Of a DNA stretch of 56,844 nt, positions 1-56,844 are shown one piece after another; within the stretch, counting starts at the first letter, position 1; every line of letters begins with the position of its first letter. The stretch spans positions 1-56,844 of IMG/VR virus record IMGVR_UViG_3300002307_001210. The stretch is one strand, 5' to 3'. Made by a program: the position numbers and the translations under genes. The DNA is from a virus. Its lineage: Duplodnaviria; Caudoviricetes. The notes under the pieces were generated by a model. The model made no database searches. It had not been told where the DNA came from and saw only the letters and a program-made list of their open reading frames with translations.

Positions 1-346
1 GGTGTGTTCCATCCTTAACTCGTTGGTTGTTGATCCTAGTAGCAAGCTCGGAGGTAGGGCCTCCGCCGCCATTGCCTGCACCGCCACCGGTTTCCGGAAT
101 TCGGTTAGCCCATTCCGGACTTTCAACTACATTCCATAACTCGCTGTAGTATCTTCCCCATTGGGACAGTTCGGCACTGGACCGGCATTCTCTCAATATC
201 TCGGTTGTGACATCATAGCCGTGTTCTTTGACATGAGGCGTCCAATCTTTTCCGGATCCTTGATATTTATAAGGATCTTTAGTAGTTTTTCCGAGATACT
301 GCAATCCGGTTATGTTGTGGGTTTTTTTGTATAGATAAATAATCAT
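1..346 (-). CDS. GIY-YIG-like (Seg-type) homing endonuclease, truncated by window start
   Basis: Not in ORF track. Manual translation from ATG at 346 gives MIIYLYKKTHNITGLQYLGKTTKDPYKYQGSG...WANRIPETGGG, with IYLY/YLG as a GIY-YIG-like motif. AAGGAG RBS upstream. Confidence 0.75.
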   Translation of the reverse strand, partial: MIIYLYKKTHNITGLQYLGKTTKDPYKYQGSGKDWTPHVKEHGYDVTTEILRECRSSAELSQWGRYYSELWNVVESPEWANRIPETGGGAGNGGGGPTSELATRINNQRVKDGTH

Positions 347-347
347 A

Positions 348-415
348 CTGATGCTCCTTCATAGCGTTAGAGTAGTTGGGGAGGTGAGAAACCCGCGAAC
401 TACATCTTTATTTAG
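348..415. ncRNA. Conserved two-hairpin element, copy 1, upstream of nuclease gene
   Basis: CTGATGCT/AGCGTTAG stem, then GTAGTT-G-GGG..CCC-GCG-AACTAC stem, then TATTTA. Homologous to 29262-29327 and 33002-33075. Confidence 0.65.
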
Positions 416-437
416 TCCGAGAAAGATAAATACTTCT

Positions 438-1055
438 ATGAGCAATAAAACGTTACCTGCTGATACGTTCTGGAATAGCGTGGACTTTGTTAGCATAGTA
501 GACACTATTCGCGGTGTCTACATGAGCGACGGGTCTATGTCTACCCTATTGGACTACGAGCGGGTCTTAGACGAAGCAGACTTATACGCATTCAAAAATT
601 GGATTATCGGAGAACTAGTAGACGGTCCGATCATCGGTAGATATTCCTGCAAATGCACTTTTATGTGGCCATATAAGCTAATGCCTGATCCAAGAGGGGC
701 ATTACGATTGCTAAACATCGGATGCAAAGTAAGCATCGGTAAGAGCGAGATTGAAGTTCCTGTGGAAGTCCTAGACTATGAAGATTTTGTTCCAGGCACA
801 CGGTACCCTAAAATGCATCCTAGAAAAGTATGGTTTGTTCAGGTCGAGATTCCACTAGAACTCATGGACGACATCAAAGAAGGATCTATCGATCTTGCTG
901 ATACGACTATTGACTTGTCCGAGATTGAAGACGCATACAACGAGGACCTTGACGATTCAACTGCTAAAGAAGGCACTGGCCCAGAAACTGCTGCTGATCA
1001 GGCGCAACCACAAGCCGCCGAACAACAAGGTGGACAACCGGCAGGTCAACTATGA
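438..1055 (+). CDS. Hypothetical phage protein
   Basis: Long ORF. Start moved to ATG 438, just after late promoter ATAAATA (426-432). Acidic, Q-rich tail. Confidence 0.6.
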   Translation: MSNKTLPADTFWNSVDFVSIVDTIRGVYMSDGSMSTLLDYERVLDEADLYAFKNWIIGELVDGPIIGRYSCKCTFMWPYKLMPDPRGALRLLNIGCKVSIGKSEIEVPVEVLDYEDFVPGTRYPKMHPRKVWFVQVEIPLELMDDIKEGSIDLADTTIDLSEIEDAYNEDLDDSTAKEGTGPETAADQAQPQAAEQQGGQPAGQL

Positions 1056-1594
1056 AAACATTAAACGAAAGCCTAGACTACATGGATATGAAAGGTCAGG
1101 TAGATAAGAAAATGACCGTTGATGAATATGCGGCTAAGATGGGCAAGGATAGTGATATCGTTACTCTGACATTCACCGTGCATTCACATCTTGCTGCAAA
1201 GGACCTATCATCTTGGTTTGAACGTGGATATGACTTCGTACTAGACTCTAGTGTCAGTGACGGAGAATTAGAACCAGGTGAATGGTTAGTATTCCTTGAG
1301 ATGGATCGTCGTATAGCAGTTCCTGATAGAATAATCAGACTGTTGACTGACCTAGAAACCCTTACTGGCAATGATATTGATGACTGGATCGTGGATATTG
1401 CAGGTACAGAAGTAAGTGCTAACGAAGAACTAATCCGAGACGAGATGATCCTAAACCCTAATGAATACAAGATGGAAAAAGAACAAGACGAGAAACTTGA
1501 CGAAGTCCGTCAGCTTGCTGGTCTATCTTTGAATAAAAATTATTATGTTGAAGACGAATATATCAAGAATCTCAAGGCAATTGCAAGAATTTAA
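1052..1594 (+). CDS. Hypothetical phage protein
   Basis: ATGA-coupled ORF, 180 aa, starts MKTLNES. Confidence 0.6.
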   Translation: MKTLNESLDYMDMKGQVDKKMTVDEYAAKMGKDSDIVTLTFTVHSHLAAKDLSSWFERGYDFVLDSSVSDGELEPGEWLVFLEMDRRIAVPDRIIRLLTDLETLTGNDIDDWIVDIAGTEVSANEELIRDEMILNPNEYKMEKEQDEKLDEVRQLAGLSLNKNYYVEDEYIKNLKAIARI

Positions 1595-1631
1595 GCTTGA
1601 CAACTCATATATAGTGTGTTAGTATACTAGA

Positions 1632-2444
1632 ATGGATCATTATAGCACATTGGGCGTTTCTCGCACAGCCTCTCCTGAAGAGATCAAAAAAGCATATCGT
1701 AAATTAGCGATGCAACATCACCCCGATCAGGGTGGAGACATCAACAAGTTTCACGCAATCAATGAAGCGTATGAGACGCTAGGCGATACTAATAAAAAGC
1801 ATCTATACGACAACCATTCCCCGCAGAATCCATTCGGACAAAACGGTGGATTCAGTTATACTTCAAACGGATTTGACTTCAATGACCTCTTCCGTCAAGC
1901 GTTCGGTCAGCGCGGCCCAAACCCCTTTGAAAATAGCCCGTTCAGACAGACCCAACAACTATATCGCACTAGGTTAGAGGTATCGTTGTTGGACTCATAT
2001 CGCGGTGAAGAAAAAGTGTTGCAGGTTGGCACCCCGACCGGCACGAGTGCAATAAAGATCAAAGTTCCGCCGGGAACCAATTCCGGAGATCAAGTCAGAT
2101 ACGACGGTGTGATTGACGGGGCACATCTTGTCATAGAATTTATTGTTTCTCCTGATCTAAAGTTTGATCGCAGGGGCAACGATCTATACTTTAATCTTCC
2201 TATATCTATCCTAGACTTAATTATAGGGACAACAATAGATTTTAGGACTATTAATGGAAATGTGTTGTCAGTAAAAATTCCACCTAGAACACAACCTAGT
2301 ATGCAGATCAAATTAGCAGGAGAAGGCATGCCTATCTCAAATAGCGGGAACTATGGTGACCAAATACTATTGCTTAAGCCTATCTTACCTGATAATATTC
2401 ACATTGATATCATAGACGCTATCATGCGAACTAGAAATAAATAA
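1632..2444 (+). CDS. DnaJ/CbpA-like co-chaperone
   Basis: J-domain with HPD motif (IKKAYRKLAMQHHPD), G/F-rich linker, DnaJ C-terminal domain, no zinc finger. Confidence 0.9.
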   Translation: MDHYSTLGVSRTASPEEIKKAYRKLAMQHHPDQGGDINKFHAINEAYETLGDTNKKHLYDNHSPQNPFGQNGGFSYTSNGFDFNDLFRQAFGQRGPNPFENSPFRQTQQLYRTRLEVSLLDSYRGEEKVLQVGTPTGTSAIKIKVPPGTNSGDQVRYDGVIDGAHLVIEFIVSPDLKFDRRGNDLYFNLPISILDLIIGTTIDFRTINGNVLSVKIPPRTQPSMQIKLAGEGMPISNSGNYGDQILLLKPILPDNIHIDIIDAIMRTRNK

Positions 2445-2466
2445 GTAACAGCAGTTTAAAAGGAAA

Positions 2467-4740
2467 TTGAAATTGAATAGTAGTCCAGAAATTGAGAATA
2501 TTATTGAGCGAGCAATTGACTCGGCTAAACAACGAAACCATCATTATTGCACGGTAGAACATCTACTCTGGGCTCTAGTGACACATCCTCCTTTTAAGAA
2601 GTGCCTCAATAGTTTCAACGTTGACACTGATCTTATGATCGGTGAGATTGAAGCATACTTGAACGCACTACATGCTATTGAGTCTAGTGAACCAAACGGT
2701 CAACCACGCAAGACGAATACTCTTGAGCGGGTCATGAATCGTAGCGTGACGCAGGTTCTATTTACTGGTCGTCAACAGATGATGACGATTGACCTCTATC
2801 TGAGTATCATGAATGAGGGTAGCACTCATGGTCATTATTTCCTGTTAAAGTATGGCGTCGCTAAGAATGAGTTTGTCGCTCACTGGCAGAAGACTTATAA
2901 GGGCGGCGACTTTTCTGGAACTATCACGCCTAATCAGGCTGACGAAATTCTTGAAGAATACACGATCAACCTGACCGCTCTTGCCCGTCAAGAGAAACTT
3001 GAGCCAGTTATCGGTCGCACTAAAGAGATTGATGACATCATCAATGTCCTCGCGAAGCGTTTCAAGTCTAATGTCCTGATGGTGGGGGACCCTGGTGTAG
3101 GCAAGACTGCTATCGCTGAAGGTATCGCCCAAGCAATTGTCAATGATGAAGTGCCTGATTTCCTTGAAGGATATGAATTGTATTCTCTTGAGATCGGTTC
3201 ACTACTCGCTGGTTCGCGTTATCGTGGCGACTTCGAAGAGAAGGTGAAGCAGGTTCTTGATGCACTTAATGTCAAGAAGAAGGCTATTCTCTTCATTGAC
3301 GAAGCACATACCATGCAAGGTGCCGGTAGTGCATCTAACGGATCAGTTGACTTCGCGAATATGATCAAGCCAGCGATAACTAAGGGTAATCTGAAGGTCA
3401 TCGCTTCTACTACTTGGGAAGAGTATTACGAATCCTTTGAAAAAGATCGTGCTTTGATGCGTCGTTTCTATCGTATCTCTATTGATGAACCGTCCGAAGA
3501 ATCTACTATTCGTATTCTCAGTGGTCTTTCAGCCCGTCTCAATGACTTCCACAGCGTGTCTATCTCTGAGGAAGCGATTGTAGCAGCGGTTGAATGTTCT
3601 GGTCGCTACATCCATGATCGTAAGAATCCAGACAAGTCTATTGATCTATTAGATGCTGCATGTGCGAAGCAGCGTGTTCTCATGAACGAAGGTGCGATCA
3701 TCACTAAACAGTTGATCCATGAGCAAGTAGAGAAGTTCACCGGTGTCCCTGCTGACAAACTGTCAGACGATAACCTTGATCGTATCAATATGCTTGAATT
3801 CAACGTCAAGAATAAACTCTATGGTCAGGACGAGACTGTAGATAAGGTTCTTGAGCGGGTTTATGTGTCGTTTGCTGGTATCGGCAACGACAAGAAGCCC
3901 ATCGCAAGTTTCTTGTTTCTTGGCCCGACAGGCACAGGTAAAACAGAGTTGGCTAAACTGCTGTCTAAGAATTTAGATATGCCCCTTCTCAAGTATGACA
4001 TGAGTGAATACGGCGAGAAGCACAGCGTAAGCAGTTTGATCGGTCCTCCCCCTGGATATGTAGGCTTCGGTGATTCACAAGTTCAAGGTGGACGCCTAAT
4101 TTCAGACTTGAGCAAGAATCCTCACTCTATTCTACTGTTTGACGAAGTTGAAAAGGCACACCCTGACATCTTCAATATCTTCCTTCAGATGTTGGATGAA
4201 GGTCGTGTCACCGGTTCAAACGGCAAAGAAGTGTCGATGAAAAACACACTGATCATCCTCACTTCAAATCTAGGATCACAAGACGGAGAGCGTAATAACA
4301 TCGGCTTCGGTGATCAGAATAAGACCGGCGAAGATGATAAGGCTCTCAAGCAGTTCTTTAAGCCCGAGTTCCGTAATCGTCTTGATATGGTCTGCAAGTT
4401 TGATAAGTTGGATATGTTATCCATCAAGAAGATTGTCGTCAAGTTTGTTGAAGAACTAAAGAAGCCTCTGCTCGAAAAGCACAATATCACGCTAAATCTG
4501 AGCGAGCCTGTTGTTGACTATCTCGCAGATAAGGGATATGATAGCAAGATGGGTGCAAGGCCTCTTGGTCGTAAGATTGATGAGATGCTCCGTGTTCCTC
4601 TCTCAAAGAAGATTCTCTTTGAGCGTATCAGCAATGCAAATGTGTTAGTATTATTGGAGAACAATGAGATCATATTTACGGTGACAAACAAGCAAGCAGC
4701 ACATGTTGGGGATGATGGCATCATTGAAATCGGAGGTTAA
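2467..4740 (+). CDS. clpA: ClpA-type AAA+ Clp protease ATPase subunit
   Basis: Clp N-domain, two Walker A motifs (GDPGVGKT, GPTGTGKT), Walker B (FIDEAH, LFDEVEK), IGF loop, GARPL. No long M-domain. Confidence 0.9.
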   Translation: MKLNSSPEIENIIERAIDSAKQRNHHYCTVEHLLWALVTHPPFKKCLNSFNVDTDLMIGEIEAYLNALHAIESSEPNGQPRKTNTLERVMNRSVTQVLFTGRQQMMTIDLYLSIMNEGSTHGHYFLLKYGVAKNEFVAHWQKTYKGGDFSGTITPNQADEILEEYTINLTALARQEKLEPVIGRTKEIDDIINVLAKRFKSNVLMVGDPGVGKTAIAEGIAQAIVNDEVPDFLEGYELYSLEIGSLLAGSRYRGDFEEKVKQVLDALNVKKKAILFIDEAHTMQGAGSASNGSVDFANMIKPAITKGNLKVIASTTWEEYYESFEKDRALMRRFYRISIDEPSEESTIRILSGLSARLNDFHSVSISEEAIVAAVECSGRYIHDRKNPDKSIDLLDAACAKQRVLMNEGAIITKQLIHEQVEKFTGVPADKLSDDNLDRINMLEFNVKNKLYGQDETVDKVLERVYVSFAGIGNDKKPIASFLFLGPTGTGKTELAKLLSKNLDMPLLKYDMSEYGEKHSVSSLIGPPPGYVGFGDSQVQGGRLISDLSKNPHSILLFDEVEKAHPDIFNIFLQMLDEGRVTGSNGKEVSMKNTLIILTSNLGSQDGERNNIGFGDQNKTGEDDKALKQFFKPEFRNRLDMVCKFDKLDMLSIKKIVVKFVEELKKPLLEKHNITLNLSEPVVDYLADKGYDSKMGARPLGRKIDEMLRVPLSKKILFERISNANVLVLLENNEIIFTVTNKQAAHVGDDGIIEIGG

Positions 4741-5380
4741 ACCTAACTTATATTTTAACAAGTATAAGTATAGGGCCACAATTGAAATTGAGAATCTGCG
4801 TTTTGCACACCTTAGTGAAACATTTGATCAGTTTTTGGAGTTTTTTAGAAAGGAATCTAACGTTTCTTCTACTAGATACTGGGCTAGAGCCGTCGTTCCT
4901 AACAGTTCATCTGAACTTGTCAGGTTACGAAGCACCATAGAATACCGCAATAGAGTTCATGATATAGAAGGCGTTGATATCAGAAAGGAATATGACAGTA
5001 TATCTTTCTATAGCAATGACCTTAATCTTCTGAAAGAGGTATGGACATTCAATCCAAAATCATGTATTACCGAAATAAATCTCATGCCCGCTGGTGTAAT
5101 GACATTTGCTAAGGAACCGATATATCAATACAGGACCTATCTAGTCAATAGAAAAATTGAAAATAATTCAAAGGAAGAACTTCTTGACTTCGTGAAAAGA
5201 ACTACAGAAGTAGAACCATCTAACTCACTTGAACGCTGGTTAGTTCATCCACGACGATGGTCACATTCTTATTCTAGCGACAAATATTTTCTATCATATG
5301 ATGATCCTAGAATATTGACTATGTTAGGTCTTATTTGCCCTGAAATTATTGGAAAATCTTATAAATTAGAAAAGCGTTAG
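4703..5380 (+). CDS. Hypothetical protein
   Basis: 225-aa ORF. True start is probably ATG near 4712-4715. Confidence 0.55.
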   Translation: MLGMMASLKSEVKPNLYFNKYKYRATIEIENLRFAHLSETFDQFLEFFRKESNVSSTRYWARAVVPNSSSELVRLRSTIEYRNRVHDIEGVDIRKEYDSISFYSNDLNLLKEVWTFNPKSCITEINLMPAGVMTFAKEPIYQYRTYLVNRKIENNSKEELLDFVKRTTEVEPSNSLERWLVHPRRWSHSYSSDKYFLSYDDPRILTMLGLICPEIIGKSYKLEKR

Positions 5381-5417
5381 TATTGAATAAATACTCTAAT
5401 AAAACGGAGTATTTAAT

Positions 5418-5582
5418 ATGGCAAGAGTCCTTGAAGATGTACTGGTGCTCAAACTAAGTAAATTAGTAAAAGACGATTCAAATGACGAAAGCATTGTCAC
5501 TGAAGAGATACATGCTGCATTAGAACAAGTAGCCACAGAATTAGTTGGCGAAGGCATAATTGTAGAGGTCGTGAGAGCGTAA
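5418..5582 (+). CDS. Small hypothetical protein (54 aa)
   Basis: Below ORF-track cutoff. MARVLEDVLVLKLSKLVKD..., with GGAG RBS and ATAAATA late promoter at 5387. Confidence 0.6.
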   Translation: MARVLEDVLVLKLSKLVKDDSNDESIVTEEIHAALEQVATELVGEGIIVEVVRA

Positions 5583-5935
5583 TGTCTCAGGGCGTAACTC
5601 TACAATTATTGCCACAAACACCTTACCATAATCCAGGTAACGGCGCGCCCTACACTGTTACGGGAAATGCTCAACCTGCAGCTTCCTATTATCTTGGAAA
5701 TCAGAACTTGCAGACGGTAAACATCTCTACAACGATGTGTACAGGAAACATCATCATTGAAGCTACCCTAGTAAGTAGACCACTAGATTCAGATTGGTTT
5801 GAAGTTTACACTCTTCCAACAAGCAACACTAATACTTCAATGTATACCAATATTACCGGTACCTTTGTGTATATGAGGGCCGTAATTCAAGACTTCAGCT
5901 ACGGCGGAGTTAATTACATTCAGCTATCCTATTAA
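5582..5935 (+). CDS. Hypothetical protein, possibly virion-associated beta-rich protein
   Basis: T/N/Y-rich 117-aa ORF, TAATG-coupled in a late operon. Confidence 0.5.
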   Translation: MSQGVTLQLLPQTPYHNPGNGAPYTVTGNAQPAASYYLGNQNLQTVNISTTMCTGNIIIEATLVSRPLDSDWFEVYTLPTSNTNTSMYTNITGTFVYMRAVIQDFSYGGVNYIQLSY

Positions 5936-5948
5936 AGAAAGAGAAAAT

Positions 5949-6134
5949 ATGGAAACCACAATCAATATCAAGGCACAATTTGAAGCATTTGTTGCTGAGA
6001 ATGAGAAGTTTGAGAAGGGTAATGCAGCAGCAGGCACCCGGGCCCGTAAGGCATTAGGTGATCTCGCTAAGTTATGCAAGACCCGTCGCAGTGAAATCAC
6101 TGACACCAAGAACGCACGCAAAGAAGAAAAGTAA
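5949..6134 (+). CDS. Histone H1-like (Hc1-type) small DNA-binding protein
   Basis: EKGNAAAGTRARKAL motif typical of bacterial Hc1-like proteins. Confidence 0.65.
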   Translation: METTINIKAQFEAFVAENEKFEKGNAAAGTRARKALGDLAKLCKTRRSEITDTKNARKEEK

Positions 6135-6865
6135 TGTTTTTAACTGAGGGCGGAAATGTTGTACCAGGAGCGGTCTCTCTTAAGAGAGAAAACTTTGCTA
6201 CGGCTATGAAAAACCTTCAGGATATCTTGCCGCGTGGATTAAATCTATATCCAATCGGTAGTGCAGGGAAGAAAGAGATATCAAGTGATATTGATGCCCT
6301 CGTTGATGCAGAAGAATTAATGAGGGCATTTCCTGCCAAGGATCTAAAGTCTAGTAGAAAAGAACTAGAAGATTTCTTCAAGAGTAAAGGTCTATTCTCA
6401 GCAAGAACCGGGGTTAGTGTTCATGTCGGCGTTCCTACTGGAAACGGCGATGACATCGTTCAAGTAGACCTAATGGCTGTAGAAAATGCAAAAGAAGCAC
6501 AACCATTGCATACACATGACTATTCTGATCCAACTATGAAGGGCGGAACATTACATGCAATGTGGGCTGATCTAGCTAAAATGAGCAAGGTTCCAGGACA
6601 CGATAGTCTTATGATGAGTCCCTATAAAGGGCTAGTAGACAGAGAAACCAGAGAATTGATCACTAATGATAAGGATAAGATCGCAAAGATCATCATAGGA
6701 CCATCTGCTTCGGCAGATGATATGGGTAATCCTACTAAGATGTTGAAGGCATTACAATCATATCCTGAAAAATATAAAGAGATCAAGCAGAAATACTCTA
6801 CGGATGATCCTATTACAGAAGGTAGCAGGGAGTGGTTCCGTAATACATTGGATCGGTTAAGATGA
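6134..6865 (+). CDS. Pol-beta superfamily nucleotidyltransferase-like protein
   Basis: IGSAGKKEISSDID (hGS..DhD) plus a third Asp in VQVDLM. Confidence 0.6.
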   Translation: MFLTEGGNVVPGAVSLKRENFATAMKNLQDILPRGLNLYPIGSAGKKEISSDIDALVDAEELMRAFPAKDLKSSRKELEDFFKSKGLFSARTGVSVHVGVPTGNGDDIVQVDLMAVENAKEAQPLHTHDYSDPTMKGGTLHAMWADLAKMSKVPGHDSLMMSPYKGLVDRETRELITNDKDKIAKIIIGPSASADDMGNPTKMLKALQSYPEKYKEIKQKYSTDDPITEGSREWFRNTLDRLR

Positions 6866-9099
6866 AAATAAAAACTCTCTTGACAGAAGCAGACGCACCT
6901 AAAGTAGGTCGTAAGTATCAACATATTGAAGATTTAGTGTTAAGCCACGGCTCACACGGGGGATTACACGCGATCCAGAGATTGCGTAACATGACTGAGC
7001 AAGGTGGAACTATAGAGCTAAAGTGGGATGGTATGCCGGTAGTATATTGGGGCCGTGATGAAGCAGGTAACTTCAGCATGATTCCTAAAAATGCTTGGGC
7101 ATATCTAAAGAGCGGTAAAACACAAACATCGTCGGGTGCTCCTACAGTTATGAGAAGCCCCAATGATGTGAAAGCATTTGTGTTAGGTACCGGAGGTGGA
7201 GACCCAAAAGCTAGAGAAGCGTTCGCTAAACAGTTTGCTAGTCTATGGCCTTACTTTGAACAGATTAGTCCTAAGCAAGGATACATAGAAGGCGGGTTGT
7301 TATTCTATCCAGGCACTAAACCAGACGGTGTGTCTGCAATGCCTGTATACACTAAAGAGACTAATACTTACGACTTTACTCCTAACATTACAACATTCCA
7401 TGTACCGGCAGCTAGCGAGCTAGGTAAGAAGATTGCTAGAGCAAAAGTAATGGTAGCCGCTACTGGATATTTTTCTACACTAGGATCATCTGATGAACAA
7501 AGATTTCCTAATGCAGAGAGACTAACTACACCTGATGTGATCGTTCAGGGCACGACTTATGTGCAGGATCCAGTAAAGGTAGATCAAAAGGGATTAGATA
7601 GATTAGAAGCATTCATAAAGTCCAACGCAAAAAAGATAGATGGCTATCTTGCTCCTAAGCCAGGTATGAGTAATCCAGGCGGAGAACTATATTCATACCT
7701 AAACAAGCATCTACGTACTGAAGGCTTAGTGAGAGATTTTCCAGATTGGGCTAAGTCAAATCTAAGTGCTAAAAAAGCAGAGACTTTGCTTTCTGACAAA
7801 GAAGGGTTGAAGACGACATTAGGTGCAATAGAAGCACTTGGTATTCACAAGCAACTATTGATTGATGAGTTGAGCCAAGGACTACACGGCGGAATCAAGC
7901 AGACTAAGCCAGAAGGATATGCACAAGCACATCCTGGTTCTAGGTTTGACAACGACATTCCTGGGCAATTCGTAAAGACGATTGATCAGAAGAACTGGTC
8001 TCCAAAAGAATCAGCGATGAATAATGGTACGGCTATAACCGAAGACCAAGCACAAGGTAAATCAGCCGTTCTAGGTTGGGGTCGAGGCATGGGGCACACT
8101 GGACACGATGCACTCGTGATCGCAGTGCTACATCAAGCAGCAGTATCTAATGCTACACCTTTCTTCATCGTATCACGAAGTTTCGGTAAGGACGATCCTA
8201 TTCCACCTGATATGAAGTTGGCGATGTATCAGAAGAAGTTCCCTAAACATGCTGATATGTTTAGTTTACCAACAGCAGACAAACCCTCGCTTAATAATGT
8301 ATTAGCAGACATTGCATCCAAGGGATTTACTGATGTGACACTCGTTGTCGGTGCTGATCAGAAAGAAGCATTTGGATATCTCACTCGCCCTGACAAATCA
8401 GGCGTAGAGCCATACAAGCAGTTCGGATTGAATAGCCTGACTGTCATGAGCAGACAAGATACGAAGGCTCCTGGATCTGACCCAGAAAGTGCTAACTACC
8501 ATGAAGGACCTAGAGCAACACCTATGCGTGAAGTCCTATTGGATCCTAGTAAGTCTGAAGAAGAACAATTTGCTGTGTGGAGACAAGCAATCAGTCCTAA
8601 GCTGAGTGATAAAGAAGTCATGCACATGATGAACACTGCAAAAGAAAACTTAGCTCAGTTTCATACTGCAAAGCCAAAAAGCCGCAAGCTAAAAGAGTTC
8701 ATTCAGCGTATTCGTCCACTCATTGTCTCTGAGTCTACTCCGTATAATGAGAAGATACATCTCATCAGCCTGTTTAACCAAGCATCAAAGCAGCTTAAAG
8801 AAGCAACAAAGCCGGAATTCATGAAGACAGGAAATATGAAACCATTTACTACATCTGGCAAAGAGAAGCCAGGGGCAGTAGAAATGCTAGAACGAGCATT
8901 GCTGAAAGCGAAAGAACGCGGAACCAAACTCAACTATGACAACATTGACAAGATGATGCAACTGGTCAGTAAAAAGCATAATTTGACCGGAGACAAGTTA
9001 CACAAGGACTTCGTAAAGAAGCATCATATGATCCCAGACAATTGGGTAAAGAAACAAGAGATAAATGAGAATATCTCTGATTATCTAGAAGAAAAATAA
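6862..9099 (+). CDS. Fusion of KWDG ligase-like domain and HxGH cytidylyltransferase-like domain
   Basis: N-terminal HIEDL..ELKWDG; C-terminal WGRGMGHTGH and LVVGADQ (Rossmann nucleotidyltransferase). Confidence 0.55.
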   Translation: MKIKTLLTEADAPKVGRKYQHIEDLVLSHGSHGGLHAIQRLRNMTEQGGTIELKWDGMPVVYWGRDEAGNFSMIPKNAWAYLKSGKTQTSSGAPTVMRSPNDVKAFVLGTGGGDPKAREAFAKQFASLWPYFEQISPKQGYIEGGLLFYPGTKPDGVSAMPVYTKETNTYDFTPNITTFHVPAASELGKKIARAKVMVAATGYFSTLGSSDEQRFPNAERLTTPDVIVQGTTYVQDPVKVDQKGLDRLEAFIKSNAKKIDGYLAPKPGMSNPGGELYSYLNKHLRTEGLVRDFPDWAKSNLSAKKAETLLSDKEGLKTTLGAIEALGIHKQLLIDELSQGLHGGIKQTKPEGYAQAHPGSRFDNDIPGQFVKTIDQKNWSPKESAMNNGTAITEDQAQGKSAVLGWGRGMGHTGHDALVIAVLHQAAVSNATPFFIVSRSFGKDDPIPPDMKLAMYQKKFPKHADMFSLPTADKPSLNNVLADIASKGFTDVTLVVGADQKEAFGYLTRPDKSGVEPYKQFGLNSLTVMSRQDTKAPGSDPESANYHEGPRATPMREVLLDPSKSEEEQFAVWRQAISPKLSDKEVMHMMNTAKENLAQFHTAKPKSRKLKEFIQRIRPLIVSESTPYNEKIHLISLFNQASKQLKEATKPEFMKTGNMKPFTTSGKEKPGAVEMLERALLKAKERGTKLNYDNIDKMMQLVSKKHNLTGDKLHKDFVKKHHMIPDNWVKKQEINENISDYLEEK

Positions 9100-9156
9100 T
9101 TTCACCCCTCTTGCACTGTGTAAATATAATTATAGTTTGCAACAGAAGAGGACTAC

Positions 9157-10107
9157 ATGGCAAAGAATACTAAGAAGACACCACTAGCAGCAGAAGAAAA
9201 GACTGTTCCGGTTGAGAAGATTCACGAAATTGCAGAACAGGCCGCAGCCGAGCAACAAGCTCCAGTTGAAGGCCAGATTCAAGTTAACGTAGATTTCCTA
9301 CGCACAACGAAGGTTCACATCGCAATGCCCTGCTACGGTGGCATGTTGACTGAATCAACATTCATGTCATTCATTAAGTGGGCAAATACTGCCCGTCAGC
9401 TTGGTATTGACTGGACTCTAGAGACGATGGTCAACGAATCACTTATCAGTCGCGCCCGTAACACACTGACAGCAAAGTTCTTGGACATGCCTGAAGCAAC
9501 TCACTTGTTCTTCGTTGACGCCGATATCGGTTGGGAACCCTGGCACTTGTTAGTCCTCTTGAACAGGGATGTTGATGTTATCGGTGGTCTATATCCAATG
9601 AAGACCATGCCTATCAAGTGGGTCGTTAACGGATTTGAAGGTGCTGAAGAAGGCCCCGAAGGTCTACAAGAAGTCTCTAAGGCAGGAACTGGCTTCCTTC
9701 TCATGAAGAAGCATGTATTCGGTAAGTTGAACAGTCACCCAGCAGTCAAGCAGTATAAGAATGACATTGGTCTTGATCCCAAGTATGACCAATACCTAAA
9801 GACATACTTTGACACTGCTGTCCGTCAGAATCGTTACTACAGTGAAGACTGGACGTTCTGCGAAAACTGGCGTGATATCGGTGGTAAGATTTGGGTTGAC
9901 AAGCGAGTTCTTCTCCGTCACTCCGGTTCTTATGTGTTCTGCACAGAAAATCAACAACATCTCATGAGCACCATCGGTCCGATGTATGTTCAAGAGCAAC
10001 AGAACATTGCGGTGCAGCAAGCAGCACAGGCTTCAGCAGAACCACTATCTCCTGAAGATGCTGCTGCCGCAGCAGCATTGTCTGCGGGTATTCCCACTGC
10101 TGCTTAA
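9157..10107 (+). CDS. GT-A fold glycosyltransferase-like protein
   Basis: IAMPCY, SLISRARN, FVDADI (DxD), GTGFLL and SEDWTFC motifs. Confidence 0.65.
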   Translation: MAKNTKKTPLAAEEKTVPVEKIHEIAEQAAAEQQAPVEGQIQVNVDFLRTTKVHIAMPCYGGMLTESTFMSFIKWANTARQLGIDWTLETMVNESLISRARNTLTAKFLDMPEATHLFFVDADIGWEPWHLLVLLNRDVDVIGGLYPMKTMPIKWVVNGFEGAEEGPEGLQEVSKAGTGFLLMKKHVFGKLNSHPAVKQYKNDIGLDPKYDQYLKTYFDTAVRQNRYYSEDWTFCENWRDIGGKIWVDKRVLLRHSGSYVFCTENQQHLMSTIGPMYVQEQQNIAVQQAAQASAEPLSPEDAAAAAALSAGIPTAA

Positions 10108-10129
10108 TTGCAGTCACAGGCAAATGATT

Positions 10130-10160
10130 GGGGGTCACAGAAATGTGGCCCCTTTTTTAT
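10130..10160 (+). terminator. Rho-independent terminator
   Basis: GGGGTCACA-GAAA-TGTGGCCCC hairpin followed by a T-run. Confidence 0.8.
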
Positions 10161-10195
10161 TATATAACTAAATAATTCAGCAATAGGATATAAAA

Positions 10196-11446
10196 ATGAA
10201 TTTAAATACAGATGAGAATCAAAAACTTGCTCGTGAAAAGGCTCATGCAACTCCACTAGACGAGTTTAACATGATTAATCCATCGCTATTTCAAAGTAAT
10301 ACACATTGGCATTACTTTGAGAGGCTGAGAAAAGAAGATCCGGTTCATTACTGCAAAGAGAGTCCTGTAGGACCGTATTGGTCTATTACTAAGTTTAATG
10401 ACATAATGCAGGTTGATACGAATCATAGCGTATTTTCATCAGAGCCTTCAATTGTTGTTCTAGACCCAGAAGAAACATTTCGTCTTCCGATGTTCATAGC
10501 TATGGATCCTCCTAAACATGATGCTCAACGCAAAGTAGTAAGTCCTATTGTTGCACCTCATAATCTAGCAAACCTTGAGCCATTGATCAGAGAGCGTGCA
10601 GGAAAGATATTAGACGAACTCCCCCTGAATGAGACATTTGACTGGGTAGACCGTGTTTCTATTGAGTTGACCACTCAGATGTTAGCTACTTTATTTGATT
10701 TTCCTTGGGAAGACCGCCGCAAACTCACATACTGGTCTGACATCGCAACTTCAGGGGAAGGCAACCCGTTGTTTGTTTCAGTAGAGCATCGCCGAGAACA
10801 ATTAATGGAATGTGCTGCGTATTTCACTCGCCTCTGGAATGAGAGGGTGAATGAGGAACCAAAAGGTGATCTCATCTCTATGCTAGCACACGGTGAATCT
10901 ACCCGAAATATGGATATCATGGAATATCTTGGTAATCTTATTCTTCTGATAGTCGGAGGCAATGATACTACGAGAAATTCTATAACGGGTGGCCTACTCT
11001 TCCTCAATCAGAATCCACAAGAATATCAAAAGCTAAAAGCTAACCCTGAGTTAATCACGAGCATGATTCCAGAAATAATCCGGTATCAGACGCCACTGGC
11101 ATATATGCGTAGGACTGCTACGGTAGACACTGAATTAGGTGGAAAGATTATCCGTAAAGGTGATAAAGTTCTTATGTGGTATATATCAGGAAACCGAGAC
11201 GAAGAAATCATTGAAAATGCTGATGCATTCATTATTGATCGCGAACGCCCTAGACAGCATCTATCGTTTGGATTTGGTATCCATCGCTGCGTAGGCAATC
11301 GTCTAGCTGAATTACAGCTTAAAATACTTTGGGAAGAGATTCTCAAGAGATGGGATTTACCTCAGGTAGTAGGAGATCCTAAATATGTTTATTCTAGCTT
11401 CGTCAAAGGATACGAGAGTCTACCGGTTAGAATAAATACTATATAG
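10196..11446 (+). CDS. Cytochrome P450, CYP153-like
   Basis: Heme motif FGFGIHRCVG, I-helix LLIVGGNDTT, EIIR (ExxR), and MFIAMDPPKHD typical of CYP153. Confidence 0.9.
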   Translation: MNLNTDENQKLAREKAHATPLDEFNMINPSLFQSNTHWHYFERLRKEDPVHYCKESPVGPYWSITKFNDIMQVDTNHSVFSSEPSIVVLDPEETFRLPMFIAMDPPKHDAQRKVVSPIVAPHNLANLEPLIRERAGKILDELPLNETFDWVDRVSIELTTQMLATLFDFPWEDRRKLTYWSDIATSGEGNPLFVSVEHRREQLMECAAYFTRLWNERVNEEPKGDLISMLAHGESTRNMDIMEYLGNLILLIVGGNDTTRNSITGGLLFLNQNPQEYQKLKANPELITSMIPEIIRYQTPLAYMRRTATVDTELGGKIIRKGDKVLMWYISGNRDEEIIENADAFIIDRERPRQHLSFGFGIHRCVGNRLAELQLKILWEEILKRWDLPQVVGDPKYVYSSFVKGYESLPVRINTI

Positions 11447-11463
11447 ACTATAGGATCAAATCA

Positions 11464-12999
11464 ATGAAAATCAATGACATCTACGAAAGCACAACATCTG
11501 GCTCTGTCGCTACGGTAGCACAACCAATGACGGGCGGCGCATTAAAGCGTGTTGGCCAAGGTGTCTATGGTAAAGAAAAGGGCGGCAATCTACTAACTGG
11601 TAAGAAGACCAGCAAGAAGTATGCTAATAGCCTCTCTGAAGCAGCCGATAATTTTTCTGGGGAAGATGTTCATGTCATCTACATAGATGGAAAACCAGTA
11701 ACTAAATCTAAATCAGAACAAGATGCTAAGTTTGATGTAGCAATCATGAAGAAGAAGCACCCAAATAAGAAATATGAGATCAAGAAAGAAGTCCGCGAAG
11801 ATGAACTCCAGGAAGATGATTTGATCCTACTTCCTGGATCAGGTCTCTCGCAGAGAACAGGATTCACCCAACATGATCCAGATCGTGCAGAGCATGAAGG
11901 TGAGACATTAAAGAATAGCCTTCGTACCATCGTTCGTGTGGCATCTGATCTGAATAAGAGATTAGACAATCAAGATCATTTCCCAGAATGGGTATCAGAA
12001 AAAGTCGGTGCTATCAAAAGCATGATGACAAGTGTGATGCAATATCTCGCAAGCGAGCAAGAAGCTGGACATGGTCTTGCCGAACATGAAATGGCTGATA
12101 CAAGAACATCAACGAACAGAACAGGCGATGAAATCACTTCAGAACATGATGATGCTTATGCAACATTGAAGAGAATAGCACCAAGAATCTATCGCTATAT
12201 TCGCAATGAAGCTCCGATACCGATTGATCCAATCCAGACACTTCAAGCTTTCCGTATGACACGTGGAAACGAAGGACAACTATTAAGCATGTTCAAATCT
12301 CAGATAGCAGCAGACACTGAAGAGCAATATGGTAAAGATCATCCATCATTAGCAGAAAGCATGAGACAGTTCCTGAATAATCTCCTAAATGAATCAACCG
12401 GCGGTGTTATTGCAGGAGGCGGAGTTGGTGAATCTCGCAAACCAAAAGGTGAGGGAATGTGGGTTGGAGTAGAAGCATACGGTGTTAAGGGAATGAATTC
12501 AACGCCGTGGAGGAAGAAGTTTAAGAGCCAAGAGGCATTTGAGAAATGGTTAGATCAGACCGCCGGCGATGTTGAGGTATTAGGTACTAGAGAAGTAGAA
12601 TTGCATGAAGCCTCAGACCCGATCGCAAAAAGAGTTACTACTGGAAGACACGGCGGGAATGATGCAAATAGTTGGGCGGTATTTGTTGATGGTAAACCAG
12701 CGATGACAGGTTTATCAAAAAGAGAATTACCGCACAGAAAAGAACAGGTAATGAAGAGAATTAGTGAGAAACCAGGTCTTACTGGTAGCGACATGAAAGA
12801 AAGCAAAGTAGACGAACTCTCTGATATCAAACGCCTCAGCGGTGTTGGTGAAGGTAAGAAGGCTGACCGTATGGTAAAGCATGTTGAGAAATCTGAAGAA
12901 AAAGCAGGCAAGTCAAAGAAAGAAGCTGAGAATATTGCTTGGAGTACGCTAAACAAAAGAGGTTACCTAGATAACAAGAATCACATCAAAGGCAAGTAA
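11464..12999 (+). CDS. Modular hypothetical protein, probable protease-processed internal head protein
   Basis: MKINDIYES leader, many L/V-x-E junctions, internally repeated DGKP modules, late promoter at 11432. Confidence 0.5.
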   Translation: MKINDIYESTTSGSVATVAQPMTGGALKRVGQGVYGKEKGGNLLTGKKTSKKYANSLSEAADNFSGEDVHVIYIDGKPVTKSKSEQDAKFDVAIMKKKHPNKKYEIKKEVREDELQEDDLILLPGSGLSQRTGFTQHDPDRAEHEGETLKNSLRTIVRVASDLNKRLDNQDHFPEWVSEKVGAIKSMMTSVMQYLASEQEAGHGLAEHEMADTRTSTNRTGDEITSEHDDAYATLKRIAPRIYRYIRNEAPIPIDPIQTLQAFRMTRGNEGQLLSMFKSQIAADTEEQYGKDHPSLAESMRQFLNNLLNESTGGVIAGGGVGESRKPKGEGMWVGVEAYGVKGMNSTPWRKKFKSQEAFEKWLDQTAGDVEVLGTREVELHEASDPIAKRVTTGRHGGNDANSWAVFVDGKPAMTGLSKRELPHRKEQVMKRISEKPGLTGSDMKESKVDELSDIKRLSGVGEGKKADRMVKHVEKSEEKAGKSKKEAENIAWSTLNKRGYLDNKNHIKGK

Positions 13000-13000
13000 T

Positions 13001-15742
13001 ATGAGTTCTATCCTTAAAGGATTGATGCGAGAGAATGGTAAACGCACTATAAAGAGCGTTGCTGATGAAATCGCGAGTTATATTGGTGATGATCCTAGTG
13101 ATTCTGCCATCGTTGATGCCGTTGAAGGTGAAGCGAAGATACATGGCTTTGATCCAGCAGACCTCTTTGACGCTGTATACGATCACTTTAGACACTATAT
13201 TGATGAGAATCTGCACAAATGGTTCAAAGAAAAGTGGGTAAGATTTGGCCCCGATGGTAAAATTCGCGGTGATTGTGCTAGAGGAAGTGACAGCGAAGGT
13301 AAGCCTAAGTGTTTGCCGCAATCAAAAGCACACAATCTAGGTAAGACGGGTCGCAAGTATGCAGCTTCAAAGAAGCGCAGAGAAGATCCCAATCCAGATC
13401 GTCATGGCAAGGCTAAGAATGTAGCTACTAAGAAAAAGTCCAACGAAGATATTTCGCACTTGGATGAAAAGTGGAGTGCAAAATACAAGAGCAGCATCAA
13501 TTGCTCGCATCCTAAAGGCTTCAGTCAAAAGGCTCATTGTGCTGGTAAAAAGAAACACAATGAAAGCATAGAGATGGAAATGACTTGCGAAGATTGTGGT
13601 ATGTGCCAGACTCACGGAAATCACACTCGCGATACATTGGATGAGGCCTGCTGGAAAGGCTATCACAAAGAAGGTAACAAAGAACTATTCGGCAAGACTG
13701 TTCCTAACTGTGTGAAGAATGAAGGTGTGGCGGAAGGCTCGGAACCTGATGCTTATGGTAGAACCGGCGAAGAACACGAATGCGGTGCGTGCCACGGTAG
13801 TGGGCAAGAATATGGTGAAACTTGTGTGACTTGTGGAGGTAAAGGATGGGTAAAAGATGAACAAGGTGTGGCGGAAGAAAAATGCCCGCATTGTGGTGGT
13901 GAGTTAGTCAGCGAAGAGATGATCAATGAAAAGCAAGATGCATGTTATCGTAAGGTCAAGAGTCGCTACAAAGTCTGGCCAAGTGCTTATGCATCCGGCG
14001 CTTTAGTTCAGTGCCGTAAGAAAGGTGCCAGTAACTGGGGCAATGGTGGCAAGAAGAACGAGAGTTCCATCATGCAAGGCATAGTGGATGAAGAATGGAC
14101 TCATGGGCATGAACATGTTGATGAGATTAATAATCATATAAGTGCCAATGATCAGAAAATAGGATACGCAGACGGTTTAAAAGGTATTCCGAGAAGAAAA
14201 GATAATAGGATATACAAACTTGGCTATATTCAAGGATTGGCTGTGGTTGCTAAAAAGCGATCACCTAAAATGTTTGAGCTGGGTTATAATGATGGTATGA
14301 GCAGTAAGCCACCCGCAAGTAATAATCAATATTACATCATCGGATACAATACCGGACAAATTTACACAAGAGTCAGCAACCCGTACACTGATGTATCTAA
14401 AAATAAACCAGATAAAAATGTTCACTATATTGATGATATTGACGAAGACTACACTGGAATAGAATCAGGTCCCAGCACCGGGCCGTTCACCGCAGAGAAG
14501 ACTCCTGCAATCAATCCATACGGTGGCATGAAAGATAAGAAGTATCGCGGCGCTATCGGTGAAGGTATTCTATCTGAGATGCCAGATACTTCGGGTCCAG
14601 TTGGAGTTCAACCAGGTGGACGGAGAACATACAGACCAAAGCCAGCAGGAACCGATATGAAAAAAGAGAGTTCAATATTGAAGGGGTTGATGCGAGAAGA
14701 AGAGAGCATCAAGTCAAATAATCCAGTGGGTATTCCTGAAGATGAAGAGATGAATGAAGACGATGACTTTGATTTTGACTATTCATCGCCACCTCCAAAG
14801 AAGAAAAAGAGCACTATATACGGACCCAACACAAATCAAGTTAAGGCGTTTGTTCGTCATACGGAGAGTATGACACCTGACCAATGGAATAATGTAGGTG
14901 ATCTCGTCGGCAGGGGATATGCCGATCGTGATGATTATGTTAATGACGTGTTTGCGGCCAGTTTGGCCGCCCGCAGAATTGACCGCAAGGCTTATAAAAA
15001 GACGGACTTATTAAGTTTCGGTGCCTCCGAACAATACCACGTTCGCACTGCAGCCAGGGCAGCCTCCTGGGAAATAATAGGTGCTGATGCAATGCATGAA
15101 TTAGGTTACCCATTCGTCTTCCTACCAATGTTTGGCTTTGATAGCCCGGATGATATTCCCGGCGCCGTTGATTTAGAAGAGGTCAGTGCTACTGGTCAAG
15201 GTGGCGGGTCTGCTGGTATCGGTGGTGGTTCAATGGTAGGTGGTCCAACAACCTACGAACAAGAATATGGTATGTTTAAAAAAAAAGGGCCCCGTCGCGT
15301 GACAGCGATGACTAATGAAGCACTAGATTCCCAGCCATATAAGTATACTTTTCACCAACTATATATTGATCAATTCAACTATGAGTTCACCACTGAGAAT
15401 AATCTACACTATGAAACAATAATAGAACTAATGTCATTCGTGCCGAACTCTGCGGTCGATGTCGTGTTCAATATGACAGATGAAACCGGTGAACATCATA
15501 TTGGTATTAAAAACACCGGTAATGCTCGTAGGGTGTTCGCTACGGTCATTGATATTGTCAAGAAGTATGCTGCTAGCAAAAAACCAACGGAAATCATATT
15601 TACTGCCTCTAATAAAGAACCTAGTAGGATTCGTCTTTATGATGCGTTCATTAAGAGACTAGACAGAGAACTACCTGATTATGAAATTACCCCTGACAAC
15701 CCTAAGGGATATTATGTTCTGAAAAGAAAAGAAGGCAAATGA
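13001..15742 (+). CDS. Large modular polyprotein-like hypothetical protein
   Basis: Short basic or Cys-rich modules separated by xxE linkers (IDE, LDE, VAE, INE). Repeated SSILKGLMRE. Confidence 0.5.
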   Translation: MSSILKGLMRENGKRTIKSVADEIASYIGDDPSDSAIVDAVEGEAKIHGFDPADLFDAVYDHFRHYIDENLHKWFKEKWVRFGPDGKIRGDCARGSDSEGKPKCLPQSKAHNLGKTGRKYAASKKRREDPNPDRHGKAKNVATKKKSNEDISHLDEKWSAKYKSSINCSHPKGFSQKAHCAGKKKHNESIEMEMTCEDCGMCQTHGNHTRDTLDEACWKGYHKEGNKELFGKTVPNCVKNEGVAEGSEPDAYGRTGEEHECGACHGSGQEYGETCVTCGGKGWVKDEQGVAEEKCPHCGGELVSEEMINEKQDACYRKVKSRYKVWPSAYASGALVQCRKKGASNWGNGGKKNESSIMQGIVDEEWTHGHEHVDEINNHISANDQKIGYADGLKGIPRRKDNRIYKLGYIQGLAVVAKKRSPKMFELGYNDGMSSKPPASNNQYYIIGYNTGQIYTRVSNPYTDVSKNKPDKNVHYIDDIDEDYTGIESGPSTGPFTAEKTPAINPYGGMKDKKYRGAIGEGILSEMPDTSGPVGVQPGGRRTYRPKPAGTDMKKESSILKGLMREEESIKSNNPVGIPEDEEMNEDDDFDFDYSSPPPKKKKSTIYGPNTNQVKAFVRHTESMTPDQWNNVGDLVGRGYADRDDYVNDVFAASLAARRIDRKAYKKTDLLSFGASEQYHVRTAARAASWEIIGADAMHELGYPFVFLPMFGFDSPDDIPGAVDLEEVSATGQGGGSAGIGGGSMVGGPTTYEQEYGMFKKKGPRRVTAMTNEALDSQPYKYTFHQLYIDQFNYEFTTENNLHYETIIELMSFVPNSAVDVVFNMTDETGEHHIGIKNTGNARRVFATVIDIVKKYAASKKPTEIIFTASNKEPSRIRLYDAFIKRLDRELPDYEITPDNPKGYYVLKRKEGK

Positions 15743-15885
15743 TGTCACATCTAACAGATGTAAATAAAACCTACTCGCAACATCTATTACATGCATGGAA
15801 GATTGCAGCAATACTCATAGTTCACGGTATTATTCCGAATATCTGGAAAACAAAAGCTAGCGATATTATTAATGATATCTCCTAA
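15739..15885 (+). CDS. Small hypothetical protein (48 aa)
   Basis: Manual translation MMSHLTDVNKTYSQHLLHAWKIAAILIVHGIIP..., ATGA-coupled. Confidence 0.5.
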   Translation: MMSHLTDVNKTYSQHLLHAWKIAAILIVHGIIPNIWKTKASDIINDIS

Positions 15886-15971
15886 AGGAAAACATTAGAT
15901 AGTGATATCCTTAGCGATATTCTTAGCGATCTTGAACGCAAATGAATAAATAGACTATAGGAATATTTAAC

Positions 15972-16412
15972 ATGTTAGCAGACAACCTAAAGACACTATT
16001 GGGAAGCACCTTTGTTATCTATACGAAGACGCACGGTTTCCACTGGAATATAGAAGGAAGCGACTTCCCTCAATACCATGAATTTCTAAAAAATATGTAT
16101 GAAGAGATTTATGAGAGTATTGACACTATCGCAGAATATATCAGGACACTGGGATCATATTCACCCGGTAGTCTCGCACGGATGCTAGAGTTGAGTATCA
16201 TTGAAGAACAATACAAGATTCCAAGAGCAGAATTGATGCTAGCAGAGTTGTTAGACGATGTTGATAAGATGACCACTCTAGTTACGGACATGTTTGACGT
16301 TGCTACGAATGAGCGGGCACAAGGAATAGCCAATTACCTAGCAGAGTTACAGGATCTCTACACCAAGAAAGCTTGGATGCTGAGAGCAACACTCAATAAG
16401 AAGAGAGCCTAA
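15972..16412 (+). CDS. dps: Dps / ferritin-like DNA protection protein
   Basis: KTHGFHWNIEGSDFPQYH and DTIAEYIR ferroxidase signature, plus WML tail. Confidence 0.9.
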   Translation: MLADNLKTLLGSTFVIYTKTHGFHWNIEGSDFPQYHEFLKNMYEEIYESIDTIAEYIRTLGSYSPGSLARMLELSIIEEQYKIPRAELMLAELLDDVDKMTTLVTDMFDVATNERAQGIANYLAELQDLYTKKAWMLRATLNKKRA

Positions 16413-16413
16413 T

Positions 16414-17418
16414 ATGCGTAGTAGAGAATTATACAAAAAACCAGTGTCATTGAGAGTTGCTGACACCGATCCAGCCCGTGCGATGTTTCATAAGGCCATG
16501 GGACATATACTCGGCGAGATGCTAGAAGAAGATTCTACTATCGGAGACACTGTCCGCAGCAGCCCATACTCTGATGTGCTTGTTCGTGCAGTTCATGAAA
16601 AACTAAAGATACCACACGACCAAAAATGGGTGAAAACCCAAAAAGTCAGTTGGAAAGATGTCAAGGCTATATCACCGAACTTCGTGATACTTGCCGGATC
16701 TAGGGGAACTGCTGCCATCAGATGGAACGGCCGAAATGATCAGTGGTATGTCGTCACAGCCACTGGAGCTGGCCTACATCCTTATACTAATAGTAGCATC
16801 AACGCAGTGATGCAAGATGTAAAAGAAGACATCGGCATGATCACTGGATCATACGAAGCCGATCCTGAAGGGAAACGCAGAGCCTGGCGCGGTTCATCCA
16901 ATGATGATTCAGGCGAGGTTGATGTAACAAGAGCGGCACGCAAAAAAGCACGGACGATATCCAATCCGAACATGTTAGACCCTGCTGCTGGCCAGAACCA
17001 AAACATGGCTGCAATTCAAAATAAGTTGCGTCCGCTATATGTGAAATACATTGAACAGGCAATGGCGGATGTAAAGGGTGTGATCGGTATGCAACTCAAA
17101 GCAGATGCACATGATCGTGCTTTACAAAAAATAAACATATTGAGAAGTCTAAAAGCTATGTCTGATCGCATTAAGAATAATCCCGATGACATACCATCTG
17201 ATATAATGGACAGACTGAAACCTGCATTACTTATGACAGCCGCATATTTTTATCCGGACGAGACAGGTGACATTACTAGAAACCAATACGGCAGCATAAC
17301 TCCAGAATCACATGAAGGCGCTAGGCGTGTTGTAAAAGACATAGCAAAAGGTGATGTTAAGAAATTAGCCACAATGATGAATTTCTTTAAACAATCATTG
17401 CTACATCATATGCGATAA
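16414..17418 (+). CDS. Hypothetical protein
   Basis: 334-aa ORF in the late operon. Confidence 0.55.
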   Translation: MRSRELYKKPVSLRVADTDPARAMFHKAMGHILGEMLEEDSTIGDTVRSSPYSDVLVRAVHEKLKIPHDQKWVKTQKVSWKDVKAISPNFVILAGSRGTAAIRWNGRNDQWYVVTATGAGLHPYTNSSINAVMQDVKEDIGMITGSYEADPEGKRRAWRGSSNDDSGEVDVTRAARKKARTISNPNMLDPAAGQNQNMAAIQNKLRPLYVKYIEQAMADVKGVIGMQLKADAHDRALQKINILRSLKAMSDRIKNNPDDIPSDIMDRLKPALLMTAAYFYPDETGDITRNQYGSITPESHEGARRVVKDIAKGDVKKLATMMNFFKQSLLHHMR

Positions 17419-18441
17419 ATGGATCATAAAATGAGAACACTATCAGAAGCGAACTACGGAGAAAAAATTCTCAAAGACCCTAGACTAACAAAGATGTTGG
17501 CTCTTGCGGTGAAACACGATCACACCTTCCCATTAGCACCGCTAGCAAAATTGGGCCCTAATCCAAAAGATGAGGATGTGGTTAAGCTATGGAGCCAGTT
17601 GTTAGATAAAACACTGGCCAATACTAACTACGGCGATCTATCAAGAGAAGGCAAGTTTGATGCCTGGTTGACACGACTCTATGCAACTCATGTTAATGAT
17701 TATGAAGAGATTAACGGTGAAGGCGGAGACGCACTAGGTTCTTGGAAAGCACTACAAACTCATAGACTATTGCTACCTAGAGATCAAGATTTCAATAGAT
17801 TCACTAGTGTAAAAGAGTTACAAAAAACAGTCAGAAAGCCAGTTTACCTGGAAGCATTGAGAAAGATTGCTGACCAAGAAAAAACAGAAGCGATGAAGCG
17901 TGATGCTCGGCAGATCGTGCTTATTGACGATGACAAGTATTATATAACAGTGCCACTTAACTATGGTTCATGCTACGTATTCAGTCATGGTATGGGAGTG
18001 TCAGCTAGTTATTGTACTGGAAGTAGTAGTGGACTGAGTTGGTTTACCCGCTATTCTAAAGACGGGCCGATGATAGACGTCCTTTCTAAAGATAATATGG
18101 AAGATAAGAACGGCAAATGGCAGTTTCACAGTGCTACTAAGCAATTAAAGAATGCGAACCAGGATTCTCGTAGTTGGGGCGAAGCGGTAACTGATGACTC
18201 TGAATTCGCAAAATACTTTCCTGGAGTATTGAAAAAGATTATTCATGCATTAGAAACACATGCTGAACAGTTGAAGAATTCATCTAAGGATATCTCACAA
18301 GATGGTTGGAATATTCCTGAAGAAATAGATCGTCTCAAGGCTAGATATCCGTTATCTTATAATAGCAGTGCAGGAAAAGATTCTGATAAAGAAGCATCTG
18401 AAGAAGATATTAATCACCTATTCGGCCGTGACAGAGGATAA
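17419..18441 (+). CDS. Hypothetical protein, paralog-like of the next gene
   Basis: Shares WL.R.Y, D.NRF, VP..Y/WCT and K.Q.H motifs with 18450-19817. Confidence 0.55.
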   Translation: MDHKMRTLSEANYGEKILKDPRLTKMLALAVKHDHTFPLAPLAKLGPNPKDEDVVKLWSQLLDKTLANTNYGDLSREGKFDAWLTRLYATHVNDYEEINGEGGDALGSWKALQTHRLLLPRDQDFNRFTSVKELQKTVRKPVYLEALRKIADQEKTEAMKRDARQIVLIDDDKYYITVPLNYGSCYVFSHGMGVSASYCTGSSSGLSWFTRYSKDGPMIDVLSKDNMEDKNGKWQFHSATKQLKNANQDSRSWGEAVTDDSEFAKYFPGVLKKIIHALETHAEQLKNSSKDISQDGWNIPEEIDRLKARYPLSYNSSAGKDSDKEASEEDINHLFGRDRG

Positions 18442-18449
18442 TTCTAATC

Positions 18450-19817
18450 ATGCGGGCCCGGGAATTCCTATTTGAGTATGATCGTAAGAAAACCGCTCAA
18501 ACAATCTCTGGAAGCGAGAAAGCTGAAAAAGCTGTAATCGCAGATCGCGGCGATATGGGTCCTCTTGATCAGGTGCGAAGCAGTCTGATAAGTCTTCAGA
18601 TGGGTAGACCCATAACTATTCCAGGTGCTCAACCTGCATTTACTCCGCCTTCCGATTACCGAGAAAAGGCTGGCCCCCTCATCAAAGATCCTGCAGTTAG
18701 AGAGAAATTTCTAGAAGACTTGCTGAGTGTCATTGAAACAAAAGATCCTACTCCAAATAAACAATATACACCTTGGTTAGCAAGAATGTATATCAATGGC
18801 GGTGTCAAGTTAGAAGACCTGAATCGTGGAAATATACTGGGCATCTACGATATTGGTAAAAGAAGACGTATGATCAAACCAGAAGACGCTGACGTAAATC
18901 GTTTCAAAACTTATAGTAATTTTGAAACTACAATGTGGCAGAACTATGATCTGGATGCTATGGATAATACTGAGAAAAAGGCAGAAGAACAAGGTCAAGC
19001 ATCTAAAGTATTTGAGAACAGTGATGTTCTTGTAGTTGTTCCACATGATGAAGCCGCGGCATGTAAGTATGGCAGAGGCACTCGTTGGTGTACTGCTGCG
19101 ACTAGCGGCCATAATTACTTTGATTCTTATAATAATCAAGATAAACTGTATATTATTATTCCAAAACATCCAAAATATGAAGGTGAGAAATATCAATTAC
19201 ATTTTTATTCAAAACAATTCATGGATGAAGATGACACTGGTGTTTCGCTCACCTTCGTATTTGATCGTTTTCCTGAATTAAAAGAGTTTTTCTTTGAGAA
19301 ACAACCAGAACTTAAAGATTTCATTGAGTTTACTCCGGATGATATACTCCAACCTCTCATTGACAAGATTGCTGAAATGGCTGAGGAAAAAGTATGGGAG
19401 ATCATCAGCGATTGGGAACATAATGATGACTGGTACTATAAAGAGATGCGAGAAAAATACGGTGATGAAGAAGGAGATATTGACTGGGATAGAGTTCATG
19501 AGGGCGGAGATGATTACTTAAAATGGAACGACGAAGCCCGTCGCTTTGAAATTGATATGAATGATGCTATTAGACCAAAGGCGGGGAATTTAAAAAGATG
19601 GATGAATTCCGAGTGGATAGAGGGTGAGGGAGACTGGTCCCTTGAGGGTCTTCCTGAACTTATTGCTGATAGAGTCCGTGAAGAATTTCCTAATAGGAGG
19701 GATCATACCGACTATGGCGTCGCCGCGTTCATACACAGTAAGATTTTTGTTGACAAGCATGGAGAGGATGATAATTGGCGAGTTTTTCGTGTGGCCGATA
19801 GTCACCCATTCAGATGA
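18450..19817 (+). CDS. Hypothetical protein with WCT motif
   Basis: MRAREFLFEY leader; DPTPNKQYTPWL, YGRGTRWCT and KYQLHF motifs. Confidence 0.55.
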   Translation: MRAREFLFEYDRKKTAQTISGSEKAEKAVIADRGDMGPLDQVRSSLISLQMGRPITIPGAQPAFTPPSDYREKAGPLIKDPAVREKFLEDLLSVIETKDPTPNKQYTPWLARMYINGGVKLEDLNRGNILGIYDIGKRRRMIKPEDADVNRFKTYSNFETTMWQNYDLDAMDNTEKKAEEQGQASKVFENSDVLVVVPHDEAAACKYGRGTRWCTAATSGHNYFDSYNNQDKLYIIIPKHPKYEGEKYQLHFYSKQFMDEDDTGVSLTFVFDRFPELKEFFFEKQPELKDFIEFTPDDILQPLIDKIAEMAEEKVWEIISDWEHNDDWYYKEMREKYGDEEGDIDWDRVHEGGDDYLKWNDEARRFEIDMNDAIRPKAGNLKRWMNSEWIEGEGDWSLEGLPELIADRVREEFPNRRDHTDYGVAAFIHSKIFVDKHGEDDNWRVFRVADSHPFR

Positions 19818-20528
19818 ATATAGATGAACTAATCAAAAAGTTATACTTATGAAATTATGGATTTTTGGCCAAAGTATGTGTTTACCATTTAATGTATTAG
19901 ATGCCGAAGGTTGGCCATCGCTATTAAGTAATCAACTTGGTATAGAATATAATAATACTGCACAACCAGGAGCCGATAATTTTTTCATTTATCATTGTTT
20001 TTTAGAAAATCTTAAACTAATTGAAGAAGACGACATTGTTATAATAGGGTGGAGTCATTACTCAAGAAAATCATTTGTATTTGATTGTACCAACACACAA
20101 CATAGAAATACACTAAAAAATAGCCTACATTATAAAACACAAACAAAAGATTTGTTTAGAAGTAGAAATTTAGTACCAAACAGCAAAGATAAATGGTTAA
20201 CCTTGCAACCAATGGATTCAGGAGATACATTTTACGATACATGGTTTAACCACTATTATTCTGATTACGAACAAAAATGTAATTTTCAAAGTTACTTAGA
20301 TAGTGTACAACTACGGGCACCAAAGAAATATATTCCATTTTATTTCAGCAAGGAAAGTGTAAGCAATATTAATACTTTGCCCGGTGAATATATGTTAGAA
20401 TTCACTATTAAAAACAAGGTTGAACTAAGTAACAGCGATTACCATATCAACTCATTAGGTCATTCTTTGTGGGCTAAACTATTATATAATAAAATATAAG
20501 GTCCAGCAGATGAATATAGATGAACTAA
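19811..20528 (+). repeat. 22-bp exact direct repeats bounding an AT-rich gene
   Basis: CAGATGAATATAGATGAACTAA at 19811-19832 and 20507-20528. Confidence 0.85.
19849..20499 (+). CDS. SGNH-hydrolase-like hypothetical protein
   Basis: IFGQSM (GDS-like), PGADN, and C-terminal DYHINSLGH (DxH). Confidence 0.5.
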   Translation: MKLWIFGQSMCLPFNVLDAEGWPSLLSNQLGIEYNNTAQPGADNFFIYHCFLENLKLIEEDDIVIIGWSHYSRKSFVFDCTNTQHRNTLKNSLHYKTQTKDLFRSRNLVPNSKDKWLTLQPMDSGDTFYDTWFNHYYSDYEQKCNFQSYLDSVQLRAPKKYIPFYFSKESVSNINTLPGEYMLEFTIKNKVELSNSDYHINSLGHSLWAKLLYNKI

Positions 20529-20680
20529 AAAGATTAGCAGGTATCACTGATCACCGGGGAATAAATACTGTATCGGAGCCCGGTAGTCGTGTCATGGCTC
20601 GGCCCGGTACTGAAGAATGGTTCAAGCGTCCAGTAAATGATATGCAGATGCCAACCGGGTTTAGGGGTCGTAAGCGATGA
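20510..20680 (+). CDS. Small hypothetical protein (56 aa)
   Basis: Manual translation MNIDELKRLAGITDH...PGTEEWF...GRKR, coupled to the next gene. Confidence 0.6.
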   Translation: MNIDELKRLAGITDHRGINTVSEPGSRVMARPGTEEWFKRPVNDMQMPTGFRGRKR

Positions 20681-22213
20681 GAGCGTTTGAATTTCTGACT
20701 GAAGGATCGGGCCCTCACTTTAGGCCAACTCCTGAACAACAACAAGAGATTGCTGACCTGTATGCATCCGGGTTTAGCGGGGATGATATCGCTAAGGAAT
20801 ATAAAGCGAGCAAAGGTACAATATCTAGGTTCATTAGGAATCTTCCTAATTTCAAAGAATTAAGACAACAATTTTATAAAGCCAGAGAAGAACAAGGATT
20901 ACAAACCGGCCCAAAAGGCATTACTCCTGATCAAGTTCAACAAATGGCTAATAATTTTGCACTTGGTAAAAATTTTAATCAATTGAACAAAGAGTTTGGT
21001 ATTTCCCCTGAAAACGTTCTGGGAAAATTAAAAAAGTTGCCTAATTTTGAAGAACTATTACAGCAAAACACCAAGGCTAGACAAGAGCAAGGATTGCTTA
21101 CACTAGACGATTTGGGGCGTAAAGACACAACTCCGGCGCAAATTGATCAGATGGCAAAAGAATATGCTAGTGGGAAATCTACTAGACAAATAGCTAAGAT
21201 GTTTAATCTAGCCCAGAGCGTTGCGATTATGCATTTAGCAAAAAGACCAGATTGGGAAGAACTCAAGTTTCAAAGTCTCACCAATCGTTCTAAAAAACTC
21301 GGTGGAACACAATCATTGACAAGTCGCGGTATCAATAAGCCAGGCAGTAAAGGCATTCATGCTATCAGAAGAACCGGAAGCCCTAGCGGAAGTGTGTTTG
21401 AAGATGAAATTATGAGATCATTTGAATTCATGACTGAAGTTTCTGCTGCTGATTTGGATCAGTGGAACCCAGAACGGTTTCAAACCCAACAAGAAGGTGA
21501 TCCTATCGGTATGGTATCTGATAAACAAGCGTTTAGTAGCAATCTACCAAGCTGCTTGGACATGCCAATCAAGTTACCCGGCACCTCAATAAAGAACCCA
21601 TATAAAAATAAAGGTGTGATTGAGTTCGTGCAGCGTTCACTACAACACAATCAAAAGGTCAATCCACGTTTTGATCAAAGTTATATCTATCTCACAGTTG
21701 ATCAACGCATGGTTGAAGGTAACAAAACTCATCGTAGGGGCGGCGCACACTTTGATGGTATGCAGGGTGAACGCTACAAAATCAAGCTGCCTATGGATCA
21801 AAATTACATCGTAAGCGATTACAATCCTACTCATCTGTATAGCCAACCCTTTGATGCTAGAGGATTAAGCACCAAGCATCATAATTGGTTTCATGAACTT
21901 GAAAAACAAGTAGACAAATCCCGCACTTTCGTTCCTGATCCATACGTGATCTATTTTGTATCAGGATATCATATGCACGAAAGTCCCGTCGCCCCTGAGA
22001 CAAGAATGCGAACATTCATGCGTATCAGCGTTGGATACAAGCCAGGTGGTCTACCAGGCGAAACACCTAATCCATTATTACCTACTCCCCGTTTAGATCG
22101 TGATCGTGAGATTCCTGGAAATCTAAAGAAAGATTTAAAAGTTGGAACAGCACCTGATCCAAATAAAATAATCGGGGTAAAAAGTCGTAAGCGATGAGAG
22201 CGTTTGAATTTCT
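20667..22213 (+). repeat. 30-bp exact direct repeats bounding one gene
   Basis: GTCGTAAGCGATGAGAGCGTTTGAATTTCT at 20667-20696 and 22184-22213. Confidence 0.9.
20677..22197 (+). CDS. Fusion of triple HTH-like repeat module and possible 2OG-Fe(II) oxygenase-like module
   Basis: Three repeats of Q..Q(M/I)A..(Y/F)A.G. Internal second leader MRSFEFMTE at 21412. HFD...H...R pattern in the C-terminal half. Confidence 0.45.
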   Translation: MRAFEFLTEGSGPHFRPTPEQQQEIADLYASGFSGDDIAKEYKASKGTISRFIRNLPNFKELRQQFYKAREEQGLQTGPKGITPDQVQQMANNFALGKNFNQLNKEFGISPENVLGKLKKLPNFEELLQQNTKARQEQGLLTLDDLGRKDTTPAQIDQMAKEYASGKSTRQIAKMFNLAQSVAIMHLAKRPDWEELKFQSLTNRSKKLGGTQSLTSRGINKPGSKGIHAIRRTGSPSGSVFEDEIMRSFEFMTEVSAADLDQWNPERFQTQQEGDPIGMVSDKQAFSSNLPSCLDMPIKLPGTSIKNPYKNKGVIEFVQRSLQHNQKVNPRFDQSYIYLTVDQRMVEGNKTHRRGGAHFDGMQGERYKIKLPMDQNYIVSDYNPTHLYSQPFDARGLSTKHHNWFHELEKQVDKSRTFVPDPYVIYFVSGYHMHESPVAPETRMRTFMRISVGYKPGGLPGETPNPLLPTPRLDRDREIPGNLKKDLKVGTAPDPNKIIGVKSRKR

Positions 22214-23864
22214 AACAGAAGAAGTAGGCAGGGTCATTGACCTCACAAAGAACTATCCACATTATTCCACCCTTAAAGGCAAGATACTTGACATATCTCC
22301 TAAGGGTAAGTATAAGATACAGATCATTGACGCTGATATAATTCCTGGCAAGAAAGTGTCAGTAAAGGTTGGCGACACAGTTGCTATCAATGCAAACTAT
22401 TTAAGACAAGCTAGACGCATTGATGAATCTACTACAGTCAGGCTAAAAGATTTAGCTACCGTTTCTACAGATTCCCCTGAAGCAGATTTCTGGATCATTC
22501 GCAAAGGTAGCGAGAAAACAGTAGGAACACCAGTAAAACAATATCAACCACAATATATAGGTGTAAAGGTCGTAAAAACTAACGTATTAGAACCAAACTA
22601 TCTTTATTACATGATTATGCACCTACATAATCAAGGATATTTTAAGTCTAGGGCCATCGGAATAACTAACCTAGTCAACATAAGAGTCGCGGATGTTGCT
22701 GATATTTCATTTGGATTACAAGAAGGCATTAACGAAGACTGGAAGAAAACTCTAGGTGGAATCGCTGCTGCTGGAGCATTGGCACTGCCAGGTAACATGA
22801 TGCATAAACCTGGAACTGATCAACTTCCTCCCGTAGCAGTAGAGAAGGCCGATCCTGCAGTGGTTAAGCAAGCAGCGGCATCATTGGAAACCACATACGG
22901 AAATGCTTTGAAAAGGGCTTCTAGTTCCATCAAGAACAAGGCAGAGCGAGCCCAGTTTATAGCACAATGTGCCCATGAGACACAAAATTTCTCAACCATG
23001 AAAGAATTCGGCGGAAACCTTGACTTCAGAAAATATGATATTAGATTTAATCCTAGAATGGCAAATGCACTAGGTAACGATAAACCAGGTGATGGCGCCC
23101 GTTATCACGGAAGAGGCTTCATTCAGTTGACTGGCAAAGATAATTATCAGAGAGTGGGCAGAGAGTTGGGTCTTCCGTTAGAGCAGAATCCGCAATTAGC
23201 AGAACGACCAGATGTCGCTGCAAAAGTGGCACTTTGGTATTGGCAGAATAGGGTAAAACCTAAGGTGAGTAATTTTAAGGATACAAAAGAGGTAACTGCT
23301 CCTATCAATAGTTCTTTGCATGGACTAGATGATAGACACCAGAAGTATCTTGCCTACAGTGAATTACTAGGTGGCGAACCTAGCCCTGGTCAAGGTCTCA
23401 AAGAACATGAGATGGACAATGCTGCAGGATGGGGCGCCACACCTAACAATCGTAATGTTGATTATATGGGATTGCGTGTAATGATGCAGCCTTCAATTTT
23501 TCTAAAATTAGCAGCAGAGTTGAAAGAACCAACGAGTGCGAAAGGTATCATGTCGCACCTAGAACAGGGCGGACATATCGCTTCTCCTTTTCTTATGATA
23601 AACATACCTGATGAATGGGATGACGGAGATTTCTCTACACCAGCTAGGGTCACTGGACATGAAGGCAGAAATCGCATGAAAGCACTACAAGAACTTGAAG
23701 GTACCCAGCATCAAGAAGTTCATATTTTTCCGAGAGGTCTCCGTAATAGACATATGACTCCGGAGTTCTTGAAGAATCTAAACAAGTGGCTCATTCCGGA
23801 ACGGCAGGAGCAGCCTATCTCAGGCCCCTTCTGGAGTGATGTTTTAAACACCAAGACTAAATAG
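22194..23864 (+). CDS. Mosaic protein containing a GH19 (chitinase/endolysin) domain
   Basis: FIAQCAHET and YHGRGFIQLTGKDNY GH19 motifs. Flanked by an HsdS-like segment and a ParB-like GHEGRNR segment (both weak). Confidence 0.7.
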   Translation: MRAFEFLTEEVGRVIDLTKNYPHYSTLKGKILDISPKGKYKIQIIDADIIPGKKVSVKVGDTVAINANYLRQARRIDESTTVRLKDLATVSTDSPEADFWIIRKGSEKTVGTPVKQYQPQYIGVKVVKTNVLEPNYLYYMIMHLHNQGYFKSRAIGITNLVNIRVADVADISFGLQEGINEDWKKTLGGIAAAGALALPGNMMHKPGTDQLPPVAVEKADPAVVKQAAASLETTYGNALKRASSSIKNKAERAQFIAQCAHETQNFSTMKEFGGNLDFRKYDIRFNPRMANALGNDKPGDGARYHGRGFIQLTGKDNYQRVGRELGLPLEQNPQLAERPDVAAKVALWYWQNRVKPKVSNFKDTKEVTAPINSSLHGLDDRHQKYLAYSELLGGEPSPGQGLKEHEMDNAAGWGATPNNRNVDYMGLRVMMQPSIFLKLAAELKEPTSAKGIMSHLEQGGHIASPFLMINIPDEWDDGDFSTPARVTGHEGRNRMKALQELEGTQHQEVHIFPRGLRNRHMTPEFLKNLNKWLIPERQEQPISGPFWSDVLNTKTK

Positions 23865-23890
23865 TAGCATAAAATTAGGGGAACTCGTTC

Positions 23891-26548
23891 ATGTATTTCA
23901 ACTTATTGAAGAATAAAATCGTTTGGTTGGCGATAGGTATGCTATTTTTGGCTACCCCTGCTTCTGCTCAGAGAATAACCGAGAGCCTGGCAAATGGTTG
24001 GAAATTCCAACAGAATTCTGCGATGACTGGACCAGAGCAACCCAGTTACAATGATTCATCTTGGTCTACAGTCAGCGTCCCCCATACATGGAATAGGGTC
24101 GGCTATTATCTTAACCAGACTGTTCCCCATCAGAATACTGCTGCTAACGAGAATTTATATCAAGGAAACGCTTGGTACAGAATTTCATTTTCTCCTCCCC
24201 CTATGATGAACAAGAGGGTATTCCTTCAGTTTGATGCAGCTAGCCGTGTCGCAGAAGTCTGGTTAAACGGAGTTCGTTTAGGACAACATAAAGGTGGATT
24301 CTCAAGATTTAGATTTGACGCGACTACCGCTATGAAATCAAATGCTGTAAATGTATTAGCAGTAAGAGTGAACAACGCTATGCCCGTAACAGGCAATGAG
24401 ACGGCAGACATTCTTCCGCTTAACAAAGTAGATTTCTTCGTCTACGGTGGATTGTATCGTCCGGTATCTTTAGTTGTTACTCCTACAATTCACTTTGATC
24501 TTCTTGATTTTGGTGGTAATGGCATGTATGCTTCTGCTACTAATGTAACATCTAGTTCCGCTACACTTACTGTTCTATCTAAGTTTAAAAATGATAGTAA
24601 CACTTCTCTGTCCGGCGCATCAGTAATTTATAAGTTACTTGATGCTAACGGTAATACTGTCACTTCCTGGAGCACCCCGATCAATGTTCCTATTGGTAGC
24701 AAGGTGCAAGTGTCAAGCACAGTAAACATCGCTTCACCTCATCTATGGAACGGTGTCGCTGATCCTTATCTATATCGTATTGTTGGACAGCTTTATTCAT
24801 CTCAGTACGGTGTTATTGATCAGATGGATCAATCATTTGGCTTCCGTGATATAAGAATTGATCCTAATCAAGGACTATTTCTTAATGGCAGACATATCGC
24901 ATTGCGTGGAGTGTCTAGGCACCAGGATCGCGAAACAAAGGGATGGGCCGTGTCTTCGGCTGATGAAGATCAGGACATCTCAATCATTAAAGAGATGGGT
25001 GCTAATACACTTCGCCTGGCTCACTACGAGCAAAGCGAATACATGAATAGTCTAGCTGATAAGAATGGTCTTATAATCTGGGATGAGATTCCCCTAGTTT
25101 CTACTTTCACCCTAACTGCCGGACAAACAGCAGCATCTCTTGGATTAGTAGAGAATGCCCGTCAACAACTGACTGAGATGATCATTCAGGACTACAATCA
25201 TCCAGCAGTAGCTGTCTGGAGTATCGCTAATGAGTTAGACTTGTATGGAGCTCCGCCAAATCCTATTCCGTTTCTGAATGAGTTAAATAATCTTTCTCAC
25301 TCGCTAGATGCTCTCAAGCCGACTACACTTGCTAATTGCTGTCAGGGAGGTCCTAATCTATCAGGAAACAATACTCCTAATTTATCAGGTATAACCAATG
25401 TCATTGGCGAGAATCGTTATCCAGGATGGTATTACGGTAAAGCAACTGATATGGGTTCTATGTTAGATACTTTGCATAACACTAGCGGCTCACAGCCTAT
25501 ATCACTCAGCGAGTATGGAGCAGGTGCTGCGATCTCTATTCAGACAGATAACCCATTAGGAGGTCCCTGGAGTTCTTCAGGATATACTCAACCAGAAGGG
25601 TATCAATCATATCTCCATCAAACCATTCTACCTATGCTAAACACAAGACCTTATCTCTGGGCAACTTGGGTATGGAATATGTTTGATTTTTCAACAACTA
25701 TACGTAAAGAAGGGGACTCGGTGAACATAAACACTAAAGGTCTTGTCACATATGATCGCACTACGAGGAAAGATGCTTTCTATTTCTACAAGGCTAATTG
25801 GTCGAGTACTCCTACTGTGCATATTGCTAATGGTAGGTATAATAATAGAAACTATCAAGTTACTGATATACAAGTATATTCTAATGTCCCCTCAGTAGAA
25901 CTATCTCTCAACGGAACATCTTTAGGATCAAGGTCAAGCTGTGCTAATGCTACCTGTGTATGGAATAATGTTAAGCTGGCCTCAGGGAATAACTCGCTGA
26001 GTGCTACATCAGCAAGTGCTTCTGATAATGTAAGTTGGTATCTTGATCCAATCAGAACTACTCAGATATGGATCGGCGCTGGCAACCTAATAGGCCAGAC
26101 TACATCTAAAGGTCAATACGGATCAGATAATTATTTCACAGGTGGCACTGGCTCTGGTTCATATCGTTATGGCAGCAATTTCAGCTACAATATTCCAGCA
26201 AACAATGGAACTTATAATGTTACGTTGACTTTCCTAGAACCTGATGCAAATGCTGCATCAACCCGCGTGTTTAATGTAACAGCTAATGGTCAGGTCGTAG
26301 TGAGCGATTTCAATGTGGCTACAGCAGCAGGCGGAATTAACAAACAGGTCAGCCAGACTTTTCCGGTAACTATTTCTAACGGAAATTTAAATTTGGTCTT
26401 TACATCGGTAACAGGAGATGCTATAGTATCTTATATTGAAGTCACATCTGCATCCCCTCCTATCTCAACTAACTCGTTACTGCTTGTAGGAACAGGGGCA
26501 GCGGCGCTCGCTGGTGCTGGATTACTACTAGGTCGCAATAAAAGATAA
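23891..26548 (+). CDS. Secreted GH2 glycoside hydrolase (beta-galactosidase-like) with malectin-like domain and C-terminal membrane anchor
   Basis: Signal peptide (ASA|Q), YGGLYRPV, GVSRHQD, RLAHY, WSIANE (acid/base), SEYGA (nucleophile), KGLVTYDR. Hydrophobic tail ending in basic residues. Confidence 0.85.
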   Translation: MYFNLLKNKIVWLAIGMLFLATPASAQRITESLANGWKFQQNSAMTGPEQPSYNDSSWSTVSVPHTWNRVGYYLNQTVPHQNTAANENLYQGNAWYRISFSPPPMMNKRVFLQFDAASRVAEVWLNGVRLGQHKGGFSRFRFDATTAMKSNAVNVLAVRVNNAMPVTGNETADILPLNKVDFFVYGGLYRPVSLVVTPTIHFDLLDFGGNGMYASATNVTSSSATLTVLSKFKNDSNTSLSGASVIYKLLDANGNTVTSWSTPINVPIGSKVQVSSTVNIASPHLWNGVADPYLYRIVGQLYSSQYGVIDQMDQSFGFRDIRIDPNQGLFLNGRHIALRGVSRHQDRETKGWAVSSADEDQDISIIKEMGANTLRLAHYEQSEYMNSLADKNGLIIWDEIPLVSTFTLTAGQTAASLGLVENARQQLTEMIIQDYNHPAVAVWSIANELDLYGAPPNPIPFLNELNNLSHSLDALKPTTLANCCQGGPNLSGNNTPNLSGITNVIGENRYPGWYYGKATDMGSMLDTLHNTSGSQPISLSEYGAGAAISIQTDNPLGGPWSSSGYTQPEGYQSYLHQTILPMLNTRPYLWATWVWNMFDFSTTIRKEGDSVNINTKGLVTYDRTTRKDAFYFYKANWSSTPTVHIANGRYNNRNYQVTDIQVYSNVPSVELSLNGTSLGSRSSCANATCVWNNVKLASGNNSLSATSASASDNVSWYLDPIRTTQIWIGAGNLIGQTTSKGQYGSDNYFTGGTGSGSYRYGSNFSYNIPANNGTYNVTLTFLEPDANAASTRVFNVTANGQVVVSDFNVATAAGGINKQVSQTFPVTISNGNLNLVFTSVTGDAIVSYIEVTSASPPISTNSLLLVGTGAAALAGAGLLLGRNKR

Positions 26549-26572
26549 ATATCTAACACAAAGGATTATTCT

Positions 26573-26947
26573 ATGAAAATCAGAGACCTACTGAGCGAAA
26601 GCCAAATTGACGACCTTGACCACGACGACGAACCAGAAGTTGAACCTGATCAGGAGACGATCAAACCGCTCATGGTGCAACTGCGTTCAGTATATAACCT
26701 TGTCAAAAAGTATCGTGATTTCCAGAAAAATCCTGAAGTTAAAGAGATCCTAGCAACTCATCCTATCATCTTTAGGAATTCAGAAGCAGTAGTCATTCCC
26801 ATCGGAGAGATGGCTGACATGTTGAATATCTATCCCATGCTCATCCCTCACATGCGTGAGAAGATGCAAGCACAAGCATGGGAGAACCCAGAAGCATTCC
26901 ACAAAACGGTTGCTCAACTTAAAGCAGCGGTGGCTAATCGTCGGTAA
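26573..26947 (+). CDS. Hypothetical protein
   Basis: MKIRDLLSES leader, ATAAATA upstream. Confidence 0.55.
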   Translation: MKIRDLLSESQIDDLDHDDEPEVEPDQETIKPLMVQLRSVYNLVKKYRDFQKNPEVKEILATHPIIFRNSEAVVIPIGEMADMLNIYPMLIPHMREKMQAQAWENPEAFHKTVAQLKAAVANRR

Positions 26948-27067
26948 AAGAATCATTTTACCCATATTATTTGACGTATACACCAAATCATGATAAATAT
27001 AGTTTGTACTAGTAAAAGGATTTGCATTTAGTGTGAATCCTTTTGTAGTCTTTAAAAAGGAAAATAT

Positions 27068-27634
27068 ATGAATAAGTTACTTACGATTGCAGCATTCGCG
27101 TTAGTTGCACTTACTACCCCAGCAGCAGCTGGTACTTTAACCGGAGAATATCGTTCTGCCTCAAAGCCAGATGTCGCTGGAGCTAACTTTGCTGTCTCTG
27201 GTTTTAATGTAGGTCCAGTAGCGATTGGTGCAGAAGTTCAAACTGCACAGGCACCGCACCGCGGAGCAGTGTCTGCTCTATATTCTGTTAACGCTACCAA
27301 GACGCTCACTTCAATCAGCGGTTTTGTCCCTCAAGTAGGAGTTGAATTCGGTAAGAATGCTTCTACCGGTAAGAACTTCAATTTCTGGGGCGTAGATGCC
27401 GGTGTGTCACACGCTGTAGCAGGTCCAGTATCTGCATCAGTTGGTTATCGCCATCGCGAAGGATTCACTGACCGTAAGATGCAAGAAAAGCGTCTTGTTG
27501 TAGGTCTATCCTACGCAGTAACTGATGCTACTTCGGTCGGCGTCAACTACTATCGTTATAACGAAAAGTTTGTTCCTAAGAAGACCAGTGGATCTTCTGA
27601 CGTATTTGGATTGGCTGTATCACACAGCTTCTAA
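27068..27634 (+). CDS. Outer-membrane beta-barrel protein
   Basis: Signal peptide, alternating amphipathic strands, C-terminal Phe (AVSHSF, BAM signal). Confidence 0.7.
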   Translation: MNKLLTIAAFALVALTTPAAAGTLTGEYRSASKPDVAGANFAVSGFNVGPVAIGAEVQTAQAPHRGAVSALYSVNATKTLTSISGFVPQVGVEFGKNASTGKNFNFWGVDAGVSHAVAGPVSASVGYRHREGFTDRKMQEKRLVVGLSYAVTDATSVGVNYYRYNEKFVPKKTSGSSDVFGLAVSHSF

Positions 27635-27654
27635 TAAAACTTATTTAGTTTATA

Positions 27655-27694
27655 ATAAGCGGCGGAGATTGATTTCTTCGTCGCTTATTTTTTT
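27655..27694 (+). terminator. Rho-independent terminator
   Basis: ATAAGCGGCGGAGA...TCTTCGTCGCTTAT hairpin followed by a T-run. Confidence 0.75.
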
Positions 27695-27727
27695 GGATGT
27701 GTGGTAAAAACTGTAAATAGTGTGCAA

Positions 27728-28276
27728 ATGAAAATTGGATTAAGTCAAAGAATCGTAAGTAAAAACGGCAGAACCTATGATGCAACAGATCATGGTTGGT
27801 ATACGCTATTAGCTGGACATAATCTATTTTTTCTACCCAACACAACCAATCAAGATTTTGACCTGATCGCAGACAACATTGATTCTCTTATCATTACTGG
27901 TGGAGATAGCACTGAAATCAGAGAAGACGTTGAACTTGCCCTAATAGCTAAAATGATAGAACGAAAAAAACCAGTAGTAGGAATCTGCCAAGGTGCACTA
28001 TACATTGCTGAGAGTCTAGGAAGCAGCATTCAACCTATTCCCAAACATACAGGCGTAGATCATTACATAATGTATCACGGAGAAGCTATAAAAGTTACCA
28101 GCGATCATGAGTTAGGAATAACAAAAATACATGATTCCGGAAAGATATTATGTCTAGCAGATACCGGAGAGATAGAAGCATTCATAGATAGCAATCTTGC
28201 AGGAGTGATGTGGAATCCTGAACGAATGGAAAAGCCTTGGATTCCTCCTGAGATCGCTTATATACTACGGATTTGA
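27728..28276 (+). CDS. Class I glutamine amidotransferase / peptidase C26-like protein
   Basis: LIITGG, GICQG nucleophile elbow, GVMWNPE. Start at MKIGLS. Confidence 0.7.
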   Translation: MKIGLSQRIVSKNGRTYDATDHGWYTLLAGHNLFFLPNTTNQDFDLIADNIDSLIITGGDSTEIREDVELALIAKMIERKKPVVGICQGALYIAESLGSSIQPIPKHTGVDHYIMYHGEAIKVTSDHELGITKIHDSGKILCLADTGEIEAFIDSNLAGVMWNPERMEKPWIPPEIAYILRI

Positions 28277-28287
28277 TAAATATATTC

Positions 28288-28674
28288 ATGTTAATAGAAG
28301 ATATCACCCGTGAACGTGATTTAGACCTGGATGCTGAGGTGAAGAAATTTGCCGAGTGGGCTGGAAAGCGATTGAACATACAATCATTACCAGAGATTGA
28401 ACTGAGTCAAGATACCGAAGATGCTCAAGATAATCACCATACTGGTTCTCATGTTGAAGGCTCTGGTAACATCTGGGTCTATGCAAAAAATCGTAATCTC
28501 GTAGACATGCTAAGGACCGTATTCCATGAGTTGGTCCATGTAAGACAAGGGGAGATCGGAATGATCAAACCAGGTGATAGTTATCCAGGTAGTCCTATTG
28601 AGGCTATGGCAGACATGCTTGCTGGTAAGTACCTTAAGATATATGGAGAGCAAAACCATCATATCTTCCAATAG
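28288..28674 (+). CDS. Putative zinc metallopeptidase-like protein
   Basis: [11 protein letters not shown] (HExxH) plus a downstream E..A. Confidence 0.55.
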
Positions 28675-29260
28675 TCCACCCTCCGCACGATTTCTTTCTT
28701 CCAGCTACCATATTACTTAGGTTGCCTTGCGGTAGACTATACTTTATTCTCAGTTGATATTTGGTGCAAGTTTCGGTTTTACCATTCATATGAACAAAAG
28801 TGTGAATGGTTTGATCACTACGATATTCTCTCTGTTCATGTATACCTTTATTCCAAGGAATATGACCTGCTCTGAATACGTTTTTCATATTTGCTATATG
28901 AGTTTCTGATTTAGGCTTACCCTTAGCAGCTTTGCTTTGATTAGATTTCCACTCATCAGTCCTAATGACACCATCAAGTCCCTCACCACCATCTGTCTTG
29001 TTATGAAGTATGCCGGTTCCTAAATCCTTTCTCCCATACCATCGTATCATTCTACGTTCAATAGCAAATGCTCCGATTGAAGTTAGGTTGGTTTCTAAGA
29101 TTATTATTCTGTCACTAGGTGGAGTAGAAATCCCTTTATAATAGTTATTCTTTGGGGATTTATAACGATGTTTGTCTGTGGCCCGTGATCCAGTACCCTT
29201 ACCGATATAATAAGGGGTCCCATCTTTTCTCAGGTAGGCATACACATAATAAATAGACAT
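28634..29260 (-). CDS. GIY-YIG-like homing endonuclease
   Basis: [44 protein letters not shown]-like tail. Start at ATG 29260 after AAGGAG. Confidence 0.75.
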
Positions 29261-29261
29261 G

Positions 29262-29327
29262 CTGATTGCTCCTTTAAGCATTAGAGTAGTTGGGTGTTAG
29301 CGCACCGTGAACTACATCTTTATTTAG
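29262..29327. ncRNA. Conserved two-hairpin element, copy 2
   Basis: CTGATTGCT/AGCATTAG stem, GTAGTT-G-GGTG..CACC-GTG-AACTAC stem, then TATTTA. Confidence 0.65.
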
Positions 29328-29392
29328 CCCAAAGCTATTGCTTTTGCAACAAATCCCAAGTATATTAAGTATTGTCAGATAAAGGAGAATAC

Positions 29393-29653
29393 ATGTCTAC
29401 TAGAACTTTTAACAACGAAGCCAAGACCAAACTTACACAACTGGTAAATGAGGGTATGGCTGTAATGCAAGAGATTGAAACCCTCAATGAAGGTCTCAGC
29501 GACACTGTTAAGGCTATCGCAGAAGAACTTGAAATTAAACCGAGTGTTCTAAAGAAGGCGATCCGTATTGCCCACAAGTCTCGTCTTGCTGAAACTAATC
29601 AAGAAAATGAAGACTTGAATGAAATTCTGGAGACCGTCGGTAAAACTTACTGA
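29393..29653 (+). CDS. Small helical protein, possibly DsbA-like dsDNA-binding protein
   Basis: Coiled-coil followed by KPSVLKKAIRIAHK; directly upstream of the DNA polymerase; strong RBS. Confidence 0.45.
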   Translation: MSTRTFNNEAKTKLTQLVNEGMAVMQEIETLNEGLSDTVKAIAEELEIKPSVLKKAIRIAHKSRLAETNQENEDLNEILETVGKTY

Positions 29654-32358
29654 TGTACGTTGATGCTATCCATGACAATAAGAATGACCGCATTCATGTG
29701 GTAGAGCGTACTTCTGAAGGTAAACGAGCGTATAAAGAGTATTCAACTAACTACACCTTATACTACGCTGATCCTAAAGGCAAGTATCGTTCTATTTTCG
29801 GTGATCCGTTGTCTCGTTTCTCTACCCGTAAGAGGGCAGAGTTTGAGAAGGAACGCAGGATCCACTCTAACAAGAAATTATTTGAGAGTGATGTAAATGT
29901 CCTATTCAGATGCTTGTCGGATAACTACCTAAATATTGATCCACCGAAACTTCATACTTGTTTCTTTGACATTGAAGTGGACTTTGATCCTGAACGGGGG
30001 TTTAGTCCAACTGATGATCCATTCAACGCAGTAACAGCAATCTCTTGCTATCTTGATTGGTTAGATCAACTCGTTACGCTTGTCATGCCTCCTAAGCATA
30101 TGACAGACGAAACTGCAAAAGAGTTGACAGCGGATTTTCCAAACTGTTTTCTGTTTCGCAGTGAAATTGAAATGTTTGAGACCTTCTTTGACCTAATTGA
30201 AGATGCTGACGTTTTGACTGGTTGGAACTCAGAAGGATACGACATCCCGTATACGGTTAATCGTGTCACTCGTATCATGTCAAAAGATGATACACGCAAG
30301 TTCTGTCTGTTAGGGCAACTTCCGAAAGTCCGAACATACGAACGATTCGGTAAGGAAGAAAAGACTTACGATCTTGTCGGTCGTATTCATCTGGACTACT
30401 TGCAACTCTACAAGAAATACAACTACGAATCTCGTCACAGCTATTCACTTGATTCAATTGGTGAGTATGAATTAGGCGAGCGTAAGACTCAGTATGAGGG
30501 CACACTGGATCAGTTGTATAATAAGGATTTCAAGACTTTCGTAGAATATAACAGACAAGATACGATGCTTGTCGCGAAGATTCACAACAAGTTGAAGTTC
30601 CTTGAACTCGCTAATGCACTAGCACACGAGAACAGCGTGTTGCTGCCGACTGTTATGGGCTCAGTGGCAATGATTGAGATGGCGATCTTCAACGAAGCAC
30701 ATGCTCGTGGAATGATCGTTCCTGATAAGCAACGTAAAAAGTCTTATAGCGTTGAGCAGCAAGCAGCAGGTGCTTATGTTCTTCCACCTAAGGTGGGTAT
30801 GCACGAGTATCCAGGAGCAGTCGACCTCAATTCGCTTTATCCATCAGACATTCGTGCGTTGAACATGTCTCCGGAGACTATCGTAGCACAAGTGCGACAG
30901 ACTCTAACTGATCAGTATATGCTTGAGAAAAGCTTGAAGCTTGCCAAAGAAAAGCGTAAGAAGAAGAATGGAGACGATGCAGAAGCAGTGACTGGCGCTA
31001 TTCTATGGGAAAATCTATTTGGTTCTCTGGAATACACAGCTATCATGAATCAAGAACGGGGCACCTTGCTCACTGTTGACTATGAAGATGGTCGTAGTGT
31101 AGAGATGACTGCTGCCGAAATCTGGAAGATGGTCTTTGATAGTAACAAGCCTCTGTTGCTATCTGCGAATGGTACGATCTTTACTTATGAGAAAGAAGGG
31201 GTCATCCCTGGACTTCTAACGAGATGGTACACAGAACGAAAAGCCCTTCAGAAGCTAGCTAAAGAATCATACGGTACTGACATGTATGAATATTATGACA
31301 AGCGACAACTTGTTCGTAAGATTCTGCTGAACTCAACGTATGGCGCACTTCTGAACGAACACTGCCGATTCTATGACAAGCGTGTCGGTCAATCTGTTAC
31401 TCTATCTGGTCGCCAGATCGTGAAACACATGATGAGCCAGATCAATGAGATAATCGCAGGTGAGTATAAACACGACGGTGAAGCAATCATCTACGGTGAC
31501 ACTGACTCATGCTATTTCACTGCATTTCCTATTCTAAAGGAACAGATCAACAACGGCGAAGTTGAATGGTCTAAGGATATGTGCATAGAACTCTATGACA
31601 ACATCGCAGATCAGACTAATAACAGTTTCTCTGCATTCATGGAGAAAGCATTTCACTGTCCGAGGAAGAATGGTGAGATCATCAAAGCTGGACGAGAACT
31701 TATCGGAGAACGTTCCATTTTCATCACTAAGAAGCGGTATGCTATCAATATCTTTGATAAAGAAGGCAAGCGTAAGGACATAGAAGGTAAGACAGGCGAG
31801 ATTAAAGCGATGGGTCTTGATCTCAAGAGAGCAGATACTCCTAAGTATGTTCAAGAGTTTCTAATGGAGATTCTCGTCATGGTCCTCGGAGGAAAGCAAC
31901 GAGATGAAGTCATCGTCAAGATCAAGGAGTTTAAGAACTGGTTATCCGAACAAGATAGCTGGACTAAAGGTTCTCCGAAGTCAGTCAACAATCTAACCAA
32001 TCATACGATCAAGTTTGAGAAGACCGGCTTGTGTTCTGTGGGTCATGCGAGAGCAGCGATTAATTACAATTACTTGCGTAAGATGAACGGTGACAACTAC
32101 AGTCAGAAGATAGTTGATGGGATGAAGGTTATCGTCTGTAAATTAAAAACTAATCCCTTAGGCTTCACTAGTATCGCCTATCCTACAGATGAACTTAGAC
32201 TTCCGCAATGGTTCCTTGAGCTACCTTTTGATGATAAGGACATGGAACGTATTCTCGTAGACGAGAAGATTGACAATCTCTTGTCAGTGTTGAACTGGGA
32301 TATTCGTAGTAATACTGATACAAATTCAACTTTTGATGATTTATTTTCATTTTCGTGA
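29653..32358 (+). CDS. Family B DNA polymerase (gp43-like)
   Basis: Exo motifs [17 protein letters not shown]; polymerase motifs [28 protein letters not shown]. Confidence 0.95.
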
Positions 32359-33000
32359 TTTGCAATTATCAAAATGATACCGTTTCATATTTGATATTCC
32401 ACCGCAAGTAGAACAGTGAGGACATATGATTTCTACTTGCGGTCCTTTAAGAATACCCTTAAGTTTAATGGATCTTTTAATTTTATCAGCTTCACTCATT
32501 GGTTTTCCAATTTTAGCATCTGATAACTTTTGCTTATGTTCAGATGAAAAAACTTTACCGTAATTACTTTTACTTATTTTTTCTGCCACCTCAGGATTTC
32601 TGGCAGGGTTGCCTTCACCTTGCATGAATAAACTGTGAGCATGTCGTTGACCATCACTGAAAGTTCTGTTCTTCATTTTAGTTAATGCTGATTTAGTATG
32701 TTTATATCCCGGAGATCCCCCTCCTCCATATGACCTATTCAAAAGTGTTCCTAATCCTAAGTCTTTCCTCCCATACCAATAAATTAGCCTTCTTTCAATA
32801 GCCCATGCACCTAATTCAGACAATTGATGCTCACATATTATTATATGATTTTTGTTGCTAGGTACAGGAATAGAGGGAGAATGATACACCCATGCTCTTG
32901 GGCCTATTCCTTTTCCTATATAATAAACTGTTTCATCTTCTCCGAGATAGGCATATACATAGAATCCTACGGGAGGGTTCTTTCTGTTATAAATAGTCAT
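32347..33000 (-). CDS. GIY-YIG-like homing endonuclease with NUMOD3 and C-terminal CPHC motif
   Basis: [47 protein letters not shown]. Confidence 0.75.
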
Positions 33001-33001
33001 G

Positions 33002-33075
33002 CTGATGCTCCTTGTTCAAAATTTAGCATTAGAGGGGGTGGGAACTGCAATTCCGCGACCCTCACTTCTATTTAT
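33002..33075. ncRNA. Conserved two-hairpin element, copy 3
   Basis: CTGATGCT/AGCATTAG stem, GGGGGT-G-GGAA..TTCC-GCG-ACCCTC stem with compensatory changes, then TATTTA. Confidence 0.65.
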
Positions 33076-33092
33076 CACTTCTCCCAATTAAT

Positions 33093-33116
33093 GATGAATT
33101 GTTCAGTTTCGGTTAA
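33093..33116 (+). pseudogene. Displaced original 3' end of the DNA polymerase gene
   Basis: Encodes DELFSFG*, compared with the current polymerase end DDLFSFS*. Confidence 0.6.
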
Positions 33117-33124
33117 ACAAACCA

Positions 33125-33153
33125 TTGACTTTTGTAATATATTCCTCTATTAT
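33125..33153 (+). promoter_or_regulatory. Sigma70-type promoter
   Basis: TTGACT-17-TATTAT. Confidence 0.5.
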
Positions 33154-33199
33154 ACACTAAAGTCAAACTTAAATACATTACACAAACAAAGGAAAACAC

Positions 33200-33934
33200 A
33201 TGAGAGATAATTTACTAGACCTGATCCAAAATACACAAGGGCTTGCTGGGATTGACCTCGCCAAAGTAGAAGGAACTGATCAAGAGACTACGGTTTTTGC
33301 ACTTGCGGAAGATAGGTCTCTTGTCATCTACGGTACCCTAAACAGTCCACTCGCAGATTTTATCGGCGTTTTCGGTATGCCTAATCTATCTAAGCTCAAG
33401 ACTATTCTTAGTTTTGATGAATATGATAAGAATGCCAAGATTAGTACTACCCGCGAAGACCGCGACGGCGAGAAGGATGTACCCGTAGGAATTCACTTTG
33501 AAACTGAGTCCGGTGATTTCATTAATGACTATCGGTTGATGACTAAGAACGTTATCACAGATCGGGTAAATACGGTCGCCTTCAAGGGCGCGAATTGGAA
33601 CGTAGAATTTGTACCAACTGTTGCCGGTATTCTGCGCCTCAAGAAGCAAGCCCAAGCTAACAGCGAAGAAGATAATTTTACTGTCAAGACTGAAAACGGT
33701 GACTTGAAGATTTTCTTCGGTGATCACTCTACTCACTCTGGAAACTTTGTGTTCCAACCAGGCGTAACCGGAACTATCGCTCGTAGCTGGCAATGGCCAG
33801 TCAAGGTTTTTCTTGCGATCATGGATCTTGCTGGTGACAAGACGGTTCGCATCAGCGATCAGGGTGCTGCCGAAGTCACTGTTGACAGTGGTCTTGCAAC
33901 GTATCGTTATCTTCTTCCTGCCAAGACAAAGTAA
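33200..33934 (+). CDS. Probable sliding clamp (gp45/PCNA-like)
   Basis: 244 aa with alpha/beta repeat pattern, ends ..YRYLLPA, adjacent to the polymerase. Inference from size, pattern and context. Confidence 0.5.
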   Translation: MRDNLLDLIQNTQGLAGIDLAKVEGTDQETTVFALAEDRSLVIYGTLNSPLADFIGVFGMPNLSKLKTILSFDEYDKNAKISTTREDRDGEKDVPVGIHFETESGDFINDYRLMTKNVITDRVNTVAFKGANWNVEFVPTVAGILRLKKQAQANSEEDNFTVKTENGDLKIFFGDHSTHSGNFVFQPGVTGTIARSWQWPVKVFLAIMDLAGDKTVRISDQGAAEVTVDSGLATYRYLLPAKTK

Positions 33935-34131
33935 TGATCAAGTCGGTTTCCGGTAACGGTAAATATATGTTGATCAACATGGGGCACCCCAGCCCCACAT
34001 ATATGAACAATAGTTCAGGTTATATGAATGTCGGCGATATGCGATATAACCCCCAGATGCAGAGAATTGAAGTTACGGATGTCCATTGCAGCCACCGGGA
34101 AGAAGAAAAAACCCTTCACCGAGGATCATAA
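33934..34131 (+). CDS. Small hypothetical protein, probably truncated or chimeric
   Basis: Composition changes after QRIEV, where a nuclease remnant begins in another frame. Confidence 0.4.
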   Translation: MIKSVSGNGKYMLINMGHPSPTYMNNSSGYMNVGDMRYNPQMQRIEVTDVHCSHREEEKTLHRGS

Positions 34132-34201
34132 AAGAAAGATGTCAGAATCACGGAAGGCATATTATGAAAGAAAGAGAAATGGACAAGAAGAACTTAAGTA
34201 A
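34079..34201 (+). pseudogene. NUMOD3 remnant of a homing endonuclease
   Basis: Reads MSIAATGKKKKPFTEDHKRKMSESRKAYY...*. Confidence 0.55.
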
Positions 34202-35738
34202 TAATGTATATGGTCCGAATGGGGAAATTAACCAAGCATTATTCTTACCTGCACTGAGTAGTTTCTTTATATCCGGATTAGGTAAACAAGAAGTAGAAGG
34301 TAACTATTTTCCAACAGAGAGAATCCCGAGTGGATTAAAAAACACTAATAGACTAAACTTTCTTGACGAAAAAAATGGCATTTTTAGTTATAAATGGGTA
34401 CTATACAGTGCAGGTCATGCTGATTTAGTAAATTATAAAACTAATCCTAACGAACATCTAGTTGTTAATAGAGACCGCAATAACACATTTATGTTAGCAG
34501 ACTCGGGAGGGTTTCAAATATTAAAGTGTCAATGGCCTGCTGACTGGAAGGATCCTAACTGTCCCCGTGCTATGAAGAAGCGAACAGAAGTCCTCAAGTG
34601 GATGGATGACAATGCTGACTATGGCATGTGTCTTGATATTCCATCACAGTCGTTGACAACTTATCATGTTAAAGACAAGAAGACTGGCAAATCTGCACAC
34701 GGTATCAAGACTATTGAAGACGCTATCGCTGCTACTCATATCAACAATGAATACTTCGTCGCTAATCGTGATGGTCGGTGTAAGTTCCTAAATGTTTTGC
34801 AGGGTCGTAATCATAAGCAGTCTGATGACTGGTATGAAGAGATGAAGAAGTATTGCGACACTAGTATCTACGGTGACAAGGCCTTTAATGGCTGGGCATT
34901 TGGTGGTCAAAACAAGATTGATATTCATCTAATGCTTAAGCGAATCGTCAATATCATTCATGATGGTTATCTTGAAGAAGGTAAACAGGACCTTATTCAC
35001 TGTCTTGGTACTTCTATCATGGAATACGCAGTCATCTTCACTGACATTCAGAAGGCTATCCGTAAGTATCATAATCCAAAGTTACAGATTACATTTGACT
35101 GTGCTTCTCCGTTCTTCGCTGCTGCAAAGGGTCTTGCTTATAACAATAACTCATTTGAGCATGGCAAGAAGTGGACTTATGCTATGGAAAAAACGGCTGA
35201 AGATAAGAAATATGCGACGGATAATCGCAAGTTCAGCGATGCGGTTATAGCAGATAAGATTCATACTCTTTTCACTGAAAGTCCAGTGACTGATCTATTG
35301 AAGATAAAAGATGTCTGTTATCGCGGTATCGGATTCTTGGGTCAACACGGCAAGGAGACTAAGACTAGCTGGGACACTCTTAGCTACACGCTTATTCAGG
35401 CACATAATGTCTATCAGCATATGACCGCTGTTCAAGAAGCCAATCGCCGATATGAACAAGGCGTAAAGCCGAAGATGGTCTTTGATTATTTTAATGGACG
35501 CAATCTAGGTGATATCATTGATGAGATTTTCTCACTTAAGGATAGACAAAAGAGTTTGGATATGATAGACTCATATAGTAAATTTTGGACTCAAATGAAA
35601 GCAGGTCAAGGATTCTCCGGTAATAAAACGGTCAGCAACACAACCGCATTTGACCAATTATTTTATACAGTAGAACCTGAAACCAGAGATGAAGAATTTG
35701 AAGATAGTGATGAAGCAATGGAAAAGGTTGAGATTTAA
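34179..35738 (+). CDS. TGT-fold transglycosylase (DpdA-like, 7-deazaguanine insertion)
   Basis: ADSGGFQ, CLDIP, NVLQG, GWAFGG, HCLG, TFD motifs of the TGT family. Start moved to MDKKN. Confidence 0.7.
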   Translation: MDKKNLSNNVYGPNGEINQALFLPALSSFFISGLGKQEVEGNYFPTERIPSGLKNTNRLNFLDEKNGIFSYKWVLYSAGHADLVNYKTNPNEHLVVNRDRNNTFMLADSGGFQILKCQWPADWKDPNCPRAMKKRTEVLKWMDDNADYGMCLDIPSQSLTTYHVKDKKTGKSAHGIKTIEDAIAATHINNEYFVANRDGRCKFLNVLQGRNHKQSDDWYEEMKKYCDTSIYGDKAFNGWAFGGQNKIDIHLMLKRIVNIIHDGYLEEGKQDLIHCLGTSIMEYAVIFTDIQKAIRKYHNPKLQITFDCASPFFAAAKGLAYNNNSFEHGKKWTYAMEKTAEDKKYATDNRKFSDAVIADKIHTLFTESPVTDLLKIKDVCYRGIGFLGQHGKETKTSWDTLSYTLIQAHNVYQHMTAVQEANRRYEQGVKPKMVFDYFNGRNLGDIIDEIFSLKDRQKSLDMIDSYSKFWTQMKAGQGFSGNKTVSNTTAFDQLFYTVEPETRDEEFEDSDEAMEKVEI

Positions 35739-35935
35739 TGACTCGTAGCCAGGCACTGATGATATCTATATTAGAGGCAGAAATATCTGCCCTAAATGAC
35801 AAGATTGAATGTGGCATGGCCACATCAATAGAATTGGGAAGACACATGCTCATAAAAGAGCAAATTAGGGAATTAAAACACTTGCATAGTCGTTTACAGT
35901 ATGATATAGTTGACTCTAATGAGCATACTGAGTAG
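35738..35935 (+). CDS. Hypothetical protein
   Basis: TAATG-coupled 65-aa ORF. Confidence 0.45.
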   Translation: MTRSQALMISILEAEISALNDKIECGMATSIELGRHMLIKEQIRELKHLHSRLQYDIVDSNEHTE

Positions 35936-35939
35936 GAAT

Positions 35940-36374
35940 ATGATGCTAGAACAAGCGAGAGCAGATAAGCGTAATCGGATCAAAGAGCGAGCTAATCGTA
36001 TGATCTGGGTTACATTTCAGCGTGAAGGTATTCACAAATATCCCGGTGCAGACACTGACCCTGCACTCGCGACAGGCGACGAGTATGATGTAAGTTTTCT
36101 AGGTTTCCCTCACCGACACATCTTTCATTTTAAGGTGGGGATTCAAGTATTTCATAATGACCGGGACATTGAGTTTATTCAGTTCAAGCGTTGGCTCGAA
36201 AAGAGTTTCAACGACGGGACTCTTCAACTTGATCACAAGTCATGCGAAATGGTGAGTGATGATCTATATGAAATGATCGCAACTCGCTATCACGACCGTA
36301 ACATTGAGATCACAGTGTCTGAGGACGGTGAGAACGGTGCTACAATTTTTTATAAAACAACCCCTCAATCTTAA
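35940..36374 (+). CDS. QueD-paralog T-fold protein, DpdL-like (CDG decarboxylase candidate)
   Basis: LGFPHRHIF matches the LxxxHRHxF motif as I recall it for DpdL. Also SCEM and VSEDGENGA T-fold-like motifs; located in the deazaguanine cluster. Confidence 0.55.
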   Translation: MMLEQARADKRNRIKERANRMIWVTFQREGIHKYPGADTDPALATGDEYDVSFLGFPHRHIFHFKVGIQVFHNDRDIEFIQFKRWLEKSFNDGTLQLDHKSCEMVSDDLYEMIATRYHDRNIEITVSEDGENGATIFYKTTPQS

Positions 36375-36389
36375 ATTTAAGGAACTAAA

Positions 36390-36653
36390 ATGGTAAAGCA
36401 AGAAGTGAAGTCTAATACCCGCGTCCTCCGTATCTTTGAGGACCTTGATGCATATCGTAATTTCTGTAAGGATTACGGCTATAGGTTTGATGAGAAGGAC
36501 CTATATAGCTCTAAGAGCTACGTTTATAGGCAATTCCAGAAGCTTCTTTCAGGAAAGCCTGTGAAGAACCAGTGGGAGGTTGATCTCGTTCGCTTTAAGG
36601 AAATTGAGGCTACAAAACTGTTGGGTGAAAAGCCCTATAATAGGAACCGATAA
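36390..36653 (+). CDS. Hypothetical protein
   Basis: 87-aa ORF with AAGGA RBS. Confidence 0.55.
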   Translation: MVKQEVKSNTRVLRIFEDLDAYRNFCKDYGYRFDEKDLYSSKSYVYRQFQKLLSGKPVKNQWEVDLVRFKEIEATKLLGEKPYNRNR

Positions 36654-37828
36654 TGAGAAAATTATGGTATTGTGGATTGGAGCCGTATAATGCTCGTTAT
36701 ACTCTACAACTGACTGATTGGAATACTGAGGTATTTGATCATCGTGGCATTGATTATGTCATTGTACCAGGGGAAACTCTGGATGACAGTAAGGCCATCG
36801 TCACTGGTCAAGTTCTTGACGCTCACGGTCGTTCATACTACAGCATGAGCCAAATGATGCGACTCGTCAAGATGATGCGTGAAGGCAAGGTTGATAGCAG
36901 GGATGTCATCTATTTTGAAGACATGTTCCAGCCCGGTATAGAATCTCTTCCTTATATCCTGAATCAGATTGATCCCGGCAAGCGTCCTAAAATCTTTGTT
37001 CGTTGTCTAGCACAGACGATTGATCCTGATGACTTCGTTCATGTCTGGGGTATGCAGAAGTGGATGAGTGATTATGAGAAGATGGTCAACGGGTTTGTGA
37101 CTGGTGTCCTCGCAACTAGCGAAGAAATGGTAATGAACATGAAGATCGCAGGCTGGACTGCTCCTATCTATAATGTCTCTGGTCTTGCTTTCGGCAGGAA
37201 TGAAGTCATGAGTCGTGTTGAACGTATCAAGTCTTTCAATGATCGCCGCATGCGGGTAGTATTTTCTGCTCGTTGGGATCAAGAGAAGCAACCTGACTTC
37301 TATCTGGACCTCATTGAAGCATGGCATGAGAAGTTTCCAAGCAAGAATGTAGAGTTTGTTGTCTGTAGTGGCAGCAAGCTGCGTAGCAACAACGAGAGTT
37401 ACATGCAACGCACACATAAGATGGTTGAGAACAACCAGTTAACTGTCTATGAGGACCTTCAAAAGAACCAATACTATGAAATCCTCAATGATAGCCGGGT
37501 CGTGTTCAACTGTGCGTTACAAGATTGGGTGAGCAATACTGTCAGTGAAGCAGATGCTCTTGGATGCAATGTTCTATATCCTGCGTATCGGTCATTTCCT
37601 GAGACTTTCGCAAACGATCATGAGCGTATGTATATTCCTTGGTCTATTGAGGATGCTGTCACTAAGCTAGATATATTGATCAAGAAGCCTCATCCTAACA
37701 TGGGTGCTATCAGTGATTGGAACAATGGTACGATTGATCGTATCTGTGACATCATGGAAGGCAGGGGCGAGAAGTGGTTGCGAATGTCCACTGACTATCG
37801 TAAGCACACGAGAGAAGCGAAGTACTAA
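36653..37828 (+). CDS. GT-B (GT4-like) glycosyltransferase
   Basis: VVFSARWDQEKQP and QDWVSNTVSEA..LGC..LYP..SFPE (E-x7-E-like region). Confidence 0.7.
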   Translation: MRKLWYCGLEPYNARYTLQLTDWNTEVFDHRGIDYVIVPGETLDDSKAIVTGQVLDAHGRSYYSMSQMMRLVKMMREGKVDSRDVIYFEDMFQPGIESLPYILNQIDPGKRPKIFVRCLAQTIDPDDFVHVWGMQKWMSDYEKMVNGFVTGVLATSEEMVMNMKIAGWTAPIYNVSGLAFGRNEVMSRVERIKSFNDRRMRVVFSARWDQEKQPDFYLDLIEAWHEKFPSKNVEFVVCSGSKLRSNNESYMQRTHKMVENNQLTVYEDLQKNQYYEILNDSRVVFNCALQDWVSNTVSEADALGCNVLYPAYRSFPETFANDHERMYIPWSIEDAVTKLDILIKKPHPNMGAISDWNNGTIDRICDIMEGRGEKWLRMSTDYRKHTREAKY

Positions 37829-37989
37829 TGAAGAAGTACAAGTTTGAAGTAATCATTAACGAAGGTTCTGACGAGTTTTGGGAATCCATTGCCGACAAGA
37901 CCGGCTGTGATGAAATGCTAGATTGTATCCACGAAGAATTAGATACCTGGAATGCAGAAATTACACTAGTAGAATATACTGATAAATAA
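37828..37989 (+). CDS. Small acidic hypothetical protein (53 aa)
   Basis: Manual translation MKKYKFEVIINEGSDEFW..., TAATG-coupled. Confidence 0.5.
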   Translation: MKKYKFEVIINEGSDEFWESIADKTGCDEMLDCIHEELDTWNAEITLVEYTDK

Positions 37990-38067
37990 TAATGTAGCAC
38001 AAAGGCTACAAAATGAGAGTGATCTCTCCGTTGAGTATAAACGTTAGATACTTTGAAAGGAAAAACT

Positions 38068-38739
38068 ATGTCGTTTAATAAAAATAAGTGCGATGCCGAT
38101 CTAGGTCGTCGTGTTCACGAATATCTCGTGCAGATGGGAGTTGAAACTCCTACTATTGAAAATAATCTCAGCAGAACAGATAAAATTGAAATCATTGAGC
38201 GCAAGTTCAAAGATATTATGGAAACCTTAGGACTTGACCTAACCGATGATAGTTTGGAAGAAACTCCGACTCGGTGGGCCAAAATGGTAGTGAATGAAAC
38301 TATGTGGGGGCTTGACTATGATGCATTCCCCAAATGTACTACAGTTGACAACAAAATGCACTACGATGAAATGGTCATAGAGAAAAATATTACAGTTCAA
38401 TCATTGTGCGAGCATCATATTTTACCTATAGTGGGTAAAGCTACCATCGCTTATGTACCTAACAAGAAGGTACTCGGTTTGAGTAAAATGCCTAGAATAG
38501 TAGAGTATTTTAGCAGGAGACCTCAAATACAAGAACGGTTAACTGAACAGGTATATCATGCTCTTTGTTTCATACTCGATACCGACGCTGTTGCGGTAGT
38601 AATAGAAGCTGAGCATTTATGCGTGTCTTCTAGAGGTGTGGAAGACACACATGCTTCTACTATTACGAGCAAGTTAGGACCAGCTTTCAAATCTGATCCT
38701 GCATTGCGAGCCGAATTTATGAATTTGGTGTTAAAGTAA
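38068..38739 (+). CDS. folE: GTP cyclohydrolase I
   Basis: SLCEHHILP, GLSK..RIV..FSRRPQIQERLT, HLCVSSRG. Confidence 0.95.
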   Translation: MSFNKNKCDADLGRRVHEYLVQMGVETPTIENNLSRTDKIEIIERKFKDIMETLGLDLTDDSLEETPTRWAKMVVNETMWGLDYDAFPKCTTVDNKMHYDEMVIEKNITVQSLCEHHILPIVGKATIAYVPNKKVLGLSKMPRIVEYFSRRPQIQERLTEQVYHALCFILDTDAVAVVIEAEHLCVSSRGVEDTHASTITSKLGPAFKSDPALRAEFMNLVLK

Positions 38740-39556
38740 TGTAAAAGCCAACCTCCCTCCAAGTTTTTCCTCTCCACTCAGGAGGGAGGTTGGCTCTATT
38801 TATGGCTCTAGTTTTTATAGGTTTGCCAATCCCAAGATAAAATATATTCTCATACCCAATTTTATTACAGATCACATTCGTTTCAAAATCTTTTCTACTC
38901 TTAAAATTTCCGTACGGTGTATATATTATACCCGAAGCTTTTGCTCTGGAAATAGCCAATTTTCCTTCTTCGGTTAATGATGGGTTATTCGTTACAAAGT
39001 TAGAATTTTTCTTAGCCCAAATTGATTGTTGCTTTTTCTTTTTTTCAGGATCCGCATTGATAAACCAGGTGTCGTATGTAGTTCTTTCTTGTCTGTGCTT
39101 TTTGAATTTTTCTTTTTGATTTTCCGAAAGGGTCGCTCCCTGTCTGACAGGGCCGCCGTACCGTTCGTTAACTGTTGCTAGGCCCCTTTCTATACTTTCT
39201 CTGCTCCGTTTTGTACCGGTTCTAAAAAACGAAGCAGCCTCGGCCGCGTATCTTCTGCATAGAGCGTATTGTCTGGAATTAAGTATTCTATCCTGTGTTT
39301 TAGTGCATTGCAAGAATTTAGAAACAGCATTCTTCATTTTGAAGTGATCGGGCCCGGATGTGAATTTTACCAATAACAAGTGACAAATAAAATGTTCTCT
39401 AGTTGTAAGCTTGATTAGATTTTCTTTGTCGTTTGTTCCGCCTAAAGATTTAGGTATTATATGGTGAATTTCACCTTTTTTGTTACCCAAACTATTTGCT
39501 TTTCTTTTTTCAATTATGCTATTATACCATAAATAGTATTTGTTATGAGTGAACAT
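38717..39556 (-). CDS. HNH homing endonuclease
   Basis: EIHHIIPKSLGGTNDKENLIKLTTREHFICHLLL. Confidence 0.85.
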   Translation of the reverse strand: MFTHNKYYLWYNSIIEKRKANSLGNKKGEIHHIIPKSLGGTNDKENLIKLTTREHFICHLLLVKFTSGPDHFKMKNAVSKFLQCTKTQDRILNSRQYALCRRYAAEAASFFRTGTKRSRESIERGLATVNERYGGPVRQGATLSENQKEKFKKHRQERTTYDTWFINADPEKKKKQQSIWAKKNSNFVTNNPSLTEEGKLAISRAKASGIIYTPYGNFKSRKDFETNVICNKIGYENIFYLGIGKPIKTRAINRANLPPEWRGKTWREVGFYITLTPNS

Positions 39557-39611
39557 GTGATGATTCCTTTATTTTATTTATCAATAATCAATCGTATTGT
39601 AGAATATTTTC

Positions 39612-39658
39612 CCGCAAGGGCAGAGTTTCTTAGCATCGCACGAATGGGTAAGTGTTAA
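39612..39658 (+). pseudogene. Displaced original 3' end of folE
   Basis: Encodes PARAEFLSIARMGKC*, compared with the current folE end PALRAEFMNLVLK*. Confidence 0.65.
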
Positions 39659-39675
39659 CGGAATTTATCATATCA

Positions 39676-39888
39676 ATGACCCAACTAGACCTTCACGGGG
39701 TTAGACACCAAGAAGTTGATCTATTAGTGGAGAACTTCATTCTAATGAATCAGAATGAGTTCCCACTAACTATCATCTGCGGTAATAGCGTTAAAATGAT
39801 TCAGCTAGTTGAGAACACGATAAATAAGATTGGGTGTGAAGCATCAATGATCAGACACGGATTCATTGTGGTACATCGTATCAAATAA
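39676..39888 (+). CDS. Smr-domain-like small protein
   Basis: LDLHG..IICG motif. Confidence 0.55.
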   Translation: MTQLDLHGVRHQEVDLLVENFILMNQNEFPLTIICGNSVKMIQLVENTINKIGCEASMIRHGFIVVHRIK

Positions 39889-39891
39889 AAT

Positions 39892-39954
39892 AGCGGTCTT
39901 GGCGTCATTCCCGCTTGACAAATTCTGCCGCCTATGTTATGTTAATCATAGGAG
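39892..39954 (+). promoter_or_regulatory. preQ1-I-like pseudoknot / candidate riboswitch overlapping a sigma70-like promoter
   Basis: P1 AGCGG/CCGCT; loop GGCG pairs with CGCC (39929-39932); CCTATG/CATAGG hairpin covers the RBS; TTGACA-17-TATGTT also present. Confidence 0.5.
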
Positions 39955-39961
39955 AAACGAT

Positions 39962-40432
39962 ATGACAAAATATATTAGTACTAAGACTTATAGACACCTA
40001 GGTCCCGTTGCATATCGTCAATGGCGTTCGGATAGTCATTGTAATCAAGTACATGGTTATGCTCTGAGTTTTCACTTTGAGTTTGAAGCCGACACGCTTG
40101 ATGCCCGTAACTGGGTGGTGGATTTTGGTGGTTTAAAGCCATTGAAGGGTCTGCTTGAAGATTGGTTTGACCATACTCTGCTAGTCGCAGAAGATGATCC
40201 CATGAAGGAGCATCTCCTTAATCTAGGTGCACTAGGCCTCGCTAAGATCACGCTTGTTGGGAAGACAGGATGTGAAGGTATCGCTGATTTTCTATATCAA
40301 TATGTCAACGAGCAGTTTCTTCCAAACTACGGTGAGGGAGAACGAGTCTGGTGTTCTAAGGTAGAAGTAAGAGAGACTGATAGCAACATGGCTATGCGTG
40401 TCGGACATAGGGAAGATTATGAACTCTCTTGA
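39962..40432 (+). CDS. queD: 6-carboxytetrahydropterin synthase (QueD/PTPS family)
   Basis: HCNQVHGY, WVVDFGGLK, FDH and VRET motifs. Confidence 0.85.
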   Translation: MTKYISTKTYRHLGPVAYRQWRSDSHCNQVHGYALSFHFEFEADTLDARNWVVDFGGLKPLKGLLEDWFDHTLLVAEDDPMKEHLLNLGALGLAKITLVGKTGCEGIADFLYQYVNEQFLPNYGEGERVWCSKVEVRETDSNMAMRVGHREDYELS

Positions 40433-40616
40433 GAAAGTATGGGCTAGGGCTACTGGTCATCTTATGGGTGACACAGACGACGACAAGCCTGATATCCCGG
40501 TATTAACTAGAAAAGAGGCCAGGGTAGCCCTCTTTCTAAAGACATTTTGGGTAGTCTTACATACGATTACCTGCATAGTTATTATAGCAAATGTAGTGAG
40601 GCACTGGAATGGGTAA
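40419..40616 (+). CDS. Small membrane protein
   Basis: Hydrophobic C-terminal helix. Confidence 0.5.
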   Translation: MNSLEKVWARATGHLMGDTDDDKPDIPVLTRKEARVALFLKTFWVVLHTITCIVIIANVVRHWNG

Positions 40617-41157
40617 AGAGATACACTTCAACAATGTTAATGAACTCGTTCATAACATCATGCGACGAATCACATTGGACCAATTTCGTCCTGATTATGT
40701 TGTAGGTATAACGCGGGGCGGATTAGTTCCTGCTACTATGATCAGTCATTACTTTGACATACCGATGCACACCCTCAAAGTGAGCCTACGCAGTGATCCA
40801 GCTGATACTGAAACTAATGGTTGGATGGCTGAGGATGCATTTGGGTATGTTCCGCTAGGCGAGCGTGATGTTCTAAAGAGTCGTTGGGATACCAAGAGAC
40901 GCAAAAACATCCTGATCGTTGATGATATTAATGATAGCGGTGCTACCTTTGATTGGATCAAGAAGGATTGGACTAGCGGTTGTCTACCAAACGAAACGGA
41001 AGCATGGAAATCAGTCTGGAATAACAATGTGAAGTTTGCTGTCATGGTTGACAACGAAGCAAGCAACTTTGAGAAGATTGATTATTTCGGTGAAGCAATC
41101 AATAAGATTGAAGATCCTGCTTTGATCGCATTCCCTTGGGAACGGTGGTGGAAATAA
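40609..41157 (+). CDS. Purine phosphoribosyltransferase (Gpt-like)
   Basis: VGITRGGL, LIVDDINDSGAT, FPWE. Confidence 0.8.
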   Translation: MGKEIHFNNVNELVHNIMRRITLDQFRPDYVVGITRGGLVPATMISHYFDIPMHTLKVSLRSDPADTETNGWMAEDAFGYVPLGERDVLKSRWDTKRRKNILIVDDINDSGATFDWIKKDWTSGCLPNETEAWKSVWNNNVKFAVMVDNEASNFEKIDYFGEAINKIEDPALIAFPWERWWK

Positions 41158-41696
41158 TGGCAAACATAGAATCTTTGATCAGAAAAGCTATTCCGGTCTA
41201 CAAGGATTGGCCTAAGGAAGGTGTAAACTTTCTAAACACAGTAGAATTATGCAATCAGCCGTATGAATTTGACCTAAGTGTAAATTGGTTTGCTGATGAA
41301 GCATTGTTATGTGAGGCACAAGCTATCTTTGCAGCAGATGCTAGAGGATTCATCTGGGGCGGTGCAGCGGCTCGGGAAGTTATGCTTCCGATGCATGTTA
41401 TCCGTAAAGCAGGCAAGCTTCCTGGAAAGACGCATAAGAAGTCATACCAGTTAGAATATGGCACTGATACTATGGAAATCGGGGAAGTAAAACAAAAATA
41501 CGGTTCGGTCATGATAATTGACGATGTGTTAGCGACCGGCGGTACAGCAGTAGCAATGTGTGAGCTATTGCATGAATCTTTGGGCATACCGTATAATCTT
41601 ATTACATTAGCTGTGTTAGTCAATCTTACTTTCTTGCCTGGTGAAAGCTTGCTCAAGGCTAAAGGTGTCAATCTCGTGAGCCTGTTGAACGAATGA
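41157..41696 (+). CDS. apt: Adenine phosphoribosyltransferase
   Basis: DWPKEGVNF, DARGFIWG, RKAGKLPG, LEYG, IIDDVLATGGT. Confidence 0.85.
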   Translation: MANIESLIRKAIPVYKDWPKEGVNFLNTVELCNQPYEFDLSVNWFADEALLCEAQAIFAADARGFIWGGAAAREVMLPMHVIRKAGKLPGKTHKKSYQLEYGTDTMEIGEVKQKYGSVMIIDDVLATGGTAVAMCELLHESLGIPYNLITLAVLVNLTFLPGESLLKAKGVNLVSLLNE

Positions 41697-42109
41697 TCAC
41701 TGTGATGAGTGATGACCTTATGGTTCAACAGCAAATAGATGGTTCTTGGCAACACATGGTCGGTGTGATCATGCTGAATCAAACATCTAGGAAGCAAGTC
41801 AAGCAAGTTCTACCTAAATTTTTGCAAAAGTGGGATACTGCTGAAAAACTTCTAGCAGCAAACGAAGATGATATCAAGTCAATCGTAACACCGTTAGGTA
41901 TGACAAATATCAGGGTAAAAAGATTGTTAGGTATGAGCCGTGACTACTTGACTTGGGACAAGATTGATGCTAAGTTGTTATATGGTATAGGAAAGTATGG
42001 CAGCGATAGTTATGAGATTTTCTTCAATCAGAACTATTCTGTTCAACCAACTGATAAAGAACTATTGAGATACCTAAAGGACATGGATTATGACGCAAAT
42101 CAAAGTTAG
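41693..42109 (+). CDS. HhH-GPD (MBD4-like) DNA glycosylase
   Basis: IMLNQTS, PLG...R, LYGIGKYGSDSYEIF, PTDKEL..Y. Confidence 0.75.
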   Translation: MITVMSDDLMVQQQIDGSWQHMVGVIMLNQTSRKQVKQVLPKFLQKWDTAEKLLAANEDDIKSIVTPLGMTNIRVKRLLGMSRDYLTWDKIDAKLLYGIGKYGSDSYEIFFNQNYSVQPTDKELLRYLKDMDYDANQS

Positions 42110-42956
42110 TGAACTATTCTATTCTATTCAAGGAGAAGGTAAATATCAAGGTGTACCCTCCGTGTTCTTGAGGACATTCGGTTGTAATCTCACTTGCGGT
42201 GGGTTCGGTATGGCTAAGGGAGAGATTTCAGGCGAGCGTGATACTATTGCGTTCATGAATGGAAACACCCCTTATAAGGAATATAAGGATCTCCCACTAG
42301 CTAGCACTGGTTGCGACTCCTACGCCTCGTGGGATGTTCGTTTCAAGCACCTGTCTCCTATGATGGATATTGATTCCATCGTTGATAAAATTATGGAATT
42401 GCTGCCGTTCGGAGAGTGGCGCGATGAACATCTTGTCATCACGGGCGGAGAACCTCTTCTTGGTTGGCAACGGGCATACCCTGAACTATTGAGCCATCCT
42501 AAAATGAAGGGTCTCAAAGAGATCACATTTGAGACTAACGGCACTCAGTCACTCTCGGGTGATTTTGCGAACTATCTTAGTGAATGGCTTTTTGAAGCAA
42601 GTCTTGCTGGTAATCATAGAGAAATAACTTTCTCCGTCAGTGCTAAGTTGAGTTGTTCGGGCGAGTCTCGCGAAGATGCTATCAAGCCTGATTTCGTTCG
42701 CAGTTACGAAGATGTGGGCACCGCGTATCTCAAGTTTGTCGTTGCGACAGAAGATGACATCACCGAAGCACTGAACACTGTAAAGATTTATCGTGATGCT
42801 GGGTTTGAAGGTCATGTATATCTGATGCCAGTTGGTGGCATTGAGAGCGTATATGCACTAAACAACAAGAATGTCGCGTTAGCTGCGATGAAGCACGGTG
42901 TCAGGTATTCGGACCGGTTACAAGTTGTTCTTTGGAAAAATGAGTGGGGTACTTAA
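42090..42956 (+). CDS. queE: 7-carboxy-7-deazaguanine synthase (radical SAM)
   Basis: ELFYSIQGEG, FLRTFGCNLTC...CDS (insert within the Cys motif), ITGGEPLL, ETNGT. Confidence 0.85.
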   Translation: MTQIKVSELFYSIQGEGKYQGVPSVFLRTFGCNLTCGGFGMAKGEISGERDTIAFMNGNTPYKEYKDLPLASTGCDSYASWDVRFKHLSPMMDIDSIVDKIMELLPFGEWRDEHLVITGGEPLLGWQRAYPELLSHPKMKGLKEITFETNGTQSLSGDFANYLSEWLFEASLAGNHREITFSVSAKLSCSGESREDAIKPDFVRSYEDVGTAYLKFVVATEDDITEALNTVKIYRDAGFEGHVYLMPVGGIESVYALNNKNVALAAMKHGVRYSDRLQVVLWKNEWGT

Positions 42957-43025
42957 ATAGTCGTATATTAAATGACACACGCATTACTAAATAGTTATAG
43001 AATATTTAATAATGCGTGGGGAAAT

Positions 43026-43781
43026 ATGACGAATCCTATTAACAAGAAAACAACAGAACAGTTTGTAAGCAAAATAAACCCTGATTTAAGGATCGAGATA
43101 TTAGCAGAATATGTTAATACTGATACGAAGATTGAGTATAGATGTAAACACGGTACTCAATCTTCTTTGCCCTGGCAGATTCTAAAGTTTAAACATTGTT
43201 GCCGTGCAGGATACTATGAAAGTGGCAAGATGTGGGGGAAAAGAACCAACACTCTTGACGAACTTAAAGACAGAGCTTTGACAGACCGTACTGACATTGA
43301 TGTTACTGAATGCTATATTGATACTTCTAGTAGATATAAGCGCCTAGCAAATATTAAATGCACCAAACATGACATATATTATAGTTCTATCGCAGCAAAT
43401 AAGACAGGGCAATGTCCAGAATGTTACAAAGAAGATAATATGGAACGCCTAAAGGCAGCACAAATCGCAGCTTGGGCAAGTCAATCAACTGGTAGTTTTG
43501 TTAGTAAAGCAGAAACAAAATGGTTAGATGATCTAAACATTAAGGATAGACAAGTGTGGCTAACGGATATACAGTATAAGGTAGACGGATTCGACCAGTC
43601 AACTAATACGGTATATCTGTATCATGGTAGATTTTGGCACGGATGCCCGAAAACATTTGATCCTGACATGATTCATCCTGTCGTGAAACTACCAATGAAA
43701 GATTTATACGAAAAGACTATGTTATATGAAAACAAGATCAAAGATGCAGGATACAATCTAATAGTAGAATGGGGTCATTAA
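43026..43781 (+). CDS. Vsr/PD-(D/E)XK-like endonuclease with Cys/His repeats
   Basis: C..H repeats; C-terminal SKAE..W, KVDG, YHGRFWHG, GYNLIVEW. Confidence 0.65.
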   Translation: MTNPINKKTTEQFVSKINPDLRIEILAEYVNTDTKIEYRCKHGTQSSLPWQILKFKHCCRAGYYESGKMWGKRTNTLDELKDRALTDRTDIDVTECYIDTSSRYKRLANIKCTKHDIYYSSIAANKTGQCPECYKEDNMERLKAAQIAAWASQSTGSFVSKAETKWLDDLNIKDRQVWLTDIQYKVDGFDQSTNTVYLYHGRFWHGCPKTFDPDMIHPVVKLPMKDLYEKTMLYENKIKDAGYNLIVEWGH

Positions 43782-43789
43782 TCATGAAA

Positions 43790-43816
43790 ATCTTCAAGAA
43801 TGAATGGGCTACCTAA
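43790..43816 (+). pseudogene. Displaced original 3' end of queE
   Basis: Encodes IFKNEWAT*, compared with the current queE end LWKNEWGT*. Confidence 0.7.
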
Positions 43817-43835
43817 GATTAAATGAAAGAGTATA

Positions 43836-44612
43836 ATGAATAACCAAGAAGTTAAACAGCAGATTGTTGATTACTGGGATCGGCAACCCTGTAACATCAA
43901 TCACAGTAAGAGCGAAATCGGGACACTTCAATACTTTGAAGAGGGTGCTACTAAACGGTATACAGCAGAATCACATATCAAAGATTTCGCACAGTTTGAG
44001 CTACACAAGGGCAAGCGTGTCCTTGAAGTAGGCTGCGGCATTGGTGCTGATGCAGTTGAGTTTGCTAAGGCAGGTGCTGAGTATGTCGGCATTGACATCA
44101 GCCAAGAGAGTTTGAATCTCGCTAAGAAGCGATTTGAAGTTTATGGTCTTGATGGACAATTCCATTTGCGAAGCGGGGACGAGGACCTCTCTGATTTAGG
44201 ACAGTTTGATCTGATCTATAGCTTTGGTGTGATCCATCATTATCCTAATATTGATCAGACTCTAGATAATATCCGTCATTCTCTAAAGTCTTCAGGTGAA
44301 CTAAAGTTCATGGTCTATGCCAAGAATAGCTGGAAATATTCTATGATTCAATCAGGCCTAGATCAATTTGAAGCACAGTCGGGTTGCCCCTACGCAAATG
44401 CGTATTCTACAGAAGAAGTTGAGAATCTTCTAGCAGGAAAATTCAACATAACTGAGATCAAGCAAGCACATTGTTTCATGTATGATGTTCCTAAATATAA
44501 GCAGAACATCTTTGAATTAGAACCTTGGTTTGCAGCTATGTCTGACGAGATGCGTGAAGCAGTGAAGCGATATATGGGATGGCATCTGCTAGTATCCGCG
44601 ATAAAGCCATGA
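43836..44612 (+). CDS. Class I SAM-dependent methyltransferase
   Basis: VLEVGCGIG, GIDIS, FDLIYSFGVIHH. Confidence 0.9.
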   Translation: MNNQEVKQQIVDYWDRQPCNINHSKSEIGTLQYFEEGATKRYTAESHIKDFAQFELHKGKRVLEVGCGIGADAVEFAKAGAEYVGIDISQESLNLAKKRFEVYGLDGQFHLRSGDEDLSDLGQFDLIYSFGVIHHYPNIDQTLDNIRHSLKSSGELKFMVYAKNSWKYSMIQSGLDQFEAQSGCPYANAYSTEEVENLLAGKFNITEIKQAHCFMYDVPKYKQNIFELEPWFAAMSDEMREAVKRYMGWHLLVSAIKP

Positions 44613-45958
44613 GTAACTACCATAAGCGAATTGCATTTCTGATCAGTGATCAGCACTTTATCCCTCACGGGGGTATTGGGCAATTCGCTAAAGGCTTTAC
44701 TGAGATGTGCAAGCGTATCGGTTGGAAAGTGGATATCATCCTAGATAAGGCACCTACGAATACCTTCAGTGATTTGATCAAGGACATGGGAGCAAATATC
44801 ATATATCCTAACGATACTTTGCGATATACTGACCACACTGCGACATTTGCTTTCTCCGATACAATAAACTTTGAGAAGATCATTAACTTTAGGAAGTCGT
44901 TACTAAAAGCGTTTGAGTATAACATCTATGATATGGTAGTTTGTAATACCCAAGAAGCAATGACTGCTGCCTATGCAATGACTATCAACAAGTATATTCC
45001 AGTGATGTTTTACACTCATCTGCATAGCATGATCTTTAGAGACACCCAAGGTAGCGACGTATTCCTCGACAGCTATCATAACTTTTACAACAAGCATATG
45101 GAATTCAATGACATCATCATCGGAACGCAGAGTCAAAAGAATATTGACGAGCTAACCAAATTCGGTGCGGCTAACTGTGTTTTGCTTCGTATGCCTATGA
45201 GTGAGCGTGGTCTGCTTGAACCATCTGATGGGAATAAGAAGGGTGTTCTATTCATCGGAAGATGGGAATCAGGTAAGAATCCAGAAGCATATATCAAAGC
45301 GATGACAGAATGCGGATTGCCCTGTAAAGTGATGACTAACTCTAACGGTGCAAAGAAGTTTGAAAAGGCATTTAAAGATGCCGGAATCACAGATTACGAG
45401 ATCAGAGCAGGAATTGTCGGTGAAGAGAAAGTAGATTTCATCAAGGGTTGCAAGGTATTTTTTATGCCTAGCTTACGAGAGAACTATCCGTTCGCTTTCC
45501 TAGAGTGTCTCGGTCATATGCCGTGCATAGTATTAGATACGCAAGATTGGTCTGACAACTTTGATAGCAAATACTACTATAAGGTCAGCACGAAAGAGGT
45601 GTCTGAGGCGATCAAGGCAGCATATCAAACGAATCAGCTACCAGAAGCATTGGAATATGTTAAGAACCTAGATAGCGATACTGCTGAAGGTTGGATTAGA
45701 TTCATTGATGACTTCGTAGGAAAGCGTAGCAACAATAACGCTGCGAAGATCAATACACATGATACGATACGATATCGGGATTACATCAAGGACCTAGATC
45801 GTAATCACCTAGCGAGGGAAGACGTTGAGAGTGTGTTATCAAATAGACACAAATTTATTAATGTGAGATACACTGACAATGATACATATTTGTCTAAGGA
45901 TCCTAAGTTTGTTCCAGACGAAGATGTAGTGGGCACCGGGTTATTTGAAGGGCTATAG
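44609..45958 (+). CDS. GT-B (GT4-like) glycosyltransferase
   Basis: HGGIG, LFIGRWESGKNP, MPSLRENYPFAFLE (E-x7-E). Confidence 0.75.
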   Translation: MSNYHKRIAFLISDQHFIPHGGIGQFAKGFTEMCKRIGWKVDIILDKAPTNTFSDLIKDMGANIIYPNDTLRYTDHTATFAFSDTINFEKIINFRKSLLKAFEYNIYDMVVCNTQEAMTAAYAMTINKYIPVMFYTHLHSMIFRDTQGSDVFLDSYHNFYNKHMEFNDIIIGTQSQKNIDELTKFGAANCVLLRMPMSERGLLEPSDGNKKGVLFIGRWESGKNPEAYIKAMTECGLPCKVMTNSNGAKKFEKAFKDAGITDYEIRAGIVGEEKVDFIKGCKVFFMPSLRENYPFAFLECLGHMPCIVLDTQDWSDNFDSKYYYKVSTKEVSEAIKAAYQTNQLPEALEYVKNLDSDTAEGWIRFIDDFVGKRSNNNAAKINTHDTIRYRDYIKDLDRNHLAREDVESVLSNRHKFINVRYTDNDTYLSKDPKFVPDEDVVGTGLFEGL

Positions 45959-45959
45959 A

Positions 45960-46808
45960 ATGAAAAAAGTATTGATCACTGGATGTTCAGGATATATCGG
46001 CTCTCATCTCTGCAAGATGCTTGAGAATGAGTATGAAGTTCATGGACTTGATATCAAGGATCCACAGCATCCGATAAAGAAATTCTTTAAGACTGACATC
46101 AATCGTCCGATGATCATTGAGGAAGAGTATGATGCAGTTGTGCATCTGGCTGCATTAGTAAATGTTGGCGAGAGCGAGAAGATTCCGGTCATGTATTATA
46201 TCACGAATATTAATGGAACGATGAATGTGCTGAACAAGGTAAAGTGTGACAACTTTATCCTCGCGTCTACCGGTGCGGCTTCGGCATGCGAAAGTGTGTA
46301 TGGCGTTAGCAAGCGAGCCGCAGAAGATGTCGTTAGAGAATATTGCACCCAGCACACGACAACTCCGTATACCATCTTTCGGTTCTACAATGTGATCGGG
46401 TCATCGGGATACAAACCTACGAACCCTGACGGATTGATGTATAATCTCTTGATGTCGGCAGTAACTAGGAAGTTTACTATATTCGGAAACGACTACGATA
46501 CTCCGGATGGCACATGTGTGCGTGACTATGTTCATGTAGATGAAATCTGCGAAGCTATCAGAATAGCAATTGAAAAGCCAGCCAATAAGATTGAGTGCTT
46601 AGGTCACGGTGTAGGATATACTGTTAGAGAAATCTTTGACAAGTTTTTAGAAGTGAATGAAGAAGCACTGTATCAGGATGCTGATACCGCGATTGTTCAT
46701 GAGATCGGTCCCCGTAGAAAAGGGGATATAGCTCATAGTGTTCTAGAAGACATATCTCCCTACATGAAAAATCTCTACTCTATAGAAGATTTACTCAAGC
46801 TACCGTAG
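45960..46808 (+). CDS. NAD-dependent epimerase (GalE-like)
   Basis: ITGCSGYIG, HLAA, YGVSK, DGTCVRDYVHV. Confidence 0.9.
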   Translation: MKKVLITGCSGYIGSHLCKMLENEYEVHGLDIKDPQHPIKKFFKTDINRPMIIEEEYDAVVHLAALVNVGESEKIPVMYYITNINGTMNVLNKVKCDNFILASTGAASACESVYGVSKRAAEDVVREYCTQHTTTPYTIFRFYNVIGSSGYKPTNPDGLMYNLLMSAVTRKFTIFGNDYDTPDGTCVRDYVHVDEICEAIRIAIEKPANKIECLGHGVGYTVREIFDKFLEVNEEALYQDADTAIVHEIGPRRKGDIAHSVLEDISPYMKNLYSIEDLLKLP

Positions 46809-46814
46809 TTTATA

Positions 46815-48095
46815 TCAATGTATTAGCAAGAAGCTATTTAGAATGTCATTGCGATTAGCACCATCATCACCTTCGCCAGGCATAACGATGACATTGTGCA
46901 TCTTACTTACATCTGGTTTCTCTTTAGGGGCCGGATGACGCATCATCTCGTCATAAGTCCAGATTGAACTAGGTTTAATGCTATACTTAGCTGCTAGACG
47001 ATGTTTGAATGTCTCTAGATTCTTGTGTGAAGCAAAATGCGTCCTGCCCTTAGCATCCTTCTTGACCTTTATTCCGTCTTTTGCGATCAGGTCATTGAAT
47101 AGTTCTTCGGGAACGACCCGGCTGTTTTTTGTCTTAGTGAAATCAATCTGTTTCTCTTGATTAGGCTTGGCACCCATTGAATAGTTCATCTTGAAGTTTC
47201 CAGGAGCAGCACCTTGTGCGACACTGGCCAGCTTAGTGTAAGCATAGAAGTCTACATTAGGATATTTACGGGCTAGATTGTATGCATACTCAAGATACTG
47301 CGGAGAGAAGAAGTCTCCGGCATCGTGCCAACGAATGATAAGAGTAGTCTCGGTTCCCTTTCTCTTATCTATCTTCTCTAGCTTGTGAGAGTTTTCCTGA
47401 ATCTCTGCACCCAACATGTCCATGAATCCTTGTGGATCATTATACAAGAAGTTTAGTAGACGGGTCTGACTAAGGCTGACACCTTTCCATTGAACATACC
47501 CTCCCTTCATCGCATAGCAATAAGTCTGACATGCTCCTGCCCCCGGGCAAGTATCAACGATGATGAAGTCCCCGGTCTCTTCATTTACTGCTAGGCCCTT
47601 TAGTGCAGGCAATCCTACATTGTAGAATGCACTAGCAGTGCCGTCACTGTGCTGCATCTTCTCATTTTGTTTTAAAATCTTGGGGGGCCGAGTTGTTATA
47701 GAGTTACGGAGTTTATCAAGATCATATTTCTGTCCGTCATCATTGACGATAGGAATATTGCTCCTATGAACATAAGGAATCTTGAATTTATCCTGTTTAG
47801 TTTTTCCTGATACGTATTTTTCAGTGCCACGGGGAGTCTTCTTTGTTTGGCCTGTCTCTGGATCAAGCAGCGGAGTACCCTTGATACGATCCAAATACTT
47901 GTTCATCTCGTCTTTTGACATAGTGCGATGTGGTGCATCTAGTTTTGCTTCGTCAACTTCTTCCTCAGGTGCAACGCCTTCGCTTTGCAAAAATTGATCA
48001 AGAGACATGACCACAAAGTTATCCGAAAACGGAGTTTCTGCCTTGACTTCCTGTGAGTTCTCATTTATTATATTAAGAATGCTACGAATATCCAT
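46815..48095 (-). CDS. Gp88-like / radical-SAM-related protein
   Basis: CPGAGACQTYCYA, RWHDAGDF, YAYTK. Late promoter on the minus strand near 48116-48124. Confidence 0.6.
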   Translation of the reverse strand: MDIRSILNIINENSQEVKAETPFSDNFVVMSLDQFLQSEGVAPEEEVDEAKLDAPHRTMSKDEMNKYLDRIKGTPLLDPETGQTKKTPRGTEKYVSGKTKQDKFKIPYVHRSNIPIVNDDGQKYDLDKLRNSITTRPPKILKQNEKMQHSDGTASAFYNVGLPALKGLAVNEETGDFIIVDTCPGAGACQTYCYAMKGGYVQWKGVSLSQTRLLNFLYNDPQGFMDMLGAEIQENSHKLEKIDKRKGTETTLIIRWHDAGDFFSPQYLEYAYNLARKYPNVDFYAYTKLASVAQGAAPGNFKMNYSMGAKPNQEKQIDFTKTKNSRVVPEELFNDLIAKDGIKVKKDAKGRTHFASHKNLETFKHRLAAKYSIKPSSIWTYDEMMRHPAPKEKPDVSKMHNVIVMPGEGDDGANRNDILNSFLLIH

Positions 48096-48146
48096 TGTGA
48101 CCCTATTATCTACTCTTATTTATCAGAAACTATTGAGGAACTAAAA

Positions 48147-48251
48147 ATGCAAGATATAGACAACATTAAAGTTTTTTGGACATTGTCCGCATTGCTGATC
48201 GTAGTCATTTTACTTGTCCTGATTAAGCCTTTCAAGAATGACGGCCAATGA
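48147..48251 (+). CDS. Small membrane protein (34 aa)
   Basis: GAGG RBS, one hydrophobic helix, ATGA-coupled to the next gene. Confidence 0.45.
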   Translation: MQDIDNIKVFWTLSALLIVVILLVLIKPFKNDGQ

Positions 48252-48892
48252 ATATTTTCTATGTAGACACGGACGCAAATATTGCTGCACAGTCAATGGT
48301 TGACAAGCATGTTGTCAAGATGATTCTGGAGTCGGCTCAGTTGTTGTCAACTGCACATCGTATTCTTGATGGTGAAGTTAAGGTTGTGGCGAATGCAAAG
48401 GGTCGCAAGACGAAGCGGTATGTGCTAGCAGATAGTCGCGAGGGTGTGATTTACAAAAGCACTCATGCAAATCATCCTTCAGCAGTATGGGCTAGAGAAA
48501 ACTCTGCCAACTATGATTGGCTATATGATCACATGATGGCACTGGGCCGCGAGTATACTCATCGCTATGGCAGGATGCATCTATCTATTCAGAAGCTAGA
48601 AACCATTCTGTCAGTGCGTCCGAATAAGATTCCATTCAGCAATGTCATGACTAAGATGCCGTCTTGCATGGACGATGATTACATTCTAGCATCACAGGAC
48701 CCAGTTGCTAACTATCGTAACTACTACAATAAGGGCAAGGCTGCTCTACATCGCTGGACCAATCGTCTTCCACCTAGCTGGATTGAGGGAGAAGTTTATG
48801 TGATACTTCCCGATGAAGATGATGACGAAGATTATACTGGATTGGTTAGCAGAACGATATATACTACTATTAAGAAGGAAATCAATGTTTAA
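48248..48892 (+). CDS. Pyrimidine-dimer DNA glycosylase-like (DenV-related) protein
   Basis: MNIFY..DKHVVKMILESAQLLSTAH, THANHPSAVW, EYTHRYG..H. Confidence 0.7.
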   Translation: MNIFYVDTDANIAAQSMVDKHVVKMILESAQLLSTAHRILDGEVKVVANAKGRKTKRYVLADSREGVIYKSTHANHPSAVWARENSANYDWLYDHMMALGREYTHRYGRMHLSIQKLETILSVRPNKIPFSNVMTKMPSCMDDDYILASQDPVANYRNYYNKGKAALHRWTNRLPPSWIEGEVYVILPDEDDDEDYTGLVSRTIYTTIKKEINV

Positions 48893-49328
48893 AGCAATCA
48901 AAGACTGGATCAGTCCTCCCCCGCCTCCCCCAGAACCCGAGCCGGCACCTGCACCAAAGAAGCCTCGTGCACCTAAAAAGCCTAGACCGAAACCGAAACC
49001 GGAACTGACCGCTAAGGAAAAAGCAACACTAGCAGGAGAACCGTATGTCGCTATTCTGAGCGTGGACCTTGATCCCAATGACATTAACAATGGATCATTT
49101 GAGTTAGACTGGAATGATAAGTTTCTCATTAATCTGGTCAAGCAGGGATACAAGTTCTCTGTCAAGGATACTGATTCCCAGATTATTGACCGTTGGTTTC
49201 AAAATGTCTGTCGCAACATCGCAATGGAAGTATATGAGCAAGAGATTGCTGATCCTGAAAAGCGAGAATCCGAATTACGAATAATTAGTCAGCGTGATAT
49301 AGGTGACGGATTTACAGAGGTAAGTTAA
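48885..49328 (+). CDS. Hypothetical protein with Pro/Lys-rich N-terminus
   Basis: AAGGA RBS; FELDWN motif. Confidence 0.55.
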   Translation: MFKAIKDWISPPPPPPEPEPAPAPKKPRAPKKPRPKPKPELTAKEKATLAGEPYVAILSVDLDPNDINNGSFELDWNDKFLINLVKQGYKFSVKDTDSQIIDRWFQNVCRNIAMEVYEQEIADPEKRESELRIISQRDIGDGFTEVS

Positions 49329-49331
49329 GTC

Positions 49332-49360
49332 TTGACAACCGTGCAATAAGTGTGTATATT
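49332..49360 (+). promoter_or_regulatory. Sigma70-type promoter
   Basis: TTGACA-17-TATATT. Confidence 0.65.
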
Positions 49361-49392
49361 GTAAATAATTGAAATCTATCATTAGGAAAAAG

Positions 49393-49977
49393 ATGGCAAC
49401 TAAACCTCAGGCGATTGAAAACGAATCCGCACATTTCAACAATTTTAGAAAGTTTTTGCCCGCATTTACTGATAGGTGCGATAAAACGATTGATCACCTA
49501 CTAAAATTAGGGATTATCCAAGTTAGCACGGCATTTGAACAGGCTATAGCTACGGTTGCCGATTGTACCATAGTGAATGAAAATAGATATGATCTTAGTG
49601 ACGGCTCTGAATGTAAGATGGCCACTACTCAATACCATAGAGGTCAAGTGGATGCCCAGATAAGAGGTATCACTGGAAAAGATGGAACACTTTGCGTTCA
49701 TATATATGAGCAGTTTTCTAAAAAATTCTATTACTTTGTTATTCCATATCATGAATATAAAAATCTAAAAGTAGTGGAGATACCCTTCACTTTTGATGGG
49801 GGCCCTAAGCGAAATAATAAGTGGTGGAATTGGGAAGTCAATTCTTTTGAAGAATTAGCTACTACAAAATATGAAAATAATATCTCTATTGAAATGTTAG
49901 ATAGAGCAACAGTTCCTAAAATTAAAAATAATCACTTGAATGCGACTCCCTTCACCCAACTTTTTACGTTCGGATAA
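49393..49977 (+). CDS. Hypothetical protein, possible PD-(D/E)XK nuclease
   Basis: FE...YDLSDGSECK pattern; AT-rich. Confidence 0.4.
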   Translation: MATKPQAIENESAHFNNFRKFLPAFTDRCDKTIDHLLKLGIIQVSTAFEQAIATVADCTIVNENRYDLSDGSECKMATTQYHRGQVDAQIRGITGKDGTLCVHIYEQFSKKFYYFVIPYHEYKNLKVVEIPFTFDGGPKRNNKWWNWEVNSFEELATTKYENNISIEMLDRATVPKIKNNHLNATPFTQLFTFG

Positions 49978-49980
49978 GGC

Positions 49981-50022
49981 TTGACAACCTCTCTAATACC
50001 AGCTATAATATACGTATAAATA
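49981..50022 (+). promoter_or_regulatory. Consensus sigma70 promoter plus T4-type late promoter
   Basis: TTGACA-17-TATAAT (49981-50009) and TATAAATA (50015-50022). Confidence 0.75.
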
Positions 50023-50035
50023 GAGAAAGCATCCG

Positions 50036-51034
50036 ATGAAATACGCACTCATAGACACTGCTAACACTTTCTTCCGCGCTAGGCATGTTGCCTCTCGCAA
50101 CACTGATACCTGGGAAAAGATTGGCATGGCTATGCACCTCACGCTCTCGTCTGTCAATCAGGTCGTGCGTAAGTTTGGCATTGATCATGTCGTCTTCTGT
50201 CTTGAGGGTCGTTCTTGGCGTAAGGAATTCTACAAGCCGTATAAGGCTAATCGTGTCGCAGTAAATCCTACTGAGGCTGAAGTTGAAGAGAACCAGATGT
50301 TCTGGGAGACTTATGATCACTTCACTACATATCTGCGTGACAAGACGAATGTTAGCGTCCTGCGTCATCCTAATGCAGAAGCAGATGACATCATCGCACG
50401 ATTTATTCATCTACATCCTGATGATGAACACTTCATTATCTCCAATGACACTGACTTCTTGCAATTGATCACAGAGAATGTGCATCAATATAACGGCATG
50501 ACTAATCAAGTGATCAAGTTGGATGGCTATTACGATGATCGTGATCGTCTTGTGAAAGACAAGAAGACTAAGGAACCCAAGCTACTTGAGGATCCTGAGT
50601 ATCTCCTGTTCAAGAAGATCATCCGGGGCGATTCTAGTGACAATGTGTTCTCTGCATATCCAGGTGTTCGTGAGAAGGGTACTAAGAATTCTGTCGGAAT
50701 CCGTGATGCATATGAAGATCGCAACAAGCAGGGTTTCAACTGGAACAACATGATGTTGCAACGCTGGACTGATCATGACGGTATTGAACATCGCGTGAAG
50801 GATGACTATGAGCGTAATCGTTCTCTCATTGATCTCACTGCACAGCCACAAGATATCAAGGATAAGGTAGATGAGGTCATTCGTAGTGATGTTCGCACTG
50901 TGACCACTCCGCAAGTAGGTATTCATCTGATGAAGTTCTGCGGTAAGTATGAACTCACTAAGATTTCCGAACAAGCTGAGACATATGCGAAGTGGCTCAA
51001 CAATCCTTATACAGGAGCATTGATCAATGAGTGA
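50036..51034 (+). CDS. rnh: T4 RNase H-like 5'-3' exonuclease
   Basis: LID, SWRK..YKANR, EADD, SNDTDFLQL, GDSSDNV. Confidence 0.85.
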   Translation: MKYALIDTANTFFRARHVASRNTDTWEKIGMAMHLTLSSVNQVVRKFGIDHVVFCLEGRSWRKEFYKPYKANRVAVNPTEAEVEENQMFWETYDHFTTYLRDKTNVSVLRHPNAEADDIIARFIHLHPDDEHFIISNDTDFLQLITENVHQYNGMTNQVIKLDGYYDDRDRLVKDKKTKEPKLLEDPEYLLFKKIIRGDSSDNVFSAYPGVREKGTKNSVGIRDAYEDRNKQGFNWNNMMLQRWTDHDGIEHRVKDDYERNRSLIDLTAQPQDIKDKVDEVIRSDVRTVTTPQVGIHLMKFCGKYELTKISEQAETYAKWLNNPYTGALINE

Positions 51035-51353
51035 TATGAATTATGAAAACTTTTGGGGGCCGCACTGGGCAGAACACCCTGACGGGAACGGGGGAACTAT
51101 TTGGAAATCTTATGATAAGAGGCTTTCCATGAAGGAACTTTGGAAAGCCAGTAAGGCGGTTTGTAAAAATAAGGACGGTTCCTTTCAATACATCAAAAAT
51201 CGCGGGGCCAATGATCTTGCAGTAATGACCAAGCAAGAAGAAAAAGAATTCCTGTTTAAAATACTATCTGCGGAACGATATTCCGACCCAAGATTGTCCT
51301 GGCGGTGGTCTTCTCCGTCCATTGGGAGTGTCCTAAGGGTGGTAGAGGACTAA
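51027..51353 (+). CDS. Hypothetical protein
   Basis: Overlap-coupled ORF. Confidence 0.45.
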   Translation: MSDMNYENFWGPHWAEHPDGNGGTIWKSYDKRLSMKELWKASKAVCKNKDGSFQYIKNRGANDLAVMTKQEEKEFLFKILSAERYSDPRLSWRWSSPSIGSVLRVVED

Positions 51354-51354
51354 C

Positions 51355-52518
51355 ATGTTTTTCTTTGTAGGAAATGAATCCCCACTCAAGGCACTGAACA
51401 AAGTCCACGATAGGCTTTATCTGGATGATGGCTGGTCCTCTACTGTGATCTCATGTGAGATGGTATGGTATAAGGGATATAGCACTGATATTAATCTTTC
51501 AGATGATATTGCTGCTATAGTTTCTCATGGCTATCGTCCTGCAGGCAAATGGTGTGTCATTGTGCTTGATGGTGATAACTATGATATAATGCATCCTCCT
51601 CTTAGAGGGTTTCCGCTATATGAAAAAGACGGAAATAAGACGAATATAAAGTCGGGAGACGATGCATATGATGCTCGTGAGTTCCGCCTCACTATTAAAG
51701 ATCAAACACCTATTACCTTAGAACAAGCGGCAATAATCATCGGTGATATACTGTTAGAAAATATAGTTAATTTTCTAAAGTATAATACGATTGATGAGAT
51801 GAATGTCCTATGTTCTGCTGGACTTGATTCTACGACATCTTGGGCAGTGTTAGATAGTGTTACAAAAGATTACACTCTACACGCATACGTTCCTAAGGAT
51901 AATGATAAGCTTTTCCGTGAATACCTGGGTGTAATCCGTGAGTATGAATCTGATCTACTAGATAAGATTTCTCAAGACTACTGGGGATATAGCATGATGA
52001 GTGTCTTCAATGAACCTACCTGGTATCTCACTGGATATTATGCTGAGGTCATTCAATATCGGGACGGTGCAGCTATAAATGCACTCGCTAATTATCAAGG
52101 CAAGAAGATACAAGAACTCTGTTCTGAGACAGATTATCTATATCATTTCTTGCATCGGCCTAACATAGTAGAACAGTATAAAGATTCTATGCTCGTATTT
52201 GAGAATGATCAGGCGTTGAAAGACTATCTGTGTGATACTGTTTTTGGTGATTGGCAGATGTGGCACGTTGACAACAACATGACATTCAGCCCGTTCGCTG
52301 ACATTCGCATCCCACAAACAATCAATAGATTGTCAGTAGAAGATATCACTAAAAACAGTGTTAGTGGGTTGATTCAACGTGACATCATCAAGAGATTCAA
52401 GCCTGAACTGCTGTCTTTAGTATCAGACTACAAGAACTCAAAGGATGTCTGGGCTAACTTTAAACAGAACTTCGCAAATATAACTTTGGATCCGAAAGTG
52501 AGAGTGAAAATAAGATGA
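51355..52518 (+). CDS. PP-loop (asparagine synthetase-like) protein
   Basis: LCSAGLDS PP-loop; SPFAD in the C-terminal part. Confidence 0.5.
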   Translation: MFFFVGNESPLKALNKVHDRLYLDDGWSSTVISCEMVWYKGYSTDINLSDDIAAIVSHGYRPAGKWCVIVLDGDNYDIMHPPLRGFPLYEKDGNKTNIKSGDDAYDAREFRLTIKDQTPITLEQAAIIIGDILLENIVNFLKYNTIDEMNVLCSAGLDSTTSWAVLDSVTKDYTLHAYVPKDNDKLFREYLGVIREYESDLLDKISQDYWGYSMMSVFNEPTWYLTGYYAEVIQYRDGAAINALANYQGKKIQELCSETDYLYHFLHRPNIVEQYKDSMLVFENDQALKDYLCDTVFGDWQMWHVDNNMTFSPFADIRIPQTINRLSVEDITKNSVSGLIQRDIIKRFKPELLSLVSDYKNSKDVWANFKQNFANITLDPKVRVKIR

Positions 52519-52820
52519 GTGATACTGTTCTTACTTGCAAAAGCTGCATTCATTCTCGCATTTCTGCTTTTGCTAAATATGGAAGTTACCTCTTTAATTG
52601 GAGTGCTCCGAATGAATTTCATTATAAGTGCGCCAAAGCTTTGGAGCCGGCACATGAAATCGTTGATCCAGTAATCGGGCATTTTAGAGTTCCGGCTACA
52701 ATGCCTCATTGCTCCATTGAACGAGGCTATTCTAGCAGTGACTGTGGACCTGATGCAAAGAACTGGTCGCCCAAGAATAAGAAAGACCTATTTAAAATGT
52801 TAACAAAGGAACACGAATGA
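52515..52820 (+). CDS. Cys-rich hypothetical protein
   Basis: CKSC..C..C..ER..CGPDA pattern. Confidence 0.5.
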   Translation: MSDTVLTCKSCIHSRISAFAKYGSYLFNWSAPNEFHYKCAKALEPAHEIVDPVIGHFRVPATMPHCSIERGYSSSDCGPDAKNWSPKNKKDLFKMLTKEHE

Positions 52821-53269
52821 CTGAACTCGTAGCAAAGCCAATCGTCAAAGATCAATTTTGGATCGTGACAGATGGTGATAGGAAGATTGGAAATATTGAA
52901 GCTAACAACTCTGGTTATGGAGTCAGGCTAAACGGTAATTTCCTTCAATTTGACAATACGACTGATCTAAAGAAGAAGACTCATATTCGTTTTGAGCCAA
53001 TCAAGTCTAACAAGACTAAGGCCGCCCTTCCGTATCCTGAGTATCCCACGACTTCAAAGACTTACAACTCATTGTTTGATATCAAGCGTGGCTTGCATCT
53101 GTTCACTAAGACTAGGAAGAGTAAGTGCCAACATGCTGCTGGTTGGTTCGTTATAGAACACAATGGCATCAATCATGTGTCGTTCTGTCCTAAATATATC
53201 TTCATTCAGCGTTATCCTTATCAAGGTCCTTTTAAAACAGAAGCCGAAGCAAATAGTATAAATATCTAG
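52817..53269 (+). CDS. Hypothetical protein
   Basis: Coupled ORF, 150 aa. Confidence 0.55.
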   Translation: MTELVAKPIVKDQFWIVTDGDRKIGNIEANNSGYGVRLNGNFLQFDNTTDLKKKTHIRFEPIKSNKTKAALPYPEYPTTSKTYNSLFDIKRGLHLFTKTRKSKCQHAAGWFVIEHNGINHVSFCPKYIFIQRYPYQGPFKTEAEANSINI

Positions 53270-53271
53270 TC

Positions 53272-53481
53272 ATGCAATTTATGCACATAAAAAGATTCGT
53301 GGACAAGATGTCTATTGTTGAGTCCAGACAGTCTAAGGATGTGGTTTTGCCTATCACCGATGCTCGGGGATTACGAGACGATATCACTAAATTATTATCG
53401 GATCTTTATGCATTTAGTGCTGACCAGACTAAAAAAGAAGAAGTGATAGATATACAGGTTAAAGGCGGATCGTTTAAATGA
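53272..53481 (+). CDS. Hypothetical protein
   Basis: Follows TATAAATA late promoter (53257-53264). Confidence 0.5.
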   Translation: MQFMHIKRFVDKMSIVESRQSKDVVLPITDARGLRDDITKLLSDLYAFSADQTKKEEVIDIQVKGGSFK

Positions 53482-53780
53482 GTAGAAATCAGCCCAATGT
53501 CTTACTTGAACATGTAGACAAGAAGACATACAAGTGCGACCAGATTGTAGAAGCATCAGGAATCTGGGCTGTATTCTTTGACGGTCAGCCTATCAATCTT
53601 AAATCGTCGCATTATCTTATAAATGATGCTGCACCTAAATACAAGAAAACTAGTTTCTCTAATCCCGGCCATGCTAGAAACCTCTGTCGTAAATTGAATG
53701 CACAGTTCAAGTCCGACCAGTTTACAGTGGTTTTCATGAATAGTGGTAGCACCGTTTACCCTGATGACTTACAAGACTAA
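53478..53780 (+). CDS. Hypothetical protein
   Basis: ATGA-coupled ORF; KYKKTSFSNPGHA motif. Confidence 0.55.
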   Translation: MSRNQPNVLLEHVDKKTYKCDQIVEASGIWAVFFDGQPINLKSSHYLINDAAPKYKKTSFSNPGHARNLCRKLNAQFKSDQFTVVFMNSGSTVYPDDLQD

Positions 53781-54171
53781 AAAAGAGATCACCGAGAAGA
53801 TTCTTCTTGAGTTAAAGGATAATCCTGATAATCCATGGCAAAATCTCGCTGCGGATAAGGTAATTTTTCAATGGTGGATGACTGGTCGCAGTGGTTTTGG
53901 CTTGAGACTTACTGAGACTGGACATAAAGCACTCTCACATGCAAAGATAGAATACTATGAATTTCCGATTGATCTAGAAAAAGGAAATAACAGAGTAAAG
54001 TTATGGGACCAATATATAAAACAAATCAGCAAGAAGTTAGATTGTCCTTATTTTATAGGGGTAAAAGATAAGATACCATTCATCAGGATATACGATCATC
54101 GTATCGCAATGATGATGACTCTATTCGGAAATCTAGGAGAATATTTAGATTCTGTAGTTAAGTATAAATAG
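53764..54171 (+). CDS. Hypothetical protein
   Basis: ORF; start moved to MTYK. Confidence 0.5.
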   Translation: MTYKTKKEITEKILLELKDNPDNPWQNLAADKVIFQWWMTGRSGFGLRLTETGHKALSHAKIEYYEFPIDLEKGNNRVKLWDQYIKQISKKLDCPYFIGVKDKIPFIRIYDHRIAMMMTLFGNLGEYLDSVVKYK

Positions 54172-54212
54172 ACTCACAGAGTAATCTGTACACACACACA
54201 TAGGAGAAAAAG

Positions 54213-54485
54213 ATGTTAGAACTATTGACTAAGACAGCCGTTGATACCGTTCAATCGGCAAAGAAAACAGCGATTGATACTTTCGTTAAACACGACGGTC
54301 TCGCTAAAACCCTAAATAAATTTGTAGATACTCAGACTGAGTATACCAAAAAGGCAGTAGAAGCTGCATTTGCCGCAAGTTCACAGCTTGCCAGCACACT
54401 GTCAGATAAGGCATTCTACGCCGATGCCATGAAGGCTTTACAAGATGAAGTGAAGTCTTGGACCCCGAACAAGAAGGAGAAGTAA
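54213..54485 (+). CDS. Ala-rich helical protein, phasin-like
   Basis: Amphipathic Ala/Thr/Lys-rich helix; AGGAG RBS; TATAAATA at 54163. Confidence 0.4.
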   Translation: MLELLTKTAVDTVQSAKKTAIDTFVKHDGLAKTLNKFVDTQTEYTKKAVEAAFAASSQLASTLSDKAFYADAMKALQDEVKSWTPNKKEK

Positions 54486-54601
54486 AATGACTAATCATAA
54501 TATTACCAGTCTCGCTAGCCGAGCAGGAAATACGTTGTTAAGTGCAATGTGCCTATGGCTGTTGTATTCTGTCGCATCTATCATGGTATAAGGATCAAGA
54601 A

Positions 54602-54868
54602 ATGTCTAACGATAAGATTCCGGGATTGCCCGAGTTTAAGGCGAATAAGAATGGATATGAGATCAGGTCTGATATCCTTGGAATGGCTAAGGACCTAGTC
54701 CAGTCTGAATACTCAGCTAAGTTTATGGGCTGGGAACGGACTGTGTCAAAGGATGAGAAGACAGGTCAAATCGTGACTACTGTCTCTATGCCAGAGTTTC
54801 CCGGACTTGAAAAGGTCCTTGAGACTGCACAGAAGATGTATGATTTCGTCAATCAGGCGAAGAAGTAA
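54602..54868 (+). CDS. Hypothetical protein
   Basis: NGYEIRSDILGMAK...AQKMYDFV; start moved to MSND. Confidence 0.55.
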   Translation: MSNDKIPGLPEFKANKNGYEIRSDILGMAKDLVQSEYSAKFMGWERTVSKDEKTGQIVTTVSMPEFPGLEKVLETAQKMYDFVNQAKK

Positions 54869-54887
54869 ACTGTACCGACAGGATAAG

Positions 54888-54920
54888 AAAAGTGCCTGAT
54901 TCGTCGGGCATTTTTTTTTA
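54888..54920 (+). terminator. Rho-independent terminator
   Basis: GTGCCTGA-TTCG-TCGGGCAT hairpin followed by a T-run. Confidence 0.85.
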
Positions 54921-54929
54921 TTAAAACGG

Positions 54930-54958
54930 TTGACATTGGTTACCCATTCTGATATATT
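54930..54958 (+). promoter_or_regulatory. Early (sigma70-type) promoter, repeated at 56256
   Basis: TTGACA-17-TATATT. Confidence 0.7.
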
Positions 54959-54990
54959 GAATAATAGAGATTGAACAAGAGAGAAGATAG

Positions 54991-56208
54991 ATGCAAGTAT
55001 TTGAAGGAAAGAACGGGGGTCTTATCAAGGCTTGGATAGATGGCGTGTCGGTAGAAGATCAGGCGCGGGCCCAACTTGATAACATCGCACAGATGCCCTT
55101 CATTCACAAGCATGTGGCTATCATGCCTGATGTTCACTGGGGAATGGGCGCTACGGTTGGGTCGGTGATACCTACGAAGGGTGCGATCATACCGGCTGCG
55201 GTTGGTGTGGACATCGGTTGTGGTATGATGGCTCATCGTACCAATCTCCGGGCTTCGGATCTTCCTGATAATCTCTTTGGTCTTCGTACGGCAATAGAAG
55301 ATCGTGTTCCTCACGGTCGTACGGATAACGGCGGCAAAAATGATCGTGGTGCATGGGGTACTCCCTCGGATGCGGCGATCAACCATTTTGCTGCTCATCG
55401 TGCCGGGCTTGATGAGATCGTAGCAAAGCATCCCAAGATAGGTCAAGCCGCAGTGCGGGCTCCCAATCATTTGGGATCGTTAGGTACGGGTAACCACTTC
55501 ATCGAGGTCTGCCTTGATGAAGAGGATTATGTCTGGATCATGTTGCACTCGGGTTCTCGTGGAATCGGCAATCGTATCGGTTCTTATTTCATAGAACTTG
55601 CCAAGCAGGATATGCGTAAGTGGTTTGTGAACCTTCCGGATATGGACTTGTCCTATCTGCCTGAAGGTACGGATCACTTCAACGACTATATGCAGGCTGT
55701 TGGTTGGGCACAGAAGTTTGCTCGTTCAAACCGTGAAGTGATGATGGTTGCTGCTATAGACGCACTCCGGTCCGTTATAGACAAGCCGTTCTTTACGGAG
55801 ATGATGGCGGTAAACTGTCACCACAACTATGTGTCTCATGAGAAGCACTTCGGTCAGGATGTTCTCGTTACCCGTAAGGGTGCAGTGTCTGCACAGAAGG
55901 GCGAACTCGGAATCATACCTGGTTCAATGGGTGCAAAGTCGTTCATCGTCTGTGGTAAGGGACATCGTGAAGCGTTCTGCTCGTGTTCGCACGGTGCAGG
56001 TCGTTCTATGTCTCGTACCGAAGCGAAGAAGCGTTTTACGCTAGAAGATCACGCTCTGGCTACGGCTGGCGTGGAATGTCGTAAGGACGCTGATGTGATT
56101 GACGAGACGCCGCTAGCATATAAAAACATTGACGATGTTATGCGGGCCCAAGCAGATTTGGTTGAAATTGTTCATACTCTCCGACAAGTGGTATGCGTCA
56201 AGGGATAA
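54991..56208 (+). CDS. rtcB: RtcB RNA ligase
   Basis: MPDVHWG, VGVDIGCG, LGTGNHFIE, HSGSRG, HN, HGAGR. Confidence 0.95.
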   Translation: MQVFEGKNGGLIKAWIDGVSVEDQARAQLDNIAQMPFIHKHVAIMPDVHWGMGATVGSVIPTKGAIIPAAVGVDIGCGMMAHRTNLRASDLPDNLFGLRTAIEDRVPHGRTDNGGKNDRGAWGTPSDAAINHFAAHRAGLDEIVAKHPKIGQAAVRAPNHLGSLGTGNHFIEVCLDEEDYVWIMLHSGSRGIGNRIGSYFIELAKQDMRKWFVNLPDMDLSYLPEGTDHFNDYMQAVGWAQKFARSNREVMMVAAIDALRSVIDKPFFTEMMAVNCHHNYVSHEKHFGQDVLVTRKGAVSAQKGELGIIPGSMGAKSFIVCGKGHREAFCSCSHGAGRSMSRTEAKKRFTLEDHALATAGVECRKDADVIDETPLAYKNIDDVMRAQADLVEIVHTLRQVVCVKG

Positions 56209-56216
56209 CTAAATGG

Positions 56217-56252
56217 GGGTGAGGCGATTTAATTCTCCTCACCCTACCTTTT
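56217..56252 (+). terminator. Hairpin / probable terminator after rtcB
   Basis: GGGTGAGG...CCTCACCC followed by TTTT. Confidence 0.55.
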
Positions 56253-56255
56253 CGG

Positions 56256-56284
56256 TTGACAACAATTACCCATTCTGCTATATT
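56256..56284 (+). promoter_or_regulatory. Early (sigma70-type) promoter
   Basis: TTGACA-17-TATATT; shares TTACCCATTCTG.TATATTGAATAATA with the copy at 54930. Confidence 0.7.
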
Positions 56285-56313
56285 GAATAATAAGCTGAGA
56301 AAAAGGGTTTTAT

Positions 56314-56673
56314 ATGTCACTGGATGTTTATCTGACTGCTGCTCGCCCGACCGAAGTATTCTCTTATCTGACTGCTGTTCGCCCGACCGAAGTATACTGG
56401 CGCAACATCACGCACAATCTGAACAATATGGCTACAGAAGCAGGTATGTATGAGGCTCTGTGGCGGCCCGAAGAAATCAATGTCACTAAAGCTGAACAAT
56501 TGGTTCCTCTGCTGGAAGCCGGCTTGGAAACCCTGCGGTCTGACCCTGAACGGTTCAAGAAGTTCAATCCTGAAAACGGTTGGGGTAACTATGAAGGCCT
56601 GGTAGACTTTGTTGAAAGCTATCTGCATGCCTGCAAGGAAAACCCAGATGCAGAGATCAGGGTATGTCGTTAA
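56314..56673 (+). CDS. Hypothetical phage protein with an internal 12-aa duplication
   Basis: NITHNL..MA..AG and NGWGNY motifs; 36-bp tandem repeat at 56328-56395. Confidence 0.6.
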   Translation: MSLDVYLTAARPTEVFSYLTAVRPTEVYWRNITHNLNNMATEAGMYEALWRPEEINVTKAEQLVPLLEAGLETLRSDPERFKKFNPENGWGNYEGLVDFVESYLHACKENPDAEIRVCR

Positions 56674-56844
56674 CCTTCTCTAAGAAAAATGGTTGGCACG
56701 TTGATCGCGGAGGAACCAAACGATGGTATCTGAACAACAAACCTCACCGAGAAGATGGCCCGGCAATTGAATATGCAGATGGCACCAAAAAATGGTATCT
56801 GAACGGCAAACTTCACCGAGAAGATGGTCCGGCAGTTGAACGTG
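56664..56844 (+). CDS. HREDGPA-repeat (MORN-like) protein, truncated by window end
   Basis: Manual translation ...WYLNNKPHREDGPAIEYADGTKKWYLNGKLHREDGPAVER; 66-bp repeat unit. Confidence 0.7.
   Translation, partial: MSLTFSKKNGWHVDRGGTKRWYLNNKPHREDGPAIEYADGTKKWYLNGKLHREDGPAVER

Follow-up and report, generated by a model that had tools for sequence, protein, structure and literature searches.

A portable two-hairpin cassette with facing TAAATA boxes at the 5' end of homing endonuclease genes in jumbo T4-like phages: a putative antisense RNA

In uncultured jumbo T4-like phages that form a clade with kinship to Atu_ph07 and RaK2, a portable regulatory element of ~85 bp makes up the 5' end of homing endonuclease genes (HEGs) of the free-standing type. 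The sequence features of this cassette suggest that it probably encodes a small antisense RNA restraining the nuclease. A first-pass annotation of the DNA had reported three copies of a structured motif, each upstream of a minus-strand nuclease ORF, and had considered a translational switch, an antisense RNA, a protein-binding site or an element end as possible roles. We confirmed the observation itself, coordinates included, and found the interpretation to be partly supported; among the options offered, an antisense RNA is the best fit, with pairing conserved on the + strand only and a promoter-like box on that strand.

Three cassette copies in the window and their nuclease genes

In the window—the whole stretch of 56,844 nucleotides analysed here—each cassette copy adjoins the start of one minus-strand nuclease ORF (three out of three), and all copies are read here on the + strand. 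Copy 1 (336..414; 83.8 bits with covariance model R1) opens with a + strand TAAATA box (336-341), followed by CAT, the complement of the nuclease start codon ATG (344-346), hairpin 1 (348-370, with 348-355 pairing with 363-370 and the anti-Shine-Dalgarno sequence in the loop), hairpin 2 (372-403) and, within a U-rich tail, TATTTA (409-414), i.e., a TAAATA box on the - strand. The same elements make up copy 2 (29250..29326; 86.0 bits), with the + strand box at 29250-29255, CAT at 29258-29260, hairpin 1 at 29262-29284 (with one bulged T), hairpin 2 at 29286-29315 and the complement of the - strand box at 29321-29326. In copy 3 (32990..33074; 86.9 bits), the + strand box is a full TATAAATA (32990-32995), and CAT (32998-33000), hairpin 1 (33002-33032, with a 15-nt loop), hairpin 2 (33034-33063, with a compensated outer stem) and the complement of the - strand box (33069-33074) follow. 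These scores (83.8-86.9 bits) far exceed chance, the next-best R1 match in the window reaching 11.1 bits (56.8 kb, both strands, filters off). Just past copy 3, a sigma-70-like promoter, TTGACT-17-TATTAT (33125..33153, + strand), precedes the next + strand gene.

The first nuclease gene (2..346, - strand), the 3' end of which is cut off by the window edge, encodes a GIY-YIG homing endonuclease with an I-TevI-like catalytic domain (PHROG 314, E 1e-4; fold of the complete homologue L026) and a protein beginning M-I-I-Y. Gene 2 (28634..29260, - strand) is GIY-YIG-like, of the YVYAY...YYIGKG type (PHROG 15526, 7e-22; PHROG 314, 2e-8), and its product begins M-S-I-Y. Gene 3 (32347..33000, - strand) is a paralogue of gene 2 (53% identity over 95 aa between the products), with a 12-aa M-T-I-Y... 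leader ahead of the catalytic strand. Nucleases 1 and 2 showed no relationship by BLASTP (E 2.2), bearing out the earlier assignment of the copy-1 nuclease to a different subfamily. In structural comparisons, the copy-1 family matched the I-TevI catalytic domain (1mk0/1ln0, prob 0.98 and 0.85, TM 0.64-0.66), and the copy-2/3 family matched the PD-T4-3 GIY-YIG (prob 0.97) and the UvrC GIY-YIG domain, with a PDB profile E of 0.002; these matches support a GIY-YIG fold for the former and suggest it more weakly for the latter. A Pfam scan of the window nuclease ORFs returned no match. Elsewhere in the window, another two HEG-like ORFs have no cassette.

A cassette family shared by unrelated nucleases

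A pattern search of viral contigs yielded at least 121 matches; 99 distinct full copies were retained from it, whereas 15 matches were discarded, 14 as chance similarities and one as a remnant with hairpin 2 only. Together with the copies found by a covariance model, the family comprises 127 distinct element sequences in viral contigs. Across five phage records, the model identified 13, 13, 8, 7 and 2 copies—13 apiece in two near-complete jumbo-phage genomes—and, as copies are related via descent or gene conversion, these counts do not represent independent events. The covarying, nuclease-associated motif marking a family of portable cassettes, as first proposed, is real. A scan of Rfam 15 across the window gave 0 matches at gathering thresholds, and the best scores in E-value mode were 9.5-16.8 bits versus family thresholds of 45-90; the comparison, which the annotation had called for, matched no known family.

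The suggested association with GIY-YIG genes held as a link to nucleases but not as one specific to that fold. Of the 97 linked ORFs that reach 80 aa, 70 were scanned, and these included 17 HNH_3, nine HNH and two TnsA-like ones; the cassette is common to HNH, HNH_3, GIY-YIG and TnsA-like genes, and the M-x-I-Y leader likewise recurs on unrelated nuclease folds. In one phage record (G001), 8 of 21 nuclease-like ORFs have no cassette.

Such sharing of one cassette by unrelated folds implies modular exchange, and cassettes next to truncated ORFs (4-49 aa) are still intact (78-95 bits). Both observations would suit a module working at the DNA level, with the ~85 bp acting as a homology patch for nuclease swapping (similar to the PeSLs discussed below), as a nuclease operator or as a single-stranded DNA hairpin; I-TevI autorepression at its own late promoter provides a precedent (PMC2988022). 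However, homology patches and duplex operators need neither compensatory changes nor a G·U bias on one strand, and a single operator across three unrelated nuclease families would not be expected, and we regard a DNA-level role as decidedly unlikely. A DNA-level reading is compatible with an RNA-level one, and a + strand single-stranded DNA hairpin is conceivable from the sequence.

Hairpin pairing is maintained on the antisense strand

Pairing on the + strand, antisense to the nuclease, was retained in 99.2% of 1862 cells. In shuffles the figure was 90.7%, with none of 500 attaining the real one, and slid controls gave 33-52%. The 35 model-found copies, which were not picked by the search pattern, paired on this strand in 98.9% of cells, with double changes at 10 of 19 pairs and a covariation of 0.433 versus 0.182. 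As noted in the first pass, the outer stem of hairpin 2 is compensated in copy 3, its inner stem covaries and the non-canonical pairs are mostly G·U on the + strand—205 cells, as opposed to 8 A·C. In hairpin 1, the third pair is invariably G·U (98/98 and 35/35 copies). The previously described 'G / GYG internal loop' of hairpin 2 is a conserved site, yet one better read as an isolated pair between two bulged G (G:C in 24, G:U in 6 and A:U in 5 of the 35 copies). Taken together, a conserved and stable fold is present on the predicted antisense RNA, with covariation above all shuffles.

The mean energy of hairpin 1 was -5.3 kcal/mol when folded from the + strand and -2.9 kcal/mol when folded from the mRNA, the + strand form being the stabler one in 86 of 98 copies; the Shine-Dalgarno (SD) sequence mostly lies within its loop. 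Hairpin 2 averaged -9.9 kcal/mol on the + strand and -9.0 kcal/mol on the mRNA strand, where it folds nearly as well.

These values bear on an ordinary mRNA leader, in which hairpins on the nuclease mRNA would gate translation as they do for I-TevI, segB and mobE of T-even phages. The layout has the expected parts—a late-type box, a 5'UTR of ~75 nt and a strong SD ahead of the gene, with hairpin 2, foldable on the mRNA, at its 5' end—and there are precedents (PMC2988022) including the proposal of Dassa et al. (PMC2677866). However, the 205 + strand G·U cells become A·C mismatches on the mRNA, with 8 in the reverse sense, and hairpin 1 is weak there while leaving the SD mostly in its loop, which contradicts an RBS-sequestering switch on the mRNA. 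In addition, the promoter box stands outside both hairpins, unlike in the T4 design, so that late transcripts would keep the hairpins. We therefore deem a leader of this type very unlikely.

Two TAAATA boxes face one another across the hairpins

The + strand TAAATA box, absent from the earlier description, is located in codons 2-4 of the nuclease gene and faces the outer, - strand box. This inner box reads exactly TAAATA in 117 of 125 parsed copies (the other eight carry the one-base variants TAAGTA, TTAATA or TATATA), its spacing to hairpin 1 being 5-7 nt in all but three of the exact-box copies (114 of 117). The start codon is separated from hairpin 1 by 1, 2 or 3 nt (73, 35 and 9 copies, respectively); because the inner box and the start codon are shifted together by 1 nt in 22 copies, the spacing between box and hairpin is partly tied to the start codon. 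Codon usage indicates that the inner box is kept by synonymous-site constraint: Ile codon 3 is ATT in 70/70 copies (genome usage, 50%) and the third base of codon 2 is T in 75/76, whereas the third base of Tyr, just beyond the box, varies (TAT in 65, TAC in 9). The location of the box within coding sequence could in principle reflect a need at the mRNA level just past the AUG. The outer box stands clear of hairpin 2 by 5-6 nt, in the consensus as well as in each of the three copies of the window.

In G001, the density of TAAATA per kb and strand is 1.87 between genes and 0.26-0.32 in coding DNA, against a composition expectation of 0.65; this distribution indicates a genuine upstream signal in the lineage of this phage. 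An antisense box in the first 10 nt was detected in 9 of 416 G001 genes, all of them cassette-linked nuclease genes. Moreover, CBB and GAP32, two RaK2-like phages with a gene for a gp55-like sigma factor, have ATAAATA as their predicted late promoter (PMC5259590). At the level of the motif, an antisense-strand promoter in the 5' end of the nuclease ORF is thus predicted.

The 3' tail and neighbouring genes

A U-rich tail follows hairpin 2 (mean 6.9 T per 12 nt), the U run starting 2-3 nt past the stem, after A-C; a simple consensus terminator scan did not call this hairpin, which would make a modest terminator. On the - strand the U-tract spells the outer promoter box, so that this signal, like the inner box in its coding sequence, is also under another constraint. 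The annotation had described the nuclease genes as antisense, but a tie of the element to antisense insertion relative to the neighbouring genes did not hold: of 76 copies examined, 49 had a neighbour on the structure strand and 27 had one on the nuclease strand (8 versus 5 in G001). Since the structure strand is independent of the neighbours' orientation, an RNA from it requires its own promoter. In many related copies, a TTGACA or TAAATA promoter of the following gene comes directly after the cassette; the TTGACA promoters occur only beyond the cassette and in some copies only.

Alternatively, the cassette could be nothing but a terminator or insulator: hairpin 2 and the U-tract would halt + strand transcripts running antisense through the nuclease gene, read-through from neighbours included, and hairpin 1 would stabilise their 3' end, with no dedicated small RNA. 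The U-rich tail, the structure-strand neighbours in the window and in those 49 copies, and the downstream promoters—a layout resembling the stem-loop-plus-promoter of PeSLs (PMC2839356)—are all in keeping with this idea. It nevertheless appears unlikely to us, as the 27 copies (5/13 in G001) with neighbours on the nuclease strand have no flanking transcript to halt and still fold on the same strand. It would also leave unexplained the inner TAAATA box, with its 5-7 nt spacing and synonymous-site fixation, and the fact that hairpin 1 is conserved in sequence.

A proposed antisense RNA and its relation to known systems

We give an even chance to the specific arrangement in which two convergent late-type promoters serve the cassette and one of them yields a cis-antisense RNA of ~70 nt over the 5'UTR, SD and AUG. 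Two T4-late-type TAAATA boxes face one another over about 75 bp; the outer one would drive the nuclease mRNA from the base of hairpin 2 and the inner one, in codons 2-4 (M-x-I-Y), the opposite-strand RNA from the base of hairpin 1. The latter would consist of hairpin 1 with its anti-SD loop, hairpin 2 with its two bulged G and a U-rich 3' end, with putative termination at hairpin 2, and would be fully complementary to the 5'UTR, SD and AUG of the nuclease mRNA. By pairing, it may hold down nuclease translation or lead to duplex cleavage, comparable to IS10 RNA-OUT and SymR. Both promoters being of the same class, the timing logic of the convergent arrangement is ambiguous. Convergent promoters could instead work by transcriptional interference, without RNA pairing.

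The closest parallels described are antisense systems. IS10/Tn10 RNA-OUT is a 69-nt cis-antisense RNA against RNA-IN (PMC5006887); there, as putatively here, a convergent promoter covers the start region of a selfish-element gene with a short folded antisense RNA. The cassette differs in targeting a nuclease rather than a transposase, in its phage late-type boxes and two hairpins with a conserved bulged-G motif, in an overlap spanning the entire 5'UTR and in one cassette serving unrelated gene families; its antisense RNA is predicted from sequence. In E. coli, SymR represses SymE translation, and its promoter lies within the first codons of the toxic SymE ORF, where silent mutations knocked it out (PMC1891008). 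The antisense box of the cassette is similarly placed within the nuclease ORF, although SymE/SymR occupies one locus on the chromosome, is under SOS regulation and uses sigma-70 promoters, and the cassette is dispersed, multi-copy and phage-borne. CfrI, from the T4-like cyanophage S-PM2, is likewise an antisense RNA tied to the gene of a homing endonuclease; according to reviews, it is ~225 nt long, from one locus, and spans the endonuclease gene-psbA junction (PMC2984593, PMC12197685), while the cassette is a repeated 5' element.

Other systems share parts of the layout. The T-even/Aeh1 HEGs I-TevI, I-TevII, I-TevIII, segB and mobE combine a late promoter with an RBS-sequestering hairpin (PMC2988022), and thus resemble the cassette in a TATAAATA-type late promoter and structure around the SD. 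Their hairpin forms on the sense mRNA with the late promoter inside it, whereas here pairing is on the antisense strand and the boxes flank the hairpins; we rejected this assignment given the weak sense hairpin 1 (-2.9 kcal/mol) and an outer box outside hairpin 2. PeSLs (promoter-early stem-loops) of T4-type phages are dispersed, composite promoter plus stem-loop cassettes of ~100 bp, with SD and start codon, that move together with accessory genes (PMC2839356, PMC4122927). Both are conserved, dispersed cassettes found with unrelated accessory genes, but PeSLs are described as flanking ORFans and as having their stem-loop and sigma-70 early promoter on the same strand as the gene, and the cassette heads nuclease genes. 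Identity with PeSLs was rejected, the cassette itself carrying TAAATA boxes and no sigma-70-type early promoter inside.

The motif has no Rfam match, but the first-pass view that it goes further than known designs must be qualified: Dassa et al. 2009 reported conserved complementary motifs and TATAAATA in 5'UTRs of metagenomic GIY-YIG and Vsr-like HEGs at GOS 'fractured gene' loci, read as a sense-strand translational hairpin (PMC2677866). Those loci share with ours a metagenomic, phage-like, in part freshwater origin and free-standing GIY-YIG and PD-(D/E)xK-type nucleases. Their motif may be the same as the cassette, the comparison being one of gene context and the TATAAATA box rather than of motif sequences; the available text mentions neither a fold on the antisense strand nor a second box, and no analysis of covariation. 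If the antisense RNA acts as proposed, multi-copy inhibition in trans, as in IS10, would be conceivable in these phages, with up to 13 copies per genome searched.

Phage setting and the three nuclease genes of the window

The window covers 56.8 kb of an uncultured phage and encodes a T4-type DNA polymerase (29653–32358), the closest cultured relatives of which belong to Sinorhizobium phage Phosso (48% amino acid identity) and Agrobacterium phage Atu_ph07 (46%), with the GAP32/CBB/RaK2 group next (42% identity). The three repeats recognized in the first-pass annotation, copies of a ~85-bp two-hairpin element that we term the cassette, were confirmed as placed, and each of them abuts, as had been claimed, the start codon of a minus-strand ORF: 2–346 (cut by the window edge), 28634–29260 and 32347–33000. 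All three ORFs matched homing endonuclease entries in PHROGs; a Pfam search of the same ORFs matched no family. Nuclease 1 is indeed distinct from nuclease 2, with BLASTP similarity absent (E = 2.2), and nucleases 2 and 3 share 53% identity across their first 95 residues. The proposed GIY-YIG domain was backed by fold predictions, weakly so for the family of copies 2 and 3, which gave a weak match to GIY-YIG proteins; the prediction for the copy-1 family resembled the catalytic domain of I-TevI (1mk0, probability 0.98, TM-score 0.64), and a PDB profile search with this family returned nothing at E-values up to 1.

Nuclease gene 3 ends in a 36-nt stretch (32356–32391) that encodes a C-terminal RYHFDNCK motif and is found in T4-like coliphages and Shigella phages (VR7, VR25, SP18 and others), with 100% identity in 10 of 11 records and 97% in one, the match sitting at the junction of a mobile nuclease gene with pseT. 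A related WHGDKCK-like coding motif recurs at the C-terminus of cassette-linked nucleases of both the HNH and the GIY-YIG type, and when the 3′ ends of 66 nuclease genes were searched by k-mers, a coding motif alone came up, with no common DNA motif beyond it. Elsewhere in the window, two adjacent ORFs of ~500–550 amino acids (20677–22197 and 22194–23864) have a common upstream motif and first codons (GTCGTAAGCG-ATGAGAGCGTTT) and look like tandem paralogues.

Distribution of the cassette

The cassette is a genuine, widespread element with strong covariation. A degenerate pattern of 18 letters, taken from the cassette core, matched at least 121 stretches in IMG/VR viral contigs, and the full element was present in 99 distinct copies among the pattern matches listed. 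Fifteen matches without the full element comprised 14 chance occurrences and one remnant on a viral contig (L105), which keeps hairpin 2 and the outer box (the TAAATA preceding the nuclease mRNA), lacks hairpin 1 and the nuclease start, and looks like a scar after nuclease-gene loss. Two checks proposed in the first-pass annotation, a covariance model and a comparison with Rfam, placed the window copies far above background and outside known families: the model (R1), built from 98 full copies, scored them at 84–87 bits with the runner-up at 11 bits (filters off), and Rfam gave no match to the cassette in either gathering or E-value mode.

Across five long phage records, R1 found 13, 13, 8, 7 and 2 copies, the two 13-copy records measuring 360 kb (with terminal repeats, rated 100% complete) and 333 kb; 8 further copies come from contigs assigned by binning to freshwater and other metagenome-assembled genomes (MAGs). 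Two Haliscomenobacter sp. MAG contigs (L181 and L197, 148 kb and 43 kb) bear genuine cassettes of 72 and 83 bits, and their binning with a Bacteroidota MAG could be a host clue or the result of mis-binned phage. Additionally, a 524-kb viral record carries two cassettes of equal score (174952–175038 and 522505–522591) 347.5 kb apart, and may therefore be a concatemer or contain a very long repeat. A distant-mode blastn search with a 91-nt copy (E up to 1e-3) found no match in 50,697 deposited phage records, and a megablast of 4.7 kb against phage records returned a 36-nt match alone.

The conserved fold lies on the antisense strand

In the 98-copy alignment, the two-hairpin fold on the + strand—antisense to the nuclease gene—is paired in 99.2% of 1862 cells, against 90.7% in column shuffles (0 of 500 reached the observed value) and 33–52% with slid partners, and the covariation score was 0.266 versus 0.105. 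Because the search pattern had fixed part of the sequence, we recounted on 35 distinct copies that R1 had picked out of whole genomes: in this alignment, which was fitted to R1 and is thus biased toward the structure, 98.9% of cells were paired, both-side changes occurred in 10 of 19 pairs and covariation stood at 0.433 versus 0.182. The G / GYG internal loop described at first sight marks a real site, which takes the form instead of one pair between two bulged G residues (G:C in 24, G:U in 6 and A:U in 5 of the 35 copies); a fifth inner-stem pair was dropped as inconsistent.

Non-canonical pairs on the + strand are G·U, as the annotation had it, in 205 cells versus 8 A·C (the equivalent of G·U on the mRNA strand), and every copy has G·U as the third pair of hairpin 1. 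The mean folding energy of hairpin 1 is −5.3 kcal/mol on the + strand versus just −2.9 kcal/mol on the mRNA strand, a value at odds with the earlier idea of an mRNA switch sequestering the ribosome-binding site; hairpin 2 folds either way (−9.9 kcal/mol on the + strand, −9.0 on the mRNA strand). From the + strand G·U excess and the stability of hairpin 1, the conserved fold can be assigned securely to the antisense strand of the nuclease gene, and the Shine-Dalgarno (SD) sequence lies on the mRNA with no stable hairpin holding it. A peptide-coding role was rejected because the ATG of CTGATGCT is missing from CTGATTGCT variants.

A second TAAATA box within the nuclease reading frame

The minus-strand TAAATA noted earlier ahead of the nuclease mRNA is faced by a second TAAATA on the + strand (the inner box), which overlaps codons 2–4 of the nuclease gene. 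It is because of this overlap that unrelated proteins start with M-x-I-Y (or M-Y-L, M-I-F-I), a leader that in the copy-2/3 family precedes the catalytic strand immediately or with a short linker in between. The exact inner box occurs in 117 of 125 parsed copies and ends 5–7 nt from hairpin 1 in 114 of these 117; the start codon lies 1 nt from hairpin 1 in 73 copies, 2 nt in 35 and 3 nt in 9. The box-to-start register has changed in 19 copies with the box-to-hairpin distance held at 5–6 nt, and in 22 others both shift together. Synonymous sites in the box are fixed, with ATT for Ile in 70 of 70 copies versus 50% genome usage and T as the final base of codon 2 in 75 of 76; the third base of Tyr, just beyond the box, varies (65 TAT, 9 TAC).

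TAAATA is a genuine signal in this lineage. A complete phage genome (G001) has it three times as often as base composition predicts in intergenic DNA and, on either strand of coding DNA, about half as often; many window genes have it ~20–30 nt upstream. In the RaK2-like phages CBB and GAP32, both with a gene for a gp55-like sigma factor, ATAAATA has been predicted to be the late promoter (PMC5259590); PHROG labels of the TAAATA-preceded genes did not establish late specificity of the box. At the start of a virion structural protein gene of the window (438–1055, PHROG 12928), within 427–440, TAAATA ends 5 nt before the ATG and an SD is absent, and the transcript may be a leaderless late mRNA.

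Genes linked to the cassette

The association with nuclease genes was borne out, all 109 distinct parsed copies abutting a start codon on the opposite strand, and it extends beyond the GIY-YIG type originally named to HNH, HNH_3 and TnsA-like proteins. Linked ORFs of at least 80 amino acids numbered 97; we scanned 70, made up of all 61 complete or near-complete ones from long-flank loci plus 9 from genome loci. A homing-endonuclease-type Pfam match (E up to 0.01) was obtained for 43 of the 70, namely 17 HNH_3, 9 HNH, 2 TnsA-like and 4 weak GIY-YIG or SegE, the remainder having NUMOD3, I-TevI or I-HmuI DNA-binding modules. Three of the 27 ORFs lacking such a match are the window's own, with their PHROG matches; the other 24 gave homing-endonuclease-type PHROGs in 17 cases and no match in 7, 6 of which align with the I-TevI-like family. 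Given this spread, the cassette serves at least three unrelated nuclease folds, and we therefore rejected a guide-RNA role of the HEARO or omega RNA kind. When the linked ORFs were grouped by single-linkage BLAST clustering, 96 of 109 fell together and no usable classes emerged, probably because C-terminal DNA-binding modules are shared.

All 13 cassettes of G001 sit on nuclease-like ORFs, and 8 of its 21 nuclease-like ORFs have none. Two homing-endonuclease-like genes of the window, 38717–39556 (minus strand, PHROG 655) and 42972–43781 (plus strand, HNH PHROG 559), likewise have a plain TAAATA promoter and no cassette. Nine linked ORFs are cut down to 4–61 amino acids, and the cassettes of 7 of them, at loci rescored with R1, fall in the normal range of 78–95 bits.

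A putative antisense brake on nuclease expression

Two convergent boxes, each 5–7 nt off the base of a terminal hairpin, flank the 70–75-nt core, and a U-rich run follows the core on the + strand (6.9 T in 12 nt). The most economical reading of this anatomy, to which we give an even chance, is cis-antisense RNA control of the nuclease, with transcription, termination and repression all inferred. The inner box would drive a ~70-nt cis-antisense RNA fully complementary to the 5′UTR, SD and AUG of the mRNA; its hairpin 1 loop would present an anti-SD sequence, and the RNA would act as a brake on nuclease expression. Hairpin 2 was not among the terminators called by a consensus scan. Were the element instead a pure terminator for transcripts of neighbouring genes, the window would fit, its neighbours all being on the + strand, but this explanation fails as a general rule because 27 of 76 copies, and 5 of the 13 in G001, have a neighbour co-oriented with the nuclease gene.

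A more far-reaching scheme, which we consider improbable, is a genome-wide copy-number governor, in which the antisense RNAs of ~13 copies would target every nuclease mRNA in trans via the common SD, AUG and hairpin 1 sequence, amounting to multi-copy inhibition. A dedicated RNA-binding protein of the phage or host would then dock on the invariant G·U pair and the two bulged Gs, and the phage or its nuclease guild would have settled on a single regulatory RNA shared by three unrelated nuclease superfamilies. The trans-pairing potential in G001 is moderate, the longest identical run between copies having a median of 11 nt (range 5–36).

Control in cis by an antisense RNA would be a known way of regulating a selfish gene, met here in a new setting. 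By analogy, the proposed ~70-nt cassette RNA has a parallel in IS10 RNA-OUT, described as a 69-nt RNA that blocks ribosome binding with an effect proportional to copy number (PMC5006887), and the inner box, embedded in its target ORF, has one in the SymR promoter, reported to lie within the symE reading frame (PMC1891008). The design described for T-even homing endonuclease genes differs, in that a sense-strand hairpin with the late promoter inside it masks the SD (PMC2988022), whereas the cassette fold is conserved on the antisense strand and leaves the SD without a stable mRNA hairpin. The nearest printed report is that of Dassa et al. 2009 (PMC2677866), which examined GIY-YIG and Vsr-like nuclease genes of ocean and lake metagenomes and describes hairpins in 15 of 16 of their 5′UTRs, with TATAAATA in ten of them and two conserved motifs that pair mutually, and interprets them as a translational hairpin on the sense strand; that element may be the same as the cassette. 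Our literature search brought up no account of a homing endonuclease gene with an antisense-folding cassette.

Among the selfish elements of large phages, homing endonuclease genes are the most common, and to our knowledge the containment of their toxicity is understood for only a few T-even genes. If the proposed control holds true, the cassette would constitute a new and abundant RNA family, absent from Rfam and with unusually clear covariation, as well as the first antisense-RNA brake common to HNH, GIY-YIG and PD-(D/E)xK homing nucleases. With two facing late-type promoters around 75 bp, it is a compact, testable design—one that can serve to mark free-standing nuclease genes in jumbo phages from metagenomes and that offers a natural component for keeping toxic genes under tight control.

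Follow-up and report, generated by a model that had tools for sequence, protein, structure and literature searches.

A 30-nt sequence that occurs twice, in direct orientation, in a fragment of a jumbo-phage genome is likely to be a duplicated gene-start junction, left behind by short-homology recombination. The junction runs into the coding sequence of a short N-terminal leader, MRAFEFLTE, which is probably the counterpart of phage T4's capsid targeting sequence; by that analogy, the proteins that carry it would be packed into the phage head. Our judgement of likelihood applies to this explanation as a whole, with the capsid-targeting role of the leader included.

The phage and its leader-gene cluster

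The window, by which we mean the whole stretch of 56,844 nucleotides analysed, represents, to judge from its genes, part of the ~350-kb genome of a T4-related freshwater jumbo phage. Its DNA polymerase shares 42-48% identity with its counterparts in the jumbo phages Phosso, Atu_ph07, XaC1, GAP32, CBB and RaK2, its completeness was estimated by CheckV at 16%, and a complete relative of 364 kb (G006) has a ClpA 77% identical and a polymerase 78% identical to those of the window. No head protease or capsid gene was found within this 16% fragment. In a collection of phage isolates, nothing resembled positions 18000-24500 at the DNA level, and at the protein level there were only three distant matches, all of them to module B of the 506-aa protein (Table 1).

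The genes that carry the leader lie in a variable cluster bounded by a Dps-like gene (15972) and the gene for DNA polymerase (29653). One of the proteins encoded there, of 340 aa, has distant homologues that begin MRATHFLTE. Pfam offered no family for the 455-aa and 334-aa proteins, for module B of the 506-aa protein, or for the EVGRVID module and C-terminal domain of the 556-aa protein. Between 15.7 and 29.7 kb we found no T4-type late promoter (TATAAATA), and the five found in the whole window, against 3.9 expected, can be attributed to chance. The motif AGACTATAGGA, which is present upstream of two genes, had two matches, also at chance level, and promoter-like and terminator-like sites were as frequent as in shuffled sequence (43 vs 40.3 and 10 vs 9.4, respectively).

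Table 1. Coordinates of features in the leader-gene cluster of the window
Feature	Positions	Strand	Description
334-aa ORF (MRSRELYKK) and 340-aa ORF (MDHKMRTLSEAN)	16414..18441	+	conserved cluster members
455-aa ORF	18450..19817	+	leader MRAREFLFE in different codons; conserved across relatives; distantly paralogous to the 340-aa ORF
22-nt exact repeat, left copy	19811..19832	+	end of the 455-aa ORF, ATGA, first 19 nt of the 56-aa gene
216-aa ORF	19849..20499	+	leaderless; viral family of unknown function, DUF6071-like
22-nt exact repeat, right copy	20507..20528	+	true start of the 56-aa ORF
56-aa ORF (MNIDELKRLAGI...GFRGRKR)	20510..20680	+	80% aa identity in L020; 3' end is the first 10 nt of the 30-nt repeat
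30-nt repeat, left copy	20667..20696	+	end of the 56-aa ORF (RKR, stop), ATGA, start of the 506-aa ORF; bridged by X4 record 6
506-aa ORF	20677..22197	+	two leader-tagged modules fused; missing from the closest relative, L020
Leader 1, MRAFEFLTE	20677..20703	+	heads the 506-aa ORF
Module A of the 506-aa ORF	20704..21411	+	three helix-turn-helix repeats (HTH_38, HTH_7, other HTH matches) and linker ...GSKGIHAIRRTGSPSGSVFEDEI
Internal in-frame leader MRSFEFMTE	21412..21438	+	homology with L003 ends where the leader ends (21439)
Module B of the 506-aa ORF	21439..22197	+	phrog_1843 domain with conserved HxD...H motif, then disordered tail
30-nt repeat, right copy	22184..22213	+	end of the 506-aa ORF (SRKR, stop), ATGA, start of the 556-aa ORF; bridged by X8 record 20 and X5 record 13
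556-aa ORF	22194..23864	+	leader MRAFEFLTE, EVGRVID module, hydrophobic segment, GH19 lysozyme-like domain, C-terminal domain after an LKE remnant

The repeated junction

The repeat (GTCGTAAGCGATGAGAGCGTTTGAATTTCT) is exact over 30 nt, is found only at these two places in the window, and had no occurrence across 100 shuffles. It is the longest exact direct repeat in the window, and the runner-up, of 22 nt, directly adjoins it. Each copy begins in the final codons of one ORF, passes through an ATGA stop/start overlap, and takes in 20 nt at the start of the next ORF (encoding MRAFEFL). A previous sequence-only reading of this DNA had described the RKR end and the MRAFEFL start at both ends of the 506-aa gene. 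The upstream proteins end in ...GFRGRKR (56-aa ORF) and ...GVKSRKR (506-aa ORF). With their flanks, the two copies remain similar over 52 nt at 85%, a figure that includes the exact core; beyond the repeat the tails of the two ORFs show only a patchy likeness. Synonymous codons vary among the leaders (ATGCGGGCCCGGGAATTC vs ATGAGAGCGTTTGAATTT), and the GCG form of the leader made up only 2 of 72 in an unbiased scan. The identity over 30 nt, which includes the 10 nt upstream of the start codon, thus reflects shared descent and not selection on the peptide.

The conservation of the junction is itself unusual. Thirty-five nt are identical to the closest relative (L020) in a region of ~85% identity, and positions 20656-20703 are free of differences in an X5 contig that is otherwise ~8% divergent. 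On these comparisons, selection could be acting on the DNA or RNA itself. The identity of the two copies might then be kept by function, such as re-initiation at ATGA or an mRNA signal, or by gene conversion, with the junction having no role in gene movement and the genes being swapped by random illegitimate recombination and selected at module borders. The recurrence of ATGA overlaps along the cluster and the survival only of recombinants that preserve frame and tag would be in keeping with this. However, the other coupled junctions and leaders in the window use different nucleotides, and the 10 nt before the start codon encode the tails of two unrelated proteins. Furthermore, the closest homologue of module B, in P0001, ends ...IGDKRS where the window has ...IGVKSRKR, as expected from overwriting by the junction, and two adjacent exact repeats each flank a gene that is absent from the closest relative. 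We regard maintenance by function or conversion as improbable and favour duplication of the junction by recombination.

Evidence from independent contigs

Assemblies are classically mis-joined at repeats whose length is close to that of a k-mer. The window is metagenomic, and a mis-joining of two strains at a shared 30-mer was one of the conditions under which the sequence-only reading would have failed. Bridging evidence was sought in assembled Logan contigs from four runs; X1-X3 are possibly source data, and X1, a contig set that extends over the entire stretch, may be where the window itself comes from and does not count as independent. The left junction is bridged with 0 differences by X4 record 6 (20372-20817) and the right junction with 0 differences by X8 record 20 (22093-22268), both from other studies; X5 record 13 covers 21868-22227, again with 0 differences. 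A divergent X5 contig (record 11, which extends up to 21478) carries the same fusion of the helix-turn-helix module to module B. With contigs of other studies and years bridging each junction, we find an assembly artefact hardly credible. The contigs of the four runs contained neither the 1517-bp deletion joint nor the circle that had been named as a check on the cassette reading, although assembled contigs drop rare variants.

Variation of the locus among relatives

The locus is not invariant, and as had been anticipated, relatives differ in the cargo behind the junction. In L020, the closest relative, the 56-aa gene is likewise present and is followed by a single copy of the junction (28 of 30 nt), behind which a different N-terminal module and other cargo are found. 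Collinearity between the window and L020 (80-85% nt identity) is lost at 20694, within the leader, and regained at 22732. L003 and L010 also have other cargo behind the same leader DNA. In the comparison with L003, in which the backbone is 65-68% identical, identity rises to 82-89% over the leader-plus-HTH, linker-plus-internal-leader and EVGRVID stretches (89% and 88% for module A), and these high-identity stretches end at 20673, 21439 and 22205, every one of them at a leader.

The modules themselves are found in various combinations. The degenerate third leader at 21412, which had been proposed to fuse two modules, is indeed in frame, and matches the leader copy at 22194 at 21 of 27 nt (counted by hand). 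The modules on either side of it occur separately or differently joined elsewhere. A 399-aa protein of L003 has the helix-turn-helix module joined through an internal leader straight to the lysozyme module, and P0001 (92% identity) and P0002 (65%) have module B as a stand-alone, leader-tagged gene. Within module A, one 207-nt repeat unit is absent in an X5 contig. Module B is predicted to have a fold like that of the 2OG/Fe(II) dioxygenases, and leader residues 1-10 and the tail are predicted to be disordered. The 556-aa ORF, which begins MRAFEFLTEE, is split, fused or re-headed in relatives; the 159-aa genes of L003 and L010 (MRAHEFLTEHQMDN) match its C-terminal domain (..GLKEHEMDN).

The 28-30-nt junction is limited to one lineage, represented by the window and L020. 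Of the 15 IMG/VR loci with the exact leader 18-mer, only L018 has it, and this lies on the same contig as L020. An exact 25-nt junction pattern had 0 matches in JGI metagenome contigs, either because the junction is specific to the lineage or because the samples fall outside that collection. A metagenome scan with an alignment of the 340-aa protein returned 25 loci, none closer than 62%, in which the variability of the locus was again visible. None of the relatives, with these 25 loci included, had a precise empty site in place of the 506-aa gene.

The neighboring insertion

Copies of the 22-nt exact repeat, 696 bp apart, flank the leaderless 216-aa gene, and the left copy heads a 12-codon mini-ORF. 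For this gene there is an empty site: in X5 record 11, a contig from lake water, 19810 is joined precisely to 20507, and 22 letters are shared at the joint. The gene is also absent from L020. The 22-nt repeat does not contain the MRAFEF leader, so that the common factor in the two cases is recombination at gene-start junctions and not a dedicated leader site. The proposal that the leader DNA doubles as a recombination site can be kept insofar as breakpoints fall inside leaders, but not in the sense of a site dedicated to that purpose.

A proposed route for gene stacking

As to the direction and mechanism of the event, we propose that a recent recombination placed a further leader-tagged gene in series after this junction, leaving the repeat. 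The likeliest route would be unequal or short-homology crossing-over between co-infecting relatives with different genes at this position, or a single crossover bringing in a circle; the two junctions may also have undergone gene conversion. The general recombination machinery of the phage would be sufficient, with no need of a dedicated recombinase. Because the crossover would lie within the leader and junction, an incoming gene would keep its frame, tag and translational coupling. The earlier suggestion that cargo landing behind the junction is automatically tagged, and coupled through ATGA, fits this arrangement well.

The presence of direct repeats around a whole gene unit, the differing cargo of relatives at this site, and a junction better conserved than its surroundings also call to mind a dedicated, integron-like system, in which the 30-nt site would be read by a specific factor and cassettes would leave and re-enter as circles. 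The factor could perhaps be the triple-HTH protein, since the 506-aa product has helix-turn-helix domains of the resolvase and transposase type (HTH_7, HTH_38). However, these matches are to DNA-binding parts only, and a search of 52 ORFs of the window against PHROGs, 16 of them also against Pfam, gave no catalytic domain of an integrase or recombinase. Neither copy of the repeat forms a hairpin, the DNA folds being no better than those of shuffled sequences (z 0.95 and 0.29). The confinement of the junction to one lineage, the different repeat at the neighboring insertion, and the lack of a deletion joint or circle in contigs of the four runs argue in the same direction, and we consider such a system very unlikely. 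Of the earlier description of the locus as an integron-like array without an integrase, the second part agrees with the ORF searches; "integron-like" is apt as an analogy only. Recombination by general phage functions at the gene-start junction is the reading that we prefer.

The leader and its putative role in packaging

The leader has a nine-residue pattern, M-R/K-x-x-E/D-F-L/I/M-x-E. The window contains MRAFEFLTE, MRSFEFMTE, MRAREFLFE and MKIRDLLSE, the internal copy having M in place of L/I. A degenerate form of the pattern matched more than 123 stretches, and all 72 of the distinct ones analysed were at or near ORF starts. Within the window, the protein bodies behind the leader are unrelated, and the 72 distinct IMG/VR instances represent many cargo types. 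Ligase-like 373-aa proteins are among the cargo. The complete 364-kb genome of G006 has only eight leader ORFs, three of them at this locus. We found no such leaders in the syntenic region of Phosso, the nearest isolate checked, and no mention of an "MRAFEF" leader in the literature searched.

The capsid targeting signal of T4 is described as 10 residues long, with cleavage by gp21 after L/I-X-E (PMC9026906), and ipII and ipIII of T4 both start with MKTYQEFIAE. Only E-F-[LI]-x-E and a basic second residue are common to this signal and the leader, and nine residues are too short for a test of homology. A gp21-family protease (Peptidase_S77) is encoded in three of five larger leader-bearing records, including G006 (E 5.6e-28), and in none of the five closest fragments; control genomes likewise had no match, and the negative outcome is uninformative. 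We infer the packaging and cleavage of the leader-bearing proteins by analogy with T4, and we infer also the time at which the leader genes are expressed. The leader would carry the protein into the prohead, and a gp21-type head protease would then remove the leader by a cut behind its final Glu; where a leader lies inside a fused protein, the same cut would separate the modules.

The leader could instead be another kind of N-terminal tag, for a ClpA-like unfoldase or protease, for localisation or for assembly, and the behaviour of the cassettes would be unchanged. The window encodes a ClpA-like ATPase (phrog_4871, 2467-4740), there is no late promoter nearby, some of the cargo, such as the ligase-like proteins, is atypical of virions, and capsid loading rests on the T4 analogy. 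Nevertheless, the leader and its T4 counterpart are alike in length, position and pattern and in their terminal L/I-x-E, and relatives encode a protease of the gp21 family. Among the cargo is a GH19 cell-wall hydrolase that has a hydrophobic segment, as is typical of ejected proteins, and the small number of leader ORFs in G006 resembles the few IP loci of T4. A tag of another kind therefore seems rather unlikely to us, and capsid targeting remains our preferred function.

Proteins injected with the phage DNA act first in infection, and those of T4 are anti-restriction weapons. Our results suggest that one short start tag serves to load very diverse enzymes in a large, uncultured group of T4-related phages from fresh and marine waters, jumbo phages included (DNA-binding arrays, a dioxygenase-like module, a cell-wall hydrolase and ligase-like proteins), and that the DNA of the tag is a place where genes are swapped, stacked, fused and split. 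A search for the tag in metagenomes would give a simple list of candidate injected effectors, and the tag may offer a natural rule for designing phage heads that carry foreign proteins. A more speculative idea, which we hold as doubtful but worth stating, is that, in a large and undescribed pool of aquatic T4-related phages, the leader DNA is a selected "linker" for modular exchange, one ~27-nt sequence that combines a capsid address label, a protease-cleavable joint and a portable recombination site. A gene recombining there would gain both the tag and the coupling and, if fused in frame, would be released later by cleavage. The arrays would then be evolving polyproteins of injected effectors, and MRAFEF would mark a very wide family of injected proteins.

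Comparison with known systems

In integrons, as here, unrelated single-gene units are arrayed in one orientation with a recurring element, and a newcomer is expressed from the resident context. Unlike integrons, the present locus has no IntI integrase and no attC hairpin, and its repeats are direct, coding and specific to a lineage. Another parallel is found in the PeSL cassettes of T4-type phages, which are reported to be gained, lost and replaced at short flanking repeats without an integrase (Arbiol et al. 2010, PMC2839356). According to the same source, PeSL mini-circles were demonstrated by inverse PCR, and its authors liken the system to integrons and propose excision as mini-circles and re-entry. 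The 216-aa gene resembles a PeSL cassette in being present or absent between close relatives, with one copy of the repeat at the empty site. The PeSLs differ in consisting of an intergenic early promoter and a stem-loop terminator, whereas the repeats described here are coding gene-start junctions with no hairpin.

Many head-internal proteins of giant phages are described as substrates of a gp21-related protease that cuts behind Glu in short motifs, at several sites in one protein (PMC9026906). For the propeptide-bearing ejection and inner-body proteins of phiKZ, 201phi2-1 and SPN3US the cut motif is S/A-X-E, and these phages have no shared nine-residue start tag; the phage described here is of a different jumbo lineage, which by its polymerase is like RaK2, Atu_ph07 and Phosso.

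A similar arrangement is that of the internal protein (IP) loci of T4. There too, a short N-terminal leader ending in L/I-x-E is found on unrelated proteins of tandem genes, and neighbors share an exact repeat of the leader; in ipII and ipIII, this is a 47-nt exact repeat over the leader, spaced 697 bp. The ipII, ipIII, ipI and Alt loci are described as highly polymorphic among relatives (PMC3012670, PMC12373910). The two systems differ in several respects. The leader has nine residues here (MRAFEFLTE) and 10 in T4 (MKTYQEFIAE), and the repeat holds the upstream stop and ATGA here but an intergenic ribosome site in T4. The cassettes described here have no intergenic space or promoter between them, the leader occurs also in frame within fused proteins, and the cargo is large, with modules of 250-556 aa (helix-turn-helix array, dioxygenase-like fold, GH19 lysozyme). 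The host of these cassettes is a ~350-kb jumbo phage, in which packaging of the cargo is putative. The principle is thus known from T4, and what is gained here is its breadth and the variant with in-frame fusion, rather than a new mechanism.

The 30-nt repeat and its reality

A k-mer census ranks the 30-mer GTCGTAAGCGATGAGAGCGTTTGAATTTCT first in length among exact direct repeats in the 56.8-kb window. It is present in two exact copies and in none of 100 shuffles; with flanks included, the similarity grows to 52 nt at 85%. As a sequence-only reading had proposed, it lies at both ends of the 506-aa gene and spans the RKR-stop tail of one gene and the MRAFEFL start of the next. A six-frame motif scan located MRAFEF-type leaders at only three places in the window, the starts of the 506- and 556-aa ORFs and the in-frame MRSFEFMTE within the former. 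This degenerate third leader had been described as joining two modules, which in relatives are indeed separate or differently joined.

Feature coordinates in the window
Feature	Coordinates	Strand	Content or leader
334-aa ORF			MRSRELYKK
340-aa ORF	17419-18441		MDHKMRTLSEAN; distant homologues open with MRATHFLTE
455-aa ORF	18450-19817		MRAREFLFE
22-nt repeat copies	19811-19832; 20507-20528		CAGATGAATATAGATGAACTAA
56-aa ORF	20510-20680		
Left 30-nt copy	20667-20696	+	tail of 56-aa ORF (...GFRGRKR, stop), ATGA stop/start overlap, first 20 nt of 506-aa ORF (MRAFEFL)
506-aa ORF	20677-22197		MRAFEFLTE
506-aa module A			three HTH repeats and linker ...GSKGIHAIRRTGSPSGSVFEDEI
HTH repeat-number variation	20931-21139		
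Internal leader	21412		MRSFEFMTE, in frame within 506-aa ORF
506-aa module B			begins after internal leader
Right 30-nt copy	22184-22213	+	tail of 506-aa ORF (...GVKSRKR, stop), ATGA stop/start overlap, first 20 nt of 556-aa ORF (MRAFEFL)
556-aa ORF	22194-23864		MRAFEFLTE (starts MRAFEFLTEE)
124-aa ORF			MKIRDLLSES
511-aa ORF			MKINDIYES
P450-like ORF	10196-11446		
GH2 glycosidase, 885 aa	23891-26548		signal peptide, malectin domain
Small signal-peptide protein	27068-27634		weak porin-like matches
19-nt direct repeat	397-415; 29309-29327		GAACTACATCTTTATTTAG
215-aa ORF	28634-29281	-	
DNA polymerase, 901 aa	29653-32358		
Homing-endonuclease-like ORF	32347-33000	-	
Homing-endonuclease-like ORF	38717-39556	-	
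Homing-endonuclease-like ORF	42972-43781	+	
17-nt repeat, 36-nt spacing	56343-56395		TCGCCCGACCGAAGTAT, within ORF 56314-56673

Sequencing runs were ranked by the 31-mers they have in common with the window, and Logan contigs of four runs were compared with positions 18000-25000. X1, perhaps the source of the window, covers this whole interval with no differences. Contigs from other studies are also free of differences (X4, 446 nt across 20372-20817; X8, 176 nt across 22093-22268), and an X5 contig crosses 21868-22227. Because the X4, X8 and X5 contigs cross them, both junctions are real in independent assemblies, which rules out an assembly artefact. The suggested search for a 1517-bp deletion gave no such joint in the contigs of the four runs, which cannot judge rare forms. 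A separate 20.6-kb X1 contig (record 2, from the probable source sample) has 38 nt resembling the 56-aa gene tail and junction (window 20645-20682), with five differences, and is then unrelated; its origin may be a different phage whose junction is related.

The leader peptide

The leaders of the window have in common the pattern M-R/K-x-x-E/D-F/L-L/I/M-x-E. Passages in PMC9026906 describe the T4 capsid targeting sequence as the first 10 residues of IPIII, with residues 4 and 7 counting for targeting and 8 and 10 for processing, and gp21 as cleaving after L/I-X-E. In the T4 record, ipII and ipIII both start MKTYQEFIAE. The window leader is like this sequence in its position, near-equal length, basic residue 2, aromatic residue, E-F-[LI]-x-E and terminal cut motif, and it is disordered in the AlphaFold model of module B (pLDDT 35, residues 1-10).

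The exact leader 18-mer occurs at 15 IMG/VR loci on at least seven unrelated proteins, and at least 123 IMG/VR stretches matched a degenerate nucleotide pattern encoding MRAFEF-[LIMV]-x-E; among the matches listed, all 72 distinct instances were at or adjoining ORF starts, with varied cargo. Only eight ORFs of G006, a complete relative, have the motif, three of them in the Dps-polymerase locus, a scarcity reminiscent of the few IP loci in T4. No paper was found in a full-text literature search for "MRAFEF", no T4-type late promoter near the cluster, and no such leaders in the syntenic region of the Phosso isolate. By analogy with T4, the leader-bearing proteins would be packaged and cleaved, packaging being the least secure step of the reading.

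The MRAFEF leader also recurs on a few families of very common cargo (IMG/VR loci L022-L101, contigs of 4-364 kb), namely proteins of about 366 aa with VGREFNHLEDLVF, about 400 aa with KYKSSINCSNPKGFSQKAHC and 74 aa with KTDPKVCRSPKRLGR; many have ATAAATA just 5' of the ATG. The 340- and 455-aa proteins of the window are distant paralogues (22-25% identity), and the former begins with a decayed leader, MDHKMRTLSE, in which L-S-E is kept.

Variation of the locus among relatives

Comparison across related genomes, which the sequence-only reading had called for, revealed differing cargo, with breaks that fall in leaders.

Gene order at the locus (sizes in aa; L, leader)
Record	Order
Window	Dps, 334, 340, 455(L), 216, 56, 506(L, internal L), 556(L, lysozyme), GH2, 124(L), then polymerase region
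L020	Dps, 330, 340, 439(L), 56, 548(L, lysozyme), GH2, 124(L), ..., 380(L), polymerase
L003	Dps, 339(L), 335, 399(L-HTH-internal L-lysozyme), 159(L), 108(L), ...
L010	..., 336, 184(L, novel cargo), 448(L), 306(L-lysozyme), (L) C-domain
L169	..., 440(L), 369(L fused straight to lysozyme part)
G006	Dps, 226(L), 183(L), 397(L-lysozyme)

L020, the closest relative (340-aa protein 86% identical), is collinear with the window at 80-85% (DNA) outside two stretches, 19692-20508, which holds the 216-aa gene, and 20695-22731, in whose place L020 has 472 nt. The left break of the latter is within the leader, just past ATGAGAGCGTTTGAATTT. Against L003 the backbone is just 65-68% identical (DNA), whereas 20673-20805 (leader and first HTH), 21284-21439 (linker and internal leader) and 22205-22396 (EVGRVID module) are at 89%, 88% and 82%, and the ends 20673, 21439 and 22205 are all at leaders. 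Since these modules are closer than the backbone and end at leaders, they passed between lineages after the backbone diverged, with the joints at the tags.

The second-longest repeat, directly upstream, is the exact 22-nt CAGATGAATATAGATGAACTAA (696 bp spacing), which runs from the tail of the 455-aa ORF through an ATGA overlap into the 56-aa gene, taking in 19 nt from its start. Its first copy now opens a mini-ORF of 12 codons that is ATGA-coupled on both sides, its stop overlapping the start codon region of the 216-aa gene. The 216-aa product lacks the leader and is from a viral family of unknown function. Its gene is missing in L020, and in X5 record 11 (lake water) 19810 is joined to 20507 with 22 letters common to both sides, a precise empty site. 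One gene away from the 30-nt finding, then, exact junction repeats flank a whole gene whose gain or loss is a real natural polymorphism. Repeated deletion between the 22-nt copies could also account for the absences; as both L020 and the X5 variant are without the gene, it is simpler to suppose that the lineage of the window acquired it by insertion.

Fusion and fission of modules

In L003, a module A with one HTH leads through the internal leader MRLHEFIYE directly to EVGRVLD and lysozyme, a part orthologous to the window's separate 556-aa protein. Given this direct joining, the window has, compared with L003, an insertion of 782 nt (leader, module B and stop) that separates two copies of the leader. 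Module B stands alone in P0001 (259 aa, 92% identical, start MRAKEFIAE, end ...IGDKRS) and P0002 (65% identical, start MMRAREFLSE); four further, more distant homologues are without leader. L003 and L010 encode the 556-aa protein's C-terminal domain (..GQGLKEHEMDNAAGWGATPNN) as a leader-tagged gene of its own (MRAHEFLTEHQMDNVNGWGAT.), and L-K-E is retained at the joint of the fused protein. These patterns fit a cleavable joint at the leader; a head protease cutting after [LIM]-x-E would make in-frame fusions free of cost.

An X5 contig, about 8% divergent, has the A-to-B fusion and is missing one 207-nt HTH unit. HTH repeat number in the 506-aa gene is thus strain-variable, by exactly 69 codons in this case.

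Module B was modeled with moderate confidence (AlphaFold mean pLDDT 76, pTM 0.76). In Foldseek, Fe(II)/2-oxoglutarate dioxygenases account for all of its top matches (probability about 1, TM just 0.3-0.43), and G-A-H-x-D and a later His and Arg are kept in the alignment; module B is a dioxygenase-like candidate rather than a proven dioxygenase. In the 556-aa protein, a GH19 lysozyme-type domain follows a hydrophobic segment, an arrangement that suits an ejected cell-wall opener. Other cargo unusual for a phage includes the P450-like ORF, the GH2 glycosidase, which is conserved in L020, and the small signal-peptide protein.

Origin of the 30-nt identity

Selection on the peptide does not explain the identity, judging from codon usage and extent. 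Other leaders use different codons (ATGCGGGCCCGGGAATTC...), the GCG form being found in two of the 72 distinct instances among the matches listed in an unbiased scan. The identity takes in 10 nt upstream, the tails of two unrelated proteins, and the closest module B homologue has a different C-terminal end, as would follow if the junction had replaced the native tail. On these grounds, one copy probably derived from the other, in either direction, within the lineage. A simple route would be one unequal short-homology crossover between co-infecting relatives, 56-R-506... and 56-R-556... (R, repeat), which would stack the two alternatives as 56-R-506-R-556; a circle entering through one crossover, or gene conversion acting on the two junctions, would have an equal outcome. 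No relative closer than L020 was found (no junction matches in JGI contigs; 25 metagenome loci all at or below 62%). Conservation is somewhat higher at the junction than around it (35 nt identical to L020; the 8% divergent X5 contig free of differences from 20656 to 20703), which leaves room for selection on the junction DNA or RNA itself.

Genomic setting

The window is an IMG/VR virus record of 16% CheckV completeness. Its genes include a family-B DNA polymerase, a ClpA-like ATPase, FolE, QueD and QueE of the 7-deazaguanine pathway, RtcB, several homing endonucleases, and Dps/ferritin-like, P450-like and secreted GH2/malectin proteins. In polymerase sequence it is 42-48% identical to the jumbo phages Phosso, Atu_ph07, XaC1, GAP32, CBB and RaK2; synteny with Phosso is partial. 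G006 (364,247 bp, with terminal repeats) is 77% identical in ClpA, 78% in polymerase and 63% in Dps. A gp21-family prohead protease (Peptidase_S77) occurs in three of five large leader-bearing records, G006 among them (E about 1e-26 to 1e-28), and in none of the five closest fragments, a negative that is uninformative.

The polymerase gene, intact in the window, is in 732-aa and 327-aa parts in L003 (11958-16111) with a 320-aa ORF between, which may be an intein, intron or homing-endonuclease insertion. Three homing-endonuclease-like ORFs are dispersed among replication and 7-deazaguanine genes, and their cuts could seed recombination in this genome. The 19-nt repeat, its copies 28.9 kb apart and the second in a short gap upstream of the 215-aa ORF, may be a regulatory motif or remnant; the 17-nt exact repeat may be a short in-frame tandem duplication.

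Comparison with known systems

The proposed integron-like cassette array held in part: cargo is exchanged at the tag and newcomers are tagged and coupled, but the integron analogue was overstated. No integrase or recombinase catalytic domain was detected in the 52 window ORFs scanned, no hairpin folding of the repeats was found, and promoter-like and terminator-like sites were at shuffle level only; strictly speaking, then, the locus is not an integron, nor is it a PeSL element. T4 ipIII and ipII have in common an exact 47-nt repeat (15 nt upstream and 32 nt of leader, 697 bp spacing), the same architecture as the window's junction repeat. T-even IP loci are described in passages of PMC3012670 and PMC12373910 as highly diverse, with the leader alone conserved. 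In the relevant passages of Arbiol et al. (PMC2839356), T4-type phage genes are gained, lost and replaced via repeats, with mini-circles, an exchange likened there to integrons without an integrase, and analogous elements at IP loci are credited to Repoila et al. 1994. Cargo exchange at leader-coding junctions that tag and couple newcomers, a variant of this T4-type theme, is the overall reading that we consider reasonably likely. New here are the family of leader sequences and how widely it occurs, a repeat that is coding and translationally coupled, leaders placed in frame inside proteins, and the jumbo-phage setting.
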